A stretch of DNA of 64,000 nucleotides from Pseudomonadota bacterium (GCA_039799905.1 JBDLRP010000019.1:60830-124829), one strand, 5' to 3'. Positions 1-64,000 are shown, counted from the first letter of the stretch. Translations and numbers: made by a program. The notes: a model not told the origin generated them from the sequence alone.

Positions 1-1050
1 GCCTTTGTGAGCTGCACACCAGCGGTTTCTTGGTGGAACCGACAAACGCTGACGAAGTCCGCACAGCCCCAGTCTGAGCAAGCGCTTGTGAGCAATGCAT
101 TTGCCTATGCCCGATATGTGGCCGTCAATCTCGGTGGTTCAACCGAGGGGGGCGGCTGGAGCGACGAGTCGATTCGCCACTCCTTGAAAAAGAGTGCAGC
201 AAACTCTGGTCTTTCGCCGTCCGACACGCTGAAGTTTTTTTCCATACAACCGTCTTCCTCTGCACAGGGGGCTACCGCTCAGCGCATCGACGAGTTCACT
301 GCCCAGCACAGGGCCTGCAGCGAGTCGGCATCGGGCAACCCACGCAACTGCTGCGAAGCGTTGGCGTGGCCCATGGCTGTCTTGCCCGAATGGAGTCAGA
401 TGCCCGAAGAGCAGCGTGCACGACTGAGCCAAAGCGTTCAGAAGGGCTCCGCCGGAGGGCCGTCTTTAAGTATATTCGACAGTTGGGACGACACTCGGTC
501 GGCCGACGCAGCCTTCCGTGCACAAGGGCTCAAGGCATGGCTTTCGGTTTGTCATGCTGTGGTTACGGAACAACCCGAAACAATACACCAGTTTAAGGAA
601 TCTGCGTGGTACAAAGATGGTCAATCGGAAGGTCAATGGACGAAGGTCTTGCACGCCAAATCACGCGCGAAACGTATGCCCAGAAGAATCTACAAGCGTT
701 CCGATGGTGTCGTTTCGCTCGCTGAAACTCTTAAGCCGAGCGATTGCAGCGTGCTTGAAAGTGAAATCATCATCCGCAGGCCCGACGGCTCCTTAAACTT
801 TTGGGTATACGACTCCCAGGGGCGACGAGTTGCGACGAGCCACTTTCCGCCCGCGGGCCCGAGCAGCGGCCTTGCCGTGAGGACAATCGAAAAGCCCTCT
901 CCGGACAGTTGCATGGGCTGCCATTATGACCTTAAAACCCGTGAATTCAACGTGATGTTCCCGTCGGCCGAGGTTTTGAATCTTGCCCCGACGAGCTCAC
1001 TTCCCGTGTTATGCCAAGAGCCCGATGACGAGCTGGCCGAGGATAACTGA
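1..1050 (+). CDS. 5'-truncated probable lipoprotein with a single c-type heme motif
   Basis: Frame is open from base 1 (AFVSC, lipobox-like). CMGCH (CxxCH) at 910-924. Confidence 0.6.
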   Translation, partial: AFVSCTPAVSWWNRQTLTKSAQPQSEQALVSNAFAYARYVAVNLGGSTEGGGWSDESIRHSLKKSAANSGLSPSDTLKFFSIQPSSSAQGATAQRIDEFTAQHRACSESASGNPRNCCEALAWPMAVLPEWSQMPEEQRARLSQSVQKGSAGGPSLSIFDSWDDTRSADAAFRAQGLKAWLSVCHAVVTEQPETIHQFKESAWYKDGQSEGQWTKVLHAKSRAKRMPRRIYKRSDGVVSLAETLKPSDCSVLESEIIIRRPDGSLNFWVYDSQGRRVATSHFPPAGPSSGLAVRTIEKPSPDSCMGCHYDLKTREFNVMFPSAEVLNLAPTSSLPVLCQEPDDELAEDN

Positions 1051-1221
1051 CCATCCGAATGGGGTGAGGCTGCATTAATCGTAAAGGACCGATTTTTTAG
1101 CCCTGAGGGTTCGGCCAACCAGCCGAAAATCCGAAGAGAAAATCTCTCGACAAAATAATATTTGTGTTTTACCGCCAACCCTCCGGAATCGATGTTCCGT
1201 ATGGCAAGAGGATTGGTGTTC

Positions 1222-3189
1222 ATGCGCTCAGGATTGAAGTTTTTTGTTTGCACGATTGCGACATTTTTACTTCCCGCTTGTTCGCAACAAACGGATGTCG
1301 CGGTAGCCCGCTTCAGTTCAGAAATTGCCTCCGTCACGGCCCAGCCGGCCAAGAAGACTGCGTGTGTCAGTTTTCAGGGTAATGGCGTTTATTTTTCTTC
1401 ACATGTTGGTGCCCTGATTGCACTTCTTGAAAGTAATTACGAACCGGTGTTTGCGACAGGCGGGTCGAGCGGGGCAATTCTTGCAAGTGTTTCTCGCGCA
1501 TTGGTTGAGAATCCCTCACTTGCAGGCCGCTCGGGATTCAACCCACAGGACGCAGCGCGCGTTTTGTCGGCCAGCGCTCCAATCATCGAGTCTGTATTGT
1601 TTCTTCCGCGTTTCACAACTCCTTTGATGCTGCTCGATTCACTGGATGTCTTCCTGACCGGGTCAAGTTTGGGCGTTCTGCGTTCCGATCCCACGGACGG
1701 TTTGGTAAATGCCGAATCGATTGTCGGACAGGCGTCGTTGGTCATTGATTTTTACCGCACCGCGGATTTCTCCATCGCAATTCGGAAAAACTCAGTCGCC
1801 GAGCGCGAAAAAGCAATTGCGCAGATTTGGAAAAACTTCGCCAACACCATCGACGTCACTCCTGAGCAAGTTGCCGATGCAATTCTGCAGAGCCGCGAGA
1901 CTCTTCAGGCCGGTGGTCACACGCATCTGGTGATGATTCAAGACCGTTTTTTCAAGCTCTATCGCAGCAAAAAAGACACGTTTCACACAAACTACAAAAC
2001 ACAGCAGGAATCGTGGAATCGTTTGATTGGTGGAAACGCCAAGACGTTCGGACTCGACTCCAGAGAGCGCCGGCAGGGTTTGTTTAAAAAGCTTATCGAG
2101 CGCATCAAAACGCTTGAAAGCTTCGATGCACTGGCTGCCACACTTTCCGGACAGTTCATGCTTGCCGATCCGGACCGCGTTTATCGCGCATTCGAAGGCT
2201 TCGATTCGCGCACAAACAATCGCATTGAGATTCCCTCCAACACAATCATCCACAGTACCGCACGGCGTGCAAAGAAGTCTGATGGTGAGTGGAAGGAAGC
2301 TCAAGGCATAAATAATTTGCATCAGGTGTATTTCACCAATCCCGCACAGAGCGGCGCGGTTGCTGATGTTCTCACCCGTCCTGAAAACAATCCCCTGCAG
2401 CCACACGACCGCTCTGCCCAGCCGGTGATTCCGAGTTCTCGAATTGTGGTGACAGGACAAACTCTGGGACCAACTCTGGCTGCAACAACCGGCGAACCGA
2501 CTGCGTTTTTGCGTTTCCCGCTGCAGCTTGATGTGCCTGCTCGGCTTCGGCTCGGCTGGACCAACGTAAACGAGGAATTGTTTGGTTACGGCGGTTGGCT
2601 TGAAAAAGTCTCGCTCGGCACGGGCCGGCAATTCGAAACCTGTGATTCACGCAATGTGGATGTCTATTTTTACACGTCAGACGGCGACGGTGTGAATCGT
2701 TTTGCCAAAATGGCTTTGCTTGGACTGTTTTTGGATGCGCCGATGCGCGGACTTCTCGCCCGTCAGATTGAGAATCCGACAGACATCAAGGCTCTTCTCG
2801 GCGGAAACAGCACACACAACGGCTTCGCCGAAGATGACATTCAGGCGGATTTTGATGCAACCGTCGGGGCTGCCGACAGTATTTTTTCCGACAACCGCAA
2901 CGCACGCGGCCGCGTCGGGCACATTCCTGTCAACTTTAATTACGTGAATCCGTCTGAAGTGAAGGGTGCTCTTGCTGAGCAGGCAAACGTTGCCATCCGT
3001 TCAAATCGTCGGGCCATGATTCTTGCTGCCTACGAGTTTTCTCGGCGTTTGATGTCCGAAAAGGGACTCTCGCGCACCTCGCTCGACTTATGGAATATTT
3101 CTGGCGACGACATCAGCATTCTTCCGCAAGGGAATCCCGAAGATATTCTGGCAACCGTAAATGCGGCATACCCTCGCCTGAGCTATTGA
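1222..3189 (+). CDS. patatin-like phospholipase-fold lipoprotein with a large insertion
   Basis: LLPAC lipobox; glycine-rich SFQGNG..HVGAL segment; nucleophile elbow GGSSG. Start chosen from the AGAGGA RBS; the ORF track starts at 1162. Confidence 0.65.
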   Translation: MRSGLKFFVCTIATFLLPACSQQTDVAVARFSSEIASVTAQPAKKTACVSFQGNGVYFSSHVGALIALLESNYEPVFATGGSSGAILASVSRALVENPSLAGRSGFNPQDAARVLSASAPIIESVLFLPRFTTPLMLLDSLDVFLTGSSLGVLRSDPTDGLVNAESIVGQASLVIDFYRTADFSIAIRKNSVAEREKAIAQIWKNFANTIDVTPEQVADAILQSRETLQAGGHTHLVMIQDRFFKLYRSKKDTFHTNYKTQQESWNRLIGGNAKTFGLDSRERRQGLFKKLIERIKTLESFDALAATLSGQFMLADPDRVYRAFEGFDSRTNNRIEIPSNTIIHSTARRAKKSDGEWKEAQGINNLHQVYFTNPAQSGAVADVLTRPENNPLQPHDRSAQPVIPSSRIVVTGQTLGPTLAATTGEPTAFLRFPLQLDVPARLRLGWTNVNEELFGYGGWLEKVSLGTGRQFETCDSRNVDVYFYTSDGDGVNRFAKMALLGLFLDAPMRGLLARQIENPTDIKALLGGNSTHNGFAEDDIQADFDATVGAADSIFSDNRNARGRVGHIPVNFNYVNPSEVKGALAEQANVAIRSNRRAMILAAYEFSRRLMSEKGLSRTSLDLWNISGDDISILPQGNPEDILATVNAAYPRLSY

Positions 3190-3623
3190 ATTTTTGCTTT
3201 GTCGGGCGTCAGGGGCATGTTGTCGCCGCTGTATTTTTCACGCTCTGCGATTTTGACAAAATGCTCCGCGGCCGCCACCAGTTCCCGCACGCGGAAGGGT
3301 TTCTGGAAGATCGCGTCTGCACCGATGACATGGGCATCTTCGCGGCTTACATCGTCATAGGCGGTCATGATGAAAACCGCCGGCCTCATAGATTTGCGTT
3401 CCTCAGCTATTTTTTTCACCAGTGTTTGTCCGGAATGGCCGGGCATTCGAATGTCGGTGACCACCAGTTGAAGTTCTGAAAAGTGTTTTCTGCAAAGCTC
3501 TTCGGCTTTGCAGCCGTCTGGAGCTGTCAGAACACGCCAACCCCGCTGCTGAAGATGCCAGCTCAGCTCCTCAAGAATTGAGTGTTCGTCATCTACCAGC
3601 AGCGCCGTCGGTAAAGTGCCCAT
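3183..3623 (-). CDS. single-domain response regulator (receiver)
   Basis: LLVDDE, VTDIRMPG (phospho-Asp), MTAY and QKPF motifs. Confidence 0.9.
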   Translation of the reverse strand: MGTLPTALLVDDEHSILEELSWHLQQRGWRVLTAPDGCKAEELCRKHFSELQLVVTDIRMPGHSGQTLVKKIAEERKSMRPAVFIMTAYDDVSREDAHVIGADAIFQKPFRVRELVAAAEHFVKIAEREKYSGDNMPLTPDKAKIQ

Positions 3624-3654
3624 AGCGTGTGATCACCCCCTGAAACTTTTGATT

Positions 3655-3681
3655 TTTTCGGTCAGATTTCTCAATTGTTGA
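3655..3681 (-). promoter_or_regulatory. sigma-28-like promoter TCAA-N15-ACCGAAAA
   Basis: Matches the TAAA-N15-GCCGATAA consensus spacing, upstream of the response regulator. Confidence 0.55.
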
Positions 3682-3689
3682 GGCGTTTT

Positions 3690-3700
3690 AAAAAAAAAAA
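3690..3700. repeat. A11 homopolymer between divergent promoters
   Basis: Eleven consecutive A, seen directly. Confidence 0.9.
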
Positions 3701-3711
3701 TCAACAGGTCT

Positions 3712-3738
3712 TAAATTTTGTCTGCTGACTCCCGATGC
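3712..3738 (+). promoter_or_regulatory. sigma-28-like promoter TAAA-N15-CCCGATGC
   Basis: Consensus-like elements with an exact 15-nt spacer, upstream of the GGAGGT RBS and GTG at 3784. Confidence 0.55.
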
Positions 3739-3783
3739 CTCTCACAGACAAGCCCGGAAAACGACCGAGTTGTGGAGGTTGGT

Positions 3784-4728
3784 GTGAGTGAGGAGCAAGG
3801 CAGCAGTGCACAGGGCCGGCCTACATACCGTGGTTCTCCGCGTCAATTGAGTCAGCAGCTCGGTATCCCGATACAAGATATTTTGTCTGCCATCGAGTTT
3901 GCACAAATCGAGGCGCTGCAAAGCGAATCGGGGCAGCTGGAGTTCGAGATAAAGTCTGTTGTGTCGGCCTATTTGGAACAAAACCGTCAACGCGATGCAG
4001 AACAGACCAGCCGAATGCAATCTATGCTGCGCGAGTGTCTTGATGCGTATCAGGAGTCAGTCAGGCAGATGATACGTGAGGAAAATCGCGTCGCGTATCA
4101 GATTAAAGACATGACGGAATCGCGCTTTTTGGAAGTGCTCGGACAGGTGAGCCTGTCGATAGGCCGTGTTGAGGCTTTTGTCATGCAAGGCGCACGCCTA
4201 CTAAGTCAGCTCGACATTCGGATGTCACGACTGGATGAGCACAAGGCAAATGACGCGCAGGTGCCCGTAGCTGCACCGGCATCCGCGGCACAGCAGGCGC
4301 CATTGAAATCAGTGATTCCTGCTGCCCAGGCTCGCCAGCTTTCGAATAGCGAGCATTGGAAGGAATTTGAAACGCAAATGACAAGGCTTTTCGCCGCACA
4401 GGGCAAGATGGCCGATTCAGCTATCGCCGACTGGCTCGCATCGGCAAAGGCATTGTTGAATCTTGGCAGTCTGGAGTTGCGTCTCAACGGTGAGCATCTG
4501 CTCGAAGCGGTGCGCCCGGCTCTGATGGACAACAGTTTTGCCGGACTGCATTTTTCACTTCCCGCAGATGATCAGGTGCTACCTGCGTTTGAAAATTTCC
4601 AAAATTGGATTCGTACCGAGCGCGCACAGGGTCACTCTGCGATTTTACTTTATCTGATATTGATTTTGAATCGCGGACCGCAAATCAGCTGGTCGGGTTT
4701 TGTGATGACCTTCGTTCAGGAAGTGTGA
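3784..4728 (+). CDS. hypothetical protein, possible N-terminal helix-turn-helix and coiled coil
   Basis: Long ORF with GGAGGT RBS before GTG 3784. SPRQLSQQLGIPIQDI resembles an HTH (weak). Confidence 0.6.
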   Translation: MSEEQGSSAQGRPTYRGSPRQLSQQLGIPIQDILSAIEFAQIEALQSESGQLEFEIKSVVSAYLEQNRQRDAEQTSRMQSMLRECLDAYQESVRQMIREENRVAYQIKDMTESRFLEVLGQVSLSIGRVEAFVMQGARLLSQLDIRMSRLDEHKANDAQVPVAAPASAAQQAPLKSVIPAAQARQLSNSEHWKEFETQMTRLFAAQGKMADSAIADWLASAKALLNLGSLELRLNGEHLLEAVRPALMDNSFAGLHFSLPADDQVLPAFENFQNWIRTERAQGHSAILLYLILILNRGPQISWSGFVMTFVQEV

Positions 4729-4747
4729 ACGACGCAGCATATTAAGT

Positions 4748-6049
4748 GTGGGAGCCGGCATGTGGAGGGCACGGGTTGCAGACGTGATGAATCCTATGGG
4801 TTCCTTGTTGGGGCGACCGTTCCGCAATGCAGCGGATTCATATTTTCACTCCTCAAAAAGGGACGCGCTGTTCCTTGCTGCGTGGCAGCGTGCCATCGAC
4901 CCGAGCTGCAGCGTGATCTTGAATTTCAACGGGCAAGCAGTTCTTCAGCAAGGCCTGCAGACAATCGTTCAACTCGCTGAGGCATTGCTGGAGAATACAA
5001 CCTATCAGGCGTCGGATGCTAAAATTGGCTCGTTGACGAATTTTTCTTCGGGTCAACTTCCCGATCCACATCCGGCACAAAAAGAAACAGCAGAGCTCCG
5101 CCTGCGCGAGGAGGTGTTGTACTTCTTCGGAACCCTTGCGGGGCTCGCACGAAACTCAGGCACTGCGGAAAAGGTAAGGTCATTCGAGTATCTAGCCACG
5201 GTTGTTGGACAGAAGGATGAACTGTTGCCGATGATCGTCGGTGAGCATCTGGGCGAAGCGATGCGCAAGAATTTCGAATTTCTGTGCTCGTTGCATTATT
5301 TTAGTTCCAATTCCCGGCAGACGGGTCGAGTTGCGAAGCTCTACAAAATTGAAATGGAGCTGCAGGAGTGTTGTTTCATCATTCCACCTTTTGAAATTGC
5401 CGAGAAACAACCGGCAACTTTCAATTGCAGAAAGATCAGATCTCTCAGGCAGGACGGTTCTGATCCTGCCGTCATCTTTCTCCCTTCGGCTTTTGCAGCG
5501 GGCGACTTTTCTGCGCGCGAAAAGCTGTTGCCTGTGATTGCGAGTCACCTGGCTGCTGGCCTGAGGGAGTATTATTTTGTTGATTCCTTTCATCACCGGC
5601 TGCGCTGGATGGAAAGGTTATCGCACTTCCGTCAGGCAGAGCGCAGAGAAGCTCTGCGGCGTGAGCCTTTGCGTGCACAGGCCGTATTGGATTCGCGCAG
5701 CGGACGCCAGCAAATCGCAATTCTTTCGCCCGAAACACTCAGTTTTCTTGAGCTGTTAATGCAAACCCGAAATTTCACGGAATTTCCTCTTGCACTGCAG
5801 GAAATTCTTCACACCTCTCTCGAGCTTGACTCAATACGCCAGCGTGGGCGCTGTGGGATGCCGATTGCCTTTGATTTTATTGTTCTCTGCGAGGCATTGG
5901 CTGTGGAGTCGTATCAGTTGCGCTCAAAGCGTGTACTAAATACTTTGACTGATGCCGCCCTTCAGAAGTTTTTTGATGCAACTCTGCGCCGTCAGCATTT
6001 TGATAGTGATGAGTGCTACAGGCTCCTCAGTGAGTGTGTGGTTGATTGA
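4748..6049 (+). CDS. hypothetical protein
   Basis: 433-aa ORF in operon-like arrangement; no family recognised; start uncertain. Confidence 0.6.
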   Translation: MGAGMWRARVADVMNPMGSLLGRPFRNAADSYFHSSKRDALFLAAWQRAIDPSCSVILNFNGQAVLQQGLQTIVQLAEALLENTTYQASDAKIGSLTNFSSGQLPDPHPAQKETAELRLREEVLYFFGTLAGLARNSGTAEKVRSFEYLATVVGQKDELLPMIVGEHLGEAMRKNFEFLCSLHYFSSNSRQTGRVAKLYKIEMELQECCFIIPPFEIAEKQPATFNCRKIRSLRQDGSDPAVIFLPSAFAAGDFSAREKLLPVIASHLAAGLREYYFVDSFHHRLRWMERLSHFRQAERREALRREPLRAQAVLDSRSGRQQIAILSPETLSFLELLMQTRNFTEFPLALQEILHTSLELDSIRQRGRCGMPIAFDFIVLCEALAVESYQLRSKRVLNTLTDAALQKFFDATLRRQHFDSDECYRLLSECVVD

Positions 6050-6205
6050 CTGATTTGGTGGCATTTTAAATTCAAGACTCGCAGCTCCACAAGTTGTTAC
6101 ATCTCGCAACTGACGGGTGTGGACCAGCTGACTCTGTTTTCTTCCTCTGCGCGCGATACCATTCTCTCTGCAACACACAAACACGCTTGCGGAGGAGTCC
6201 GGCAA

Positions 6206-7459
6206 ATGAAAGTTTTTCGTTCGGCATTCTGGCTTGTTTCGTTGACATCGGGTGTTTCTCTGTGGACGGCAACTGCACAGGCATCTGCTGAAGCCCGTCA
6301 CCTGAAGTTTCGCAGCGAGAAGGCCTTGGAGAGGTTTCTGCAAAACAATCCACATGCCGAGCGAGTGCATCCGCAGTTGATGTGGGTTGAGATTGCTGAC
6401 AGCCGTTTTACTGCGCTGTCGGATGGCGACTTGAGTGCACTTGGAATTGAGAAAAGTGAATCAGACCAGATGCTCTACCGTATTCCGCGCACGATCCGTG
6501 AGCCGCTGGTTGAGGCCGATACACCCAACACGAAGCTTTGGGGAATCAGCAAAATTCTTGCTCCCGCCGCGTGGAGTGTGACCCGCGGTAGCGAAGATGT
6601 GATTGTGGCAGTTGTGGATACGGGTATCGATTACAACCACCCTGCGCTCAAAAGTAACATGTGGATTAACAACGCCGAGCGCAATGGAAAGGCCGGTGTT
6701 GACGATGACGGCAACGGACTCGTGGACGACATCCACGGCGCAAATTTTATTTCCAACAACCCGACACCCATGGACGACGAAGGCCATGGCAGTCATGTGG
6801 CGGGTACAATCGCCGGAAACCTTGCCACAGAAGGCTTTTTTGGTGTCGCGCCAAACATCAGGCTGATGGCTATAAAAACACACAACACGCGCGGCGAAGG
6901 CAGCAAATCTTCTGTCGTGCGCGGCATTCTGTATGCGGCTGATCATGGTGCACGTGTGTTGAACTGCTCTTGGGGCGGCGCGCCTGAGGCCGGCGAATAC
7001 GACCAGATGCTCTTTGATGCCATTGCGTATGCGAACAAAAAGGGTGCTTTGCTGGTGGCGTCGGCCGGAAATGCTGCGGACAACAACGACACCGGCATGC
7101 ACTTTCCCTCGAACTATGAGCTGGACGGCATTATTTCTGTCGCGTCGTCCACCAATACGGATACCCGTTCATACTTCTCAAACTACGGTTCAAGAACAGT
7201 AGACCTTGCCGCACCAGGCTCGAATATCTGGAGCGCGGCGGCCGGCAAGCAAGGGTATGTTTATTTGTCGGGAACGAGCATGGCCAGTCCGCACGTCTCT
7301 GGTGCGGCAGCTTTGCTGGCATCCACACAGAGTGGACGTGCAATGAGTGCGGCGCAACTGCGCGAAACGCTGATGAACAACGTTGAAAAACTTAAAGACT
7401 GGACCGGACGGGTTATTTCCGGCGGCCGGCTCAGTCTTGGTTTCCTGAACCGCGATTAA
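6206..7459 (+). CDS. secreted S8 (subtilisin-like) serine peptidase
   Basis: Signal peptide; catalytic motifs VAVVDTG, HGSHVAG and GTSMASP; GGAGGA RBS. Confidence 0.95.
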   Translation: MKVFRSAFWLVSLTSGVSLWTATAQASAEARHLKFRSEKALERFLQNNPHAERVHPQLMWVEIADSRFTALSDGDLSALGIEKSESDQMLYRIPRTIREPLVEADTPNTKLWGISKILAPAAWSVTRGSEDVIVAVVDTGIDYNHPALKSNMWINNAERNGKAGVDDDGNGLVDDIHGANFISNNPTPMDDEGHGSHVAGTIAGNLATEGFFGVAPNIRLMAIKTHNTRGEGSKSSVVRGILYAADHGARVLNCSWGGAPEAGEYDQMLFDAIAYANKKGALLVASAGNAADNNDTGMHFPSNYELDGIISVASSTNTDTRSYFSNYGSRTVDLAAPGSNIWSAAAGKQGYVYLSGTSMASPHVSGAAALLASTQSGRAMSAAQLRETLMNNVEKLKDWTGRVISGGRLSLGFLNRD

Positions 7460-8376
7460 TTTGATTTCGCGGGTGTTGCGTCGATCGAGTTGAGTGCCTC
7501 GAAGCCGGGAAGTTTGCTCAGGTCTGGCACGACAACAATTTCGACACGTCGATTGGCAGCACGGCCTTCTTTTGTGTCGTTGGGGCGCGCAGGTTTTGCC
7601 TCACCGTAGCTGGCAGCGCTGATGCGGGTGTCCGGCATGCCTGCCTCCACCATTTTCTTCAGCACAGAAATCGCGCGTGCCGCCGCGAGTTCCCAGTTGC
7701 TGGCGAACTTTCCACCCGAGATAGCCACGTTATCTGTGTGCCCTTCAATCTGGAATTTTTTGTCAGGAATGACCTGCAGAAGTGCAGCCACTTCTTGAAC
7801 CGCTTTTTGACCGTCGGTTGTCAGGGCCGATGAACCGCTGCGGAAGAGCAGGTCAGAATTCAATGCCACAACCATCCGGCCGTCGACCACGCGGACATTG
7901 AGTTTGCCCGCGTCGATCAGGGTTTTGAACTTGACCAGAAGGTCTTGATATTCAGCAACGCGTTTTTCTGTTTCGGCCTTGTTCTTTTCCATTTCGGCAA
8001 GTGCCGTGCGGAGTTTGTCGTTGTCCGACTGAACCTGCGTCAGCGAGCCTTCAAGAATGGATTTGTCTTTGCTGACGGCTGTCACGGTCTTTTCAAGAGT
8101 GGAGGCCTTTTGCTCCAGTGAAGTTGCCTTTTGTTCCAAGGTGCCGGCCTTTGCCTCAAGAGCGGTTGCTTTTTGGCTCAGGTCGGTTGTCTTCGCGGAT
8201 TCGCTTTTGAGCGACACGCTCAGCTCTTCGATAGTCTTGTTACGTTTGGCAAGGTCCTGCTCGGTGGTTTTCAGTCGGGCCTCAAGTGAATCATACTTGG
8301 TACGGCTGACACACCCAGCACTGAGAGCGAGCAGGGCCGCGGCTGACGGCAACAAAATGGTTCTCAATTTTTGCAT
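7456..8376 (-). CDS. OmpA/MotB-family peptidoglycan-binding lipoprotein with long coiled coil
   Basis: LSAGC lipobox; coiled coil; IEGHTDN, NWELAAARA and NRRVEI motifs. Confidence 0.9.
   Translation of the reverse strand: MQKLRTILLPSAAALLALSAGCVSRTKYDSLEARLKTTEQDLAKRNKTIEELSVSLKSESAKTTDLSQKATALEAKAGTLEQKATSLEQKASTLEKTVTAVSKDKSILEGSLTQVQSDNDKLRTALAEMEKNKAETEKRVAEYQDLLVKFKTLIDAGKLNVRVVDGRMVVALNSDLLFRSGSSALTTDGQKAVQEVAALLQVIPDKKFQIEGHTDNVAISGGKFASNWELAAARAISVLKKMVEAGMPDTRISAASYGEAKPARPNDTKEGRAANRRVEIVVVPDLSKLPGFEALNSIDATPAKSN
8092..8181 (-). repeat. degenerate 21-bp (heptad) tandem repeat inside the CDS
   Basis: Encodes LSQKATA-LEAKAGT-LEQKATS-LEQKAST-LE. Confidence 0.7.
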
Positions 8377-8447
8377 TGTGACTCTCCCTTGTTAAACTTG
8401 AACTAGAATTTTTTCCCAAAGTGGTCTCATTGGCAAGGGAGTGAAAC

Positions 8448-9500
8448 ATGACTGTCAGCGGCAAGTGGCTGCTTCCGGCTGCGTTGTTTGTCGGCGGTGC
8501 GCTGGGTTGGCTCGCGCGCGGTTCGCGGCCCGACAAAACTGCCGTCATCGGGCTCAATGAAAATGCGCTTGCGGTTTCAATAAACGGCTCCGGCTATCGC
8601 TACAGCGATTTTCCCGCCGATCTGCAGCAGTCGGTGCACGATTCATTTATGCAGGCCAACAATGCGCTCCGGCTTGCCGGCGAGGATCTTGCAGCGCGTC
8701 TGGCCATCAACGGCGGCAATCCCAAGGATTTTTCGTGGGAAGAAAAGCTGGCAGACAAAATAACTGAGCAAAAGCTGCGCGAGACCTACGACAAAGTCCC
8801 CGGATTCACCAACCTCGGCAGCTTTGCTGTAGCGCGTCCGCAACTGATTGATTTCGTCATCCGGCAGGAACGCGACAAGCTGATTGGCGAGCAAAGGGCA
8901 AAGTTGGTGCAGGAAAAAGGGCTGCAAATGAACTGGAACCTGCCGCTGGGGCCACGTTTGCCGCTGTCGTTTTCAGATTATCCCGTCATTGAGACGGGCC
9001 CTGCCGACGCACCCGTTGCCGGCGAACTGCAGGTCGTGTTCGGCTACAATCAACTGTATGCGGATGGCGCCTTCCTGCGGCTCGACCGGCTTGCCGGAGA
9101 TCTTAAAAAGCGCATTCGTATGCGCTTGGTCGCGGAATACAACGGACTGAGCAAAGAAAAACTCGCCATTGAACTCGTCCGATGTCTGGCCGCCGTGAGC
9201 GCGCAGCCGCGTGACGCTTGGATTGTTCATTATCGGCTGCTCGAAGAGATTCCCAAGTTAATCGAGCCAGTTGAGAAGCTGGACCTGCAAACCTACTTTG
9301 GCGGAGTGCCTGAACTGCTCAAACGGGTGAGTTCATGTCAGCCAAAACCGTTCGACGAACAGGCGTACCGCAAGAACTCGCAGGAATGGAAGATTCTGCG
9401 CGGCAGCAATCAGGCGATGCTCTTTTTCGAAGGGCGGCGGTTGTCGGAGTACGATCCGCGCGGGATTGAATCGCTGGTGCGCGAGCAGTTGCGTGAGTGA
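8448..9500 (+). CDS. DsbA-like thioredoxin-fold membrane-anchored protein lacking CxxC
   Basis: N-terminal TM and helical domain, then GPADAPV...LVRCL...FFEGRRLS resembling the DsbA scaffold; no CxxC. Confidence 0.55.
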   Translation: MTVSGKWLLPAALFVGGALGWLARGSRPDKTAVIGLNENALAVSINGSGYRYSDFPADLQQSVHDSFMQANNALRLAGEDLAARLAINGGNPKDFSWEEKLADKITEQKLRETYDKVPGFTNLGSFAVARPQLIDFVIRQERDKLIGEQRAKLVQEKGLQMNWNLPLGPRLPLSFSDYPVIETGPADAPVAGELQVVFGYNQLYADGAFLRLDRLAGDLKKRIRMRLVAEYNGLSKEKLAIELVRCLAAVSAQPRDAWIVHYRLLEEIPKLIEPVEKLDLQTYFGGVPELLKRVSSCQPKPFDEQAYRKNSQEWKILRGSNQAMLFFEGRRLSEYDPRGIESLVREQLRE

Positions 9501-9515
9501 TGTGGGAAGGGTTTC

Positions 9516-11081
9516 TTAGTGTTCTCCGTAAAAGAGAATACGGATGCCATCAGCCGTCTTTTCGACAATGCTTGTCGAACGGTTTGAGCGCGAGTATCCA
9601 GCCGCACAGTCGCCGGACTCAGAACCCAGACCTGTGTACCATCCTCCGTCCTGACCACGTCCACGCCAATGTGTCAGCTTACAGGTTGCCGTGGTTTTGC
9701 CTGGTACGGGTTGAGAAACAAATAAATCGGTTCCGAGCTGAACAATGCGGGCAGAATTTGGCGCTACAAATGCCGTTCGGGGGCCACTTTCCTGGATGAC
9801 GTTCATCGAACCCTGCGCATCCTGCAGTGCAAAGGTCGAGTCGTCAGCCCAAATTCTCGCTGACTTTGCCTGTTTGAGCGTGCCCTCATCATTTACACTC
9901 CGAACTGTAACAAAACGTTCCGAATCTTCCTCTACGGAGCTGAGAGTTATTTTGCTGTCACTCACAAAACTCACTATGGTCTTGGCAATGCCGCTTGCAT
10001 TGCTCCATGCAACCGACGAAGCAACGGCGTTGTTCGGGTATCTGCGCAATTCAAGTGATTTTCCTAACGACGACATGCGTGCGGCATTGTTCCAAGAAAG
10101 AAAACCATGATTCCACCAGATGCCGGCTAGATTGATGTCCAGAACACGCAAGTTCTGCGTTCCATCCGGCTGCAGAATATTCTCTCCCGCAGAGCTCCAT
10201 TCATTACGAGCAAAGACACTCGACAGTGCGAAGTCGGGCTTAGAGAACATCTGCCTTGTATAGGCAAAAGCTTGTCCTGATCTGAAGTCGAGCATCAGTG
10301 CGGCACCACTGCGGTTCTTGAAAAGCATCCGGCCGAATTCATCGGCCTCAAAGCTGCTGAATACGCCCGATCGCGCAATCGGCCAAGAAGCCCGGTTCCA
10401 GAGTGTTTTTCGTGCGGCATCCACCCACAACAGTTCGCTGTCGGTTTGAATCACAAGCAACTGCTTGGGCAGCTCTGTACGATTGCCGGCATTGAGTGAT
10501 TTGGAACGGATGGCCCACGCTGGCCAACTCAGGCGGCAGATGTCCTGCTTGCCGGATGCCGTGGCAATGGTTTTTTGCAATTGCGATGCAAAGAGCGTGT
10601 AGTCGCCCATGTTTCCGCGCAGGTAAACCGTGTTCGGATCGGCGTCTTTTTCGGTAGGCAGCGTGACCACTGCCTTGCAGACGCTGCCGTGGCATTCATC
10701 AAAGCTCACTCCCGCTTTTTCTGTGCATTGCGCACGCAACCATACACTTTCAGCACCGTTTGCATGCAGACGAACGCCGCTGAGCTTGGGAAGCTTTGGG
10801 TCATCCCACGCTTCGGGCTGTTGCGACACGGGTGTTTCGTTGTTTTGAATATAGAATCCTGTGCGGATGTGGTCCGGATGAATCGACATCATGTGCAGTT
10901 GCTGCTTGGAGACCTGCAGTGCACTGCGGAACGAGGTGTCGCTGCCGGCTGCGTGATGCTGGGTCGCAACAAGCGCGATGAGTAAAAGCGTTCTGGCTTT
11001 GCACGCGAGGGGTGGCCGGCTCCGAGAGCTGGTATTAAAAAGGTATGTATGAGTGAAAGTGTGTGTCATACTGGGCCTCAA
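9516..11081 (-). CDS. secreted hypothetical protein, last gene of the giant-protein operon
   Basis: Start overlaps the giant gene stop (TTG 11081, or ATG 11069); hydrophobic signal-like segment; beta-rich with several Cys. Confidence 0.7.
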   Translation of the reverse strand: MRPSMTHTFTHTYLFNTSSRSRPPLACKARTLLLIALVATQHHAAGSDTSFRSALQVSKQQLHMMSIHPDHIRTGFYIQNNETPVSQQPEAWDDPKLPKLSGVRLHANGAESVWLRAQCTEKAGVSFDECHGSVCKAVVTLPTEKDADPNTVYLRGNMGDYTLFASQLQKTIATASGKQDICRLSWPAWAIRSKSLNAGNRTELPKQLLVIQTDSELLWVDAARKTLWNRASWPIARSGVFSSFEADEFGRMLFKNRSGAALMLDFRSGQAFAYTRQMFSKPDFALSSVFARNEWSSAGENILQPDGTQNLRVLDINLAGIWWNHGFLSWNNAARMSSLGKSLELRRYPNNAVASSVAWSNASGIAKTIVSFVSDSKITLSSVEEDSERFVTVRSVNDEGTLKQAKSARIWADDSTFALQDAQGSMNVIQESGPRTAFVAPNSARIVQLGTDLFVSQPVPGKTTATCKLTHWRGRGQDGGWYTGLGSESGDCAAGYSRSNRSTSIVEKTADGIRILFYGEH

Positions 11082-14000
11082 TCAGGGTCATCGGGGGTCA
11101 TAAAATAATAAGGATTACCGGCGGAGTCTTTGAGCCACCAAACTCCGCGCAGATTTTTACCTTTTGTATGGTCGATCTCGACATCAATTTTGCAGGAACT
11201 ATTATCCGAAACGTTAGTTTTGTTCATGCAGCGGTCCGTATTCGTCGAGGTCGTCGTGACAAAGAAGAAAGCATTCTGCATTGGGTGGGCGTTGTATCTC
11301 CGCGGTTTGATGAATGTATCATTCGCAGGAACAGAGGGGTCTGCCAGCAGAGGAAAGGTTGTAAAGGTTGTATCGAGAGTCTCTACAGAGGCTTTTGCAG
11401 TTTCACACTTGCCCGTTGCGCAGTCTGCCCAGGTAAAACCACCGTGGGTGTAGTAAAAAATTCGTCTGTCAGTCGCCACCGTTGGGACAGTTGTGTCCTC
11501 AGCTTGCTCCGCTTTTGTGAGATTTGCACCTGCATCGGCAGCTGTTTCTTGTGGCGCGGTTGTCACTGGTGCTGTAATTGAATCCGACTTTCTCAATGGG
11601 ACTCGCAGCACGGGCGAATCTGCAACTAGAACTTTGTTGTTCGATGAAGTGAACCGTAATTTAAACTTACTCGTCATTTTTCCGGCAACGCCCTCAACGA
11701 TAAACTGCGCGAAGTTGTTGTTTAAGATGTCTGCCGTCATACTGGGCTTGTGAATCAATTCGGGGTGGGCTTCGGTTGAGTCCAGTGTCTGCGCAGGTGT
11801 AAACGCCTCAGCACTGCTCAGCGTAACACCTGTTTCATTCTTAAATTGACAGAGCGATTCCGCCGCTCTTGTGGACGTATACATCCATGGAGTGCATTCC
11901 ACGGTAGGAGCGGTGAGTGTCACCGGTGCTGTAATTTGCACAACGCTGCCGCCCAAATGGCTGGCAGAGTCCGGCTTGCAGCTGACATCGCCTCTCAGGT
12001 ACTTGTTTGCAGGCGCAGTCACAGCAAATCCATTTCCAGATGCCGCAAAGACGGCACTGCCGCTTGATCCCGTGGTAGCAGCTGCCACGGTAACGCCTGT
12101 GTCTACGTTGGTGAATGTTGCGCTTGCACCACCTGCTCCGCACGACTTTGTATTCGTGCCGGCGGCAATAAAGTTTCCGGCTTTATCATAATGCCAAGCA
12201 AACAAAGCTCCACAACCCGTTCCGGCAGCCGTTCCTGCTGCGTTGGCCGCACAGGTTCGGGTGAATGAGCACTCGCGGGTTGTCTGGATGTTGTCTCCTG
12301 CAGATACACAGTTGAATACCGAAGGCTGCACATCGTCTGTCGTAAGCAAGGTGCGGCGCACAGCTCCGGCGGTGATCGTCAGATCCTCAGTCACACTGAC
12401 ACCGCATTTTGAGAACGTCAGATTGTGTGTGCCGGCCTTGTAAATCTTGAGAGCCGCATTGCTTGGGTTGCTGTTCGTATTGGTGATCGCAATATTGTCT
12501 GCATAGGCACCTTGATCGTTTCCTGTTACATTGACGGTACTGCAGTTGCCACCGCTCTTGGGAGTGGTTGTACCATTATCAAATTCGTCTTTCGCCGTGA
12601 TGGTTGTTGCAATGCTGGAGGTTGCGGTTGGATAAAGGGCATCCACGGTTCCTCCGGTCAATCCGCCAATCACAAGTTTTGCCGCAGGGCCCGCACTCAC
12701 ACTGGTAATTGTCACTGATGCAGATTTTCCGCGCACGGATGCTGTGAGAGTCCTATCAGTGTTGTGGACTTTTTTGAAGTTGAAAAGCGCATTGGGCGAG
12801 CATTCACCGCTGGTTGAGAATGTGCAGCTCACTGAACCTGTGTGAATGCAGCTGTTAGTTGGAAGATCAGGATCGGCACAGACCAGGTTGGGTTGGCCGG
12901 ATGTGCTGAACGTCACTGTTTGTGCAGTCGCATTGAGTCCAGGCATCGGTACAAGCGAGGTGTCTTTTTGACTTTGAAGTGTCAGTTTTGAAATCTGAAA
13001 GTTTCCGAATCCAGCAACAAGCGTTGTGGTTGCAGGCGCGGAAGCAATGCTCAGAGTGTGGGGTCCGCCAAACAGGCGGATTGAATTTGACGTGAACGTA
13101 TCTGAACCAACAGTCTTCTGACAAGAGATGAGTTCGTTTATGTGGGGAGTTGTGCTGTCGGATGCTCTTGTGCGTGTTTGAACGCCGGCGTTCGCGCCCT
13201 CAAGAGTTCCCCCAACTTTCCAGTCGCAGGTGTGTGTTGATGCTGCGGATGCAAGTTTGTTTCCAAATGCATCGTAGTGATACGAGAACAAATCAGGGCA
13301 GCTGACACCGTCGTTCCCGCCATTCAGAGTGGCGCACGCTACCTCACCATTTGCCGCACTGAAGTTGGGTGCGGTTGTCTCGGAGCTGATGACAATTCTT
13401 CCCAACGTTGTGTTCGACTGAACTGTGAGCGGGATCTGCACGCTCAAGCCGCAACCGTTCGCTGTCACAGGAATACTGTGATTACCGGCCGCTTTGATTA
13501 TTAAACTGTCAATCGGGATCGTGACGTTGGTAGCCGCATCGAAGGAACCAAACGTAAATACTGATGTGTCACCAGCAGGTGAAGTGGGCAAGGCACCCGC
13601 AGTGAAACCAGTGCAGGAGCGGAGGCTATCATTGCCAAAGGTGTCGAAACCCCTCACCGAAACAAGTGTTTTCAATTCAGAGCCCGCGTTCTGGAGGGAT
13701 GTTGGGGCAGTGACTACCAAAGACGCGGCGTTTGCCGAATTCACAATCATGCTGAGCGTGTTCGATGTGATTCCACGAATTCGAACTGCAACGTCATTGC
13801 TGCCGCTCGCTCCGCTGCGGGTCAGGCTGAGTTTCTGATTTGCCGCTATGCCAGACAAAAGCGAGACGGCGCTGTTGTCGCATTTGCCATCTGCAAATGT
13901 GCAGGATGGAGTGTTTGGGACGACATTGTTCGGGGTTCCAAACATCGCTTTTTGCGCCGTGGTGACGAACTCGATAGGTTCCGTGGCGAAATCATAATCG

Positions 14001-17000
14001 TCTCTGATTGTCGCGTCGGTTGATACGTCCACTTCAGTATTATTTTGTCTCGTAAATAGCGATATTTTCCTGATTCCAACATTGTCATTGCCCGCGACAA
14101 CAGGATTGGAAGCAGCGCTAAGTATGCCGTTAATTGCGGTGGTCGATGTTCCTCGCAATTCAAGAGCAACCCTCGAAATTCCACCCTGCACGGGAATTGC
14201 AGTCGACAGATTCGAGGCGCCAGTCTGCGCAACGCCGTTGACTGTGCGTTGGCATTGTAAATTACCATCCAAGAATTTTGAGTGTGTGAGTGTGATGCTC
14301 CGACCCAGTGGTAATGAGGCCGCTGCGGGACCGTTCGATGTTCCAATCGGTGTGTAGATCCATTTGCATGAATTATTTTGCACGTTATTTAGTAGGTTGC
14401 CCTGGTTGTCGCGGAAGTAGGCATAAATCGAATCACAGGTCACGCCGCTTCCCGATTCAGCCGTATGCTTACAGTTAATTTTAGCTGGCTGAGTTGTCGA
14501 CTGCACTGTGGCATCATCAACAATGTTGCTGTTCAGGAATTTGAAGTCGCTGAAGACTCCATTGGTTGTTTTGATGGTATGAGTAAATGAGAAATTACCG
14601 CACGCAGCTGGAGCTGCAAACGTCAAAGTCAAACCAGTCGAGTTTGCATTCCGCAAAGCCGTAGAATTGAGTGCATAGGTTCCCTTGCTGGTGTCGGCAA
14701 CGCTAATCGCAGTTCCTTTGTTGGCGGCTGTGAGAGTTGTTCCATGGATTGTGGGTGCTGTGCCAATGGCCGATTTGTGGTTGTCGAACAGGTCAGTCAA
14801 TTGAGTTGCAGAGATGGTCAAGTCTTCGCTGCACGACGGATTATCAAAGGCATCGGTCAGATTGAATGTGCCGCTGATTGTAGCATCTGCTGCGACGGTG
14901 TCAGGAACTGTTCGCGAAATGACCTTCGTCGGATTACCTTCCGCAACAATAATATTGTTGCGTACGTTGGCATTTGCTCCGGTGATATTGCTCACACCGT
15001 GCACGTTGATTGTCAGCGCGCGGGCCGTCGCGTCGGCCCGGACGAAGCTGAAGTTGAACGTCGTAGCACAGGCACCTGTTGCGCTGAAGTTACAGTCGGT
15101 GGCGGGAGTTGATGTGAACAGAGTGCCGTCCAAGCCCGCACTTGCAGTTGTCGAGAAACTGATCGGCAACGTGCCCGCATATTCGGCATTGATGACAGTG
15201 TTGTTCTTGCGTCCCTTCAGCTGCAATCCGCTCACTGCGAAATTGCTTGTGCCTGCTGTGATATTACCGCTGGCAGGAAGGGTCGCATCAACACTTTGCA
15301 CACCACCAAAGAGCACAACACCAACTGTTCCTTCTTCTGTTGCTCCACCCGCCTTCACGCAGGTGAGTCTTGCATCGAGTGCGCTATTTGCTGAAACGCT
15401 GATGCTGGGAGAGGGTTGGTTGTCCAGCGCTGGAACCGTCAGAGCAGGAGAGCTCACCGCAAGATTTGTGAGTGCCCATGAATCACAGGTATCTCCTGCA
15501 CGGTGATTGCCAAATTGGTCGAAGAACCATGCGCGGATTGTGTCGCAACTTGTTCCTCCGCCCGAGAGCAACGAACACTTATCCTCGTCCACGTTCGTCT
15601 TGGAGGCCGTCGTCGATTTGTTGAGAAAGAACTTGTGAGCAGCACCGGCAGAAATATTCAAGTTGAGGAGGTGGCTGACCCCGCATGTGTTGATAGTCAG
15701 GGTATTCGCTCCCGGACCTGTGAGTTTCATGTCAGTGAGTTTGTAAACCAAGGCCGTAGCATCAAACGAGTTCAGAGCCGGACCCGTGAACTTCGTTGCG
15801 TTGTCGTTGTTTCCGTTCGCCAAGACGGTTGTTTGAGCGATTGTAGAAGAGTTGGTGGTCGCACAGGTGTTGCCGTTGTCAGCCCTCTTGTCGGTCTTAT
15901 TTCCGAATTGGTCCAATAGATCGATGTGAAGATTGAAAGTTTGATCGGCTTGTCTGTCCGCATTCGTTTGGTTGATTGATGGATTGGAATCAATAATTGC
16001 GTCTCCGGCAACGTTGACGAGTTTGAATGTCGTTGTGGTTGCAGATGCATTTGCCGGGTTGACGTTAAAGTTGCCCGAGTTGATGCTCTTGCCTCGGACA
16101 AATGCTGTGAACGAGACTCCTGTTTCCTTGCGGGTGAAGTGCAGCGACAGCGCCGTCGTCGGGTTTGGTGATGTTCCGCTGGTGCAAACACCATCCACAA
16201 AATTGCAAGTCCATGCAGGGTTGACCACCTCATTTGGATTTCCGGTGACGGCCTTCTGCGCAGTCGTTTGAAGTGTGACCGACTCCTGGTTGAGGTCTTC
16301 TTCAATGGCTGGAAATGTCAGAACCCCAGAGTTATCATAGCTGGGACCCTTGAGAGTGAGTGAGGTGAGACTGAACGCAGCGCCTGCGACGACGTTTGTC
16401 GTGCTGGAGTGCGCCATTGCTAGACTCTCTATGCCGCCGAAGAAATGAATCGAATGACTCTTGTCGTCGTCGTTGTCTACAACGCATTTAACCCTGCCAT
16501 CAATCCAGTCGGAGCTTGTGAGTCTCGTGGAGCTTGTTGTTCCTGTATTTGTGAGTGTTGCGGCAGCTTCGTTGGAGGTCGGGGTTGTTCCACCGGTTTT
16601 TGTGTATGTCCACGATGTGCAGTTCTGTCCGTCTCGTACGTTTCCGAATGAGTCGTAAATGAATGCATTGAGTGTGTTGCAGACGACTCCCGAGCCAGAG
16701 CCAGCGAGAGCGCAGCGCTCGCGCAATATATCATTCGAGGTGTTGCCGCTTGGTGCAGCGTTGCCCGTTGTCACGCGCGCAAATGCACGCTCGGCCTTGG
16801 GAACGATACGCAGCTTGTACACCGTTGTTCGTCCGCAGGCTGTGAAGGTTAGGTCGGTGGTTGTTGCCTTGCGGATGAGAAGGTCTTCAACCTCAAATTC
16901 ACCAATTGTACCTGCTTTTGCCGCAAAGATATGGTCTGCATCTATCAGTGTAGACGCAGCGCTGTCCACCGGCGCATTTAGGTTTGCGGAAGATGCTATT

Positions 17001-20000
17001 GTCATTCCGGCTTGAGTAGCAACACAACCCACGGCTGTTCTGTTATCGAACTGGTCGAATGCGTTGATGGTTGCACCAAAGGCATCGCCCGCGCTCAGTG
17101 GTGTTGTTTCGTTTTTCAGATTTGCGTCTGTGTTGGCGGTTGTCCAGACCCGAGCCGCGATGCGGCTTGCCGTGGTCGGTGCGACGTTGAACACTGCCGG
17201 CGAAAACACTTTTCCACGAACAAAGACGCTGAACGTGATGCCGTCCTGAGCCTTAGAAAAATTGAGGTTGAGTGCATCGGCTATACTGGGTGCGGGATCG
17301 CCGTCGCACACGCCGGCAACAAAATTACAGGTCCAAGCCGGCTTAACGACTTCGGCAGGGTTTCCAGCCGATGCCTTCACAGCTGTCGTTTGCAACGATA
17401 CAGGTTCGGCATTGAGGTTATCTGGAAGGGCAGCCATGCTGAAGACGTCAGCTGTGTAGGTCGGCCCGGTGAGTTGCACCGAGTTCAACGCAAAAGCCGA
17501 TCCTGCGGTCACGGCTGCAGTGCTCGTATGGGTTACGTCAAGCTTGGTTATTCCGCCAAAGAACTGAATTGAGTGAGTGATGGCTCCGTTTGCGCATGTG
17601 ACTGTGCCGTCCATCCAATCGGTGCTTGTGATTCGGGTTGTGCGCGCGCCTCCAGTGCTGCTTCGTGTTACCTTGTTTCCATCTGACTCAAACAGAGTTC
17701 CCGAATGTGTCGTTCCTGTTGTCGCCGCATAAGTCCACGTCGTGCAAGTGTCTCCTTCGCGCAAGTTTCCGAAGACGTCATACATGAAGGCATTCAGTGG
17801 TTCGCAGGTGACACCCGCTCCCGATGCAGCCAATGGGCATCTTTGTTTGAGTGTCGCGGCAGCGGTGTTTGCCGCCGGTGCTGCTTCGGCCGTGCTCACA
17901 CGGGTATACGAGTGCGCTGCGGGAACAATCTTAATATCGCGCGTTGTGGTTCGCCCACAGGCTGTGAAGGTGAGTGTTGTTGTTGTGGCCTTCTTGATGT
18001 TCATGTTGTTGTTGACGCTGAACCGTCCGGTAAATCCGGCATCTGCGGCAAAGGCAACACCACCACCGGTCAACTGCGACGCTCCTCCAAGTGGGTCGTT
18101 CAGGTTGACTGAAGATGTGATTGTCATTGCTGCGGCGTTGCAGTTTCCAGATGTATCGTTGCTGAACTGGTCAACAGCGTTCACTGTCGCGCGGAAGCTT
18201 TCTCCTGCGACCAAAGGAGTTGCAACGCTGCGTTGATTCGCTTCGGTCGTCGGATCGGCACCCGTGTAGACCCGTGCGGTAATCGAATCGGCGTTGTTTG
18301 CTACCACGTTGAAGTTGGGTGTTGTGTAGGTCAAACCGCGCACTTTAACAGTCAAGTTCCTTGCTGTTTCAACCTTTGTGAAGCTCGCACTCATCGCGGT
18401 TGTGCACTCGGCCTTGCTGTTTTGCGAAAAGTTGCATGTGACTGCTGCTGACGGGATGACAGCATTCGCATCTGGATCGTTGGCCCGCGTTGCGTTGCTC
18501 GACAGTTCGATGGTTTCATTTGTCAAAACCTGCGGGAGAATGACCGCTGTGTTGTCTCCGGCCGGACCATGCAGCTGAACCGAGGTAATAGAAAAGTTGC
18601 CGTTCAAGGCTGTCAGATTACCTGTCGTGTGGCTTACATTCATGAATGCAATACCGCCATGCATTGGCAATGTTCTGTTAAAGGCGCCGCGCGTGCATTT
18701 CAATGTTCCGTCAATGAAGTTGCTGTGATTGACTCGCACCGATGCCGTGTTTGCTTCCGCGTTGGTGTTTTCGGCTGTGAACGGTGTAGGCACGGTGTAA
18801 GTTCCAGCAGGAATACTCGCGTTGTAGGCTGGGGCATCGCGTAAGTCGAACTGCCAATGGTCGCATGTGTCGCCGATGCGTTGGTTGCCATGCGCATCAA
18901 AGAAGAACGCATTGACGAATTGGCAGGTGGCACCAGTGCCTGTGGCGTTGAGCGGGCAGTTGAGTGAGGTCAGGCTCGCTGCGGGTGCAGCGGCACTGGT
19001 GTGCAGGCGAATCTCATTAAGCACAGCCGGTTGAACGCGGATGGTCAGGTCTGCTGTCAGGCCGCACATCTTATAGCGGAGCGTGTGGTCGCCTGCCTTG
19101 CGGACATTCAGGCCCGTGCTTGTGCCTGGGGTAGATTCGATAACCCAGTGGCCAAGCGCAGTGTTTTGGAAAAGTCGGTCGGCAGTCGTCAAAGTCGAAT
19201 TGGTATTGTCGAGCGTTCCACCCACAACGGTGATGTCATCTGCTGCCGCCGTGCATGCTGTTGAATTGGAGCCATTGATGAAGTCAGTCGGGTTACCAAA
19301 CTCATCCACGACACGGATGTTGGCTCCCACGTTGTCGCTTGCCAGCATCGGATTTGCGACTGTGATGCGGTCGGTGTCGATGGTTCTCCATAGGAACGGA
19401 GAGATCTGGTGTGCACCTGCGGGTGTGACCGTCAGTGCCGGTAAAGCTGCAGTGACGTCGCGATAGCTGACCGTGATGACGCGGTTGGTTTCCGCACGGC
19501 GCAGGCTGAGGTTTGCATTCAGCGCGCAGGCACCACTTGCATTGAACGTACACGAGACTGTGGTGCTGGCAACCATTGGCAGTGTCGCATCGGTCAACGA
19601 TGCTCCGCTGGAGCCACTCGTGGAACCCAGAACAAGATTCTGTGCTCCAAGCCCGCCAATATCGTCCTTGTTCACTTCGCTCTCAACGAGTGAGCTGTCG
19701 ATGTTTGAAGTGTCGCTGAGCGCGACTTTTTTCATACGTGCTTGGATGTCGTTGACGGTCAGGTTGTTGGCTGCAGCTGTTTTGCTTGTGGCAGCAGCCG
19801 TGCCGCCAAAGGTGTGGGTGGCTGTCAGGCTCGTCAGACCACCCGACATCAGTGCAATGCCTTTGCTGCCGCCAGTCGACACACACGCAAGTCTACCGCT
19901 CAGGAAGCTGCCGATTGTGTCGGGTGTTTTGATCGATTGGCTCGTGCCGGTGGCTGCCAACGTGAAGCCGTCGCCATCTGTTTTGCTCGTTGATCCTGAA

Positions 20001-23000
20001 GCTTTGTCAAAGCTCCACGATGTGCATGTTCCCGCCGGATTGACATTGCCGAATTGGTCCCAGAAGAATGCGTTTACCGTGGGGCAATTCACATCCAAGC
20101 GATTTCCGAGTGGACAATTCACCAGCGGTGCAGTGGCAGTCGCCGAAGGCGCTGTGTTGCTTGCAGCAAGCCGCACATGACTTGTCGCTTCGGGCAACAC
20201 GCTGAAGACGAAATTTCGGCTCAATCCGCAGGCATCCACCGTCAGAGTGACGGCCTGCGTTGCTTTGTAGAGTTGGAAGGTTAGATTTGTAAACTGTCCG
20301 GGACTCGCCGCTGTGAACAGACGAGAGTTGTTTGCGTTGAGAGCGCGGGTCGTAAAGTTTGCTGGGATTCCGTTGAAGGGAATATTTGGATTGACCGAGT
20401 CACATGCCTCATTGTTGCACGCCGGCGGCAGTGTCGATGCTGCTGCAGTGATCGTGAGCGTAGTGCACGCCGCGCGGTTGCCGGCGTTGTCGAAAACATC
20501 CACTGAGCTCAATATCACATCACCGCCGGCCGTCGGAGATTGAGTGTTGAAGTTACCGACGACAATATCGGTTGCAACACCTGTCGAAACGCGGATTCCC
20601 CCAATCACCTTGCTGACATTACGTGTGGTGATTGTGAACGAAGTGTCAGTTGCCGGAGTTGTCGGGAAAGTCATGTCGAGATCAATTGCGCTTGAGTTGA
20701 CCCCATTTGCCGCATGATTCACGGTTAGATTTGTCGGCAGAGGATTACTTCCGCCTTGATAGTTGGTTCCCAAGCCAGAAGCATTCAGAGTGTATTCTTC
20801 GCTGCGCTGACGATTGACGGCCTGCAGCTGTCCGCCGCGCCACTGCAAAAGAGCGAGATTGGTAATTGTCAGCGTTGAACCGGCCGTGATAGCGTTTCTG
20901 GTCGCAGGATTGGTGATGGGGTTTGTCGTTACGGTTGTGCCGTCGAAACTGCCCAAATCACCAATGCCGCCAAATAGCTCAACGGTTCTGACAATTGCAT
21001 TGCCTGAAGTTGTGTTTGTTCCAGCAAGCGTGCAGGTCAAATCACGATTTATGAAGCTTGCATTGGTGACTGTTGCAGTTGTGTCGGTCACCGGTACTCC
21101 GGCAGGGGTGCCAGATGCTGCAATCGCAGCAGTTTCTCCCGATGGAATCTTTTGCGCTGCAGTCCAATCGCAGTTACCCGAGTTTCTGCGCCAGCGGTTG
21201 CCGTATTCATCCCACATGAATGCAAAAATAGTCGGGCAGGCAATGTTTGCGTTCAATCCGTCGACCGGCATACATTCCTGAGGAGTTGTCAAAGAAGTCG
21301 ATGGCTCAACAGATGAATTGCTGAGCTGAACCTCATTGGCCTTGAAGTTTTCAATCACGCTGACTACCACGGCTGCCGATTGCACTCCGCAGCCCTCAAA
21401 AAAGATGCTGTTCTCGCTTGCTTGGAAAAAGGTCATGGCCTTTTGAAAAACGCCTATTGATGCAGTTGTGTTCAACGGGTCTCCGGCACTTGCATTGCTG
21501 ATGGCATTTGTGACCGAACCGTTGTGTCCACCAGGTGAGGCGAGGTTTGAGCCATCGGTTGCCTTGACAACCGGAGGCGTCGCACAGCCGTTTGCTGAGA
21601 GATTTCCAAACGCATCGGTTGCGACCACGCGAAGAGTTGTGACAACGCCTGCAACCTGAGCCGGAATATTGTCGGGAGTGAGGGTGCTGACAGCCGCCGG
21701 TACAACATCGTAGCCAGCGGCGTTCGCACCTTTGCGCAGTCCGCTGTTGTTGTCCGTAACAAGCAGTTCACCAACTTCAAAGCGTTGCGACTTGCGCAGG
21801 ACAATTCCATTCTGCACTCCAATTCCGTTGGTGAATGCAAAAGTAGTCGTGAGGGTCGGTGCGCTTGCTCCGGAACCTTGTACTCCCGAAATTGTGTAGC
21901 TTTGAGCCTGCAATGCGGAGTCGAGCGTCGTTCCTGTCGTTACTAGGTTGCCGGCAACGTCGAGGGGTTCAAGTTTCAGACTGATGGCAGTTCCGGCTGT
22001 TGTGTTCGGCCAGGTGTTTGCATCGTTGTTGTCGAGTTTCAACCTGTAGGAGGCGACGGTTTCAATTTGCGGAAGGTAAACCACATCCACACTGGGCTCG
22101 ACGCTCACACCGGCCGGCACACCTGTGACTTTCCACTTCACTTTTTGCCCGACCCTGTAAAATAAATCCTTAAACTCGAATCCGACGCCCGCTTTGAAGG
22201 CCGTGTTGATTGCCGGATCCGCCGGCTCAAGATTCAATGCCGCAGCATTAAAAGTAGCATCGGTAGAGCTGACGGCTTGGGTTGTGGTCAGAGTGTTGTC
22301 GACCGCTTCGGCAGTAAGTGACACGCCGGTATCGCCGGCACGCAGATTGCCGAACGCGTCTAAAGGTTGCACTACAATCCTAAAGAGACCATCCGAGGAG
22401 CGCGCGTTGCGGTTGCTGTTGTTTGCAAGACTGGTGAGTCCCGTTTGGGAATTGTCTGTCGCAAGAAGACGATACTTGTTCAACGTAGCCGGCAACACCC
22501 GCAGAGTGTTCCCTGCTGCGGGATGAATTGTAACGGCTTTGCTTTGCGTCGCATTGTTTATGCTGAGTGTGTCGCGATAGTTGTTGCGTGCTTCAAAGAA
22601 GGTGACTTTCACAAGTGCAACACCGTCGATGAATGTGCCGTGGGTGGCACTGTTAAATTTGACCGTTGTATTGGTTTGCCCGCTAATCTGCGTGGGTTGT
22701 CGTGCAGTGCCATCGGCACCGGTGAGCGATCCGATTCCAGCCCAAGTATAGTCGTCATTGCGGAGAATGTTGTCGATTCCACGCACCGGATTGCCGTAGT
22801 TGTCGACTGCCTCAAAGCGAAGAGTTGTTTCGCTGCCCGCGAATACATCTGTGACTCCCGCGGGAATGGCAAGACGGAAATCAGCGACCGAAAACAAACC
22901 TGCTTCGAAATTGATGAGTGGCGCTGCGGCGATGGTGCTCATGCCGGCATCCGAAGGTCCGAATGCAACCACACGGAACTGACCCGGTTCGTCATAGAAG

Positions 23001-26000
23001 AGATTTGGATAATTGATAAATGTGTTAGTAGCGCCGAACACACCCGTCGTGCCACCCGTCAACACACCACTGGGTGCTGACGTCCCGTCTTCGCGGACAA
23101 TCTTAATTCCGATCACGTCGCTCACGTTTGGAGGCGCAACTTTGTTTCCGAACTGGTCGCGTGCCTCAACACGGACCGAGAAATTGCCGCCACTGCCGGA
23201 TTTGTCAGCGCGGGCTTCAACTGATGTACGATTGGGAATGACACCGTAGTGGTGAAATGCTGCTGGGTTCACTTTCAGACCAAACGTTCCGGCGAATTCG
23301 GAAGTCGATGCTCCAATAGTCAGGTTTGCACGAACTTCGATTTTACCTGTCGTTGCACCAGTAGCGCCAAAGTAACGAACCTCATAAATCTTATCGGTGG
23401 CAGCGCTCGCCGGGTCTTTGCAGACGCCACCGACCATTTTACAGGTGTTGGGCTGACTGAACGGTGTCGGACAGTTTGCGTCCGGACAGCCCGGCAATTG
23501 TGCCCGACCGCCCTCGCTTCGGACTGGATAGTCTCCAAAGTCCCAACTCAGCTCAACACCATCCTGTGCGATTGTCTCTGCGACGTTGTTCTGCGCGTCG
23601 ACTGCTTGAATCTTGAAAAAGGCACTTTGATTTGGCAGCAACGGCGGGTTTGTGCTTGTCGTCAGGTTCGGGTCGTCTCCTGTTCCCGGCATAGCCGTAC
23701 CGTCGGATTGCACGCGTACGAGACGCAGTTTTGTCGGAGATGCTGCAACGATTCGAACTGGATAATCGACGGTTGTAGCACCATTGCTGGTCAGTGTCGC
23801 ACGAAGTGTACCTGTGCCTGCTTGCAAGAGCGGAAGCAATCCGGCGAAGGGCAAACTCGGGTGTTGCTGCGGGGGGAGCAGCGTGAACCCGGATGCATAG
23901 GAGAAGACTGATTGCGGGCTGTCGGTGCTGTTTCCGGCTGCATCGAGCGAGCGAACCTCGACCTGCTGGAAGTCGTTAGTCGTTGTAAAAATATTGTCTG
24001 AGTCGGTTGAAAACGCGCGGTCTTTGTTTGCACCGCTAATATCGGAGAAGAAGATCTGATTGGTGACAGGAGCGCCTGCAAGGACAGTGAATGTAAGGTC
24101 ACGCTGTACGGTGGTTGCCGCTCCTGCACCGACAAAGTCTCCCCGCGGTGCGAATGTTGTTCGGATGGTGGCATTGCCTGTTGCCCTAAGGAGGCGGAAA
24201 ATATTCGCAGTTGTCGTGCTCGTTGCCGTCACAAAATCGAGCGTCACACTCGTCGGCTTGAGTTGATTGGTCGTTGAGCCGTTGGGGGCGCCCAATGCGG
24301 CGTCGTTCAGGTATGTAAACGCTGCTGTGGGATGGTAACCGGTTCCGTCTTTTGGCAACGATTCTGGCTCTGTTTCGTTGCCGAACTCATCGAGCAGCTT
24401 CACGATGATTCCAAATGCGTCGTCTGTCTTTGGCGAAGTGTTGCGGTTGAGCGCGACGCTGAAGTCAGCAGCCAGACCCGCTTTGACAGGAAGAGTCAGA
24501 AAGGTGTTTACAGGTGTAAATCCTGTCGGAATTCCACTTACCGGCGGACTCCAAGTGGCGGTGAGGTTGCCTTTTTGGTGTAGGTTTTCGAGCGTCAGGT
24601 TTGCTTTTGTCTCGTCACAGGGAGTTCCACCTCCGAAGCAGGTGTTGATTCCCTGTCCCAGAATGTTCGTACCTGCAGGCGCACTGACGCTGATCCACTT
24701 GCCTACGGGTGCGGGTGTGGAATCAATGAAGTTGCCAACTTTATCGGTCCAGAAACCTCGGATTGCATTGGCCGTGCTGCTAACCTGCAAGCTTCGGCAT
24801 GTGGGTACGGCACCGGTGATGACCTTGAAGGCCTCGACGTCGAGAATGTTTGTATAGACCTGAAAGCCAGTGACAGCGAAGGGCTGCCGGCAGACCTGCT
24901 CATCGTCAACATTGCGGTAATCAACTGCAGCTGCAGTATTTGTCCCAATTGTCAGTGGTTGTTCAACTGTTGTGTCGCCATCGAGTTGAGGTTCTCCGGC
25001 AGGAACAATTGAGGCGAAAAACTTGGGACTTCTGCCCGAGTCCATGAGACACACAAAGCGGTCGCGAAGGTCCAGAACTCCGCCGTTGACAATCCGAGTG
25101 CTGCGTTCGCTACCAAAATATTTGATGCTTTTTGAGTCCATCGCTGTCGTGGAGTTAAAAAAGGAATTTGCGGCGTCTGTCACAGGACTTTGCACGTGCG
25201 AAGTGTCGAGTTGCGTTTGTGGAATAAACTGTCCGTCGCTGTTTTGGCGGTACAATCCACCGGGTTGAATCAACTGTTTTTTCCGCCCTGCCTGAAGCGC
25301 GTCAGTGTAGTAATCCGTCAGCCAGAAATCGGCATTCACAGCTTTTGAAAAAGTGTGCACAAGGTTGTTGTCGGTGTCGCGGACCGTTACGATTGGCGAC
25401 AAACAAGTTCCAGCGGGTATGACATCGTTTGCAGAACGTTCGACAGGGGCCGAAGTCGTGTCGCTGATTGGGATTGCATTGGCCAGCCTAACGCGCAGCT
25501 TGCTCGGTGTACCGGGTGAAACGACAAGCTTGAACTCTTGCTTAAGCGTGCCTTGAGCCGCCGAAACCAACACAGTTTTATTACTTTCCTGGTCGGTGGC
25601 CTTGTTCGCGGCAAACGTGAATTTTTTGTGTGCCACACTGCAGCCTGTGCCAACAGTGCCGGAGAGCGATTGCGATGTAATCGTGTTCCCGTTGGCACCC
25701 GCAATTTCAGTGTTCGTGAGAGAGTTTTTGACCGTGAGTGTTGCGGACAAAGCTTCGCCTTTGTAGTTTCCGAAGGAATCTGTGATTGCTGGAAAAAGGT
25801 TGACCGATTCATCCGCCGTCAGCTTGAATGCTTCCAATGTTTTGTCAAACGGAACTTGTTCGAATTCAGTTGCCGCCGCAGTGCGCTTCTGCCTGAGGAA
25901 CCAGGCGACAGCGTCGCCGTTCGCCACTCCTCCGCAGTCACTGGCCAGAACGAGTTCATCGCTGCCAGTGTTGGGGAGAGGTTTTGCACTCGCAATCACG

Positions 26001-29000
26001 ACACCGTCAATCGTTGAATTCGGGGTCAGGTCGAACATAAAGAAATCGTGCGCACGTGTGGTATCCAACATACTGAAACGAGCATCAGTTCGAGTGTCTT
26101 CGTCCACACCGTCGGGTTTGCTCGCAACTTCGTTGGGTGCGGTTTGATTTACGTTTCGCAGGATACATTCAGACCCTGCCAGATTTTCGCCGTCTATAAA
26201 GGTCGTCGTATATCGCGGTTTCGAGTCCGACGAATTCGTTGGGTCGCGCATTTCTGCGCCTTCGACACGACGAAACACACAGATGAATTCGGTCTCTTTG
26301 TTTTTGCTGATGTTGTTGGCTTCAAAGAGCGGCAATTCTGTAGGCTTGCCCCATGTTGTCAGCGCTGGATGCACAAATCGGATTTGCTTTCTGCCGTTAT
26401 AAGTCTCGATGGGTGTTCCGAATTCGTCAACTGCACGTAGCCGGACGGCAAATTCCATTCCCGCCAGCAACTGCGGATTCGTCGGTCCTCCGTCCGAACT
26501 GCTCCAGAAAACCGTGGGATTTTCGGAGTCAGGAGAAATGAAGTCGACCTCGAACTTGCGAGCAACTTCAGAAACAAAGTCGAAAAAGGTCGACTTCACT
26601 GTCACACTCGTGTTGTCTTTCAGGGTGGCTGTCACAAAACCGCCACCGCTGTCCAGCTCGGGTCCGTCTGTGTCGTCCGCACCCTGTTTCTCTGGTGAAA
26701 CCTCGATGTCGATCACAGAGTTTCCGGCAGCCGACAAATTTTGAATTGTATCCTCAATTTCGTACTGTTGTATGCTGCCGATGACGGGTGCGACGTTTGT
26801 CCACGTAAAGGTGGCAAGAACGTTGCCCGCATAGTTTTTGAACTCGTCATATCCCGCTACGAACAACTTTTTTGATTTGCCTTTTGTGATGGCGACGTGA
26901 CAGCCGTCAATCTCTGGCTTTCCATCACATGTGCCGCTAACAGACAAATCTGCACCATCATTGCTGTCACCAAGTTCGCCGTTTGCTGCACCACGCAGTT
27001 TTATGGAGTTCACAGTTGAGGGATTGATCTGAATCAATGCCTGAACTACCTTTGTTGGAAACCCAGCGAACGTTGACTCAACCTTTATCTGCATAACGCA
27101 TGGAGTCTGATCACCAACTCCTTGAGTCGCACGATTTATTTTCAAGGTCTGTCCAGGGAATTCAAGCAGACCGCTTGTAATCTTGCCAGGAGTGTTGAAA
27201 TCGTCTTTGAATGTTGCAGCATTGAAGGAATCACCGGTAGCATTTTTTGTGTGGCAGCCGTTGCTGAGAATACTTACAGCAGAGTCGCTCGGTGTGGTTG
27301 TGAATGCTTTTGCGACTCTGTATGTTTCATTGCTCAACGTAGTCTTGGTATCCAATTGTGTTTCAACTCGAGCACCACTTGCGTCTCGGACAACTGCACT
27401 GACAGGAAAATCGACTCCGGCCGTGATTGTGCTGGGTACTTCGACGGTCAGTGAACTCGGATCTCCTGAAACGGCGACATAGTTATACTTGATGAAGATG
27501 TTATTTTCTGTGGCGGTAAATCCCATCGCAGTTTTTTCTTCCGGACTGAGGTCAGTTGAAACTGCCTTGGCCGTGATTTTTCCTGTTCCGGGTTTGTTGA
27601 CCAACACTGGTGAAAAATCCGTTGCGCTGACTCCCGGAGTCAACGTCAGGTTGGGTGTCCCGCTTAGGCCATCAGGTGTGTCAGTCCATTCCACCTTGAC
27701 ATCACGCAGCCAGTTGCCGGCAACGTCGACAAGTCCAAGCCTCAGCTTGTCTGTCGCTAATCCGAACTTGAAGACGAGACACGGGTCGCCGAATTCCTCG
27801 CGTGTGTCGCGTGTACAGACATTTTTGGAGTCGTTGCCGACGTTGCTTGGGTCATTGGCATCCATCACCATCAGGCGGTTCGGCTGGTTTTTTGCAATGT
27901 CCAGCTCCAGGGCGCCCTGAAATTCAACCTGATTGAGTTCGCTCTTCCCGACGACTTTGATAGTTGGTTTTTCCGTTGCACCAGCTGGTCTGGTCGCATC
28001 ATAGAAGCATGCCTTTTCAACGGAGCGCGCAAGACCTTCTGAGAAATTAATCTTCCGGTCGACGATGGTCTGTGTGAGGTTCACGACGTCGCCCCAGTGC
28101 GCACTCTTTGCAAGTACGGGAGCAGTGTCAGTCGACTCCATCGTCAGGGTGAGCGTATGTTCACCCTTGATGTTCGGATTGATGTTGCCAAAGTTGTCAC
28201 TTGCAAAGATGTCGACGTCGACGCAAGTACCGGCCTTGATTGGGGCGATTCCCACGTCCTGACCGTTGATGCGAAATGCCCATTTGGTTTGGTCGGCTGC
28301 TGGCACCGTCACAACAATCGGTGCGATGAGTCCTTTGTTTTCCGCCGAGACTGAGAGTAAACCAGTACCAGATTTGGACGGACTGAAGTTGATTAAATTT
28401 CCGAATGCGGGACCATCACTCACATTGTTGAGCTTTGGTGTCAGTCCGGACAGAAGACGGTCCGAATCTATATTCCACGTCGCTTCTGCAACCTCTTCGA
28501 GGTAGTTGCCGTTCGCGTCGATCCATGCGCCCGTGTACTGTGCGTTTGCACCCGCTGGAAGTGTGATTGAAGTAATCGGTTTCGAATCGGCAGGCGGCGG
28601 TCCTTGGAAATTTTTGACTGCAATGAACGCCCGTTCGCCATCTGCTGTCGCCTCAATATCTCCTTCAATGGGATTGACGAGATTGTCCGAAAAAGACAGC
28701 CGATACTTAACCTTCTCGGGAACCCTCAGGCGAAAAGGTCCGCGCGGAACAAGACACCGACCACCGCTGAACTGACAATCGATTTCACCGTTAGGAAATT
28801 CGGGTGTGAATCCCGCCCATGACGTTGAAGGAGAGGCTTCGATTTTGAGTTTTCTGAAGCCTTCGAATGTTGAGGCGACACGCCCTTCGGTGTCGACGAT
28901 TGTGATTGTCATGTCGAATTCTGTACCAACTTTCTCTTTGTTTCTGTTGGCTGTCTCAAGAACCAGCCGAGAGCCTTCCTTCAGGTCGGAGGTGCTCAGC

Positions 29001-29581
29001 AGCGCGAATGAATAGGACGCATTGTCTTCCGGACCTGCTTGCGCCAGAACCGCGATTTTCTTGTTGAAGAGAGCCGGCGCAATCACCCAAACCTTGGCTT
29101 TGCCTTCTTTGTTGGTGCGCGTATCGAATTGGTCGATACGTCCAACCCGCTCTTCAATGTCGACTTCCGGTGCCGCCGCTCCCGAGATGGTGTTCTTCTT
29201 TGCCGCAATTGCCGCCGTGCGTATGGCTGCGTTCGAAGACGTCAGCGCTGCAGCTTCGTTTTTCCATGCCTCGACAATTTTTTCGGTGCTGACGTTTTCG
29301 GTGCCACCCAAAAGTGATTCTTCAACCAGCCTGAATTCAATAACGCCCTCGATGACAGGCTGGCCGTTGGGATCCTTAACTGTTACCTCGACGGGATTCG
29401 GAAAGGGGCGTTTAGGCAGAGAAACCTGCTGTGATCCAGCCAAGACGTCGACCTTCCACCCTAGTGGAGGCACCTGTTTGACTCCATCTGAACATGAGAG
29501 GGTGAAAATGAGCAGGAGCAGCGCCGCCATCAGATGCACGGCGCCGAGATTTTTCCAGTGATTTTGGAAACATCTCAACAT
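11078..29581 (-). CDS. giant 6167-aa lipoprotein with many Ig-like (Big_1/invasin-like) domains; putative adhesin
   Basis: Uninterrupted ORF; lipobox IFTLSC; Thr/Ala/Gly/Asn/Ser-rich; many DxxGN beta-sandwich motifs; GGGAG RBS. Confidence 0.9.
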   Translation of the reverse strand: MLRCFQNHWKNLGAVHLMAALLLLIFTLSCSDGVKQVPPLGWKVDVLAGSQQVSLPKRPFPNPVEVTVKDPNGQPVIEGVIEFRLVEESLLGGTENVSTEKIVEAWKNEAAALTSSNAAIRTAAIAAKKNTISGAAAPEVDIEERVGRIDQFDTRTNKEGKAKVWVIAPALFNKKIAVLAQAGPEDNASYSFALLSTSDLKEGSRLVLETANRNKEKVGTEFDMTITIVDTEGRVASTFEGFRKLKIEASPSTSWAGFTPEFPNGEIDCQFSGGRCLVPRGPFRLRVPEKVKYRLSFSDNLVNPIEGDIEATADGERAFIAVKNFQGPPPADSKPITSITLPAGANAQYTGAWIDANGNYLEEVAEATWNIDSDRLLSGLTPKLNNVSDGPAFGNLINFSPSKSGTGLLSVSAENKGLIAPIVVTVPAADQTKWAFRINGQDVGIAPIKAGTCVDVDIFASDNFGNINPNIKGEHTLTLTMESTDTAPVLAKSAHWGDVVNLTQTIVDRKINFSEGLARSVEKACFYDATRPAGATEKPTIKVVGKSELNQVEFQGALELDIAKNQPNRLMVMDANDPSNVGNDSKNVCTRDTREEFGDPCLVFKFGLATDKLRLGLVDVAGNWLRDVKVEWTDTPDGLSGTPNLTLTPGVSATDFSPVLVNKPGTGKITAKAVSTDLSPEEKTAMGFTATENNIFIKYNYVAVSGDPSSLTVEVPSTITAGVDFPVSAVVRDASGARVETQLDTKTTLSNETYRVAKAFTTTPSDSAVSILSNGCHTKNATGDSFNAATFKDDFNTPGKITSGLLEFPGQTLKINRATQGVGDQTPCVMQIKVESTFAGFPTKVVQALIQINPSTVNSIKLRGAANGELGDSNDGADLSVSGTCDGKPEIDGCHVAITKGKSKKLFVAGYDEFKNYAGNVLATFTWTNVAPVIGSIQQYEIEDTIQNLSAAGNSVIDIEVSPEKQGADDTDGPELDSGGGFVTATLKDNTSVTVKSTFFDFVSEVARKFEVDFISPDSENPTVFWSSSDGGPTNPQLLAGMEFAVRLRAVDEFGTPIETYNGRKQIRFVHPALTTWGKPTELPLFEANNISKNKETEFICVFRRVEGAEMRDPTNSSDSKPRYTTTFIDGENLAGSECILRNVNQTAPNEVASKPDGVDEDTRTDARFSMLDTTRAHDFFMFDLTPNSTIDGVVIASAKPLPNTGSDELVLASDCGGVANGDAVAWFLRQKRTAAATEFEQVPFDKTLEAFKLTADESVNLFPAITDSFGNYKGEALSATLTVKNSLTNTEIAGANGNTITSQSLSGTVGTGCSVAHKKFTFAANKATDQESNKTVLVSAAQGTLKQEFKLVVSPGTPSKLRVRLANAIPISDTTSAPVERSANDVIPAGTCLSPIVTVRDTDNNLVHTFSKAVNADFWLTDYYTDALQAGRKKQLIQPGGLYRQNSDGQFIPQTQLDTSHVQSPVTDAANSFFNSTTAMDSKSIKYFGSERSTRIVNGGVLDLRDRFVCLMDSGRSPKFFASIVPAGEPQLDGDTTVEQPLTIGTNTAAAVDYRNVDDEQVCRQPFAVTGFQVYTNILDVEAFKVITGAVPTCRSLQVSSTANAIRGFWTDKVGNFIDSTPAPVGKWISVSAPAGTNILGQGINTCFGGGTPCDETKANLTLENLHQKGNLTATWSPPVSGIPTGFTPVNTFLTLPVKAGLAADFSVALNRNTSPKTDDAFGIIVKLLDEFGNETEPESLPKDGTGYHPTAAFTYLNDAALGAPNGSTTNQLKPTSVTLDFVTATSTTTANIFRLLRATGNATIRTTFAPRGDFVGAGAATTVQRDLTFTVLAGAPVTNQIFFSDISGANKDRAFSTDSDNIFTTTNDFQQVEVRSLDAAGNSTDSPQSVFSYASGFTLLPPQQHPSLPFAGLLPLLQAGTGTLRATLTSNGATTVDYPVRIVAASPTKLRLVRVQSDGTAMPGTGDDPNLTTSTNPPLLPNQSAFFKIQAVDAQNNVAETIAQDGVELSWDFGDYPVRSEGGRAQLPGCPDANCPTPFSQPNTCKMVGGVCKDPASAATDKIYEVRYFGATGATTGKIEVRANLTIGASTSEFAGTFGLKVNPAAFHHYGVIPNRTSVEARADKSGSGGNFSVRVEARDQFGNKVAPPNVSDVIGIKIVREDGTSAPSGVLTGGTTGVFGATNTFINYPNLFYDEPGQFRVVAFGPSDAGMSTIAAAPLINFEAGLFSVADFRLAIPAGVTDVFAGSETTLRFEAVDNYGNPVRGIDNILRNDDYTWAGIGSLTGADGTARQPTQISGQTNTTVKFNSATHGTFIDGVALVKVTFFEARNNYRDTLSINNATQSKAVTIHPAAGNTLRVLPATLNKYRLLATDNSQTGLTSLANNSNRNARSSDGLFRIVVQPLDAFGNLRAGDTGVSLTAEAVDNTLTTTQAVSSTDATFNAAALNLEPADPAINTAFKAGVGFEFKDLFYRVGQKVKWKVTGVPAGVSVEPSVDVVYLPQIETVASYRLKLDNNDANTWPNTTAGTAISLKLEPLDVAGNLVTTGTTLDSALQAQSYTISGVQGSGASAPTLTTTFAFTNGIGVQNGIVLRKSQRFEVGELLVTDNNSGLRKGANAAGYDVVPAAVSTLTPDNIPAQVAGVVTTLRVVATDAFGNLSANGCATPPVVKATDGSNLASPGGHNGSVTNAISNASAGDPLNTTASIGVFQKAMTFFQASENSIFFEGCGVQSAAVVVSVIENFKANEVQLSNSSVEPSTSLTTPQECMPVDGLNANIACPTIFAFMWDEYGNRWRRNSGNCDWTAAQKIPSGETAAIAASGTPAGVPVTDTTATVTNASFINRDLTCTLAGTNTTSGNAIVRTVELFGGIGDLGSFDGTTVTTNPITNPATRNAITAGSTLTITNLALLQWRGGQLQAVNRQRSEEYTLNASGLGTNYQGGSNPLPTNLTVNHAANGVNSSAIDLDMTFPTTPATDTSFTITTRNVSKVIGGIRVSTGVATDIVVGNFNTQSPTAGGDVILSSVDVFDNAGNRAACTTLTITAAASTLPPACNNEACDSVNPNIPFNGIPANFTTRALNANNSRLFTAASPGQFTNLTFQLYKATQAVTLTVDACGLSRNFVFSVLPEATSHVRLAASNTAPSATATAPLVNCPLGNRLDVNCPTVNAFFWDQFGNVNPAGTCTSWSFDKASGSTSKTDGDGFTLAATGTSQSIKTPDTIGSFLSGRLACVSTGGSKGIALMSGGLTSLTATHTFGGTAAATSKTAAANNLTVNDIQARMKKVALSDTSNIDSSLVESEVNKDDIGGLGAQNLVLGSTSGSSGASLTDATLPMVASTTVSCTFNASGACALNANLSLRRAETNRVITVSYRDVTAALPALTVTPAGAHQISPFLWRTIDTDRITVANPMLASDNVGANIRVVDEFGNPTDFINGSNSTACTAAADDITVVGGTLDNTNSTLTTADRLFQNTALGHWVIESTPGTSTGLNVRKAGDHTLRYKMCGLTADLTIRVQPAVLNEIRLHTSAAAPAASLTSLNCPLNATGTGATCQFVNAFFFDAHGNQRIGDTCDHWQFDLRDAPAYNASIPAGTYTVPTPFTAENTNAEANTASVRVNHSNFIDGTLKCTRGAFNRTLPMHGGIAFMNVSHTTGNLTALNGNFSITSVQLHGPAGDNTAVILPQVLTNETIELSSNATRANDPDANAVIPSAAVTCNFSQNSKAECTTAMSASFTKVETARNLTVKVRGLTYTTPNFNVVANNADSITARVYTGADPTTEANQRSVATPLVAGESFRATVNAVDQFSNDTSGNCNAAAMTITSSVNLNDPLGGASQLTGGGVAFAADAGFTGRFSVNNNMNIKKATTTTLTFTACGRTTTRDIKIVPAAHSYTRVSTAEAAPAANTAAATLKQRCPLAASGAGVTCEPLNAFMYDVFGNLREGDTCTTWTYAATTGTTHSGTLFESDGNKVTRSSTGGARTTRITSTDWMDGTVTCANGAITHSIQFFGGITKLDVTHTSTAAVTAGSAFALNSVQLTGPTYTADVFSMAALPDNLNAEPVSLQTTAVKASAGNPAEVVKPAWTCNFVAGVCDGDPAPSIADALNLNFSKAQDGITFSVFVRGKVFSPAVFNVAPTTASRIAARVWTTANTDANLKNETTPLSAGDAFGATINAFDQFDNRTAVGCVATQAGMTIASSANLNAPVDSAASTLIDADHIFAAKAGTIGEFEVEDLLIRKATTTDLTFTACGRTTVYKLRIVPKAERAFARVTTGNAAPSGNTSNDILRERCALAGSGSGVVCNTLNAFIYDSFGNVRDGQNCTSWTYTKTGGTTPTSNEAAATLTNTGTTSSTRLTSSDWIDGRVKCVVDNDDDKSHSIHFFGGIESLAMAHSSTTNVVAGAAFSLTSLTLKGPSYDNSGVLTFPAIEEDLNQESVTLQTTAQKAVTGNPNEVVNPAWTCNFVDGVCTSGTSPNPTTALSLHFTRKETGVSFTAFVRGKSINSGNFNVNPANASATTTTFKLVNVAGDAIIDSNPSINQTNADRQADQTFNLHIDLLDQFGNKTDKRADNGNTCATTNSSTIAQTTVLANGNNDNATKFTGPALNSFDATALVYKLTDMKLTGPGANTLTINTCGVSHLLNLNISAGAAHKFFLNKSTTASKTNVDEDKCSLLSGGGTSCDTIRAWFFDQFGNHRAGDTCDSWALTNLAVSSPALTVPALDNQPSPSISVSANSALDARLTCVKAGGATEEGTVGVVLFGGVQSVDATLPASGNITAGTSNFAVSGLQLKGRKNNTVINAEYAGTLPISFSTTASAGLDGTLFTSTPATDCNFSATGACATTFNFSFVRADATARALTINVHGVSNITGANANVRNNIIVAEGNPTKVISRTVPDTVAADATISGTFNLTDAFDNPSCSEDLTISATQLTDLFDNHKSAIGTAPTIHGTTLTAANKGTAISVADTSKGTYALNSTALRNANSTGLTLTFAAPAACGNFSFTHTIKTTNGVFSDFKFLNSNIVDDATVQSTTQPAKINCKHTAESGSGVTCDSIYAYFRDNQGNLLNNVQNNSCKWIYTPIGTSNGPAAASLPLGRSITLTHSKFLDGNLQCQRTVNGVAQTGASNLSTAIPVQGGISRVALELRGTSTTAINGILSAASNPVVAGNDNVGIRKISLFTRQNNTEVDVSTDATIRDDYDFATEPIEFVTTAQKAMFGTPNNVVPNTPSCTFADGKCDNSAVSLLSGIAANQKLSLTRSGASGSNDVAVRIRGITSNTLSMIVNSANAASLVVTAPTSLQNAGSELKTLVSVRGFDTFGNDSLRSCTGFTAGALPTSPAGDTSVFTFGSFDAATNVTIPIDSLIIKAAGNHSIPVTANGCGLSVQIPLTVQSNTTLGRIVISSETTAPNFSAANGEVACATLNGGNDGVSCPDLFSYHYDAFGNKLASAASTHTCDWKVGGTLEGANAGVQTRTRASDSTTPHINELISCQKTVGSDTFTSNSIRLFGGPHTLSIASAPATTTLVAGFGNFQISKLTLQSQKDTSLVPMPGLNATAQTVTFSTSGQPNLVCADPDLPTNSCIHTGSVSCTFSTSGECSPNALFNFKKVHNTDRTLTASVRGKSASVTITSVSAGPAAKLVIGGLTGGTVDALYPTATSSIATTITAKDEFDNGTTTPKSGGNCSTVNVTGNDQGAYADNIAITNTNSNPSNAALKIYKAGTHNLTFSKCGVSVTEDLTITAGAVRRTLLTTDDVQPSVFNCVSAGDNIQTTRECSFTRTCAANAAGTAAGTGCGALFAWHYDKAGNFIAAGTNTKSCGAGGASATFTNVDTGVTVAAATTGSSGSAVFAASGNGFAVTAPANKYLRGDVSCKPDSASHLGGSVVQITAPVTLTAPTVECTPWMYTSTRAAESLCQFKNETGVTLSSAEAFTPAQTLDSTEAHPELIHKPSMTADILNNNFAQFIVEGVAGKMTSKFKLRFTSSNNKVLVADSPVLRVPLRKSDSITAPVTTAPQETAADAGANLTKAEQAEDTTVPTVATDRRIFYYTHGGFTWADCATGKCETAKASVETLDTTFTTFPLLADPSVPANDTFIKPRRYNAHPMQNAFFFVTTTSTNTDRCMNKTNVSDNSSCKIDVEIDHTKGKNLRGVWWLKDSAGNPYYFMTPDDPD
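12173..21240 (-). repeat. protein-level super-repeat of ~362-387 aa (9 anchor motifs, 8 intervals)
   Basis: C-x4-(A/S)(F/W/Y)xxDxxGN anchors end at 21197, 20045, 18884, 17765, 16640, 15506, 14396, 13259 and 12173. Confidence 0.9.
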
Positions 29582-29669
29582 TATTGAATTCTCCCGCGAA
29601 CGCCCTAAACGTCCACAGGTGAGTTCGTCCGATTGTGCAAGAAACTTGAGGACTCAATTACAGCGTCTG

Positions 29670-30260
29670 TCAAAGGTAAAGAAGTGCACCAAATCGGGGT
29701 CTTAGCAATAGACCTGAGAAGTCTGCGACGCTTGTGCCCACGGCAATGGAGGCATCAACGTTGACGTCCAGCGCCACATTGCCGAACAACTTATAGTGGG
29801 TCCCCATTCCAACACCGACCGAAAAGTAATTCGCGCTCACTTCGGCGAGTTTCACTGCACCAAACGTATCAATGAGGTAGCGCCCCCAGCCAACCTTGGC
29901 GTGCAGGTAGGGTTTGACTGATGACGAGTATCGCAAGGTGCTGGAATCGTGCAGGTCCTCAAAATCAGTTCCATATTGGAATGGGTAGTATTGTATGCCA
30001 CCCCGGGTCTCCATGATTTGGGTGAGATTGGCATTTGCAGACTTTCCAGCTTGAAATTCGACAACTGCTGCCAGAATTCTCGACCTGAACGAAAGCCACC
30101 TGATGTCGACATTTTGCACGTTCAGATCTTGTCCGGCTCTGTACCCGCTGATTGAGGAAACAATGGCTCCTGTCGAGATTCCCAAGGCGGACACGACTTC
30201 GGCGTGCGCCATTTGTGGTAACAGAAAAAGCGGGAGAAGTGTCAGAAGTCTTCTCATCAC
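29670..30260 (-). CDS. small outer-membrane beta-barrel protein
   Basis: Signal peptide AHA-E; amphipathic strands (KPYLHAKVGWG, VGVGMGTHY, ALDVNVD); C-terminal FGALLYL; GTGA overlap with the upstream gene. Confidence 0.75.
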   Translation of the reverse strand: MMRRLLTLLPLFLLPQMAHAEVVSALGISTGAIVSSISGYRAGQDLNVQNVDIRWLSFRSRILAAVVEFQAGKSANANLTQIMETRGGIQYYPFQYGTDFEDLHDSSTLRYSSSVKPYLHAKVGWGRYLIDTFGAVKLAEVSANYFSVGVGMGTHYKLFGNVALDVNVDASIAVGTSVADFSGLLLRPRFGALLYL

Positions 30261-30874
30261 TTTTTGCCCCGCGCTTTTCCTTTTCCGCCGGCGGGAGCAT
30301 CGGGGCTTGCGCCGGTTTCGGCCAGCAGTGCGCGAATTTCTGTATCCGACGGGTCGAGTGCGAGCGCCTTGTAGAACGCCTCGCGGGCCTTTTCGGCCTG
30401 ATTTTGCAACATGTAAACAGTTCCTTCGAAAGTATACGCTGCTGCAATGTTTGGGTTTGCCGCTCGTGATTTTTCGAGTGACTTCAGCGCTTCCTTAAAG
30501 TTCTTATCGATGATCTGCCGCTCAGCTTCCAGTAGAAACCGCACTGCGGTGTTGATGTCCGCAGAGTCGTCGGAACCTATGGGAAGCATATTTGCTTCGA
30601 TTTCAAGTTTTCCGCCACCCAGATTAGGAATGACGAAGTTTTGATTGCGGTATCCGGCTCTCTTCAGAGTCAAAACGATTGTGCTCTTGTTAGAGAACTT
30701 GCTGAGTTCAGCCATCTCCTGCTGCAACGGTGTCTTGCCCAGCAATTTTCCGTTCTCTTGTCCTGGGACGGACATTATCACATCCACTCCGGGAGGTTTG
30801 CTGGTGATGCTGACGCTCGCGCAACCAGCAAAGAGTGGAAGCGCAAGACAAAGAGCGGAGAGTCTCAGTTGCAT
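30257..30874 (-). CDS. PEGA-like + TPR lipoprotein
   Basis: LFAGC lipobox; ITSKPPG..LGKTP..RAGY (PEGA-like); TPR helices AREAFYKALALDP; GAGGT RBS before ATG 30874. Confidence 0.85.
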   Translation of the reverse strand: MQLRLSALCLALPLFAGCASVSITSKPPGVDVIMSVPGQENGKLLGKTPLQQEMAELSKFSNKSTIVLTLKRAGYRNQNFVIPNLGGGKLEIEANMLPIGSDDSADINTAVRFLLEAERQIIDKNFKEALKSLEKSRAANPNIAAAYTFEGTVYMLQNQAEKAREAFYKALALDPSDTEIRALLAETGASPDAPAGGKGKARGKK

Positions 30875-31098
30875 AGATGCGACCTCGAAAAGTGTTCGGC
30901 CGTGCAAGTCCGGCAGCAAGAAAAATATGCCTGAGAAGAACGACGGACTCAAAGTTACCTTACCGTGACGGTCGTCAGCCGTGCCGATGCTCGTGCAATT
31001 TTTGCCGCAGTCCCGATGAATCATTTTTCAAATGTTCCGATGAGGTGCGGTGGCAGGAGAGGCGGATGATCCGCTAGTTCTGCAGAAGGCAGAGGAAC

Positions 31099-33372
31099 AT
31101 GAAGCGCTTGAATTTTAAAAATTCAACATACATTGTCGGGTTGCGCCGCGCGTTGGTGCAGTCGCTGGTGTCTGCGCGGCGTGGTCTTCTTTACTGTTTG
31201 CTTTTTTTGACACTGCTCTTGGGCGGAATATGGCCACACTCGCTTTTGGCACAGACAAGTGGTCGCGCAACACTGACGCAGACTCTTGATGCAAAGGTTG
31301 CCGAGGCTGAGCAGTTCCTTGAAGAACGTCTCAACAAGCGGTTGGAAGCCGTCACGGATCCGCCTTTCCTGACAACTGTCCGAGTCGATTTTCCCGTGAC
31401 AAAGCTCAATTCGCTGCGACAGTCGGCGGGTGGTAACGTGTCGAAACTCTCGCGCGGTGCTTTGTCAAAAGGGATCAGCAACGACGACGCGCTCATCAGC
31501 CTGCTCAATGCACTGACACCGCTGGAAATCCTCTCCAACGCGCAACGGGTTACAGTTGTTGTCACGTTGGACCAAACCTTTCCCAAGGATTCGGTTGCCG
31601 ATCTCAAAACAACCCTGCAGTCGTACCTGCGTCTGAATTCGAAGCGCGGCGACAAGCTCGACATCAATCAGAAGGACCTCACAGCCGGCCGTTCGAAGTC
31701 GAAGGTGGAGAGGGCCGAAAAGGAAAGTCAGCAATACAAGAGCCAGATTGACAATCTGCAGCGAGAGCTTGAGGCCATCCGCCGGCGCGAGGGTGATGCA
31801 CAGCGCGACGTGACCGAAGCACGTCGTAAAGAGCAGGACGCGCAGGCTCAATTGCGCGAGGCACAGCGTGCGACCGAAGATGCCAAGCAAAAGCAGCGCG
31901 AGGAGCAGGACAAAGCAGCAAAGGCGGAGGAAGAACGGCGCAAGCTTTCCGTTGAAATCGACGATCTTAAAAAGCAGATCACCGAGCTCACTGAAAAGAA
32001 TAAAGACATTGCTGAAGAGGCAAAAACGCCGATCGGGAGGTTCAAAAAGCTTGTCGCAGGTCTCGAATTGCCGTTGACGGTTGTACCGGCGGTGCTTATC
32101 GGGCTGATAGGAATTCTGGTGATCGTTTTGATTCAAACCTCGCGCGTCAAGTCGGCTAGCACCGACATGACACAGACAATGATCCAGGTTTCAGCAGCTG
32201 TGGCAAAAATCGGCGAATCGATTGTTCAGGCCGCCAAGGTACAGGGCAAGCAACAGGGCGATGCAATCAATGTATCCGCAGGCGGAGCTGCAGCCCTTCA
32301 ACAGAACATGCAATCATCCAACGATTCCACCTCCGAGGAGCTCATCGCTCTTGAGAAGGAAGCACAAAGCCTTCTCGCAGATATGAATCAAAGCCGGTAT
32401 CCGATGCTCAGTATTCTTAAAGACTGGCTTGCAGACAAGCGCGAGCGCACCAAGTTTGCAGGATTCTCGGAGGCTGTCGGGCCCAACGCCGCGCGCGAAA
32501 TCTTCAAAGTCTTTCCCAAGGAAGAGGTCGAGGCTCTTGGCAACGCATTGTATGAGCCACTGGCAAAGGCACAGGCTTATAAGGTGGTTCTCCAGCTCTA
32601 CCGGCTCGCCGGACGCGAAATCAGCCGCAAGCCGAGTTACTTTACAAATCTCGACCTCACATACCTCATTGGTGCCACCGACATCGAACTCAGCAACGCG
32701 TTGTCCGAAGCCGGCACTGTCGAGGCCGCGCGGTTGATGGTTCTGCTCACACCCGAGCGTTGTGCGCGCATCATTCCGGGCATCCGTAATCACGACAGCA
32801 TGGAATTGCTCGAGGCGATGCGGGAGTCGACCGGGATGAGCGAGGACGATGCCAAGGCTGCACTTGCCGACGTCAAGGGCAGAATGAACAACGACCGCGG
32901 CGGTGACTCCAAGTTCGACGTCACCAACCACCTCATGCTCATGCTCGATGCTCCCAATCCGGAGTTCAGAACGGCGGTCAGCCGTGTTCTGCGCGCCGAC
33001 AAGCAGCTCTCGCAGCAAGTGGGCTCGCGCGTTGTCACCATCGAGGAGGTTCTCCGCTTGGATGATGAAACACTTGCCGAGCTGCTCGCTGAACTCGAGC
33101 CTGCCGATGTTGCGACTCTGCTTGTGTCATTGCCAGAGGAGTTGAATGATCGCATCAATCAGTTCTTCACTTCAAACAAGATCCAGGCCGCCATCCGTCA
33201 GGAGCTCGACAAGTTCGAGCGCTCAAAGATGGCACGAAAGCGTGCGGAATTCGAAGGTCAAAAGATACAGGCTGCACTCATCCGTCAAGTCAAGGACATG
33301 CGCGAGCAGGGCCTGATTGAAATGGCGGATGATGGCGAGTCCGGCGGTGAAGAAGAGGCGGAGGCATCCTGA
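31099..33372 (+). CDS. FliF(RBM3)-like / FliG-like fusion protein (putative rotor)
   Basis: EQFLEERLNKRLE..VRVDF and RVTVVVTLD..NSKRGDKLDI resemble FliF RBM3; coiled coil; TM at 32068-32133. Then FliG-N-like VGPNAAREIFKVFPKEEVEAL, FliG-M-like AARLMVLLTPERCARII and FliG-C-like TIEEVLRLDDETL..QVKDMREQGLIEM. Confidence 0.75.
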   Translation: MKRLNFKNSTYIVGLRRALVQSLVSARRGLLYCLLFLTLLLGGIWPHSLLAQTSGRATLTQTLDAKVAEAEQFLEERLNKRLEAVTDPPFLTTVRVDFPVTKLNSLRQSAGGNVSKLSRGALSKGISNDDALISLLNALTPLEILSNAQRVTVVVTLDQTFPKDSVADLKTTLQSYLRLNSKRGDKLDINQKDLTAGRSKSKVERAEKESQQYKSQIDNLQRELEAIRRREGDAQRDVTEARRKEQDAQAQLREAQRATEDAKQKQREEQDKAAKAEEERRKLSVEIDDLKKQITELTEKNKDIAEEAKTPIGRFKKLVAGLELPLTVVPAVLIGLIGILVIVLIQTSRVKSASTDMTQTMIQVSAAVAKIGESIVQAAKVQGKQQGDAINVSAGGAAALQQNMQSSNDSTSEELIALEKEAQSLLADMNQSRYPMLSILKDWLADKRERTKFAGFSEAVGPNAAREIFKVFPKEEVEALGNALYEPLAKAQAYKVVLQLYRLAGREISRKPSYFTNLDLTYLIGATDIELSNALSEAGTVEAARLMVLLTPERCARIIPGIRNHDSMELLEAMRESTGMSEDDAKAALADVKGRMNNDRGGDSKFDVTNHLMLMLDAPNPEFRTAVSRVLRADKQLSQQVGSRVVTIEEVLRLDDETLAELLAELEPADVATLLVSLPEELNDRINQFFTSNKIQAAIRQELDKFERSKMARKRAEFEGQKIQAALIRQVKDMREQGLIEMADDGESGGEEEAEAS

Positions 33373-33411
33373 TATGAACGCCAGTCGCCAGTTGCTTGAG
33401 AAAGGGCAGTT

Positions 33412-34206
33412 ATGAATTCAACCGTCATAGGTTTCATTCTCGCGTGGGTGTTTTGTTTTTACATCATTCAGCACTCCGTCAAGGACCTGAAGGTGTTCAA
33501 CGACATTCCCGGATTTTTGTTGATCGTCGGTTGCACCGTGGCGATGTCGCTTATGGCCAACACATTAGAAGAAAATAAAAGAATTTTTAAAGCCATGACA
33601 GATGGCTTCAAGCGGCGGGTCGACAAAAAACAGGAAATTGTCACCGAGATTGTCACCGTTGCCAAAGTTACCAACGGTGATACGCGTATGCTGGAACAAC
33701 AATTGGGCAGCATTCAGCAGCCGTTCTTCAAAGAAGGCGTCGGTCTCATTTTGGACCGCTTCAAGCCCGATCAAATTGAATCGATCATGTCTGACCGTAT
33801 CGAAAGTCACAAACAATACCTTCACAAAAAAACACATGGCCTGAAAGCTTTGGCTAAGTATCCTCCGGCATTCGGAATCATTGCCTGTGTGGTGTCGCTG
33901 ATTGCGGTGATGCAGCGTCTGGGCGGCGAGCTCAAAGCAGGCGATCTAGGGCCGTCCATGGCGGTCGGGTTGGTGGGAACACTGATCGGACTGCTGGCAG
34001 CAAACTTCATCATCATGCCCTTGGGCGAGAACTCGGAGCATCGAGATAAAATCGAACTCAAGGAACGTGAAATTATTTTGCAGGGTGTGTTGATGCTCGC
34101 AAACAAGGAAACACCGCTCTTTGTGCAAGAAAAACTCAACTCCTATCTGAAGGAAGACAAACGAGTGGATGTGCTGGGAGTCGGCGGGGGTGGAAAAGCG
34201 GCATAA
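33412..34206 (+). CDS. motA: MotA/PomA-family stator A subunit
   Basis: Four hydrophobic segments; PFFKEGV, YPPAFGII and LGPSMAVGLVGTLIGLLAANFIIMPL motifs. Confidence 0.9.
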   Translation: MNSTVIGFILAWVFCFYIIQHSVKDLKVFNDIPGFLLIVGCTVAMSLMANTLEENKRIFKAMTDGFKRRVDKKQEIVTEIVTVAKVTNGDTRMLEQQLGSIQQPFFKEGVGLILDRFKPDQIESIMSDRIESHKQYLHKKTHGLKALAKYPPAFGIIACVVSLIAVMQRLGGELKAGDLGPSMAVGLVGTLIGLLAANFIIMPLGENSEHRDKIELKEREIILQGVLMLANKETPLFVQEKLNSYLKEDKRVDVLGVGGGGKAA

Positions 34207-34224
34207 GAATTGACGAGGTGATTT

Positions 34225-35190
34225 TTGGCGCGCGGCTTGTTCGATAACTCAAGAGATCCATCTTCGCCCGCAGACAGCGCGGCGGGGAAAACTCTTGACA
34301 AAAAAAAGCTGCCGCAGATGCCTCTTCCAAAAAGAAAGAGCAGTTCTGAAGACGAGGGCGGCGGTGGCGGCGGTCATGAAAGTGATGACACACTCTGGCT
34401 CTACAGCTTCAACGACATGCTTTTCAATTTGCTGCTTTTTTTTATCGTGATGTACTCAATTTCACAAGTCGACGAAAAGAAATTTGCGGAAGTTCAGCAG
34501 GCACTTCAAGGCGATAAAAAGCCGGCGCTGCTCAAAGACGATGACAAGGAAGGCGTTGTGGTCGGTCCACGCAACGGCGCGCTCGATGCCAAGCAGCTTG
34601 CCTCATCCGGTGGTGAGGCAGGCGGTGACAAAAGCGCCGAAATTGCCGCTGCAATCCGCTTTATGCTCGAGCGTTCGGAAAAATCAAAAGTCAAACTTGC
34701 CAAGGGTGCGGGCAAGGAAGATGAAAAGAAGGAAGAGAAAAACAACAAAAAGAGCAAATATATTTCGGGAACCAATATCCCGCTTCCGATGAAACTTGTT
34801 TTTCCCCACACCGAATTTTTTCAAAAAGGCACTGCCGATTTGAGCCCCGAGGGGGCTGAGAATCTCTCGCGCCTCGCAGAAGAAATTAAAGCAGTCGAGA
34901 AGCTCGGCCGCGCAGATATCGAGGTGCATACCGAATTTTCCCGCGATATGATTGCTAATCTTAAAGGGCAGTCGCAGCTCAGTACACTCAAAATCGCGAC
35001 ACTGCGCGCCGGTGTGATGTTCGAGTATTTTGTCAAAGGAGGAGTTCCGCACAAGAAGGTGGTGAGCGCCGGTTATGCCGACGGACGCCCTATTGTTCTC
35101 GGTGAGAATCTGACCCCACAGCAGCGCGCTGATTTTTCAGCCAGCAACGATCGTGTCATTGTTAGTCTGTTGACGGAGAAGGGGCCATGA
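34225..35190 (+). CDS. motB: MotB/PomB-family stator B subunit
   Basis: TM WLYSFNDMLFNLLLFFIVMYSIS with the conserved Asp (34414-34416); plug-like helix; divergent OmpA-like domain (IEVHTE, LRA, AGYADGRP). Confidence 0.88.
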   Translation: MARGLFDNSRDPSSPADSAAGKTLDKKKLPQMPLPKRKSSSEDEGGGGGGHESDDTLWLYSFNDMLFNLLLFFIVMYSISQVDEKKFAEVQQALQGDKKPALLKDDDKEGVVVGPRNGALDAKQLASSGGEAGGDKSAEIAAAIRFMLERSEKSKVKLAKGAGKEDEKKEEKNNKKSKYISGTNIPLPMKLVFPHTEFFQKGTADLSPEGAENLSRLAEEIKAVEKLGRADIEVHTEFSRDMIANLKGQSQLSTLKIATLRAGVMFEYFVKGGVPHKKVVSAGYADGRPIVLGENLTPQQRADFSASNDRVIVSLLTEKGP

Positions 35191-36122
35191 AGCTCTCATC
35201 CCTCGAACTCACCCAGTTTCAAAAAGTTCTTGGTGGACTGCTGTTTGGTCTGTTTGTCTTTTATTTCCTTGTCAGCCGCCGGCAGCAGGACAAGTGGGAT
35301 GTCCTCAAAAAAGGACTGGCCGAATCGTATGGTGAATCGGCATTCGCACCCACCGACAGCCCGGTCTATGCGCTCGATGTCGAGGGTGAGGCGCGCTACA
35401 AGAAGGCAGCATGGCTCAATTGGTGGCCGCTTAAAGCAGGCGTGGAGCTGCATCCGGGAGATCTCGTGTATGTTTCCGACGAAGCAAAGGTCGTTTTGTT
35501 TTTCCTCGATCAGGATTCACTCGTCACATTGCCTGAAGGGTCGCTCTTTCATGTCGGCCTGACGGTTCCGCAAATGTCCAAGCTGCGCACATCAGGTGGT
35601 GTGTCGGCGGAAGACGCCAAAGATCCTGAAAAGAAGATGAAGAACGACGCAACAGAGGCGCGTTTCTCGACACGAGTCATTCAGAACCCGACAATCAAGA
35701 AGGCAGGTGAGAGCGATGATGCGCCCGCAGCGCAAGCAGCCTTGCCCGTGAGCGACGAAGACCTCAAAATTGTCCGCAACACGCGGACAATGCCCATTCG
35801 CTATCCGGGGCCGTTCGTTGAGCTCTATGCAGATAAATTCCCCACATCGATTCCTGTGACCTTCGACCAACTCCCGCGCAACGGACAGCTCTGGGGCTAT
35901 CTGTGGAAGGGGAAAGAATTGGAGCCACAGTGGTCATCGGTCGGCACTGCCGGTTTTGCACGGGTGCCCATCGAGAAACCGGGGTTATTTGTTTTTCAGG
36001 CGATGTCCGACGACGAATTGTATGCCTCTCCTCCGATAGTCATCCGCGCAATCAAGCGCGACGAAGAAGACTATCTTCCCGAGGATGAGCGTTGGTTTGA
36101 GGGGGTAAGAATTTTTCAATGA
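35187..36122 (+). CDS. membrane-anchored FecR-like periplasmic protein
   Basis: N-terminal TM; VEGEARYK..W.PL..G..L..GD.V.V...AKVVL.F beta pattern; ATGA overlaps at both ends. Confidence 0.6.
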   Translation: MKLSSLELTQFQKVLGGLLFGLFVFYFLVSRRQQDKWDVLKKGLAESYGESAFAPTDSPVYALDVEGEARYKKAAWLNWWPLKAGVELHPGDLVYVSDEAKVVLFFLDQDSLVTLPEGSLFHVGLTVPQMSKLRTSGGVSAEDAKDPEKKMKNDATEARFSTRVIQNPTIKKAGESDDAPAAQAALPVSDEDLKIVRNTRTMPIRYPGPFVELYADKFPTSIPVTFDQLPRNGQLWGYLWKGKELEPQWSSVGTAGFARVPIEKPGLFVFQAMSDDELYASPPIVIRAIKRDEEDYLPEDERWFEGVRIFQ

Positions 36123-38374
36123 ATCTCCCACTCAACGGCAAAAATGAAAAATTGACGAACAAGGCGTTGTTCAAGATTTTCGACTTTCTGGCACTGTGGG
36201 AACGCAGCAGTCTGAAAAGCCGTTTGAGTTTCGTTCAAACGTTTATTCTGGTGGTGAGCATCGTTGCACTGCTTGTCACTGGAATTTCGCTCTACCGCAC
36301 CGACAAGCTCTCGTACGTCTATGAAAACCACTACCTCAAGACGAGCGCTGTTGCGACGCGTCTGAAATTGTATTTTTCCAATCTGCCTCGACAGGAAATT
36401 CTGACCGCCAATTCTGCCGACGAGTCGAAAATGGCGGCACGCTACGGTTTGCCGCAGATGCCGGCCGAAGATCAGGTTTTCGTGGGTCGTCTCAAAGACA
36501 AAGTATACGTCTTTGGGCGTCACGGGGGAGAAAAGTTCTGGCGCACCGAGCTCGACCCAAATGTGCGCCTCTTTGAGGGTATTGACGGCAAGAGCTATAT
36601 ATCAAACTCGTTTGGACAGTTCCTTTCGTCCTATGACCAGCGCGACGTGAACGCAGAGAATTTTTCGACCCGTCCGGGAACAAAAAAGTTCATCAAGAGC
36701 GGTTTGCGTGAGGGTTTCACGCGCTATACGGACGGTAAGTCTGAATGGATTATCTCGTTCCGCGAGATTCCCGGAACCAACGTCATCGTTTTCGTTGAAA
36801 CCTCGCTTGCATCGCTGAATGCGCCGATCCGAAAATTCGCCGGTCTGGCCGCAATTCTTGCTTTGTGTTTGGTCGGCATGGTCATTCTCGTCACCGACTT
36901 CCTTCTGCTTGGCCTGTTGCGTCCGCTGCGCGAAATCGTCAATGCGATGTTCAAGGTGTCTGCGGGTCACTACGACATCACCTTCAACGTCAAATTCGAC
37001 GAAGAGCTCAACTTCGTTGCGCGCGGACTCCAGCAAATGGCCAAGCGACTGCAGATCCGCGAGGGAGAGCTCAAGCAGATCAGCGCCAACCTCGAATTCA
37101 ACCACAAAGTTTCCAAAGATATGACTTTGGCATCCAAACGCGAGGACTGCATCCGTCTTTTTATCCGTGAAATCCGCCAATATGTGCGATTCCGCACGAA
37201 CATGGATGCCATCGTCCTTGTTTTCGACAACAAGACCGGCGAATGCAAGGGTGCCGCTGACTATGTCACAAGCGGAGTCGTGGTTCCGGAAATCAAAGTC
37301 GTTCCAGCCGAAGAAGCTGGCATCGATCTTGATGCGTTAAATCAAGACAAAGAATCAGCCTCCATGGTCGATCACACAGTCGTCTTCCGGATTTTTGCCG
37401 GCGGCAAGCCGAAGCTGTTTTTGTTGCTTGACGGTTTTCCCGAAGAGACGCTTACCCCGACCGAGCGCCACCTGATGACGCTCCTGTCGGCATCGCTCGA
37501 ACACGCCTTGGTGATGGTCGACTTTCAGGAAGAGCAATTGCAGAACGCTCACTTCGAAAACGAACTTCTCACCGCGCAGGCCGTTCAGGAAGCCCTTCTT
37601 CCTTCCGGCCGTCCGGTGATGAATGCAGAACTCGACTACTACTACGAAGCTGCGACGCGCTGCGGTGGTGACTGGCTGTTTTTTGAAAAGACTGACGAAT
37701 CACCATGGCTGCACGGATTGGTTGGTGACGTGACGGGCCACGGTGTACCCGCTGCGATCATGACGGGAGTTGCCTATGGCTCTTTCATGGGAGCGCAAAC
37801 GGTGATGGACATCGTCAAAGCAGGCGAAACCATGGGCGAGACGGAGCGTCTCGAGTTCATGGCCTCAATTCTTAACCGCGCGATCATGAGTGTGGGTAAA
37901 TCGGCGCGGTTGATGACCATGTGTCTTGTTTCGCTCAACACCGAAACGGGCGAGTTGTACTACGCCAGTGCGGGTCACACTCCCTTGCTTTGGTATAAGA
38001 GCAAAGCGAAAAAGATTTCGCCGCAGACATCTACAGGTAACCCGTTGGGAGTCTCGCTCGATCGCAGCATTACGGTGAAAAAATTGCAGCTGGAGGAGGG
38101 CGATTTGTTCGCCATGTACACCGACGGTCTGCTCGAGAACCATGGCCCCAAGAATGAAATGATGAGCAAGCGCCGTTTCTACGATCTACTCTCCTCGGGC
38201 CGGCCAGTGACAGAAATCCGCGAGCAGATCATGACCGAGGCCAAGGGGCTGTGGGGTGAGGAAGAATATGCCGACGACGTGACAATGATGATTGTGCGTT
38301 GGCCAGCCTCCGAGGTTGTCGATACGGCATTCGACAAGACTCCCGCAGCTGAATCTGCCTTGATGGCTGGTTAG
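36119..38374 (+). CDS. membrane sensor with Cache-like, HAMP and PP2C/SpoIIE phosphatase domains
   Basis: Two TMs; HAMP; AQAVQEALLP, GGDW, GDVTGHG, ASAGH, YTDGL and DDVT motifs. Confidence 0.92.
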   Translation: MNLPLNGKNEKLTNKALFKIFDFLALWERSSLKSRLSFVQTFILVVSIVALLVTGISLYRTDKLSYVYENHYLKTSAVATRLKLYFSNLPRQEILTANSADESKMAARYGLPQMPAEDQVFVGRLKDKVYVFGRHGGEKFWRTELDPNVRLFEGIDGKSYISNSFGQFLSSYDQRDVNAENFSTRPGTKKFIKSGLREGFTRYTDGKSEWIISFREIPGTNVIVFVETSLASLNAPIRKFAGLAAILALCLVGMVILVTDFLLLGLLRPLREIVNAMFKVSAGHYDITFNVKFDEELNFVARGLQQMAKRLQIREGELKQISANLEFNHKVSKDMTLASKREDCIRLFIREIRQYVRFRTNMDAIVLVFDNKTGECKGAADYVTSGVVVPEIKVVPAEEAGIDLDALNQDKESASMVDHTVVFRIFAGGKPKLFLLLDGFPEETLTPTERHLMTLLSASLEHALVMVDFQEEQLQNAHFENELLTAQAVQEALLPSGRPVMNAELDYYYEAATRCGGDWLFFEKTDESPWLHGLVGDVTGHGVPAAIMTGVAYGSFMGAQTVMDIVKAGETMGETERLEFMASILNRAIMSVGKSARLMTMCLVSLNTETGELYYASAGHTPLLWYKSKAKKISPQTSTGNPLGVSLDRSITVKKLQLEEGDLFAMYTDGLLENHGPKNEMMSKRRFYDLLSSGRPVTEIREQIMTEAKGLWGEEEYADDVTMMIVRWPASEVVDTAFDKTPAAESALMAG

Positions 38375-38448
38375 TGCCTGAGTACTGACGAGTAAAATCT
38401 TCCCGCCAAGCCGACGTGGCCTGCGTGTTAGCCTCTCTATAACGGAGG

Positions 38449-39579
38449 TTGACAGTGCATCGCGGCCGTTTTCTTAAAAAATCATATAAACAAAGCGTCC
38501 GGCATGCTGTGGCTCTTTTTACACTCGTTCCGCTTTTTTCATGCAAACAGCGCACATTCAACTTCTCTGATGACGTGGACATTTCTCCGGTCGGAGTTGT
38601 CGCATTCGATCGCGAAGAGATGCTCAGAAAGCACCGTTTTGACAGGATGACTCCGAGCGGTGAAAAAATCTTCGCCGCAGCCTCGCGTTGGGCCGCTGAA
38701 CAGGAGAGTCAGGCCAGTCAGTTCGCCAGACCCGAGCAATCGGCAAACAACATCTCGCGCGTGCTCGAAATGGCCGGCATAACTGCATACAGTTCACCGC
38801 TGTTAAGCGATGTCGTAGGGCAGGTACGCGCTCGCGGCGGCTGGATCATTCCGCTGCCCAGAGACGCACGCACCAGCGCGCAAATTATCGAGTCTTATTT
38901 TGCGGGCAGTGTGCCTGTCGGCACGCTCGTGAGCGGATGCCTGAATCCCGATTGTTCGGGTGGTGCCTCTTCAGTCCATATGGGTATCGTCGCGGATGTC
39001 GACAGCAACGATGAACTTCAGTTGATGCACAACAATTGGCACAGACCAGAGAACCGTCCGTGGCGCCCGCACATGATTCCACTCGCGTGGTTCAGGCAGG
39101 GTTTTACCAGCAAGTGGATGTCGACACCTTGGATGGCCCGCAAGCGCGACGAGCAGGGTACGTTGACTTCAGTTTCTGCCGCAATCAGTGATATTCCTAT
39201 CTTTGATCCGGAGAATTCATCCGTCACCTTGGCGGTCATTCCCGAAATTCTCGCTGAAATGAAAAATTCGCAGTCGGTCGTGACCGATGGTGCGGGAGCT
39301 ATCATGCCGCTCCGCTCAGCCCGTGCCTTTGCGCAGGCCGCTCCGCCGGCCGATTTGGTTAAGTTTGCCGAATGTAAAAAATTAAAAATGATCTCGTCAG
39401 TTCCTGCTAATTTGCGCGACGCTCCCAAGGGCGGTGTTGTGTGCAAGATCGCACTCGGGACACAGGTTGAACGCGTGAACGCGGCAGGAAGCTGGACTCA
39501 GGTGAGGGGAGTCTGCACAGACGGACGTCCGGAATCCGGATTCGTTTTGTCCTCGCTGACAATGCCTTCCTGCGAATGA
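38449..39579 (+). CDS. lipoprotein with papain/NlpC-P60-like amidase fold (Ser at the expected Cys) and C-terminal SH3b-like domain
   Basis: LFSC lipobox; EQSANNISRVL..AG; VGTLV..HMGIV; ANLRDAP..GTQV..GSWTQV..GFV. Confidence 0.55.
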   Translation: MTVHRGRFLKKSYKQSVRHAVALFTLVPLFSCKQRTFNFSDDVDISPVGVVAFDREEMLRKHRFDRMTPSGEKIFAAASRWAAEQESQASQFARPEQSANNISRVLEMAGITAYSSPLLSDVVGQVRARGGWIIPLPRDARTSAQIIESYFAGSVPVGTLVSGCLNPDCSGGASSVHMGIVADVDSNDELQLMHNNWHRPENRPWRPHMIPLAWFRQGFTSKWMSTPWMARKRDEQGTLTSVSAAISDIPIFDPENSSVTLAVIPEILAEMKNSQSVVTDGAGAIMPLRSARAFAQAAPPADLVKFAECKKLKMISSVPANLRDAPKGGVVCKIALGTQVERVNAAGSWTQVRGVCTDGRPESGFVLSSLTMPSCE

Positions 39580-39612
39580 TTTGCAGTGTGTCAATTGTTC
39601 CTTTGCAGCAGC

Positions 39613-39639
39613 TTAACTGTTGAGTCTGCGCGCCGAACA
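39613..39639 (+). promoter_or_regulatory. sigma-28-like promoter TTAA-N15-GCCGAACA
   Basis: Consensus-like elements with exact spacer in the intergenic region. Confidence 0.55.
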
Positions 39640-39708
39640 GTAGACGTCTTAGTATGAATGCTTCGCTTCGATTCGATTTGAGTCATTTGCCAGACGAGGG
39701 GTATCGCC

Positions 39709-42159
39709 ATGTTTCAAGGCCAAGGTCCAAGATTGGTTCCACATCTTCGGGTCATGCAAGACACCAAGGAATTTCCGTTCAAATGTGTTTTGAGCATGGG
39801 GCCGCTGGTGCGTTACTGGGCAGGTTTGGTCGCCTCGCAGGAGCCGACGGTTTCCAAAATCGCATCCGACGTGATGCGTCGGCTTGAACGGGCACCTGAG
39901 CTTGCTCAGCCCATCACCGACTCCAAGGTTGTCCAGACCCACGAGTCACTCATCAAGGTGATGATGAGCATTTTGTGGTCTTCAGGTTTCAAAAATCCAG
40001 AAAGCAGCGGGGCCGTGCTGCCGTTTCATGTGCAGCCCGTCATGGTCTCCGACACTTTCTTTGACGCCTTCTTCGACAAGAACGGCCGCTTTGCCGCAAC
40101 CTGCCAAATTGGTGAGGACGCATGGCTGAATCAGCGCATCAAGCTGGCCTATTCGACAATCCTTCGCCGCCTCTACGGAATCGAAATCGAAATGGGCACA
40201 CGTCCCGTCGTGTTTTCCACGCAAGACAAAAACACAAACCTCAACCGGTTCCATAGCGTCACCATGGAGCCCAGCTTCTGTGATGTTGTGAACGTCGGCG
40301 GTCCGAAGGTTTTGGATGAGAAAATCAAACGCGAACTGCTTGCGGACGTCAACGATGTTGAGAAGTGGCGCGAGTTGCTTCCTGCCAACTGGTTCGAGTT
40401 CCACGGTTTTGCGTTTTACCGCACCAACGACATCACCGATCAAAATGCATTCACCGACATCCAGCGCGCACTCACCGAGCGCGACTCGGTCGAGCCAGGA
40501 GTTCTGCTCGGCAAGGTTGAGGGTGCCATCCGGCAGATTCTCCGCAGACCTCATCTGAGCGTCGGCCTGAGCACAAGTGTCGGCGGACTGCTCTCACGGA
40601 CCCGCTTGAACGGCGGCGCAGAACGCAAGGGCAGCGACGGTGTGACTGTCGAGCGCTACAACCGTGAAGACCTTCAGGGATCACTTTTCGCAATGCAAAA
40701 CGACGTCCTCGAGCGTGCCCGCACCCAGCAGCGCACGTTGGTTTGTCTGGACATCGCCTCGAGCGCCGATCGTTCGAAGATCGAGTCCGACCTGCTCAGT
40801 CAGGGCGCACGTTCACTTGCGGTGTTTCCGTTGTTCTTCGATGATCAGCACATTGGCTTCTTCGATGTGGCGTCACCCAAAAAAGATGACCTCAACGAAA
40901 CAGTTGCCGAGAAAATTTTCGACCTCATGCCGCTTCTGTGTCTTGCCGGCAAGCGCCGCATCGACGATGTGAAGCAGGCCGTGCAGTCGATCATCTCCGA
41001 GCAGTGCACGTCAATCCATCCGACTGTCGAATGGCGCTTTCACGAAGAGGCACAGCTCGCATCCGAGCGCGCCGAAGGCAGCAAATCGCTCGAAATGAAG
41101 AATATCTTCTTCCAAGATGTGTATCCGCTCTATGCACTGAGCACCATCCGCAACTCTGCGGCGCTGCGCTCGAAGGCTGTGCAGGACGACCTCCGCACGC
41201 AAATTGGCCTCGCGCTCGAAGTCTTGCAGATGGCCTACGAAAACCGTCCCATGCCGTTCTTGCGTGAGTTGTGCTTCCGGCTTGAAAAACTCGATGCGCG
41301 TATCAGCGAGCAGCTGACTGCCGGCGACGAGATGGCGGCGAGCAAATTCCTTGCTTCCGAAGTGGAGCCGGTCTTCAACCATGTGCGCGGCTGGAATCTG
41401 AATCTTATTCAGAAGATCAACGCCTACTGGAAGCAGCTCGACGACAAGTCGCGTACTGTTTACCTGCGCCGCCGTGAGTTCGACGCCAGCGTGATGGAAG
41501 TCACTTCAACGCTGTCGAATTATCTCAAGAATCAGCAGGTCAATGCACAAAAGATCTTCCCGCACTATTTTGAAAAGCACTGCAACGAGTCGCTCGAGCA
41601 CACGATCCTTATTGGTCAGTCGCTGGTCAAGGGACGCGAGTTCAACGAGATTTATCTCAAGAACCTTCGCCTCTGGCAGTTGATGGTGATGTGCGGATGC
41701 GCTGCGGAATCGGCGCGCATGAAGCCCAACCTCAAAGTGCCGTTCGACCTCACGCACGTGATTGTCGTGCAGGACACTCCGGTCAACGTGCAGTTCGACT
41801 TCGACGACAAGCAGTTCCACGTCGACGGCGGAGCCGACGGCCGTGGCGAAATGCTCAAGCGCCGTGTCGACCGCGCCGTAATCAAAGGAACTCAGGAGCG
41901 TCTGAGTCAGCCGGGCAAGCTTTCGGTCGTCTTCACTCAGGAGCGTGAGCGGGTTGAGTACATGGAATACTTTACCTTCCTTGCCGCACAGGAATGCCTC
42001 ATGGAGGACGTCGAAGAGTACCTCATCGACGAAGTTCAGGGAGCTCAGGGACTTCGCGCCCTGCGTGTGAGCATCAACTTGAAGGCTCTCCTCGAGCGTG
42101 GTACCGACCTGTATGAGATTATCCACCATACAGGAAAGACAGCGCTCAGGGCGGCATGA
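39709..42159 (+). CDS. GAF domain-containing protein (family I recall mainly from Bacteroidota)
   Basis: Central GAF-like RSLAVFPL..IGFFDVAS; conserved blocks IHPTVEWRF, FPHYFEK, YLKNLRLWQL and ERLSQPGK. Confidence 0.7.
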   Translation: MFQGQGPRLVPHLRVMQDTKEFPFKCVLSMGPLVRYWAGLVASQEPTVSKIASDVMRRLERAPELAQPITDSKVVQTHESLIKVMMSILWSSGFKNPESSGAVLPFHVQPVMVSDTFFDAFFDKNGRFAATCQIGEDAWLNQRIKLAYSTILRRLYGIEIEMGTRPVVFSTQDKNTNLNRFHSVTMEPSFCDVVNVGGPKVLDEKIKRELLADVNDVEKWRELLPANWFEFHGFAFYRTNDITDQNAFTDIQRALTERDSVEPGVLLGKVEGAIRQILRRPHLSVGLSTSVGGLLSRTRLNGGAERKGSDGVTVERYNREDLQGSLFAMQNDVLERARTQQRTLVCLDIASSADRSKIESDLLSQGARSLAVFPLFFDDQHIGFFDVASPKKDDLNETVAEKIFDLMPLLCLAGKRRIDDVKQAVQSIISEQCTSIHPTVEWRFHEEAQLASERAEGSKSLEMKNIFFQDVYPLYALSTIRNSAALRSKAVQDDLRTQIGLALEVLQMAYENRPMPFLRELCFRLEKLDARISEQLTAGDEMAASKFLASEVEPVFNHVRGWNLNLIQKINAYWKQLDDKSRTVYLRRREFDASVMEVTSTLSNYLKNQQVNAQKIFPHYFEKHCNESLEHTILIGQSLVKGREFNEIYLKNLRLWQLMVMCGCAAESARMKPNLKVPFDLTHVIVVQDTPVNVQFDFDDKQFHVDGGADGRGEMLKRRVDRAVIKGTQERLSQPGKLSVVFTQERERVEYMEYFTFLAAQECLMEDVEEYLIDEVQGAQGLRALRVSINLKALLERGTDLYEIIHHTGKTALRAA

Positions 42160-43406
42160 GGAAGAACACTAAAATACTGACATTATTGGCTTTAGTTACA
42201 ACATTGCTGGCATCCGGAGTGGCAACTCAGGGATGCCAGCAATGGTTGCGTGTGGGCTTTAAGGCATCGGCCCCCGTCGACAACGACCAAGGTGCCCAGC
42301 GCAAGGTTCGCAAGCGCCGCCTCACCTCGGGTGTGGAAATGCGTGGGGTTTGGGTCAGCAACGTCGACTCAAAGGTGATGGAATCCTACGGCAACATGGA
42401 ATCCCTTGCGGCGCGCATCTCGCAGCTGAACATGAACGCGCTCTATCCGGTCGTGTGGAACAAGGGTGAAACCTTCTTTATCAGCGATGTGATGGCCCGC
42501 TATGGCGCACCCAAAATCTCGCAGCGATATGGCCTTGCCAACGGCAAGCGCGACCCAATGATCGACTGGATAGCTCTTGGCAATCAGTATGATTTGGACA
42601 TCGTTCCGTGGTTCGAGTGGGGCGTTAAGATTCCCGCCAACTCTCCTTTGGCGGCAAAGCACCCCGAGTGGCTCTCGCGCGACAACAGCGGAAAGGTCAG
42701 CTTCGACCAAGACGGCACAGCAACATCTTATCTGAACTTCATGCATCCCGACGTACAACGCTTCTACGAAGAGTTGATGGTCGAATTTGTGAGCAAATAC
42801 GAAGTTCCGGCCATCCAGTTCGACGACCACCTGTCGCTCAAGAACAGCTTTGGATACGACGACTTCACACTCAATCTGTACAAGAGCGAAACAGGGCGCA
42901 GTGCGCGTCCGGCTCCCGCGGCCGCAGAGTGGCTCGCATGGCGTGCCGACAAGCTCACCCAGTTCGTTGCGCGCATCTCACGCGCCATCAAGGCTGCGCG
43001 TCCGGGAATAAAGCTTTCCGTTTCTCCCAATCCGTATCCTTGGTCCTATGACAACTATGTTCAGGATTGGCCAGCGTGGGTTGAAGCCGGCTTGGTCGAT
43101 GAAGTGGTGGTGCAGGTCTACCGCGACTCAATGGCGCGCTTCAAAGGCGAGCTCGACAGTCCTGTGCTGGATAAGGTCAAGGGCAAGGCAAGCCTGATCA
43201 TTGGCGTCCTGTCGGGATTGAAGCCCGAGCCGATGCCAATCGAAATGGTCCGCGCTCAAACTGCCATGGTCCGCGATTTTGGTTACAATGGGGTTGTGTA
43301 TTTCTTTCAGGAATCGCTCCTGCAATTCACAGCCAGCGGAGAAACCATTGAATCGCGACTCAACGTCATCAAGCAAATGTTCCCTTCTCCCACGCGCACG
43401 CCATAA
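42156..43406 (+). CDS. glycoside hydrolase-like 10 (GHL10, YddW/DigH-like)
   Basis: EMRGVWV, LYPVVWNKG, PWFEWG, HPEW, QFDDH and QDWPAW motifs; signal peptide. Confidence 0.88.
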   Translation: MRKNTKILTLLALVTTLLASGVATQGCQQWLRVGFKASAPVDNDQGAQRKVRKRRLTSGVEMRGVWVSNVDSKVMESYGNMESLAARISQLNMNALYPVVWNKGETFFISDVMARYGAPKISQRYGLANGKRDPMIDWIALGNQYDLDIVPWFEWGVKIPANSPLAAKHPEWLSRDNSGKVSFDQDGTATSYLNFMHPDVQRFYEELMVEFVSKYEVPAIQFDDHLSLKNSFGYDDFTLNLYKSETGRSARPAPAAAEWLAWRADKLTQFVARISRAIKAARPGIKLSVSPNPYPWSYDNYVQDWPAWVEAGLVDEVVVQVYRDSMARFKGELDSPVLDKVKGKASLIIGVLSGLKPEPMPIEMVRAQTAMVRDFGYNGVVYFFQESLLQFTASGETIESRLNVIKQMFPSPTRTP

Positions 43407-44538
43407 TTCTGCGGGCAGCGACGCTGCGGCCGCCCTGCGGATCCTGAGCGTTTCGTTGTCTGCACTTCTCGTTAGCGGTTGCTACACTCTCACTCAGGGT
43501 ATTGAGCAGGCCAAACTCATTTCGCGCCGCAAGCCTGTTGCCGAAGTCCTCCGTGACAGCGACGACAAACCCGATCGGCTCGCAAAACTTCGTCTGGTGC
43601 CAGAGGTGCTCCAATTCGCCCAAGCGCGCATCGGCCTCACGCCGGGTTCAAGTTACCAAACCTACATCTCTCTCGATCGCCCCGCACTCAGTTACGTTGT
43701 TCAGGCGGCAGAAAAACGCAGACTCAAGTTGAAGACTTGGTGGTTTCCGGTGGTCGGCGCACAGCCTTATCTCGGGTTTTTCGACCGCCAGAAGGCCGTC
43801 GACTTCCAGAAAAAGTTGGTTGAAGAAGGTTACGACACCTCGATGGGAGGTGTTCAGGCGTTTTCGCTGCTGGGTTATTTTCCCGACCCCATTTATTCGA
43901 GCATGCTTGATGGCAACGATGAACTGGCGTTTGTCGAATTGCTTTTCCACGAAACGGTGCACCGCACGGTTTATTTGCCGGATGCGTACACATTCAATGA
44001 AAATCTTGCTGAGTTCGTCGCCCGTCACGCAACACTCCTGTTCATGCGCGAGCGCGGCGAACTGCTCACTGCGAACACTGCCGGAGTTGCAGCGAATGCC
44101 GCCCAGACGGCCGAGGCTTATGAACTCAAACATGCGCGCATGCAGACGGCACGGACTGCCTTTGGTGAATTTTTAAATATCGCCCGCCGCGAACTCGGCG
44201 AATTCTACGACAAGCCTGAAGTTCAGCGGCTCGACCTGCCGGCATTTCTGAGCGCGCGGGATGAAAAAGTTGCAGCGCTGAACGAACGTTTTCAAAAAGA
44301 ATACGGGGAGCGCATTAAAGAAACACACTATGCGCGCTTCTTTCAGCCCGCGCGTTTCAATAACGCAACTTTATTGGGCGCCTCTATTTACGAGGCCCGC
44401 CAAGAACCTTTCGCACAGCTGCTTGAAAGATGCAGTGCTGATTTGGCAAAATTCATGCAAGCTATCAAAAAGTGTGTGGGTGATGTGAGGGGCTCGGAGC
44501 AGGACGTCTGGCCCGCGGTTGAAAAATGCGGAGGATAA
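43348..44538 (+). CDS. putative zinc aminopeptidase lipoprotein
   Basis: LVSGC lipobox; WWFPVVG..PYLGFF; HETVH..FNENLAEF. Start uncertain (TTG 43348 after GGAG). Confidence 0.85.
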   Translation: MNRDSTSSSKCSLLPRARHNSAGSDAAAALRILSVSLSALLVSGCYTLTQGIEQAKLISRRKPVAEVLRDSDDKPDRLAKLRLVPEVLQFAQARIGLTPGSSYQTYISLDRPALSYVVQAAEKRRLKLKTWWFPVVGAQPYLGFFDRQKAVDFQKKLVEEGYDTSMGGVQAFSLLGYFPDPIYSSMLDGNDELAFVELLFHETVHRTVYLPDAYTFNENLAEFVARHATLLFMRERGELLTANTAGVAANAAQTAEAYELKHARMQTARTAFGEFLNIARRELGEFYDKPEVQRLDLPAFLSARDEKVAALNERFQKEYGERIKETHYARFFQPARFNNATLLGASIYEARQEPFAQLLERCSADLAKFMQAIKKCVGDVRGSEQDVWPAVEKCGG

Positions 44539-44544
44539 CAGACG

Positions 44545-45159
44545 ATGGGCGTGGATGATGTGAAGAGTTCTCAGGTACCCACAGAAGGTGCCGGACAATC
44601 AGCACCCGCGTCGCAGCAATCCGGACCCCGCCGGCCTTATCTGCCGTGGTGGAAACGCACCTACATGGTCAACCGCGAGCTCCAGCTGAAGTTCGCCGGA
44701 AGTGCGTTGGTCATGGGGCTCATTTGCACGATTTCATCGATCGGCATCCTCATGCTGTCCTTCTATAGCTTCGGTATCTGGCAGGGGCAGCGTCTGCCGT
44801 TTCCTGTGCTTATTGCGATTGCGTTTGCTTTGTTTGTGAATCTTGCGGGCATCATGCTCGCAAGTATTTTGTCGACCCAGCGCATCGTTGGTCCGCTGTT
44901 CAACTTGCTCAAGCAGTTTCAGCGTGTCTCGCGCGGCGATTTCAAGGCTCATGCCAAGTTCAGAACCTCCGACGAAATTCACTATGTGGCCCGTCGCTTC
45001 AATGAAATGCTGCAGCGTCTTGATGAGCGTGAAAACGAAATTTTTGGGTTCATCGATGAAGCGGCAGAAGCTCTCGAAAGCCGTGATGCCGACAAGGCTC
45101 AGGAAGCCATCCGGCAGGCTCGCAATTTGCGCAGCCGTGGTTTAGCGTCCAGCGACTGA
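44545..45159 (+). CDS. two-TM HAMP-domain membrane protein without output domain
   Basis: Two TMs, then RIVGPL..GDF..RTSDEI..VARRFNEM. Confidence 0.8.
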   Translation: MGVDDVKSSQVPTEGAGQSAPASQQSGPRRPYLPWWKRTYMVNRELQLKFAGSALVMGLICTISSIGILMLSFYSFGIWQGQRLPFPVLIAIAFALFVNLAGIMLASILSTQRIVGPLFNLLKQFQRVSRGDFKAHAKFRTSDEIHYVARRFNEMLQRLDERENEIFGFIDEAAEALESRDADKAQEAIRQARNLRSRGLASSD

Positions 45160-45216
45160 CCTCCGCCGCCGTCACGACTCTTTTTTCCCGCGGAGTGCAT
45201 TTCGCAGGATTCCCTT

Positions 45217-46167
45217 ATGACTCTCTTTGCCAATCTCCCTGCCGATATCCGCGAGCGCATTCTGGCGCGTGCGCGCGGCAAACGCATCGTTTTTCCGGAA
45301 GCTGCCGATGCACGCGTTCAGACTGCTGCACAAATGCTGTTGCGCGATGCCTGTGTTACCTCAGTGTTGCTATCAGAAAAAGAGCTTCCGCGGCTCTTGC
45401 AACAGACGCAGGATGTTATTGAAAGGCGTGCGCAACAGCGTGGAAAAAAGATCACTGCTGAGTTGCTCGCATCTGCAAGTGATCCATTCTACGCCGCCGG
45501 TGCCATGCTCGAACTCGGCCACGCGGACGCGGCTGTCGGTGGCGCTGTGGCAACCACTGCGCACGTCATCCGCGCGGCTTTGTCGACCATCGGCTCCAAT
45601 CCGCAGGCTCCGCTTGTGACCTCGTGTTTTCTTTTCAAGCTGCGCGAGCCCACCTCCGGAGGCGAAGAAGTTGTCCTGTATGCCGATGCCGGTGTTGTTC
45701 CGCAGCCCGACGCCGCTCAGTTGGTGCATATCGCCGCGTTGTCTGCGCAGGGCTTTTCCGGCTGGACGGGTCGCGAGGCGCGCGTTGCATTTTTGAGTTT
45801 TTCGACAAACGGCAGCGCGCAACATGCAGACGTTGAAAAAGTACGCGCGGCATCGGCCGCATTCGCGGCAGCCCATCCGCACATCCCCAGCGAAGGTGAA
45901 TTGCAATTCGACGCCGCAACGGTTCCTGAAGTTGCTCTGCGCAAGAATCCACACTCGCGCCTTGCCGGTTCTGCCAACGTGTTTGTTTTTCCCGACCTGG
46001 ATGCCGGTAATATCGCCTACAAGGTCACCCAGCGCCTTGCCGGTGCCGAGGCGTGGGGGCCGCTTTTACTGGGCACTGCCAAGCCATACTCCGACCTCTC
46101 GCGCGGGGCATCTGCCTTGGATATCGCTCATGTGGCTCTGCTGACCCTCGCCATGGCCTCCTCCTGA
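45217..46167 (+). CDS. pta: phosphate acetyl/butyryltransferase (short form)
   Basis: RIVFPE, LSFSTNGS, GELQFDAA, FPDLDAGNIAYK and DLSRG motifs. Confidence 0.9.
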   Translation: MTLFANLPADIRERILARARGKRIVFPEAADARVQTAAQMLLRDACVTSVLLSEKELPRLLQQTQDVIERRAQQRGKKITAELLASASDPFYAAGAMLELGHADAAVGGAVATTAHVIRAALSTIGSNPQAPLVTSCFLFKLREPTSGGEEVVLYADAGVVPQPDAAQLVHIAALSAQGFSGWTGREARVAFLSFSTNGSAQHADVEKVRAASAAFAAAHPHIPSEGELQFDAATVPEVALRKNPHSRLAGSANVFVFPDLDAGNIAYKVTQRLAGAEAWGPLLLGTAKPYSDLSRGASALDIAHVALLTLAMASS

Positions 46168-46279
46168 ACCCACTTTCAAGTTGACTGGCCGGCAAATCTT
46201 CAGTCCTTGCGGTATTTTCCGTTTCGTGTACTTTTGCGAATCGTTCAAAGAACACTTATCCCGCAAGGAGAGCATTATT

Positions 46280-47383
46280 ATGAGCAATGTGTTCACACAC
46301 GTGGAAACTTTGGGTCATGAACAAATCGTTTATTGCAACGATCCGCAGTCGGGTCTGCGTGCCATCATCGGCATCCACGACACCAACCTCGGACCAGCTC
46401 TCGGCGGAACCCGTCTGTGGCACTACACCTCTGAAGAAGACGCCCTGCGCGATGTTCTTCGCCTGAGCCGCGGCATGACCTACAAGGCAGCCTGCGCCGG
46501 TTTGGCTCTGGGTGGCGGCAAGGCCGTCATCATCGCGCGCCCCGAACAAAAGAATGAAGCCATGTTCCGCGCTTTCGGACGCTTTGTGAACTCACTTCAG
46601 GGCCGCTACATCACCGCTGAAGACGTAAACACAAACGTCACCGACATGAACTTCGTCCGTCTCGAAACCAAGTTCGTGACTGGCGTCGCACCTGCATTGG
46701 GTGGCTCGGGCGATCCCAGCCCCGTCACAGCTCTGGGTGTCTTCGCGGGCCTCAAGGCTGCTGTTGAAGTTCGCATGGGCCGTAAAGATCTCAAAGGTCT
46801 GCGGGTGGCTGTTCAGGGCGTCGGCAATGTCGGCAAGTACCTGTGCCAATATCTTCACGAAGAAGGCGCCAAACTGTTTGTGAATGACATCAACGCCGAA
46901 CGCGTTCAGGAAATGGTCAGCAAGTATCAGGCGACTGCCGTCACCGACAACGAGCTTTATGCGTTGGACATGGACGTGTTCGCTCCGTGCGCGCTGGGTG
47001 CCATCCTCAACTCCAAAACTATTCCGCAGCTCAAGGCGCAAATCATCGCCGGCGGCGCCAACAACCAGCTTGAAGACGAAAAAATCCACGGCAAGATGCT
47101 GCAGGACAAAAAGATCGTTTACTGCCCTGACTATGTGATCAACGCAGGCGGTCTTATCAACGTCTACAACGAGCTCATCGGCTACAACCGCGAGAAAGCT
47201 CTGAGTGAAGCGCGCCATATTGGCACCACTGTGCTGCAGATTCTCAAAATCGCAGACCGCGACGGCATCACTACGCACGAAGCATCGCAGCGCTACGCTG
47301 AAAACCGCATCCAGTCGGTACGCAACCTCAAGGCCATGCACAACGTTGCAAGCTCGGCTGTGGGTCGTATGATGCACCCCTAA
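46280..47383 (+). CDS. Glu/Leu/Phe/Val dehydrogenase (leucine dehydrogenase-like)
   Basis: GPALGGTR, GMTYK, GGGKAVI, TAEDV, QGVGNVG and NAGG motifs; AAGGAG RBS. Confidence 0.95.
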   Translation: MSNVFTHVETLGHEQIVYCNDPQSGLRAIIGIHDTNLGPALGGTRLWHYTSEEDALRDVLRLSRGMTYKAACAGLALGGGKAVIIARPEQKNEAMFRAFGRFVNSLQGRYITAEDVNTNVTDMNFVRLETKFVTGVAPALGGSGDPSPVTALGVFAGLKAAVEVRMGRKDLKGLRVAVQGVGNVGKYLCQYLHEEGAKLFVNDINAERVQEMVSKYQATAVTDNELYALDMDVFAPCALGAILNSKTIPQLKAQIIAGGANNQLEDEKIHGKMLQDKKIVYCPDYVINAGGLINVYNELIGYNREKALSEARHIGTTVLQILKIADRDGITTHEASQRYAENRIQSVRNLKAMHNVASSAVGRMMHP

Positions 47384-47399
47384 TCAACAGGGGATCATC

Positions 47400-47882
47400 G
47401 TGGGTGCAGCGCAACCGAAGTATTGGTTGATGAAAACAGAACCGGACGTCTTCAGTCTTGAGGATCTCGTCCGGCGTCCGCAGCAGAGTGAGCTGTGGGA
47501 CGGAGTTCGAAATTATCAGGCACGCAACTTTATGCTGAACGACATGAAGGTGGGTGACCTGATTCTTTTTTATCACTCCAATGCCGACCCCTCGGGAATC
47601 GCCGGAGTGGCCGAAATCGTAGCGCCGGCGCAACCCGATCCGTCGGCATGGGACAGCAAGTCCGAGTATTTTGATGCGAAGTCGACGCCCGAAAATCCGC
47701 GCTGGTTTTGTGTGACCGTGGGTCGCCCAAAGCCTTTTCGCCGGTTCGTGGCTCTCGACGAACTCCGGCAGCACGCCGAGCTCAAGGATATGCTGGTGCT
47801 GCGCAAAGGCCAGCGCCTGTCCATTCAACCTGTGCAGCCCAGTGAATTTGAATTTGTCGTCACCTTGGGAATGAAATCCTGA
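47400..47882 (+). CDS. EVE domain protein
   Basis: YWLMKTEP, WDGVRNYQARN, FYHS and RLSIQPV motifs. Confidence 0.95.
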   Translation: MGAAQPKYWLMKTEPDVFSLEDLVRRPQQSELWDGVRNYQARNFMLNDMKVGDLILFYHSNADPSGIAGVAEIVAPAQPDPSAWDSKSEYFDAKSTPENPRWFCVTVGRPKPFRRFVALDELRQHAELKDMLVLRKGQRLSIQPVQPSEFEFVVTLGMKS

Positions 47883-47906
47883 ATTAATTTTTCGAAGGAG
47901 TGAACC

Positions 47907-49088
47907 ATGTCGAATGTTTATATCGTTGCAGCCAAGCGGACTCCCGTCGGGCGTTTTCAAGGTGCCCTGAAGGGGCTGAGTGCGGCACGTTTGGGTGCTG
48001 TGGCAGTGAAGGCGGCCGTCGCTGAATCCAAGGTTCCGCTGGAAGCCATCAACGAAATTCTCATGGGTGAAGTTCTTACAGCCGGTGTTGGTCAGGCGCC
48101 GGCGCGTCAGGCGGCTCTGTATGCTGGACTTCCTCAGAGCGTACAGGCGCTCACGGTTGGCAAGGTGTGCGGCAGCGGCCTCAAGAGTGTCATGCTCGCC
48201 ACACAGGCGCTGCGCCTGAACGATATCGAAATCGCCATCGCAGGTGGTCAGGAAAGCATGAGCAATGCGCCATATCTTTTGCAGGCAGCGCGCGACGGAT
48301 TCCGCATGGGTCACAAGGAAGTCACCGATTCGATGATCTTCGACGGCCTTTGGGATCCCTATAACAACATGCACATGGGGCTTTGTGCGGAAACCTGCGC
48401 GCGTGAGTTTTCCATCTCGCGTGCCGAGCAGGATGCATTCGCGGCTGAAAGCTACACACGCGCGCGCAAAGCGGTGGAAACAGGCGCGTTCAAAAACGAA
48501 ATTGCAGCTGTTGAAGTTCCTGCCGGAAAAGGAACGGCGATGGTCGACACAGACGAAGAGCCCAATGCGTCTGACCTCAGCAAGATGCCAACTCTGCGCG
48601 CGGCCTTCGACAAAGAAGGCACGATTACGGCAGCCAACGCATCAAAAATCAACGACGGTGCTGCAGCTCTTGTGCTTGCTTCCGAAGCGGCCGTGAAAAA
48701 ATACAATCTCAAACCCATCGCGCGCATTGCCGGATACGCAACCCATGCGCAGGATCCCAAGTGGTTCACCACAGCTCCCGTCAACGCAATCGAGCGGGCT
48801 GCTGCTGCGGCGCAGGTGTCTTTGAATGACATTGATCTGTTTGAAATCAACGAAGCGTTTGCTCTCGTCACACTTGCGGCGATGAAGAAACTGAGCATTC
48901 CGCACGACAAGGTGAATGTGAACGGCGGAGCCGTCGCCATCGGTCATCCGATTGGTGCAAGCGGCGCACGCATCCTCACCACACTGGTGCACGCATTGCA
49001 GGCGCGCAATCTGCAACGCGGTCTTGCGACGTTGTGTATCGGTGGTGGAGAGGCCGTCGCACTTGTCATTGATCGCCAAGGGTGTTGA
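47907..49088 (+). CDS. acetyl-CoA C-acetyltransferase (thiolase)
   Basis: KVCGSG, NEAF, GHPIGASG and CIGGG motifs. Confidence 0.97.
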   Translation: MSNVYIVAAKRTPVGRFQGALKGLSAARLGAVAVKAAVAESKVPLEAINEILMGEVLTAGVGQAPARQAALYAGLPQSVQALTVGKVCGSGLKSVMLATQALRLNDIEIAIAGGQESMSNAPYLLQAARDGFRMGHKEVTDSMIFDGLWDPYNNMHMGLCAETCAREFSISRAEQDAFAAESYTRARKAVETGAFKNEIAAVEVPAGKGTAMVDTDEEPNASDLSKMPTLRAAFDKEGTITAANASKINDGAAALVLASEAAVKKYNLKPIARIAGYATHAQDPKWFTTAPVNAIERAAAAAQVSLNDIDLFEINEAFALVTLAAMKKLSIPHDKVNVNGGAVAIGHPIGASGARILTTLVHALQARNLQRGLATLCIGGGEAVALVIDRQGC

Positions 49089-49119
49089 AATGACCCCCTG
49101 AGCATTTCATCAGGGGGAG
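49086..49119 (+). promoter_or_regulatory. RBS-sequestering hairpin with an alternative stem
   Basis: CCCCCTGA (49094-49101) pairs with TCAGGGGG (49110-49117). TGAAATG (49086-49092) pairs with CATTTCA (49103-49109). Confidence 0.5.
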
Positions 49120-49126
49120 ACAGCCA

Positions 49127-52120
49127 GTGGCACGCAGGCATCCAAAAAGTCGACGCGATTCGTCCCGCTCAAAGAACAAGAGTAAAAGTTTGAGCTCCGA
49201 TGCGGTGCAGCGTGCCGGTGATTCCGCGCAGGGACGGCGTTCTCAGCGCGGCAATTCTGAAAATCGCGGCCGATCGGGTGAGGCAGATACTCGCTCCTCG
49301 GCGCGCGACGGACGCGGCCGCAGAGGCGAGCGCGATTCCCGCGGCGGTGGTCCACGAGGTCGTTTCGACCGGCGCGGCGGTTGGGGCGGGGGAGGTTTTC
49401 AAACTCCCAGTCCAGAGGCCATCCGCGATTCTCTAGAAAAGTTGTTGGCAGGACGACTCGACGCCAAGGGCTGGGCTGCTCTTGCGGAGCGATTCCGCGA
49501 GCGTCTGAAAAATTCAGATTGGGAAGCAACCACCACCGTGCAGCCGGCAGGCTCGATGCCGACACCGGTCAGCAAAACCGCGCAGACTCCTGCAGTTCAG
49601 GCTAAATTCGCAAAGCCAGCTTCGGCTGCCCTGACATCTGCGCTGAGCAAACCTCCGCCGCCCGCTGTCATGCCGCAATTGGCGCCAAGCCGCTCATACA
49701 AAACCGAAACCAAAGCAGCGGCGCCCGATCGTGGTTTCGCACTGGCGCGCAGTAAAATGGCTCAGGCTGTTCCTGCTGCCGCTGCCCCTGCCGCGACAGC
49801 CGCTCGGCCAGCCGTGGTTGCGACGCAGCCCAAATCGCCTGCGCGTTCAACGCAGGACGGCGAACCCGCGCAGCGAGTCACGGAAAATGGAATGGTGCTG
49901 GATGCGTGGCAGGCTGAAGCACTCGACGCTTTGCTCGCCGGACACAACGTAGTGGTCGATGCACCGACGTCCGCCGGTAAAACACGGGTCATCGAAGCTC
50001 TGCTCGATGCGCGTCTGGGCGAAGGTCTGCGGCTGATTTACACAAGTCCGGTAAAAAGTTTGAGCAACGACAAATACCGTGAGTTTTGCGAAAAATACGG
50101 AAAAGACAGAGTCGGCATCAACACCGGCGACTTCAAGGAAAATCTTCGCGCTCCCATTATTCTCGCCACCCTCGAAACCTACCGCAACAGCTTGCTCGGC
50201 GTTGAGCCCGACATGCGCCGGCGTGTGGTAGTATACGACGAATATCATTATCTGCAGGACGAAAGCCGTGGCAGTGCATGGGAAGAGTCACTTATTCTCA
50301 CTCCCAAAGAGAGCCAGCTGATCCTCCTGTCGGCCTCTGTGCCCAACGCAGATGAATTTGCACAATGGCTTGAATCTCTTTTCGCGCGGCCTTCCAAACT
50401 CATCCGTGTGAGCAAACGGCCGGTTCCGCTCGCCGATATTATTTACACGAGTTACGGCTGGATCTACGGGCCCGATTTGGCTCTGCGTCCCGAAGAAATC
50501 GCGCTCATCCGCCGCACTGTCCGCGGCGACAAGGCCAACCGCCGCCGGCGCGACAAAGGCCGTTTTGACGAACTGATCGATCCGGTGCGTGTTGCGCTCG
50601 AGCAAAATCTCGGTCCGGTCGTTGTTTATGCCGGCCGGCGTGCCGACGTTGAAGCGATTGCTCATGTACTTGCGCGCGGCCTTCAGAACACCATAACCGA
50701 AGAGTCGCTCCAGTCGCTGCACGAACGAATCAAGTCGCTCAGCGGTTGGGAGTATGTGCCGCTCGACTTGCAGCGCATGATCCGCAAATTCGGCATCGCG
50801 TTTCACCACAGTGGTCTGATTCCCCCCGGCCGCGTTGCCATCGAGACGCTGCTCAAGGAAGGCTTTCTCAAAGTCTGCTCAGGCACCATGGGAATTTCAC
50901 TCGGGGTGAACTTCGCAGTGCGTGGCGCGCTTATTTCCGACCTCTCTCGCCCCAGTGAAGGCGGCGAAACCAAATACAGCGCGAGCGAAGTGATGCAGAT
51001 GCTCGGCCGTGCCGGACGCCGTGGCAAGGACACACACGGATTCTCGATGTGGATGAACTTGGGACGCTTTGCCGAGCAAAAGCCGACAGGACGTGAACCG
51101 TGCCGCTCATCGCTCAAATTTGACCCGACCACCGTGCTTGGAATTCTCGGGCAAAAGGAGAGCATCGCCTACTTGTCGGAGTTCTACCGCAAATCATTTT
51201 TTATGCGCGGGCGCGATCCTCAGCAGGTGGTGGTAGGCGATCACGAATTGCTCAGCGCAGTTCTCTACAAAGACTACAAGATGGAGATTCTCGCCTGCGA
51301 AGACATCCCGTCGACCTACAAGAAATTCCACAAAGGACATCAGCGCAGCAACGTTCCCTGTAACAGGTGTCCTGCCAAGATTCCCTGCCACAATGCAATG
51401 AGCAAGACGGGGCAGAGTACACTGCAAAAGATCATCAACCATCTGGTCACCATCGGTGCACTGGAGGGGCAGGTGCCCACACTCATGGGCCAGCTGGCGC
51501 GGCATTTTCCGCAGGCGGGCGGTATGATCATTGCGCGCAAGCTTGCCGAAGGCGAAATCACTGCGGGCAATCTGCGTCAGTATTTGCAGATGATGGCAAG
51601 CTTCTGTTCCGCGCACTTCAAAGAAATTCCCGACACCTTCGCCGACATCGGATTTCTTTCGGAACTCAACATTCCGCGCGAAATCGAGGTGCATTATCCG
51701 GAAGAACTCTTCCCTGAGCTCTACGACGAAGTTGGTTTCCGCCGCGAGGAGTCGGGGCAAAAGGTGTTCCGCGAATTCAACATGGCCGCGGCTTCAATCG
51801 TCTCTGCGTGGATCGACGATCAGGTGTCTTGGGAGAAGTTGGTTGAGGAACACACCACCAAACATTTTTCCGCTGGCGACTGCATGATGGTGCTCTTCCG
51901 CTTCGCAACATTCTTGCAAAGCCTTGCGCGGCTCGAAGATTATGAGCCCGAGCTGGCCCAACAGGCGCGAGCACTCATTCCGCTCGTTTTGCGCGACCCG
52001 CTGGATGCCCGCAACCGCATGCTTACCGAAGAAACGAATGAATTCGAAAGCGAGGACACGCTTCCTCCCGCGCCCAGCGACGATGAGTCGGTAGAACCGG
52101 AAGGCGCGCAGGAGGAATAA
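49127..52120 (+). CDS. Ski2/HelY-like DExH RNA helicase with disordered Arg/Gly-rich N-terminus
   Basis: APTSAGKT, YTSPVKSLSNDK, DEYH, LSAS, HHSG and QMLGRAGRRG motifs. Confidence 0.9.
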   Translation: MARRHPKSRRDSSRSKNKSKSLSSDAVQRAGDSAQGRRSQRGNSENRGRSGEADTRSSARDGRGRRGERDSRGGGPRGRFDRRGGWGGGGFQTPSPEAIRDSLEKLLAGRLDAKGWAALAERFRERLKNSDWEATTTVQPAGSMPTPVSKTAQTPAVQAKFAKPASAALTSALSKPPPPAVMPQLAPSRSYKTETKAAAPDRGFALARSKMAQAVPAAAAPAATAARPAVVATQPKSPARSTQDGEPAQRVTENGMVLDAWQAEALDALLAGHNVVVDAPTSAGKTRVIEALLDARLGEGLRLIYTSPVKSLSNDKYREFCEKYGKDRVGINTGDFKENLRAPIILATLETYRNSLLGVEPDMRRRVVVYDEYHYLQDESRGSAWEESLILTPKESQLILLSASVPNADEFAQWLESLFARPSKLIRVSKRPVPLADIIYTSYGWIYGPDLALRPEEIALIRRTVRGDKANRRRRDKGRFDELIDPVRVALEQNLGPVVVYAGRRADVEAIAHVLARGLQNTITEESLQSLHERIKSLSGWEYVPLDLQRMIRKFGIAFHHSGLIPPGRVAIETLLKEGFLKVCSGTMGISLGVNFAVRGALISDLSRPSEGGETKYSASEVMQMLGRAGRRGKDTHGFSMWMNLGRFAEQKPTGREPCRSSLKFDPTTVLGILGQKESIAYLSEFYRKSFFMRGRDPQQVVVGDHELLSAVLYKDYKMEILACEDIPSTYKKFHKGHQRSNVPCNRCPAKIPCHNAMSKTGQSTLQKIINHLVTIGALEGQVPTLMGQLARHFPQAGGMIIARKLAEGEITAGNLRQYLQMMASFCSAHFKEIPDTFADIGFLSELNIPREIEVHYPEELFPELYDEVGFRREESGQKVFREFNMAAASIVSAWIDDQVSWEKLVEEHTTKHFSAGDCMMVLFRFATFLQSLARLEDYEPELAQQARALIPLVLRDPLDARNRMLTEETNEFESEDTLPPAPSDDESVEPEGAQEE

Positions 52121-52126
52121 AATGAC

Positions 52127-53092
52127 TCAGGGCTTGGTGGCGGTGCTGCTCAGGTCGGGCGGTGGTAATGTTTTCGAGACCATCGCCGCCGCGCGTGCCT
52201 CTCCCACTCTCAGCAGTGCGTCAATCGCGACGATTTTAGCCGTCTGACGCATTGCCTCGTTGCAGTTTGTGCAGTTCTTTTCCATCTCGTTCGCATACAG
52301 CCAGCCGATCGCATAAGAACCCCATTCGCGGCCGTCGCACGCTGGCAGGCCTTCATAGTCGCCGCTCTCACAAATCGTATGAAGATGGCCGCAAGAGCGA
52401 TTTTCGGGTAGCTGACCTGCCGATAAATTCAATGCATCTCGTTCGCTGAGTCCGCCGGTGCAGTCGCTGTGGCGTGCTTCATGAATGAGAACTGTGGTGC
52501 GCGCCACTGGATTCATTGGCCGTCCGTTGCCGTCATAATTGGTGTAACCTTCGGCAAGGCGAACAATTCCGATGCGCGGATCGTTTACAGGAATTGACGT
52601 GTTGTTGATGAAAAAATCAATAGCGCGCTTCTGTGCGACTGTCTCAAGCCACACAGCCATTCCGATGTTTGTCGCAATGGTCACCGCCTTGCCATTGCCT
52701 CCGGATGCCGAGGTGTAGCTGAACCGTGATTCAACTGAAGTGTTCATTCCGATGATGTAACCGATGCGGTCGTCCACGAATTTTAACGGCTCGATCACGC
52801 CGTTGTTGGAAAAAGTCTGCGAAAAATATCCGTTGGGTTCTGGATTGAAGGTCAGCGATTTCAGGAAACGGATATCTTCCTTGATGAGGGTCCGCTCCTT
52901 TTCAGAGACGGCCGCATCCAAACTGATGCCAAGCGAGGGCTCAACAGATTCGGAAGCTCCCGTGATGGGAGGTGGGAGTTTTGGTTGTTCGAGTTGCTGT
53001 GCGAGTCTTTTGCAGCCGACTGCTGTAGCAAGTGCCGCAGATGTCAGAGCCAGCGAAAGAAAGAACCTGTTTTTTTTGATTGAGTTCTTCAT
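52127..53092 (-). CDS. lipoprotein with HExxH zincin-like motif
   Basis: AVGC lipobox; LIHEARHSD; Cys-rich C-terminal half. Confidence 0.7.
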   Translation of the reverse strand: MKNSIKKNRFFLSLALTSAALATAVGCKRLAQQLEQPKLPPPITGASESVEPSLGISLDAAVSEKERTLIKEDIRFLKSLTFNPEPNGYFSQTFSNNGVIEPLKFVDDRIGYIIGMNTSVESRFSYTSASGGNGKAVTIATNIGMAVWLETVAQKRAIDFFINNTSIPVNDPRIGIVRLAEGYTNYDGNGRPMNPVARTTVLIHEARHSDCTGGLSERDALNLSAGQLPENRSCGHLHTICESGDYEGLPACDGREWGSYAIGWLYANEMEKNCTNCNEAMRQTAKIVAIDALLRVGEARAAAMVSKTLPPPDLSSTATKP

Positions 53093-53093
53093 G

Positions 53094-53690
53094 TCATTTC
53101 TCCCCGCTGTTCTTCTCAACGCCCGAAACAAAAATCAGGTCGTCGGGTAGTTCTGCCAATAGTGATTGGTAGGACGGAGATAGTTCGTCTGGAAAACGTT
53201 CAGCCAGGCGTTCAAGATTGTACAGACACAATGCTCGTGCGGCCTGCGCAGAACCGCGTGTCTGTGAATCGCGTGCACATGCAATCAGCTGTCGCGAGAC
53301 GGTATAACGCGTTTCTTTGTCGGCAAAGGCGCCCTGCAGGCTCACCGAAAGTGTTTCTGCAAAAGCGAGCAGTGCCTGTGGTGTTGAATGTGGATCACGT
53401 GCCACATTTTCTCGGATCTGAATTGTTTGTGGCGGATTCTCCAAAGAGGGGCTAGGAGTTTTCACCGGCCTGACTGCAGCCTCGCGAGTGTTCTGCGGGG
53501 TGGTGTCTACCGGCATTGCCGCCGGCGGTTTTTCCCATAATGGCTTTGGCGGAGTCAGTGAATCCGTTTTCCGACTGAGCGCTTTCGCCTGCCCGCCTTC
53601 TTGGTTTGAGTCTTGAAAAACGAGCGTGGCAGTGATGCCGAGCAGAGCCGACCCCACAGCCACGAATAGGAGCTTGCGATTTTGACTCAT
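53094..53690 (-). CDS. membrane-anchored hypothetical protein
   Basis: N-terminal TM, Pro-rich linker and helical domain with two Cys. Confidence 0.7.
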   Translation of the reverse strand: MSQNRKLLFVAVGSALLGITATLVFQDSNQEGGQAKALSRKTDSLTPPKPLWEKPPAAMPVDTTPQNTREAAVRPVKTPSPSLENPPQTIQIRENVARDPHSTPQALLAFAETLSVSLQGAFADKETRYTVSRQLIACARDSQTRGSAQAARALCLYNLERLAERFPDELSPSYQSLLAELPDDLIFVSGVEKNSGEK

Positions 53691-53738
53691 CCGAACGACT
53701 CCCGCCTTTTTAAAGGGTTGCCGCAAAGCGACACTCGG

Positions 53739-53765
53739 TTATCGGTTTTGTGTCGGGCGAGTTGA
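53739..53765 (-). promoter_or_regulatory. sigma-28-like promoter TCAA-N15-ACCGATAA
   Basis: Near-consensus match 49 nt upstream of ATG 53690. Confidence 0.7.
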
Positions 53766-53777
53766 GTAAAATTACTC

Positions 53778-54485
53778 TCAGGCAGTGCCGACCGGAGTCC
53801 ATTGTACTTGGATAAAGCCTTGCTCACCCAAGATTTTTTTGAAAGATTTTAGGTTCTTTGCAGTTGGATTAACGACCACCCGATTGCGGCTGGCGAGCAG
53901 CAGGGGAAGGTCCGCCCGATGGTCTGAATAGGCGACCGTCCAGACGGCATCCTTGGGAATAATCAACCTCAATCTGCGGATCTTTTCGGCCCCGAGGCAG
54001 TTTTCTCCCCGCAGTGTCAGCCCGCCGCAAAATCGCATCAGCTTGCTGCCCACAATCAGCTTGTCGCCCTTGTCCTTGTGGCAAAGCAGCGCGCGCAACC
54101 AAAATTCACCCGAGGCGCTCACGTAACAAACGCGCAGTCCCTGCGAGCGCAGTTTTGCCAATTCAGCGTCCATTTCTTGAAACCAGAGCGGGTGAACTTT
54201 TTCGACAATCACGGCGCGCAGCGTTTTGAGCGCCTGCTTGCTGCCCATTCCCACGGTGGCGCTCCACAACAGCGCACTTTTGAATTGGGTTTTTCCGACC
54301 AAAGAAAAAACACGAAGCAAGGCAAGCACACAGCACAAGGCCACTGCAGGAAGCAGGCGGATCGGTGCACGCTTGAGAATCAACTCCCGCATGAGGATAC
54401 GAAATGAATCTCTCTCGATGACCGTCCCGTCCACATCAAAGAAAGCAAACTGCTGTGTTTCTGTGCTTTCTGACAAACCGCCCAC
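53778..54485 (-). CDS. HAD-IB family hydrolase
   Basis: FFDVDGT, VSAS, NCLGAEK and AYSDHRADLPLL motifs. Confidence 0.9.
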   Translation of the reverse strand: MGGLSESTETQQFAFFDVDGTVIERDSFRILMRELILKRAPIRLLPAVALCCVLALLRVFSLVGKTQFKSALLWSATVGMGSKQALKTLRAVIVEKVHPLWFQEMDAELAKLRSQGLRVCYVSASGEFWLRALLCHKDKGDKLIVGSKLMRFCGGLTLRGENCLGAEKIRRLRLIIPKDAVWTVAYSDHRADLPLLLASRNRVVVNPTAKNLKSFKKILGEQGFIQVQWTPVGTA

Positions 54486-54580
54486 CTTTCCTCTGTCTGC
54501 CCTTGTCGCTCTCGGATTTGCTTTGTTAGCTTAGGCCGAGCAGAAAATCGAGAAGCAGGTCGAATCAGACAGGAAGAGAT

Positions 54581-56668
54581 ATGACGCTCGTTCCCGACAG
54601 GTATGGAGTCTTTGCGGTTGCCAACGCAACTGCGCACGAGCTGACGTACGCTGTGCCTGCCGGGCTTGCTGAGACGCTCGAAGCGGGCCGGTTGTGTGAG
54701 CTGCCTGTCCAGGGGCGCCGTCTTGTGGGAGTGTTTCTTCGCTGGTGCGAAAAGCCTGAGTTCGCCTGCCGGCCCGTAACGGCGGTCATTGCTGACTGCC
54801 CGCCTCTGCGCGAGAAGGTTCTTGAGCTACTTTTTTGGCTATCAAATTATTATTGCGCTCCGCTCGGACGCGCTATTCATCTTGCCGGCCCTGGATTTTT
54901 GTGGACTCCGGATGCGCACAGCAAACGTCACAAGCGCACTGACAGACGCGAAAAACGCGCCGCCGCAGCGAATTCGTCTTCACAAGGATCCGACGCGCAG
55001 CAGTTGCGCACCCTGACTGCCGACCAGCAGAATGTTTTCGATGTTGTCAGCAAAAGTGAGTGGGGGCACACCACGCTTTTGCAGGGAGTGACAGGCTCCG
55101 GCAAAACCGAGGTTTACCTTCACCTCGTCGAACAAACACTGAAGTTGCAAAAAAATGCGCTCATTCTTGTTCCCGAAATCGCCCTCACGCCGCAGATGTG
55201 CGACCGCTTCCGCGTTCACTTTCCCGACGATCTCGCAGTGCTTCATTCGGGACTCACCCCTGTTGAACACGAGCGCGAATGGTTTCGTGTTGCGCAAGAA
55301 AAGGCACGTGTCGTTTTGGGCGTGCGTTCAGCGGTATTCGCTCCGGTCGCAAACCTCGGTTTGATTATTGTCGATGAGGAACACGAGCAGAGCTACAAAT
55401 GCGACGAGTTTCCCTGTTATCACGCGCGCGATGTGGCAGTCAAAAGAGCACAGTTGGAGTCTGCGCGCTGTGTGCTCGGCTCGGCCACACCGTCATTGGA
55501 GTCGTATCTCAACGCGCAGCGCGGCAGATATTCTCACCTTCATTTGCGCAGCAAACACTCGCAGCAGCAAAACAAAGTCGAATTTTTTCAATTCCGTCCG
55601 AAATTGCATTCCACCGGCGGTCTTGGCCGCGGAGTTGTGCGCTCGTCGCAGTTCTCATTCACGGGCCACGTCATGGCACCGGGGGTTGTCGAACTCCTGC
55701 GTGAAACTCACGGCAAAGGCGAGCAGAGCATGGTGATCCTCAACCGCCGCGGTTTCGCACAATTTGCGCTGTGCGGCGATTGCGGTGAGGCGCTGCGTTG
55801 TCCGCATTGTTCCGTGAGCACAACTCTGCACTCGCGCGGTGCGCGCGAGCTTTGCCATTATTGCGGGTTTTCCCGCGCAACGCTGACAACCTGTCCGTCG
55901 TGTGGCGGCGGGCGACTTGTGCACATGGGGCTCGGCACACAAAACATGGAGCAGGAGCTGAGTGAACGCATTCCGCAAATGACCGTCGACCGTCTCGATC
56001 GCGATGTCCTGACGAGCCACACTCGGCTGTCATCGATTCTCGGCAAGTTTCGCAGCGGCGAAACGCAGTGTTTGGTGGGCACGCAGATGCTTTCCAAAGG
56101 GCACGACTTTCCAAAGGTCACGTTGGTTGTCATTCTCAACGTCGAAGACGGACTTTTCGTACCAGATTATCGCGCGGCGGAGCGAACATTTCAATTGTTG
56201 TGTCAGGCTGCAGGGCGCTCGGGCCGCGGTAGGCTTGCCGGCACGATAGCTGTGCAATCCTTGGGAGCCAATCATCCGGTCATCCATCGCGCTCTTGAGG
56301 GTGACGTCGATCGCTTTCTCACCGATGAATTGCAAATGCGGCAACTCGGCTGGCATCCGCCTGTCTGCAGGCAAATTCTTATCGAAATGCAGCACTCCAA
56401 CGAGCTCTTTTTGCAGCAACAGGCCACGGCAGTTCAAAAGGAATTGGCCCGTCTGTGGCAGGCACAGGCACTGACTCCTTCCGATGTGCGTCTGACGGGT
56501 CCGATGCCTGCCGTTTTGTCGAAGCTCAAAGGGTCGCATCGCATGCATTTGGTGATTGCCGCGCGCAAGGAAATTCATCCCGCACGATTGGTCCCCATGG
56601 AGCTGACTTCGCGCAAGGAATATCAGAATCTTATCAAGGTCGATGTCGATCCTTTCTCTTTCCTTTAG
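54581..56668 (+). CDS. priA: primosomal protein N' (replication restart helicase)
   Basis: GVTGSGKTEVY, VPEIALTPQ, DEEHE, four CxxC pairs, QAAGRSGR and C-terminal DVDP. Confidence 0.97.
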   Translation: MTLVPDRYGVFAVANATAHELTYAVPAGLAETLEAGRLCELPVQGRRLVGVFLRWCEKPEFACRPVTAVIADCPPLREKVLELLFWLSNYYCAPLGRAIHLAGPGFLWTPDAHSKRHKRTDRREKRAAAANSSSQGSDAQQLRTLTADQQNVFDVVSKSEWGHTTLLQGVTGSGKTEVYLHLVEQTLKLQKNALILVPEIALTPQMCDRFRVHFPDDLAVLHSGLTPVEHEREWFRVAQEKARVVLGVRSAVFAPVANLGLIIVDEEHEQSYKCDEFPCYHARDVAVKRAQLESARCVLGSATPSLESYLNAQRGRYSHLHLRSKHSQQQNKVEFFQFRPKLHSTGGLGRGVVRSSQFSFTGHVMAPGVVELLRETHGKGEQSMVILNRRGFAQFALCGDCGEALRCPHCSVSTTLHSRGARELCHYCGFSRATLTTCPSCGGGRLVHMGLGTQNMEQELSERIPQMTVDRLDRDVLTSHTRLSSILGKFRSGETQCLVGTQMLSKGHDFPKVTLVVILNVEDGLFVPDYRAAERTFQLLCQAAGRSGRGRLAGTIAVQSLGANHPVIHRALEGDVDRFLTDELQMRQLGWHPPVCRQILIEMQHSNELFLQQQATAVQKELARLWQAQALTPSDVRLTGPMPAVLSKLKGSHRMHLVIAARKEIHPARLVPMELTSRKEYQNLIKVDVDPFSFL

Positions 56669-56678
56669 CGCGTTTTTC

Positions 56679-56705
56679 TCAATTTTTTTGCTTATCCGCC
56701 GAACT
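56679..56705 (+). promoter_or_regulatory. sigma-28-like promoter TCAA-N15-GCCGAACT
   Basis: Exact spacer, directly upstream of the FliG-like gene. Confidence 0.55.
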
Positions 56706-56731
56706 CCCCAATGTGAGAAAGCGGGGTAGGC

Positions 56732-57688
56732 ATGGGGTTTACACAGGCAGAAAAAGCGTCCGTGGTGCTTTCGTTGCTGGGTCATGAACTCGCCGGACAG
56801 ATTTTCGCAGGACTAGCTCGCTCGGAGCAGGTCAAGGTCATCCGTTCGCTGGTTGCCGATCGCCGCCTGACGGACCAAGACGTGGCAGACATCTGCAAGG
56901 AATTTATCTCACAATTGACCCACCGGAACGGCACCCTTCAGCCTGCGCAACTGCTCAAGTCGGGCCTGTTTGCGGGAGTGGTGCTGCCGCGCGAATCGCG
57001 GGTCGAGGAAATCTGCGACGATATTCCCGACTGGATTCTGATCGATCATTTGCAGTCTCAGCTTTATTCGGTTGCTTCTGCAGTTTTGGGCTCGCTGGAA
57101 GCAACCCGTGCCGCAAAACTTTTCAAAGCCTTTCCGGCCGATCGCCAGGTCAGGCTACTTCTCAGTTTGTCAAAAGAAAAAGTGCTCGACGCAGTTGTTC
57201 TCGACGAACTTGAAGCCGACCTGGAAGCCTTGCGGGTGAAAACCTCAACCGGTCGCTATGGGCATCGGGTGGGGGGCGGTGCGCGGGTTCTGGCGCTTCT
57301 TCAAGAGCTGGATGCCGACACGCGTGGCCACATTCTCAGCGAGGTGGGCGCACGTGAGCCTGCGCTGGCTCAGTACCTTGAAGGCGGACTGCTCTCTGTC
57401 GAACGACTCTCGCAGCTGATTCCATCACATCTGGCTAGCGTACTCGCGCAGCTCAAGGAATCCGACATCGGTTCTTTTTTGCGCGGCGAAAAACCACCGG
57501 TCCAGCAAGCTTTTCTTGCTTGTCTATCGAAAAGAAGACGCGAGGATATCGAATGTCTTCTCGCGCCCGAGAAAAAGATCACACAAAAACAAAAAGCGGA
57601 GGCTTGCGAGCGCCTCCGCCAGTGTGCCCTGCAACTCAGGGGCGAGGGAAAGATCATCTTCCCGTGGGAAGAGAGTCTGGTGAGCTAA
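56732..57688 (+). CDS. divergent stand-alone FliG paralogue
   Basis: EKASVVLSLLGHELAGQIF (N domain); GGGARVLALLQELD..REPALA; CLSKRRRE..LRGEGKI (C domain). Confidence 0.8.
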   Translation: MGFTQAEKASVVLSLLGHELAGQIFAGLARSEQVKVIRSLVADRRLTDQDVADICKEFISQLTHRNGTLQPAQLLKSGLFAGVVLPRESRVEEICDDIPDWILIDHLQSQLYSVASAVLGSLEATRAAKLFKAFPADRQVRLLLSLSKEKVLDAVVLDELEADLEALRVKTSTGRYGHRVGGGARVLALLQELDADTRGHILSEVGAREPALAQYLEGGLLSVERLSQLIPSHLASVLAQLKESDIGSFLRGEKPPVQQAFLACLSKRRREDIECLLAPEKKITQKQKAEACERLRQCALQLRGEGKIIFPWEESLVS

Positions 57689-57712
57689 TCCCGGCCCGGC
57701 CGGGTTCGGCCA

Positions 57713-58018
57713 TCAGTTGTTCGGGTTTCGTTCGATTTTCCGAGTTTCCGCACGAGCTTCTTCTGCGGTCCGGACACTCGGTGCGCTCTGGCAAGCCTGA
57801 GCAGCTGCCTCGTCGCCCACCCGTTCTTTCTCCCTGCCAGCCTGAATGCGGGCGTTGCCTTCAACACAATACTGTTTCGTTTCAGTAGCTTGTGGATGTT
57901 GCTCTTGGCTCTTCCTAAAACCCAGACCCACGCGGTCTGCGTTGCTTGCAGCGAGACTCACCGTCACGGGTGCCAGAGCCAATAACCCCAAAGCTGCTAT
58001 CTTCAGACTCTTTTTCAT
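57713..58018 (-). CDS. small secreted hypothetical protein
   Basis: Signal peptide MKKSLKIAALGLLALAPV..SLA; GGAGG RBS; two Cys. Confidence 0.7.
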   Translation of the reverse strand: MKKSLKIAALGLLALAPVTVSLAASNADRVGLGFRKSQEQHPQATETKQYCVEGNARIQAGREKERVGDEAAAQACQSAPSVRTAEEARAETRKIERNPNN

Positions 58019-58058
58019 CCGACCCTCCCTGTCTAGGTCACCTCACGTCCTGTTAAAC

Positions 58059-58085
58059 GCTTCGGAATTTATCTGGCTCACTTTA
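58059..58085 (-). promoter_or_regulatory. sigma-28-like promoter TAAA-N15-TCCGAAGC
   Basis: TAAAG -35 element with exact spacer. Confidence 0.5.
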
Positions 58086-58150
58086 GCGGGCGTCAGTTGT
58101 CCAATGCCTGACACTCGGCTATGGGAGGTCGTTCGAGCTCGGAGGGTGTG

Positions 58151-59167
58151 ATGTTCGTATCTGTTAAAGACGCAAAAAGTACCGGTGCTGCTGTTGGTGG
58201 AAAAGAAATTCCAGTTACAATTGTCACTGGTTTTCTGGGCTCTGGCAAAACCACGCTGCTCAACCGCATGCTCACTGAATCACACGGTAAAAAAATTGCC
58301 GTCGTCCTCAATGAAATTGGCGATGTCAACCTCGACTCCGAGCTTGTCGTGCAAACCCTGGGCGAAGAGCTCAAGGTGATGAACAACGGCTGTCTGTGCT
58401 GCACCGTGCGCGGCGACCTCACACGGGTGGCCAAAGATCTTCTCAAGAACAACGTCGATTTCGACCATCTGGTGATTGAAACCACGGGCATGGCGGACCC
58501 CAGTCCGGTGGCGCAGACGTTCTTTATGGATGAAGATCTGCAACGGCATTACTACCTCGATGCCATTCTCACGGTGGTCGACGCTTTCCACATTGGTAAA
58601 AATCTCAAAACCGTCCGCGAAACTCAGGATCAAATCGGCTTTGCAGACGTCATCATCCTCAACAAGACCGACATGGTCGGGCCTGCCGAACTGGGCGATG
58701 CTGAAAAACTGATCCGCGGCATCAACGGTGTTGCCAAGCTTTTCAAAACGCAGAAGTGCTCGCTTCCCATTTCCGACGTGTTGGGAATTTCGGCCTTCGA
58801 CCTCCAGGATCGCGTGAAGATCGACCCGTCGATTATGGTTGAGTATCACGAACATTCTCATGACGACGAAATTCAAAGTATTTACATCGAAGAAAAACGT
58901 CCGCTCGATTTGGAAAAGCTCAATAAATTTATGGCGCTTCTCGTCAACGAATTGGGTGAGCAGGTTCTGCGCAGCAAGGGCGTATTGCACATCAAAGACA
59001 ACCCGCTGCGTGTTGTTTTTCAGGGTGTGCACATGACTGTTGGAAGTTCTCCCGACCGTGAATGGGCTGCTGGTGAAGAGCGTAAAACTCAGATGGTCTT
59101 TATCGGCCGGCACCTTCCGCGTGATGTGCTGGCCGAAGGGCTGGCGCTCTGCGTGGCAGACGCCTGA
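58151..59167 (+). CDS. COG0523/CobW-family GTPase metallochaperone
   Basis: GFLGSGKTT, GCLCC, ETTG, NKTD, short His-rich linker and CobW C-terminal domain. Confidence 0.95.
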   Translation: MFVSVKDAKSTGAAVGGKEIPVTIVTGFLGSGKTTLLNRMLTESHGKKIAVVLNEIGDVNLDSELVVQTLGEELKVMNNGCLCCTVRGDLTRVAKDLLKNNVDFDHLVIETTGMADPSPVAQTFFMDEDLQRHYYLDAILTVVDAFHIGKNLKTVRETQDQIGFADVIILNKTDMVGPAELGDAEKLIRGINGVAKLFKTQKCSLPISDVLGISAFDLQDRVKIDPSIMVEYHEHSHDDEIQSIYIEEKRPLDLEKLNKFMALLVNELGEQVLRSKGVLHIKDNPLRVVFQGVHMTVGSSPDREWAAGEERKTQMVFIGRHLPRDVLAEGLALCVADA

Positions 59168-59311
59168 GCCGCGTTCTTCCGCTGTGCGCTCGACGGGAGT
59201 GGGGCGTGCAGCAGAGTCTGATCTGCCGAGAGTCAGCACTTTGAACGTCTGAGATTAAAAATTTCACCCGCCGGAACCTTTTGTCCATATTAGCCTGAAG
59301 AAACAGGTAAA

Positions 59312-60313
59312 TTGCGGGGGTCGGCTGGCGTGAGCATATTACAACGTGCGGTTCTTATAGCCGACGAGCGGAAGTCTCAATCTCTCATCCGCGACCTTCG
59401 CGGGGTTTTGGCAAAGGTTGGCCTGAGGGACGTTCTCTGCACTGAAAGCATGACTGACGTTTCGAATATTGTTTATGCAAGTCAGTGGCCGCTGGTATTT
59501 ATCGACCACGACGTCGAGTCGTCAGACGGCCTGAGAACATTCGAGCGCATTTTTCGCATGCTCGGCAATCAGCTTTTTCATTATTTTTTAATTCTTCCCA
59601 GCGAAGAAAAGGTGATGAGCCGCTGTTTTCGCAGCCTCGGTTTTTCTGGCGTCATCCGCAAACCGTTTCAGCAGTTGGACGTTAACGAAACCGTGGGTCC
59701 TTTCATTTTTAAGACGCCAGATCTGCAGGTGAAATATTCTCACGAATACACTCTCGCATTGCTTAAAAAAGACCTCAATGGCGCAGAAATGATTTTGAAG
59801 CGCCTAAAATCCGAGGGAAGGCAAAAGCTTAAGGTCGAAATGGCACGCGTTTTTTTGAGTGACGCACAGGGTGCAGGCCCAAAAGTGATGTCAATCTTCC
59901 AAAAGCTGCTTAAGGATGAATCCCCCGAGCTACGCGTGCTCTGTGACTACGTGTACTTTTTAAAAAAGTTCTCCATTTATGATGAGTGCGCGGCGGTCAT
60001 GGAAAAAATTTTTCAACGACAACCTCTCTTGGGCGGGAAAATATGGGAGGAAATCCTGTTTTTCGCAGAGCTCGAGAAACTCGACGATATTGCGCTCAGG
60101 GTTGAGAAGCTGATTGCAATGAAAACCAATCCGGATGATGTCGATTGTCTGCTCGCACGCATGATCAATCAATTCGGTTTGGAATCACAGGTGCCAAAAT
60201 TGGTCATCAAGGGCTGCAGCGATTTTGATGCCTATCAACAATTCCTGCAAAAAGAAAAAGAAAAGCAGGAAAAGGCGGCCGCAAAAGCCTCGCCTGCCTT
60301 GAAGTCCGCATGA
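59312..60313 (+). CDS. divergent receiver domain plus helical/TPR-like protein
   Basis: LIADE, FIDHD..DGL and IRKPF motifs, then an all-alpha region. Confidence 0.6.
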   Translation: MRGSAGVSILQRAVLIADERKSQSLIRDLRGVLAKVGLRDVLCTESMTDVSNIVYASQWPLVFIDHDVESSDGLRTFERIFRMLGNQLFHYFLILPSEEKVMSRCFRSLGFSGVIRKPFQQLDVNETVGPFIFKTPDLQVKYSHEYTLALLKKDLNGAEMILKRLKSEGRQKLKVEMARVFLSDAQGAGPKVMSIFQKLLKDESPELRVLCDYVYFLKKFSIYDECAAVMEKIFQRQPLLGGKIWEEILFFAELEKLDDIALRVEKLIAMKTNPDDVDCLLARMINQFGLESQVPKLVIKGCSDFDAYQQFLQKEKEKQEKAAAKASPALKSA

Positions 60314-60322
60314 AAAAAAGAT

Positions 60323-61312
60323 TCAGCCCCACAATTCACGCGGGTGACGTTCCAACCGCTGGATGATTTGAACTATGTCGCCAGATTGCGCTTCAATTGG
60401 TTTTCCGTCGTCTCCTCTTTTCGGATACTTTGGAAACATCAAATATCCATCAACCGGCGCGGTCAGTTTAATTTCGGGGGCAGACACTCCGAGTTCGTCT
60501 CCGGCCTTCACGAACTGAAAGTTTTCGAAACCAGCATTGAGGGCTGCGCCATCACCTGGCCACGGCAATTTGCGAATCACCTGAAAAAACTTGAGGTCTT
60601 CGCGGACAGCTGGCAGAGCCGGCGAGGGTGTTCGTCCGTGCGCAAGCTCAGTTTCAACAAATCCAACAATCCGTTGCAGGCTCGACAGTGTAATTTGGTA
60701 GGCCGAGTGTGAAAGTCCGGCGCGGCCGAGCTCGAGCGTGACGGCAGGCTTGCCGCGTTTGCGTACCCATTCGTCGCCGCACATGCCTTCGCTGGAGAAT
60801 GCAATTTTCATGTCGCGTGTCACAAAATGTTCGGCGGCCCTCATGTGTACGGCCCAGCGATAGGATTCTTCGTGATAAGCGAAAGTAAAAAAGGGAAAGA
60901 CCGCAGGCTGGTTTGTTTGATGGTAGTCGATGAACAAGTCGGCCTGAGCCAGCACGCGAGCAAGTTCGTGCGAACGCTTTCCTTCAAGTGTCGTTGAATC
61001 TTTCAAGTCAAAGCAGCGGTTCAAATCGCGTTCAACAAATCTGCAACCGGCCTTCACGGCGCTGGGATTGCCAACAAAAAACAAATATCTGCCGTTGAGT
61101 TGTTCAGACTCTTCGCTGAGTTCCGAGAGCAAAGAGAGCAAGGCCGGCAGGCTGCCTGTTTCGTTGCCGTGAATCGCTGAACCAAGCACGACCGTATACC
61201 TTGCAGACTTTTTCCCGATGTCGACACACCAAGGAACGTCGGACGGAAAACTTTGTGTCATCCGCTCAAAGGCACTGAGCAGGTCTTCGACTGTAGAAGT
61301 ATTGGAGAGCAT
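60323..61312 (-). CDS. succinylglutamate desuccinylase/aspartoacylase family (M14)
   Basis: IHGNE, GNP..RF..RDLNR, IDYH and TLELG motifs. Confidence 0.9.
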   Translation of the reverse strand: MLSNTSTVEDLLSAFERMTQSFPSDVPWCVDIGKKSARYTVVLGSAIHGNETGSLPALLSLLSELSEESEQLNGRYLFFVGNPSAVKAGCRFVERDLNRCFDLKDSTTLEGKRSHELARVLAQADLFIDYHQTNQPAVFPFFTFAYHEESYRWAVHMRAAEHFVTRDMKIAFSSEGMCGDEWVRKRGKPAVTLELGRAGLSHSAYQITLSSLQRIVGFVETELAHGRTPSPALPAVREDLKFFQVIRKLPWPGDGAALNAGFENFQFVKAGDELGVSAPEIKLTAPVDGYLMFPKYPKRGDDGKPIEAQSGDIVQIIQRLERHPRELWG

Positions 61313-61315
61313 GGA

Positions 61316-62290
61316 TTATCTCTTTTCGAAAACAAGAACCGATCGCGGACGCCGCTGCATTTCGCGCAGAGGTTGGTCGCCGCGTAAGACTGCCACAGAG
61401 CGTGTGAGCTGGCCAGCCTCAACCTCAATCGAGAGGGCTGCCACCTTCTGGAGAGTCATGAGGAGGCCCAATCCTGCACCGCCGGGGCCTTCATTGAGCT
61501 GAGGCTCATCTTTAAAGCCCAAGGCGTAACGTATCGGTTTTACCACTGCAGAGGATGGGAACGAGCCATGATGGTCGGTCACCGAAAGGGTAAGGTTTGC
61601 ACCATCGCAGTGACAATCGATTTCAATTTTTTCGCCTTCGTCGAGTTGCGGGGGGACCGAGCGGTCTGTTGTTCTGCGAATGGGATGAGCATCCCAAATT
61701 GCGTTCATCAAAAACTCGTCAACAACATCACCCATGTATTTCGGGTAGCTGCTGATTCCGTTGACCAACGAGCTTTTGTGGACTTGCAGTTGTTCATTAA
61801 AAAATTCAATCACAGCTTCCTGAACGCTGGAGCGCTTGGTGGTGTCTGTCAAGACAGTCGAGCGGGTGTGAAGTCCAGTCGGATTGAGCAGCCGTGGAAC
61901 TACACCGCGGATCTGTTTGCTCAATCCAAATTCCAGAATGGATGCAATGAATCCTCGCAGCAGCGACGGGGTCGGCGCACCGAGAATGTAGCGCAAATTT
62001 CCAAGCTGCTCACTGATAGGGGACAGCAGCGAATTGTCTTTTTCGGATAAAAGCAAAATGGTCCGGTGGTCGGTCACAAGCCCATGCTTGCTGACTGCGT
62101 TTAACAACCCGACTGGGTCGGTAATGTAATAGCAAGTGTCGTCCTCTGCCATTTCTTGACAAATGGCAGAAGTGGGTTGGTCTTCGATCACGTCATAGCT
62201 GCAATCGCCCGCGCCCAACTCAATGGCATCGATGTGCGCGTAGTGCAGCTTTGCCCGAAGATCGGCATCGCAAAAAACGATCCTGCTCAA
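61316..62290 (-). CDS. protein with C-terminal HATPase-like (anti-sigma/Ser kinase-type) domain
   Basis: DEFLMNA (N box), VTDHHG (G1) and GAGLGL (G2); no His-box seen. Start uncertain (TTG 62290; ORF extends to 62389). Confidence 0.7.
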   Translation of the reverse strand: MSRIVFCDADLRAKLHYAHIDAIELGAGDCSYDVIEDQPTSAICQEMAEDDTCYYITDPVGLLNAVSKHGLVTDHRTILLLSEKDNSLLSPISEQLGNLRYILGAPTPSLLRGFIASILEFGLSKQIRGVVPRLLNPTGLHTRSTVLTDTTKRSSVQEAVIEFFNEQLQVHKSSLVNGISSYPKYMGDVVDEFLMNAIWDAHPIRRTTDRSVPPQLDEGEKIEIDCHCDGANLTLSVTDHHGSFPSSAVVKPIRYALGFKDEPQLNEGPGGAGLGLLMTLQKVAALSIEVEAGQLTRSVAVLRGDQPLREMQRRPRSVLVFEKR

Positions 62291-62441
62291 AGTAACGCCC
62301 CTGAAACGTGTCGGAGTCACAGGTATCTTCGGTCGTTTTCTCTGCAGGGTCAAAAGGTTCCGTCCACAATTTGGCACGGGTGCATTCATTAATCAGTCCT
62401 CTCCAGCCGATAGGCCAGTAAAGAGCCGGAGGGAAACCCTT

Positions 62442-63137
62442 ATGAAGATTTGCTCGTGCCTCAAATCCGCTTCCATTTCCATGGCTGCTGCCGTTGCTGC
62501 TGCAGTGAGTGTTCCTGCACATGCCGCCGGTGCGCTGCAGATTGTGCCGTATGCATCTGTGAGTTCGACAAAATCAATCAAGCCAAATCAGGTCGGCAAA
62601 AAGACGTCTTCAAGCGAAGCAACCGAGGAGACTGTCGCGCAAAGAACAACCTACGGTCTGCGCATCAACATGCGGCTCACGCGTGCTTTGAATTTGCAGC
62701 TGCAGGGCGGCACCAACAAACTCGACCAGACCCGCAAGGCGGTCGCCATGCGTGACGAATACGGCGACATCGATTTCGCCAAAGACGCCAACGTCGACCC
62801 GAATGCACAAGATGCGACATACAAATACAGTGAGGAGCAGCGCCTAGCGCAGGCGAAACTTGCGATACAGCCACGAATTGGGAACATGTTCCGATTGAAT
62901 CTTGCGGCAGGTGTTCGCGCCCGCGAGCGTTTGGTCAACGTGACCGACAACATCAAAGGCACCAAGTCCACAATCAACGATCCCATCCGCTATCATGCGG
63001 TTGCAACGGCAGGATTCAATGCGCGTCTGCTCAAAGCCTTCACTGCGACCGTGGAGTACAACTTTTATTTTCTGAAGTTCCCCAAAACCGAGCCGCATGA
63101 GCAGGAGGCACTTATCGGCTTTGGCTTTCAGATTTAG
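62442..63137 (+). CDS. outer-membrane beta-barrel protein
   Basis: Signal peptide AHA-A; amphipathic strands; C-terminal IGFGFQI. Confidence 0.7.
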   Translation: MKICSCLKSASISMAAAVAAAVSVPAHAAGALQIVPYASVSSTKSIKPNQVGKKTSSSEATEETVAQRTTYGLRINMRLTRALNLQLQGGTNKLDQTRKAVAMRDEYGDIDFAKDANVDPNAQDATYKYSEEQRLAQAKLAIQPRIGNMFRLNLAAGVRARERLVNVTDNIKGTKSTINDPIRYHAVATAGFNARLLKAFTATVEYNFYFLKFPKTEPHEQEALIGFGFQI

Positions 63138-63203
63138 CCCTGGCAAGGTGCCTCGTGAGTGAGTTTTAGATGCGCGTAAATATTAAATAAAGTCGACACA
63201 CAT

Positions 63204-63233
63204 AGGGCTTCCTTGAAGCCCTTTTCTCTTTTT
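63204..63233 (+). terminator. intrinsic terminator
   Basis: AGGGCTTC-CTT-GAAGCCCT hairpin followed by a T-rich tract. Confidence 0.75.
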
Positions 63234-63245
63234 CTTAATCCCCCA

Positions 63246-63312
63246 TTGACGACCCTCATCCGCGGTGGTACCACCCCGAGCGCTCCGGAAACGGAGCCGC
63301 GTTCTTTGAAAA
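63246..63312 (+). promoter_or_regulatory. rRNA promoter with boxB-boxA antitermination leader
   Basis: TTGACG-N17-TACCAC with extended TG; GC-rich discriminator; GCTCCG-GAAA-CGGAGC hairpin (63282-63297); GTTCTTTGAAAA boxA (63301-63312). Confidence 0.75.
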
Positions 63313-63561
63313 GTTCATAGGTGAGAAAGTTCTTACTGATAAAAGGCTTCTCGGTTTACTGACCATCATCTCGTGTGGAGAACACGCGTGCTCTGATGCG
63401 AACCCCGTGCTTGTGGGTTCAACCGAGAAGTGCCGGCTTCAGATGAAGCACACACAACCTCAACGCTGTGTGTCCAGGTGTTACTAAGGTAACACTCGAG
63501 CTTCATCTCTCATCGCTGAGTGGGCCGGAGAAAAAACGCAAGGGTGTTTCCCAGTGGGAAT

Positions 63562-64000
63562 CATCAAGCGCAGTAAGGGCATGCGAAGGATGCCTAGGTA
63601 TCGAGAAGCGACGAAAGACGTGATAGGCTGCGAAAAGCCTCGGGGAGCTGCCAAATAAGCTTTGATCCGGGGATGTCTGAATGGGGCAACCCACTCCGTC
63701 AGGAGTACGGGAAGGTGAATACATAGCCTTCTGCGAGCGAACTCGGGGAACTGAACCATCTTAGTACCCGAAGGAAAAGAAAACAAACAAGTGATTCCGA
63801 AAGTAGCGGCGAGCGAAATTGGAACAGCCCAAACCAGTCTTCGCAAGAGGGCTGGGGTTGTGGGACGTGCATTTAGGAAGCGAACGGTAGCTGAATGGGC
63901 TGGAAGGCCTGTCCATAGAGAGTGAAAGACTCGTAAGCGAAACCAATCGTTCTGAGCGCGTATCCCGAGTAGCACAGGGCACGTGAAACCCGGTGTGAAT
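63562..64000 (+). rRNA. rrl: 23S rRNA, 5' part (runs off the window)
   Basis: TCAAG..TAAGGGCA..GGATGCCTAGG, GAATGGGGCAACCC, GAACTGAACCATCTTAGTACC and AGTAGCGGCGAGCGAA. Confidence 0.98.

Follow-up and report, generated by a model that had tools for sequence, protein, structure and literature searches.

The FliF ring of the bacterial flagellum is built of ~33-34 subunits; the RBM1 and RBM2 domains of FliF house the export gate, and the EHPQR motif in the middle domain of FliG binds FliM. Some polar flagella carry periplasmic TPR scaffold proteins. Outside the flagellum, GldLM of Bacteroidota is an ion-driven inner-membrane motor of the 5:2 type with a component that spans the periplasm and the very large adhesin SprB, and the Zorya pair ZorAB is related to MotAB. 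ExbBD pulls on TonB, and TonB, TolA and GldM share a general design, in which a long periplasmic helix is combined with a distal globular domain. The Agl-Glt motor AglRQS is TolQR-like and is placed among 'generic ion transporters' in PMC12505986. Engineered or mutant FliF-FliG fusions of Salmonella and Vibrio can still form rings, according to two reports (PMC10941966, PMC11481574), which shows a fusion of this kind to be structurally feasible.

Here we describe a locus from a Pseudomonadota bacterium, located in a 64,000-nucleotide stretch (GCA_039799905.1 JBDLRP010000019.1:60830-124829, referred to as the window), in which flagellar-type motor parts are encoded beside outer-membrane components and a giant lipoprotein. 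We found no description of such a module in the literature. The initial annotation had interpreted it as a non-flagellar rotary motor serving a giant adhesin; in our analysis the layout was confirmed, whereas several of the family labels were not recovered by family models.

The locus resembles the flagellar core in its RBM3-like fold, in the N, M and C domains of FliG, in the Lys/Arg and the invariant Glu of the torque helix, and in a stator whose MotA is of the flagellar type and whose MotB has a plug, the channel Asp and an OmpA domain. It differs in that one polypeptide replaces two, RBM1 and RBM2 are missing, the long beta-collar may be missing as well, and the ring domain is separated from the membrane by a helix of 50-130 residues. 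Moreover, the module has no EHPQR motif, none of its ORFs of at least 180 aa codes for FliM/N or for a part of the export gate, rod, hook or filament, and it stands apart from the canonical genes, next to an outer-membrane lipoprotein, a barrel, a PP2C phosphatase and the giant. The laboratory fusions, as described in those reports, join full-length FliF and FliG within the flagellum, whereas the fusion found here is natural, shortened and part of a separate gene set.

The likeness to GldLM/SprB is an analogy that extends to the general idea only: an inner-membrane motor, a periplasmic span and a large surface protein. For the giant and the other cluster proteins Pfam gave no GldL, GldM, GldK, GldN, PorV or T9SS C-terminal domain, and, unlike in that system, the stator is of the MotAB type with a FliG partner and the giant is a lipoprotein. 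The Agl-Glt system (Myxococcus, Bdellovibrio) is likewise a non-flagellar MotAB-family motor for surface movement from related predatory lineages; however, AglRS falls in a TolQR-like clade and has no FliG-type partner, whereas the MotA of the module scores with PomA/MotP/MotA. A Zorya assignment was rejected, as PADLOC run on 10 cluster proteins gave no ZorA for MotA and no ZorC, ZorD or ZorE; its ZorB match was marginal (E 0.00099) and confined to the MotB plug region.

Organization of the locus

The ORFs and coordinates of the initial annotation were reproduced by ORF calling. On the complementary strand lie the genes of a PEGA-like/TPR lipoprotein (30257-30874), a 196-aa secreted protein (29670-30260), the 6167-aa giant lipoprotein (P0005, 11078-29581) and a 521-aa protein (9516-11081). 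On the forward strand follow the 757-aa FliF(RBM3)-FliG-like fusion (P0001, 31099-33372), the MotA-like (33412-34206) and MotB-like (34225-35190) stator subunits, a 311-aa membrane-anchored protein (P0002, p311; 35187-36122) and a membrane phosphatase of the HAMP-PP2C (SpoIIE) type (36119-38374). The ORF of the TPR lipoprotein extends to 31024, and its most likely start is the internal Met at 30874 (MQLRLSALCLALPLFAGC); with this start the shared intergenic region, previously given as ~220 bp, measures 224 bp (30875-31098). The ATGA overlaps noted earlier for motB/p311 and p311/PP2C were confirmed as 4 bases each from the coordinates and ATG starts, and by the same reasoning 4-base overlaps also join the TPR and barrel genes as well as the giant and 521-aa genes. 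The giant gene begins 88 bases downstream of the barrel gene on the same strand. A single sigma-70-like match was located at 31112-31139, just outside the intergenic region, and the only Rfam family in the window was the start of a 23S rRNA at 63563.

The initial annotation had also stated that no other flagellar genes lie in the 64 kb. Our search, which covered ORFs of at least 180 aa, agreed with this for flg, flh, fliM, fliI and flagellin genes, and no separate gene such as fliF, fliH or fliM was found in the window; however, it revealed at 56732-57688 a second FliG-like gene, standing by itself and matching each of FliG_N, M and C at ~1e-9, which is absent from the initial annotation. A separate canonical set is present on other contigs of the same genome (FliG 6.3e-41, FliF 7.5e-54, FliM 9.8e-62, FlhA 6.5e-252, and 8 flagellin matches), so the fusion is not the only fliF/fliG of the genome, and the cluster constitutes a separate module. 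Both Bdellovibrio-type genomes also encode FliF.

The fusion protein and its stator

The 757-aa protein was identified as a FliF(RBM3)-FliG fusion by fold and by profile, in agreement with its earlier label. It starts with a hydrophobic helix (~10-44, a signal peptide or the first transmembrane segment), followed in the model by a periplasmic RBM3-like domain (~53-192) and a single long helix of 105 residues (201-305); a transmembrane segment (~325-347), a disordered linker (378-410) and cytoplasmic FliG-like helical domains (409-736) complete the chain. The model of the whole protein (pTM 0.34) does not fix the arrangement of these domains. At the 50% identity level, ~130 of the top 150 representatives are full-length (600-842 aa).

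Pfam YscJ_FliF gave no match in the fusion at E<=0.01, and the FliF label is supported because of the fold. The model of the RBM3-like domain (pLDDT 88, pTM 0.80) has FliF S-ring/RBM3 structures as its top three relatives in VIA-align (Z 13.9, 12.4 and 12.3), with the FliF matches from Vibrio and Salmonella superposing at 1.4-1.9 A over 96-98 residues (best 1.4 A over 98); other ring-building proteins come next (EscJ 8.3, SpoIIIAG 7.8, PrgK 7.8). In Foldseek the best 12 matches were all FliF MS-ring chains, and the profile of the fusion family (16 members) matched a 144-aa FliF chain weakly (E 0.007). RBM1 and RBM2 are absent, as the model has one globular periplasmic domain of ~140 residues. 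The 98 aligned residues lie inside FliF ranges of ~200 residues, and where a beta-collar would lie, a short insert (~112-146) is modelled as helical, in part with low confidence. Across the family, the helix that links RBM3 to the membrane ranges between roughly 50 and 130 residues in length, and such a spread poorly suits a stiff shaft of constant length.

For the C-terminal part Pfam reported FliG_C (1.4e-6), MgtE_N and FliG_N on residues 539-741, the last at 24.9 bits against a cut-off of 25 bits. The whole fusion model best matched full-length FliG (8wiw_3, 319 columns); in Foldseek 319-328 columns were shared with FliG chains that are full-length (310-328 residues), and the N, middle and C-terminal armadillo-like domains were all found. 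The family profile aligned with FliG_MC 1lkv at E 3.7e-26. In the torque helix E702 is invariant (16/16 members) and pairs with the Glu of the T. maritima 'KDELE', i.e. the E. coli D289 position, while the D288 position is variable; at the R281 position P0001 has Lys, and Lys or Arg was read by eye in the other aligned sequences. These pairings follow PMC12505986. The FliM-binding motif was not kept: EAGTVE of P0001 stands opposite EHPQT of T. maritima, in a non-conserved stretch of the family profile.

The motA and motB labels held, both proteins being flagellar-type by Pfam, structural relatives and NCBIfam. MotA is a four-helix protein with a large cytoplasmic torque-generating domain; it matches Pfam MotA_ExbB (3.5e-16), and its top matches among solved structures are flagellar MotA 6ysf (3.4e-27) and PomA. 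The NCBIfam models for PomA/MotP/MotA scored 1e-32 to 1e-21 versus 0.0026 for TolQ, all under the equivalog cut-offs, which makes it a divergent member of the flagellar type. In a tree, read for topology only, 18 module MotAs formed one clade apart from 7 paralogues of their own genomes. The charged pair of E. coli MotA (R90, E98) falls in a stretch where the alignment is uncertain. There the E98 position is Glu in the window protein but differs in some members, with Gln among the substitutes; the Arg of the R90 position is not kept in the subgroup of the window protein, which has Asn/Gly there and an Arg 4-5 positions later, and other members retain Arg or Lys. MotB contains MotB_plug (2.1e-13) and a peptidoglycan-binding type of OmpA domain (OmpA 4.8e-7), and its channel Asp (SFNDML) aligns with the Asp of 'TFSD' in MotB 6ysf_A.

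Outer-membrane components and the giant lipoprotein

For the protein formerly called a PEGA-TPR lipoprotein, the TPR part was confirmed (TPR_1 2.7e-7), whereas PEGA was not found in Pfam at E<=0.01; a PEGA-like beta domain preceding the C-terminal TPR domain is recognizable as a motif pattern in the alignment of homologues only. Its lipobox Cys is invariant in 21/21 aligned homologues. The 196-aa protein, annotated earlier as an outer-membrane barrel, has a signal peptide-like N terminus and a weak OMP_b-brl match under the cut-off (E 0.0029), thus we consider it a probable small outer-membrane beta-barrel. Bdellovibrio-type loci have a gene of similar size and class in the same slot (OMP_b-brl 1.1e-5), with no detectable homology to the window barrel (hhalign probability 2.7%).

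The giant had been described as an Ig-repeat lipoprotein. Its lipobox (LIFTLSC) was confirmed, and a lipobox was found at the start of 8/8 large proteins checked across loci, whereas Ig domains were not recovered by Pfam, NCBIfam or PDB sequence matches (0 each). The protein, with Thr, Ala, Ser, Gly and Asn as its prevalent residues, contains nine repeats of ~375 aa (residues ~2788 to 5796) as well as 23 D-x-[FAYQ]-G-N motifs; Pfam detected no T9SS C-terminal sorting domain in either half. It evolves fast: in congeners whose fusion is 80-85% identical it is only 24-35% identical over long alignments, with 58% identity in the first 273 residues of the closest relative. No similarity was detectable between the giants of the window lineage and those of the Pseudobdellovibrionaceae-type lineage. 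As neither barrels nor giants are detectably related between these two lineages, the argument from the 'same slot' is positional only.

The neighbouring 521-aa protein has an N-terminal hydrophobic stretch and no Pfam or NCBIfam family match. No homologue at E<=1e-5 was found in the congener stretch covering its position (L113) or in the 24 related loci, and its membership in the system is doubtful.

Conservation in related genomes

Our comparison took in 24 related loci (21 genomes), where the fusion is accompanied by motA in 21/24 and motB in 20/24 loci, by the Cys-lipobox PEGA-like/TPR lipoprotein in 19/24, by HAMP-PP2C in 15/24, by the 311-aa family in 14/24 and, as judged by profile, by a small barrel in 11/24. 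A large lipoprotein gene after the barrel/TPR gene or facing the motor operon is present in 6/24 loci; the remaining 18/24 have no adjacent giant, a count under-tested because many contigs stop at the cluster. Thus the fusion and motAB do co-occur with the outer-membrane genes and, less often, with a giant gene, as the initial annotation would predict, and its interpretation was supported in part, by the fusion, the flagellar-type stator, the separate module and this co-occurrence.

Three loci (L090, L091, L104) share the divergent layout, with lipoprotein-barrel-giant facing fusion-motA-motB-PP2C, and L105 has it too, with a 1374-aa lipoprotein in the giant slot; the layout is identical in two Pseudobdellovibrionaceae-type genomes. 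Motor proteins of the same-layout loci are only ~20-28% identical to those of the window. In L106, L108 and L110 small or opposite-strand genes follow the barrel, and in five metagenome contigs of another subfamily the lipoprotein was found in 3/5 and motA in 2/5. The fusion, MotAB, the lipoprotein, HAMP-PP2C and the 311-aa family travel together across deep divergence. Within the genus, the fusion (80-85% identical), MotA (82-90%) and MotB (75-78%) are more conserved than the lipoprotein (53-80%), the barrel (35-60%) and the giant (24-35%). This gradient fits a conserved motor whose output is exposed and diversifying. The module was found in 26/131 genomes of the phylum and is lacking in 13/13 genomes of a sister genus; it is dispensable.

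Proposed machine and alternative explanations

To the reading that the locus encodes a non-flagellar module of flagellar motor parts, an ion-driven rotor-stator of the envelope acting on outer-membrane components and the giant lipoprotein, we give about even chances. The fold of the fusion suggests that it assembles into a ring; this MS-ring-like structure would probably be turned by a peptidoglycan-anchored MotA5B2 through the charges of the torque helix. The periplasmic helix and the RBM3 ring might pass the motion on to the outer-membrane lipoprotein and the small barrel, a step only slightly short of even chances. More tentatively, the lipoprotein/barrel complex could grip the lipid-anchored end of the giant and move, tension or pay it out at the surface, which, taken jointly with this step and just as tentatively, would serve adhesion or surface movement. 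Whether worded as export, display or propulsion, an action of the motor on the giant is an inference. The fullest version, a second rotary organelle derived from the flagellar motor, in which a fusion ring spun by its own MotAB is coupled across the periplasm to a lipoprotein/barrel complex of the outer membrane that drives or reels the fast-evolving giant as a surface fibre, seems to us somewhat unlikely; if true, Bdellovibrionota-like lineages would possess a machine for motility or adhesion that is neither flagellar nor of the T9SS type.

The giant might instead be merely a neighbour of a real, non-flagellar module, whose motor would work on the lipoprotein/barrel pair for a different purpose in the envelope, for example upkeep of the outer membrane, export of some other substrate or mechanosensing that feeds into PP2C. 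This unlikely alternative would account for the 18/24 loci without an adjacent giant, set against 19/24 with the lipoprotein and 15/24 with PP2C, and for giants of different lineages not being detectably related; moreover, large surface proteins are common in these genomes. It explains less well why the order lipoprotein-barrel-large lipoprotein recurs in the window, L090, L091, L104 and L105 in spite of the divergence of their motors, or why in L112, from another family of the phylum, a fragment homologous to the window giant (E 3.8e-26) lies facing a fusion paralogue. The close spacing of the TPR, barrel and giant genes on one strand, and the contig ends that leave absence under-tested, also speak against it.

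Given that 3/3 carrier genomes tested are flagellated, the stator is of flagellar type and the fold matches the S-ring, the module could also belong to the flagellum in an accessory or alternative role, i.e. as a second rotor/stator set or a conditional stator scaffold, with the TPR lipoprotein perhaps akin to the TPR scaffold of polar flagella. We regard this as very improbable, because the fusion has a single ring-building domain without RBM1 and RBM2, EAGTVE stands in place of EHPQR, the cluster has no export, rod, hook or switch gene among its ORFs of at least 180 aa, and canonical FliF and FliG are encoded elsewhere; two MS rings would hardly fit one basal body, and the module is missing in the 13/13 sister-genus genomes, which would count if these are flagellated. 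Also improbable is a device without ring or rotation, in which MotAB would pull single fusion molecules as in a Ton/Tol-like transducer with a FliG-type adaptor. The long helix and distal globular domain of the fusion do recall TonB, TolA and GldM, the helix length varies, and ring formation is suggested by the fold only. However, the distal domain is nearest to the FliF S-ring (Z 13.9 versus ~8 for the next folds), and MotB has the plug and peptidoglycan-binding domain of torque-generating stators. Moreover, the FliG part of the fusion is complete and its torque helix conserved, and such a protein is known to function only within a ring.

Candidate signalling proteins of the locus

The proposed rotor-stator machine would be encoded together with its own switch. 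The 311-aa protein had been labelled FecR-like; Pfam and NCBIfam gave no match, and an Atlas lead to FecR clusters (0.86) is the one indication that it is possibly of this type. The HAMP-PP2C label was confirmed by Pfam (SpoIIE/PP2C 2.4e-37, HAMP 1.5e-5), with NCBIfam SiaA at 4.5e-21, below its cut-off. HAMP-PP2C and the FecR-like protein could switch the machine on an envelope signal, a role that we consider possible, if less than probable.

The fusion protein

The initial annotation had described the 757-aa protein encoded at 31099-33372 (rightward) as a FliF-FliG-like fusion. We modelled the whole protein with AlphaFold, using 16 relatives as input (pLDDT 73, pTM 0.34). From the N- to the C-terminus, the model comprised a hydrophobic N-terminal helix, a compact alpha/beta domain (residues 53-192, pLDDT 84-93), a single 105-residue helix (201-305), a membrane helix (about 325-347), a disordered linker and an all-helical region (409-736). 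The periplasmic domain was also modelled separately with 26 relatives (pLDDT 88, pTM 0.80) and compared with 48,161 chains. Its top three matches were FliF S-ring/RBM3 structures (Z 13.9, 12.4 and 12.3; rmsd 1.4-1.9 A over 96-98 residues), followed by other ring-building proteins (EscJ 8.3, SpoIIIAG 7.8 and PrgK 7.8), and the best 12 rows of the Foldseek search were all FliF. The cytoplasmic part aligned with full-length FliG over 319-328 columns in Foldseek, the profile of the fusion family matched the FliG middle and C domains with E 3.7e-26, and the Pfam FliG_C, MgtE_N and FliG_N matches fell in the final 220 residues. Since the periplasmic fold matches FliF RBM3 and the cytoplasmic part matches FliG, the fusion label was borne out for a reduced version having a single ring-building domain; judging from the model, RBM1, RBM2 and the long beta-collar of FliF appear to be missing.

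In the torque helix, E702, aligned to the D289 position, was kept in 16/16 sequences, and Lys or Arg was found at the R281 position; the residue pairings were taken from PMC12505986. The FliM-binding EHPQR position was not conserved in the profile alignment of the fusion family. We also noticed that C-termini ending in -AS, -AA or -KAA were common to the fusion proteins and to many module MotAs, distant members included (in the window, 33364-33372 for the fusion and 34198-34206 for MotA); by their residues, these ends seem to recall C-terminal degradation tags.

Gene organization

Rechecking of the coordinates placed all nine ORFs of the proposed system where the initial annotation had put them. 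Rightward, the fusion gene was followed by motA (33412-34206; Pfam MotA_ExbB), motB (34225-35190; Pfam MotB_plug and OmpA), the gene of a 311-aa protein (35187-36122) and that of a HAMP-PP2C protein (36119-38374; Pfam HAMP and SpoIIE), the last three being linked by 4-base overlaps. Leftward lay genes for a lipoprotein with a Pfam TPR match (30257-30874, if the start is the internal Met ahead of the lipobox), a 196-aa protein (29670-30260), the 6167-aa giant with a lipobox (11078-29581) and a 521-aa protein (9516-11081), for which no relatives were found among the loci examined. The labels PEGA, FecR and Ig-repeat were left unconfirmed by Pfam and NCBIfam models and, for the giant, by PDB sequences; the 311-aa protein had only an Atlas lead, to FecR (0.86). 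The outer-membrane barrel label of the 196-aa protein drew just a weak family-model match (E 0.0029). The Rfam scan returned no riboswitch or other family near the cluster.

The stator and the flagellar genes of the genome

The nearest solved structures to MotA were flagellar MotA and PomA (3.4e-27 to 4e-22), and MotB contained the plug, the channel Asp and the OmpA-like domain. A quick tree grouped the 18 MotAs adjoining fusion genes into one clade, separate from seven other MotA/ExbB-family genes of this genome. The system had been proposed to be non-flagellar, and a separate canonical flagellar set was indeed present on other contigs of this genome (3.38 Mb, 94% complete), with matches to FliG (6.3e-41), FliF (7.5e-54), FliM (9.8e-62) and FlhA (6.5e-252) as well as eight flagellin matches. 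The module is encoded away from these canonical genes.

A second non-canonical set was located on contig C29 (locus L022, 9814-13850, minus strand), where genes for MotA (276 aa), MotB (218 aa) and a protein of 848 aa containing FliG_M and FliG_C domains shared an operon; a PilZ protein was encoded at a distance of 5 kb. The 848-aa protein showed only faint similarity to the fusion of the window (E 0.001).

Conservation of the module

We examined 24 loci from 21 genomes, the window excluded, which were chosen for the presence of a fusion homologue and many of which lie on short contigs, and counted the components by jackhmmer and tblastn. A motA gene was found at 21/24 loci (at the three others the contig ends at the cluster) and motB at 20/24; PP2C was present at 15 and the 311-aa family at 14 of the 24. 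The expected association of the fusion and motAB with the envelope partners was thus upheld in part: the lipoprotein was encoded at 19/24 loci, with its lipobox Cys invariant in 21/21 homologues, and a Bdellovibrio-type barrel, which had no profile similarity to the barrel of the window, at 11/24. A large lipoprotein directly after the barrel/lipoprotein gene or facing the motor operon was found at only 6/24 loci, and no adjacent giant gene was found at the other 18.

These six were L090 (2338 aa), L091 (2370 aa), L104 (2440 aa), L105 (1374 aa) and, both truncated where the contig stops, L052 (430 aa plus 981 aa or more) and L112 (421 aa or more). The divergent layout described for the window was repeated exactly at L090, L091 and L104, at only about 19-28% protein identity. 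The L112 fragment proved homologous to the giant of the window (E 3.8e-26). No relationship was detectable between the giants of the two lineages; those giants with any Pfam match carried Fn3, Big_9 or cadherin-like domains.

At some loci we observed irregular gene forms or neighbours. The module motA of L059 (3427-4209, plus strand) was broken into two ORFs of 146 and 105 aa, and at L055 (7132-9078, minus strand; genome of 1.2 Mb, 74% complete) an in-frame TAG occurred within the fusion match; both may reflect decay or sequencing errors. At L051, the gene of a MORN-repeat Ser/Thr protein kinase of 1020 aa (4675-7737, plus strand) was convergent to the fusion gene, and PP2C was not found in the stretch examined.

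The closest database relatives shared 69-97% identity, some being labelled Silvanigrellaceae bacterium. A single-protein search gave matches in 23/121 genomes of the class, including 11 of 12 in the genus and 0/13 in a sister genus, and a profile search matched 26/131 genomes of the phylum. The exhaustive profile search yielded 96 representatives at E<=1e-30, and about 130 of the 150 best representatives were full-length, at 600-842 aa. In another subfamily, the fusion was carried by five metagenome contigs, 3 of which also had the lipoprotein and 2 motA. A subfamily alignment led to two genome records (one an uncultured Pseudobdellovibrionaceae bacterium, the other a MAG labelled Pseudomonadota), and the subfamily profile matched 6/301 genomes of the phylum of these records. 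Across these searches, the gene pattern was confirmed within Bdellovibrionota-like lineages only.

The giant lipoprotein and rates of change

Besides its lipobox, the giant contained 23 D-x-[FAYQ]-G-N motifs, together with nine repeats at intervals of 362-387 residues; it had zero matches in Pfam, NCBIfam and PDB sequences, and a self-BLAST gave no off-diagonal rows. In three congeners, identity to the window was 80-85% for the fusion, 82-90% for MotA and 75-78% for MotB, 53-80% for the lipoprotein, 35-60% for the barrel and 24-35% over long alignments for the giant, the first 273 residues of which shared 58% identity with the closest relative. The fastest change fell in the outward parts, as expected for exposed proteins.

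Proposed mechanism and relation to known systems

From the observed parts of the module and their linkage, we infer a mechanism in which the fusion proteins would form a ring and MotAB, anchored to peptidoglycan, would turn it by way of the FliG-like torque helix. The lipoprotein/barrel pair of the outer membrane would receive the motion from the periplasmic helix and RBM3 ring and transmit it to the giant lipoprotein at the surface, and HAMP-PP2C and the FecR-like protein would serve as a switch. Counted against this mechanism were the frequent lack of an adjacent giant gene, the variable length of the helix (about 50 to 130 residues across fusion members) and the MotA R90 position, which appears not to be conserved in the window's subgroup.

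The closest working likeness of the module is the flagellar rotor-stator core. The fusion differs from flagellar FliG in being without the EHPQR motif, in not being a separate protein and in lying outside a flagellar cluster, and from flagellar FliF in being without RBM1 or RBM2. Membership in a T9SS/GldLM gliding system was rejected, as Pfam returned no such families in the cluster proteins or the giant, and a defence-system (Zorya) reading was rejected by a defence-system scan of the cluster proteins. A TolQR/Agl-like stator was rejected as well, since MotA scored in NCBIfam as PomA/MotP/MotA versus 0.0026 for TolQ, although all scores were below the equivalog cut-offs.

To our knowledge, the FliG-MotAB torque interface has so far been regarded as flagella-only. 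In a recent survey, all such stators were assigned to a 'flagellar' clade (PMC12505986), and in the mostly open-access literature we found no description of a naturally fused FliF-FliG that has a dedicated MotAB and lies outside the flagellum. The module would represent a natural minimal rotor, with one ring-building domain and FliG in a single chain, with its own stator and without an export apparatus. It would show the flagellar motor core reused as a general envelope engine, would bear on the origin of the flagellar motor and would offer a simple natural system for studies of ring assembly and torque generation. It may also account for the handling of very large surface lipoproteins by some predatory or surface-living bacteria.

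Neighboring genes

Elsewhere in the window, a stand-alone 318-aa FliG paralogue (56732-57688, plus strand) was located immediately after priA (54581-56668). Its FliG_N, FliG_M and FliG_C matches were weak but complete (about 1e-9 each), and the canonical FliG, a different protein, is encoded on contig C39. The start of a 23S rRNA gene (63563-64000, plus strand; Rfam LSU_rRNA_bacteria, 333 bits) runs off the end of the window. Just past the cluster, two convergent genes (6119-8376), for a subtilase S8 and a coiled-coil OmpA-domain protein, were found in the same position in the congener L113, with 71% and 76% identity.
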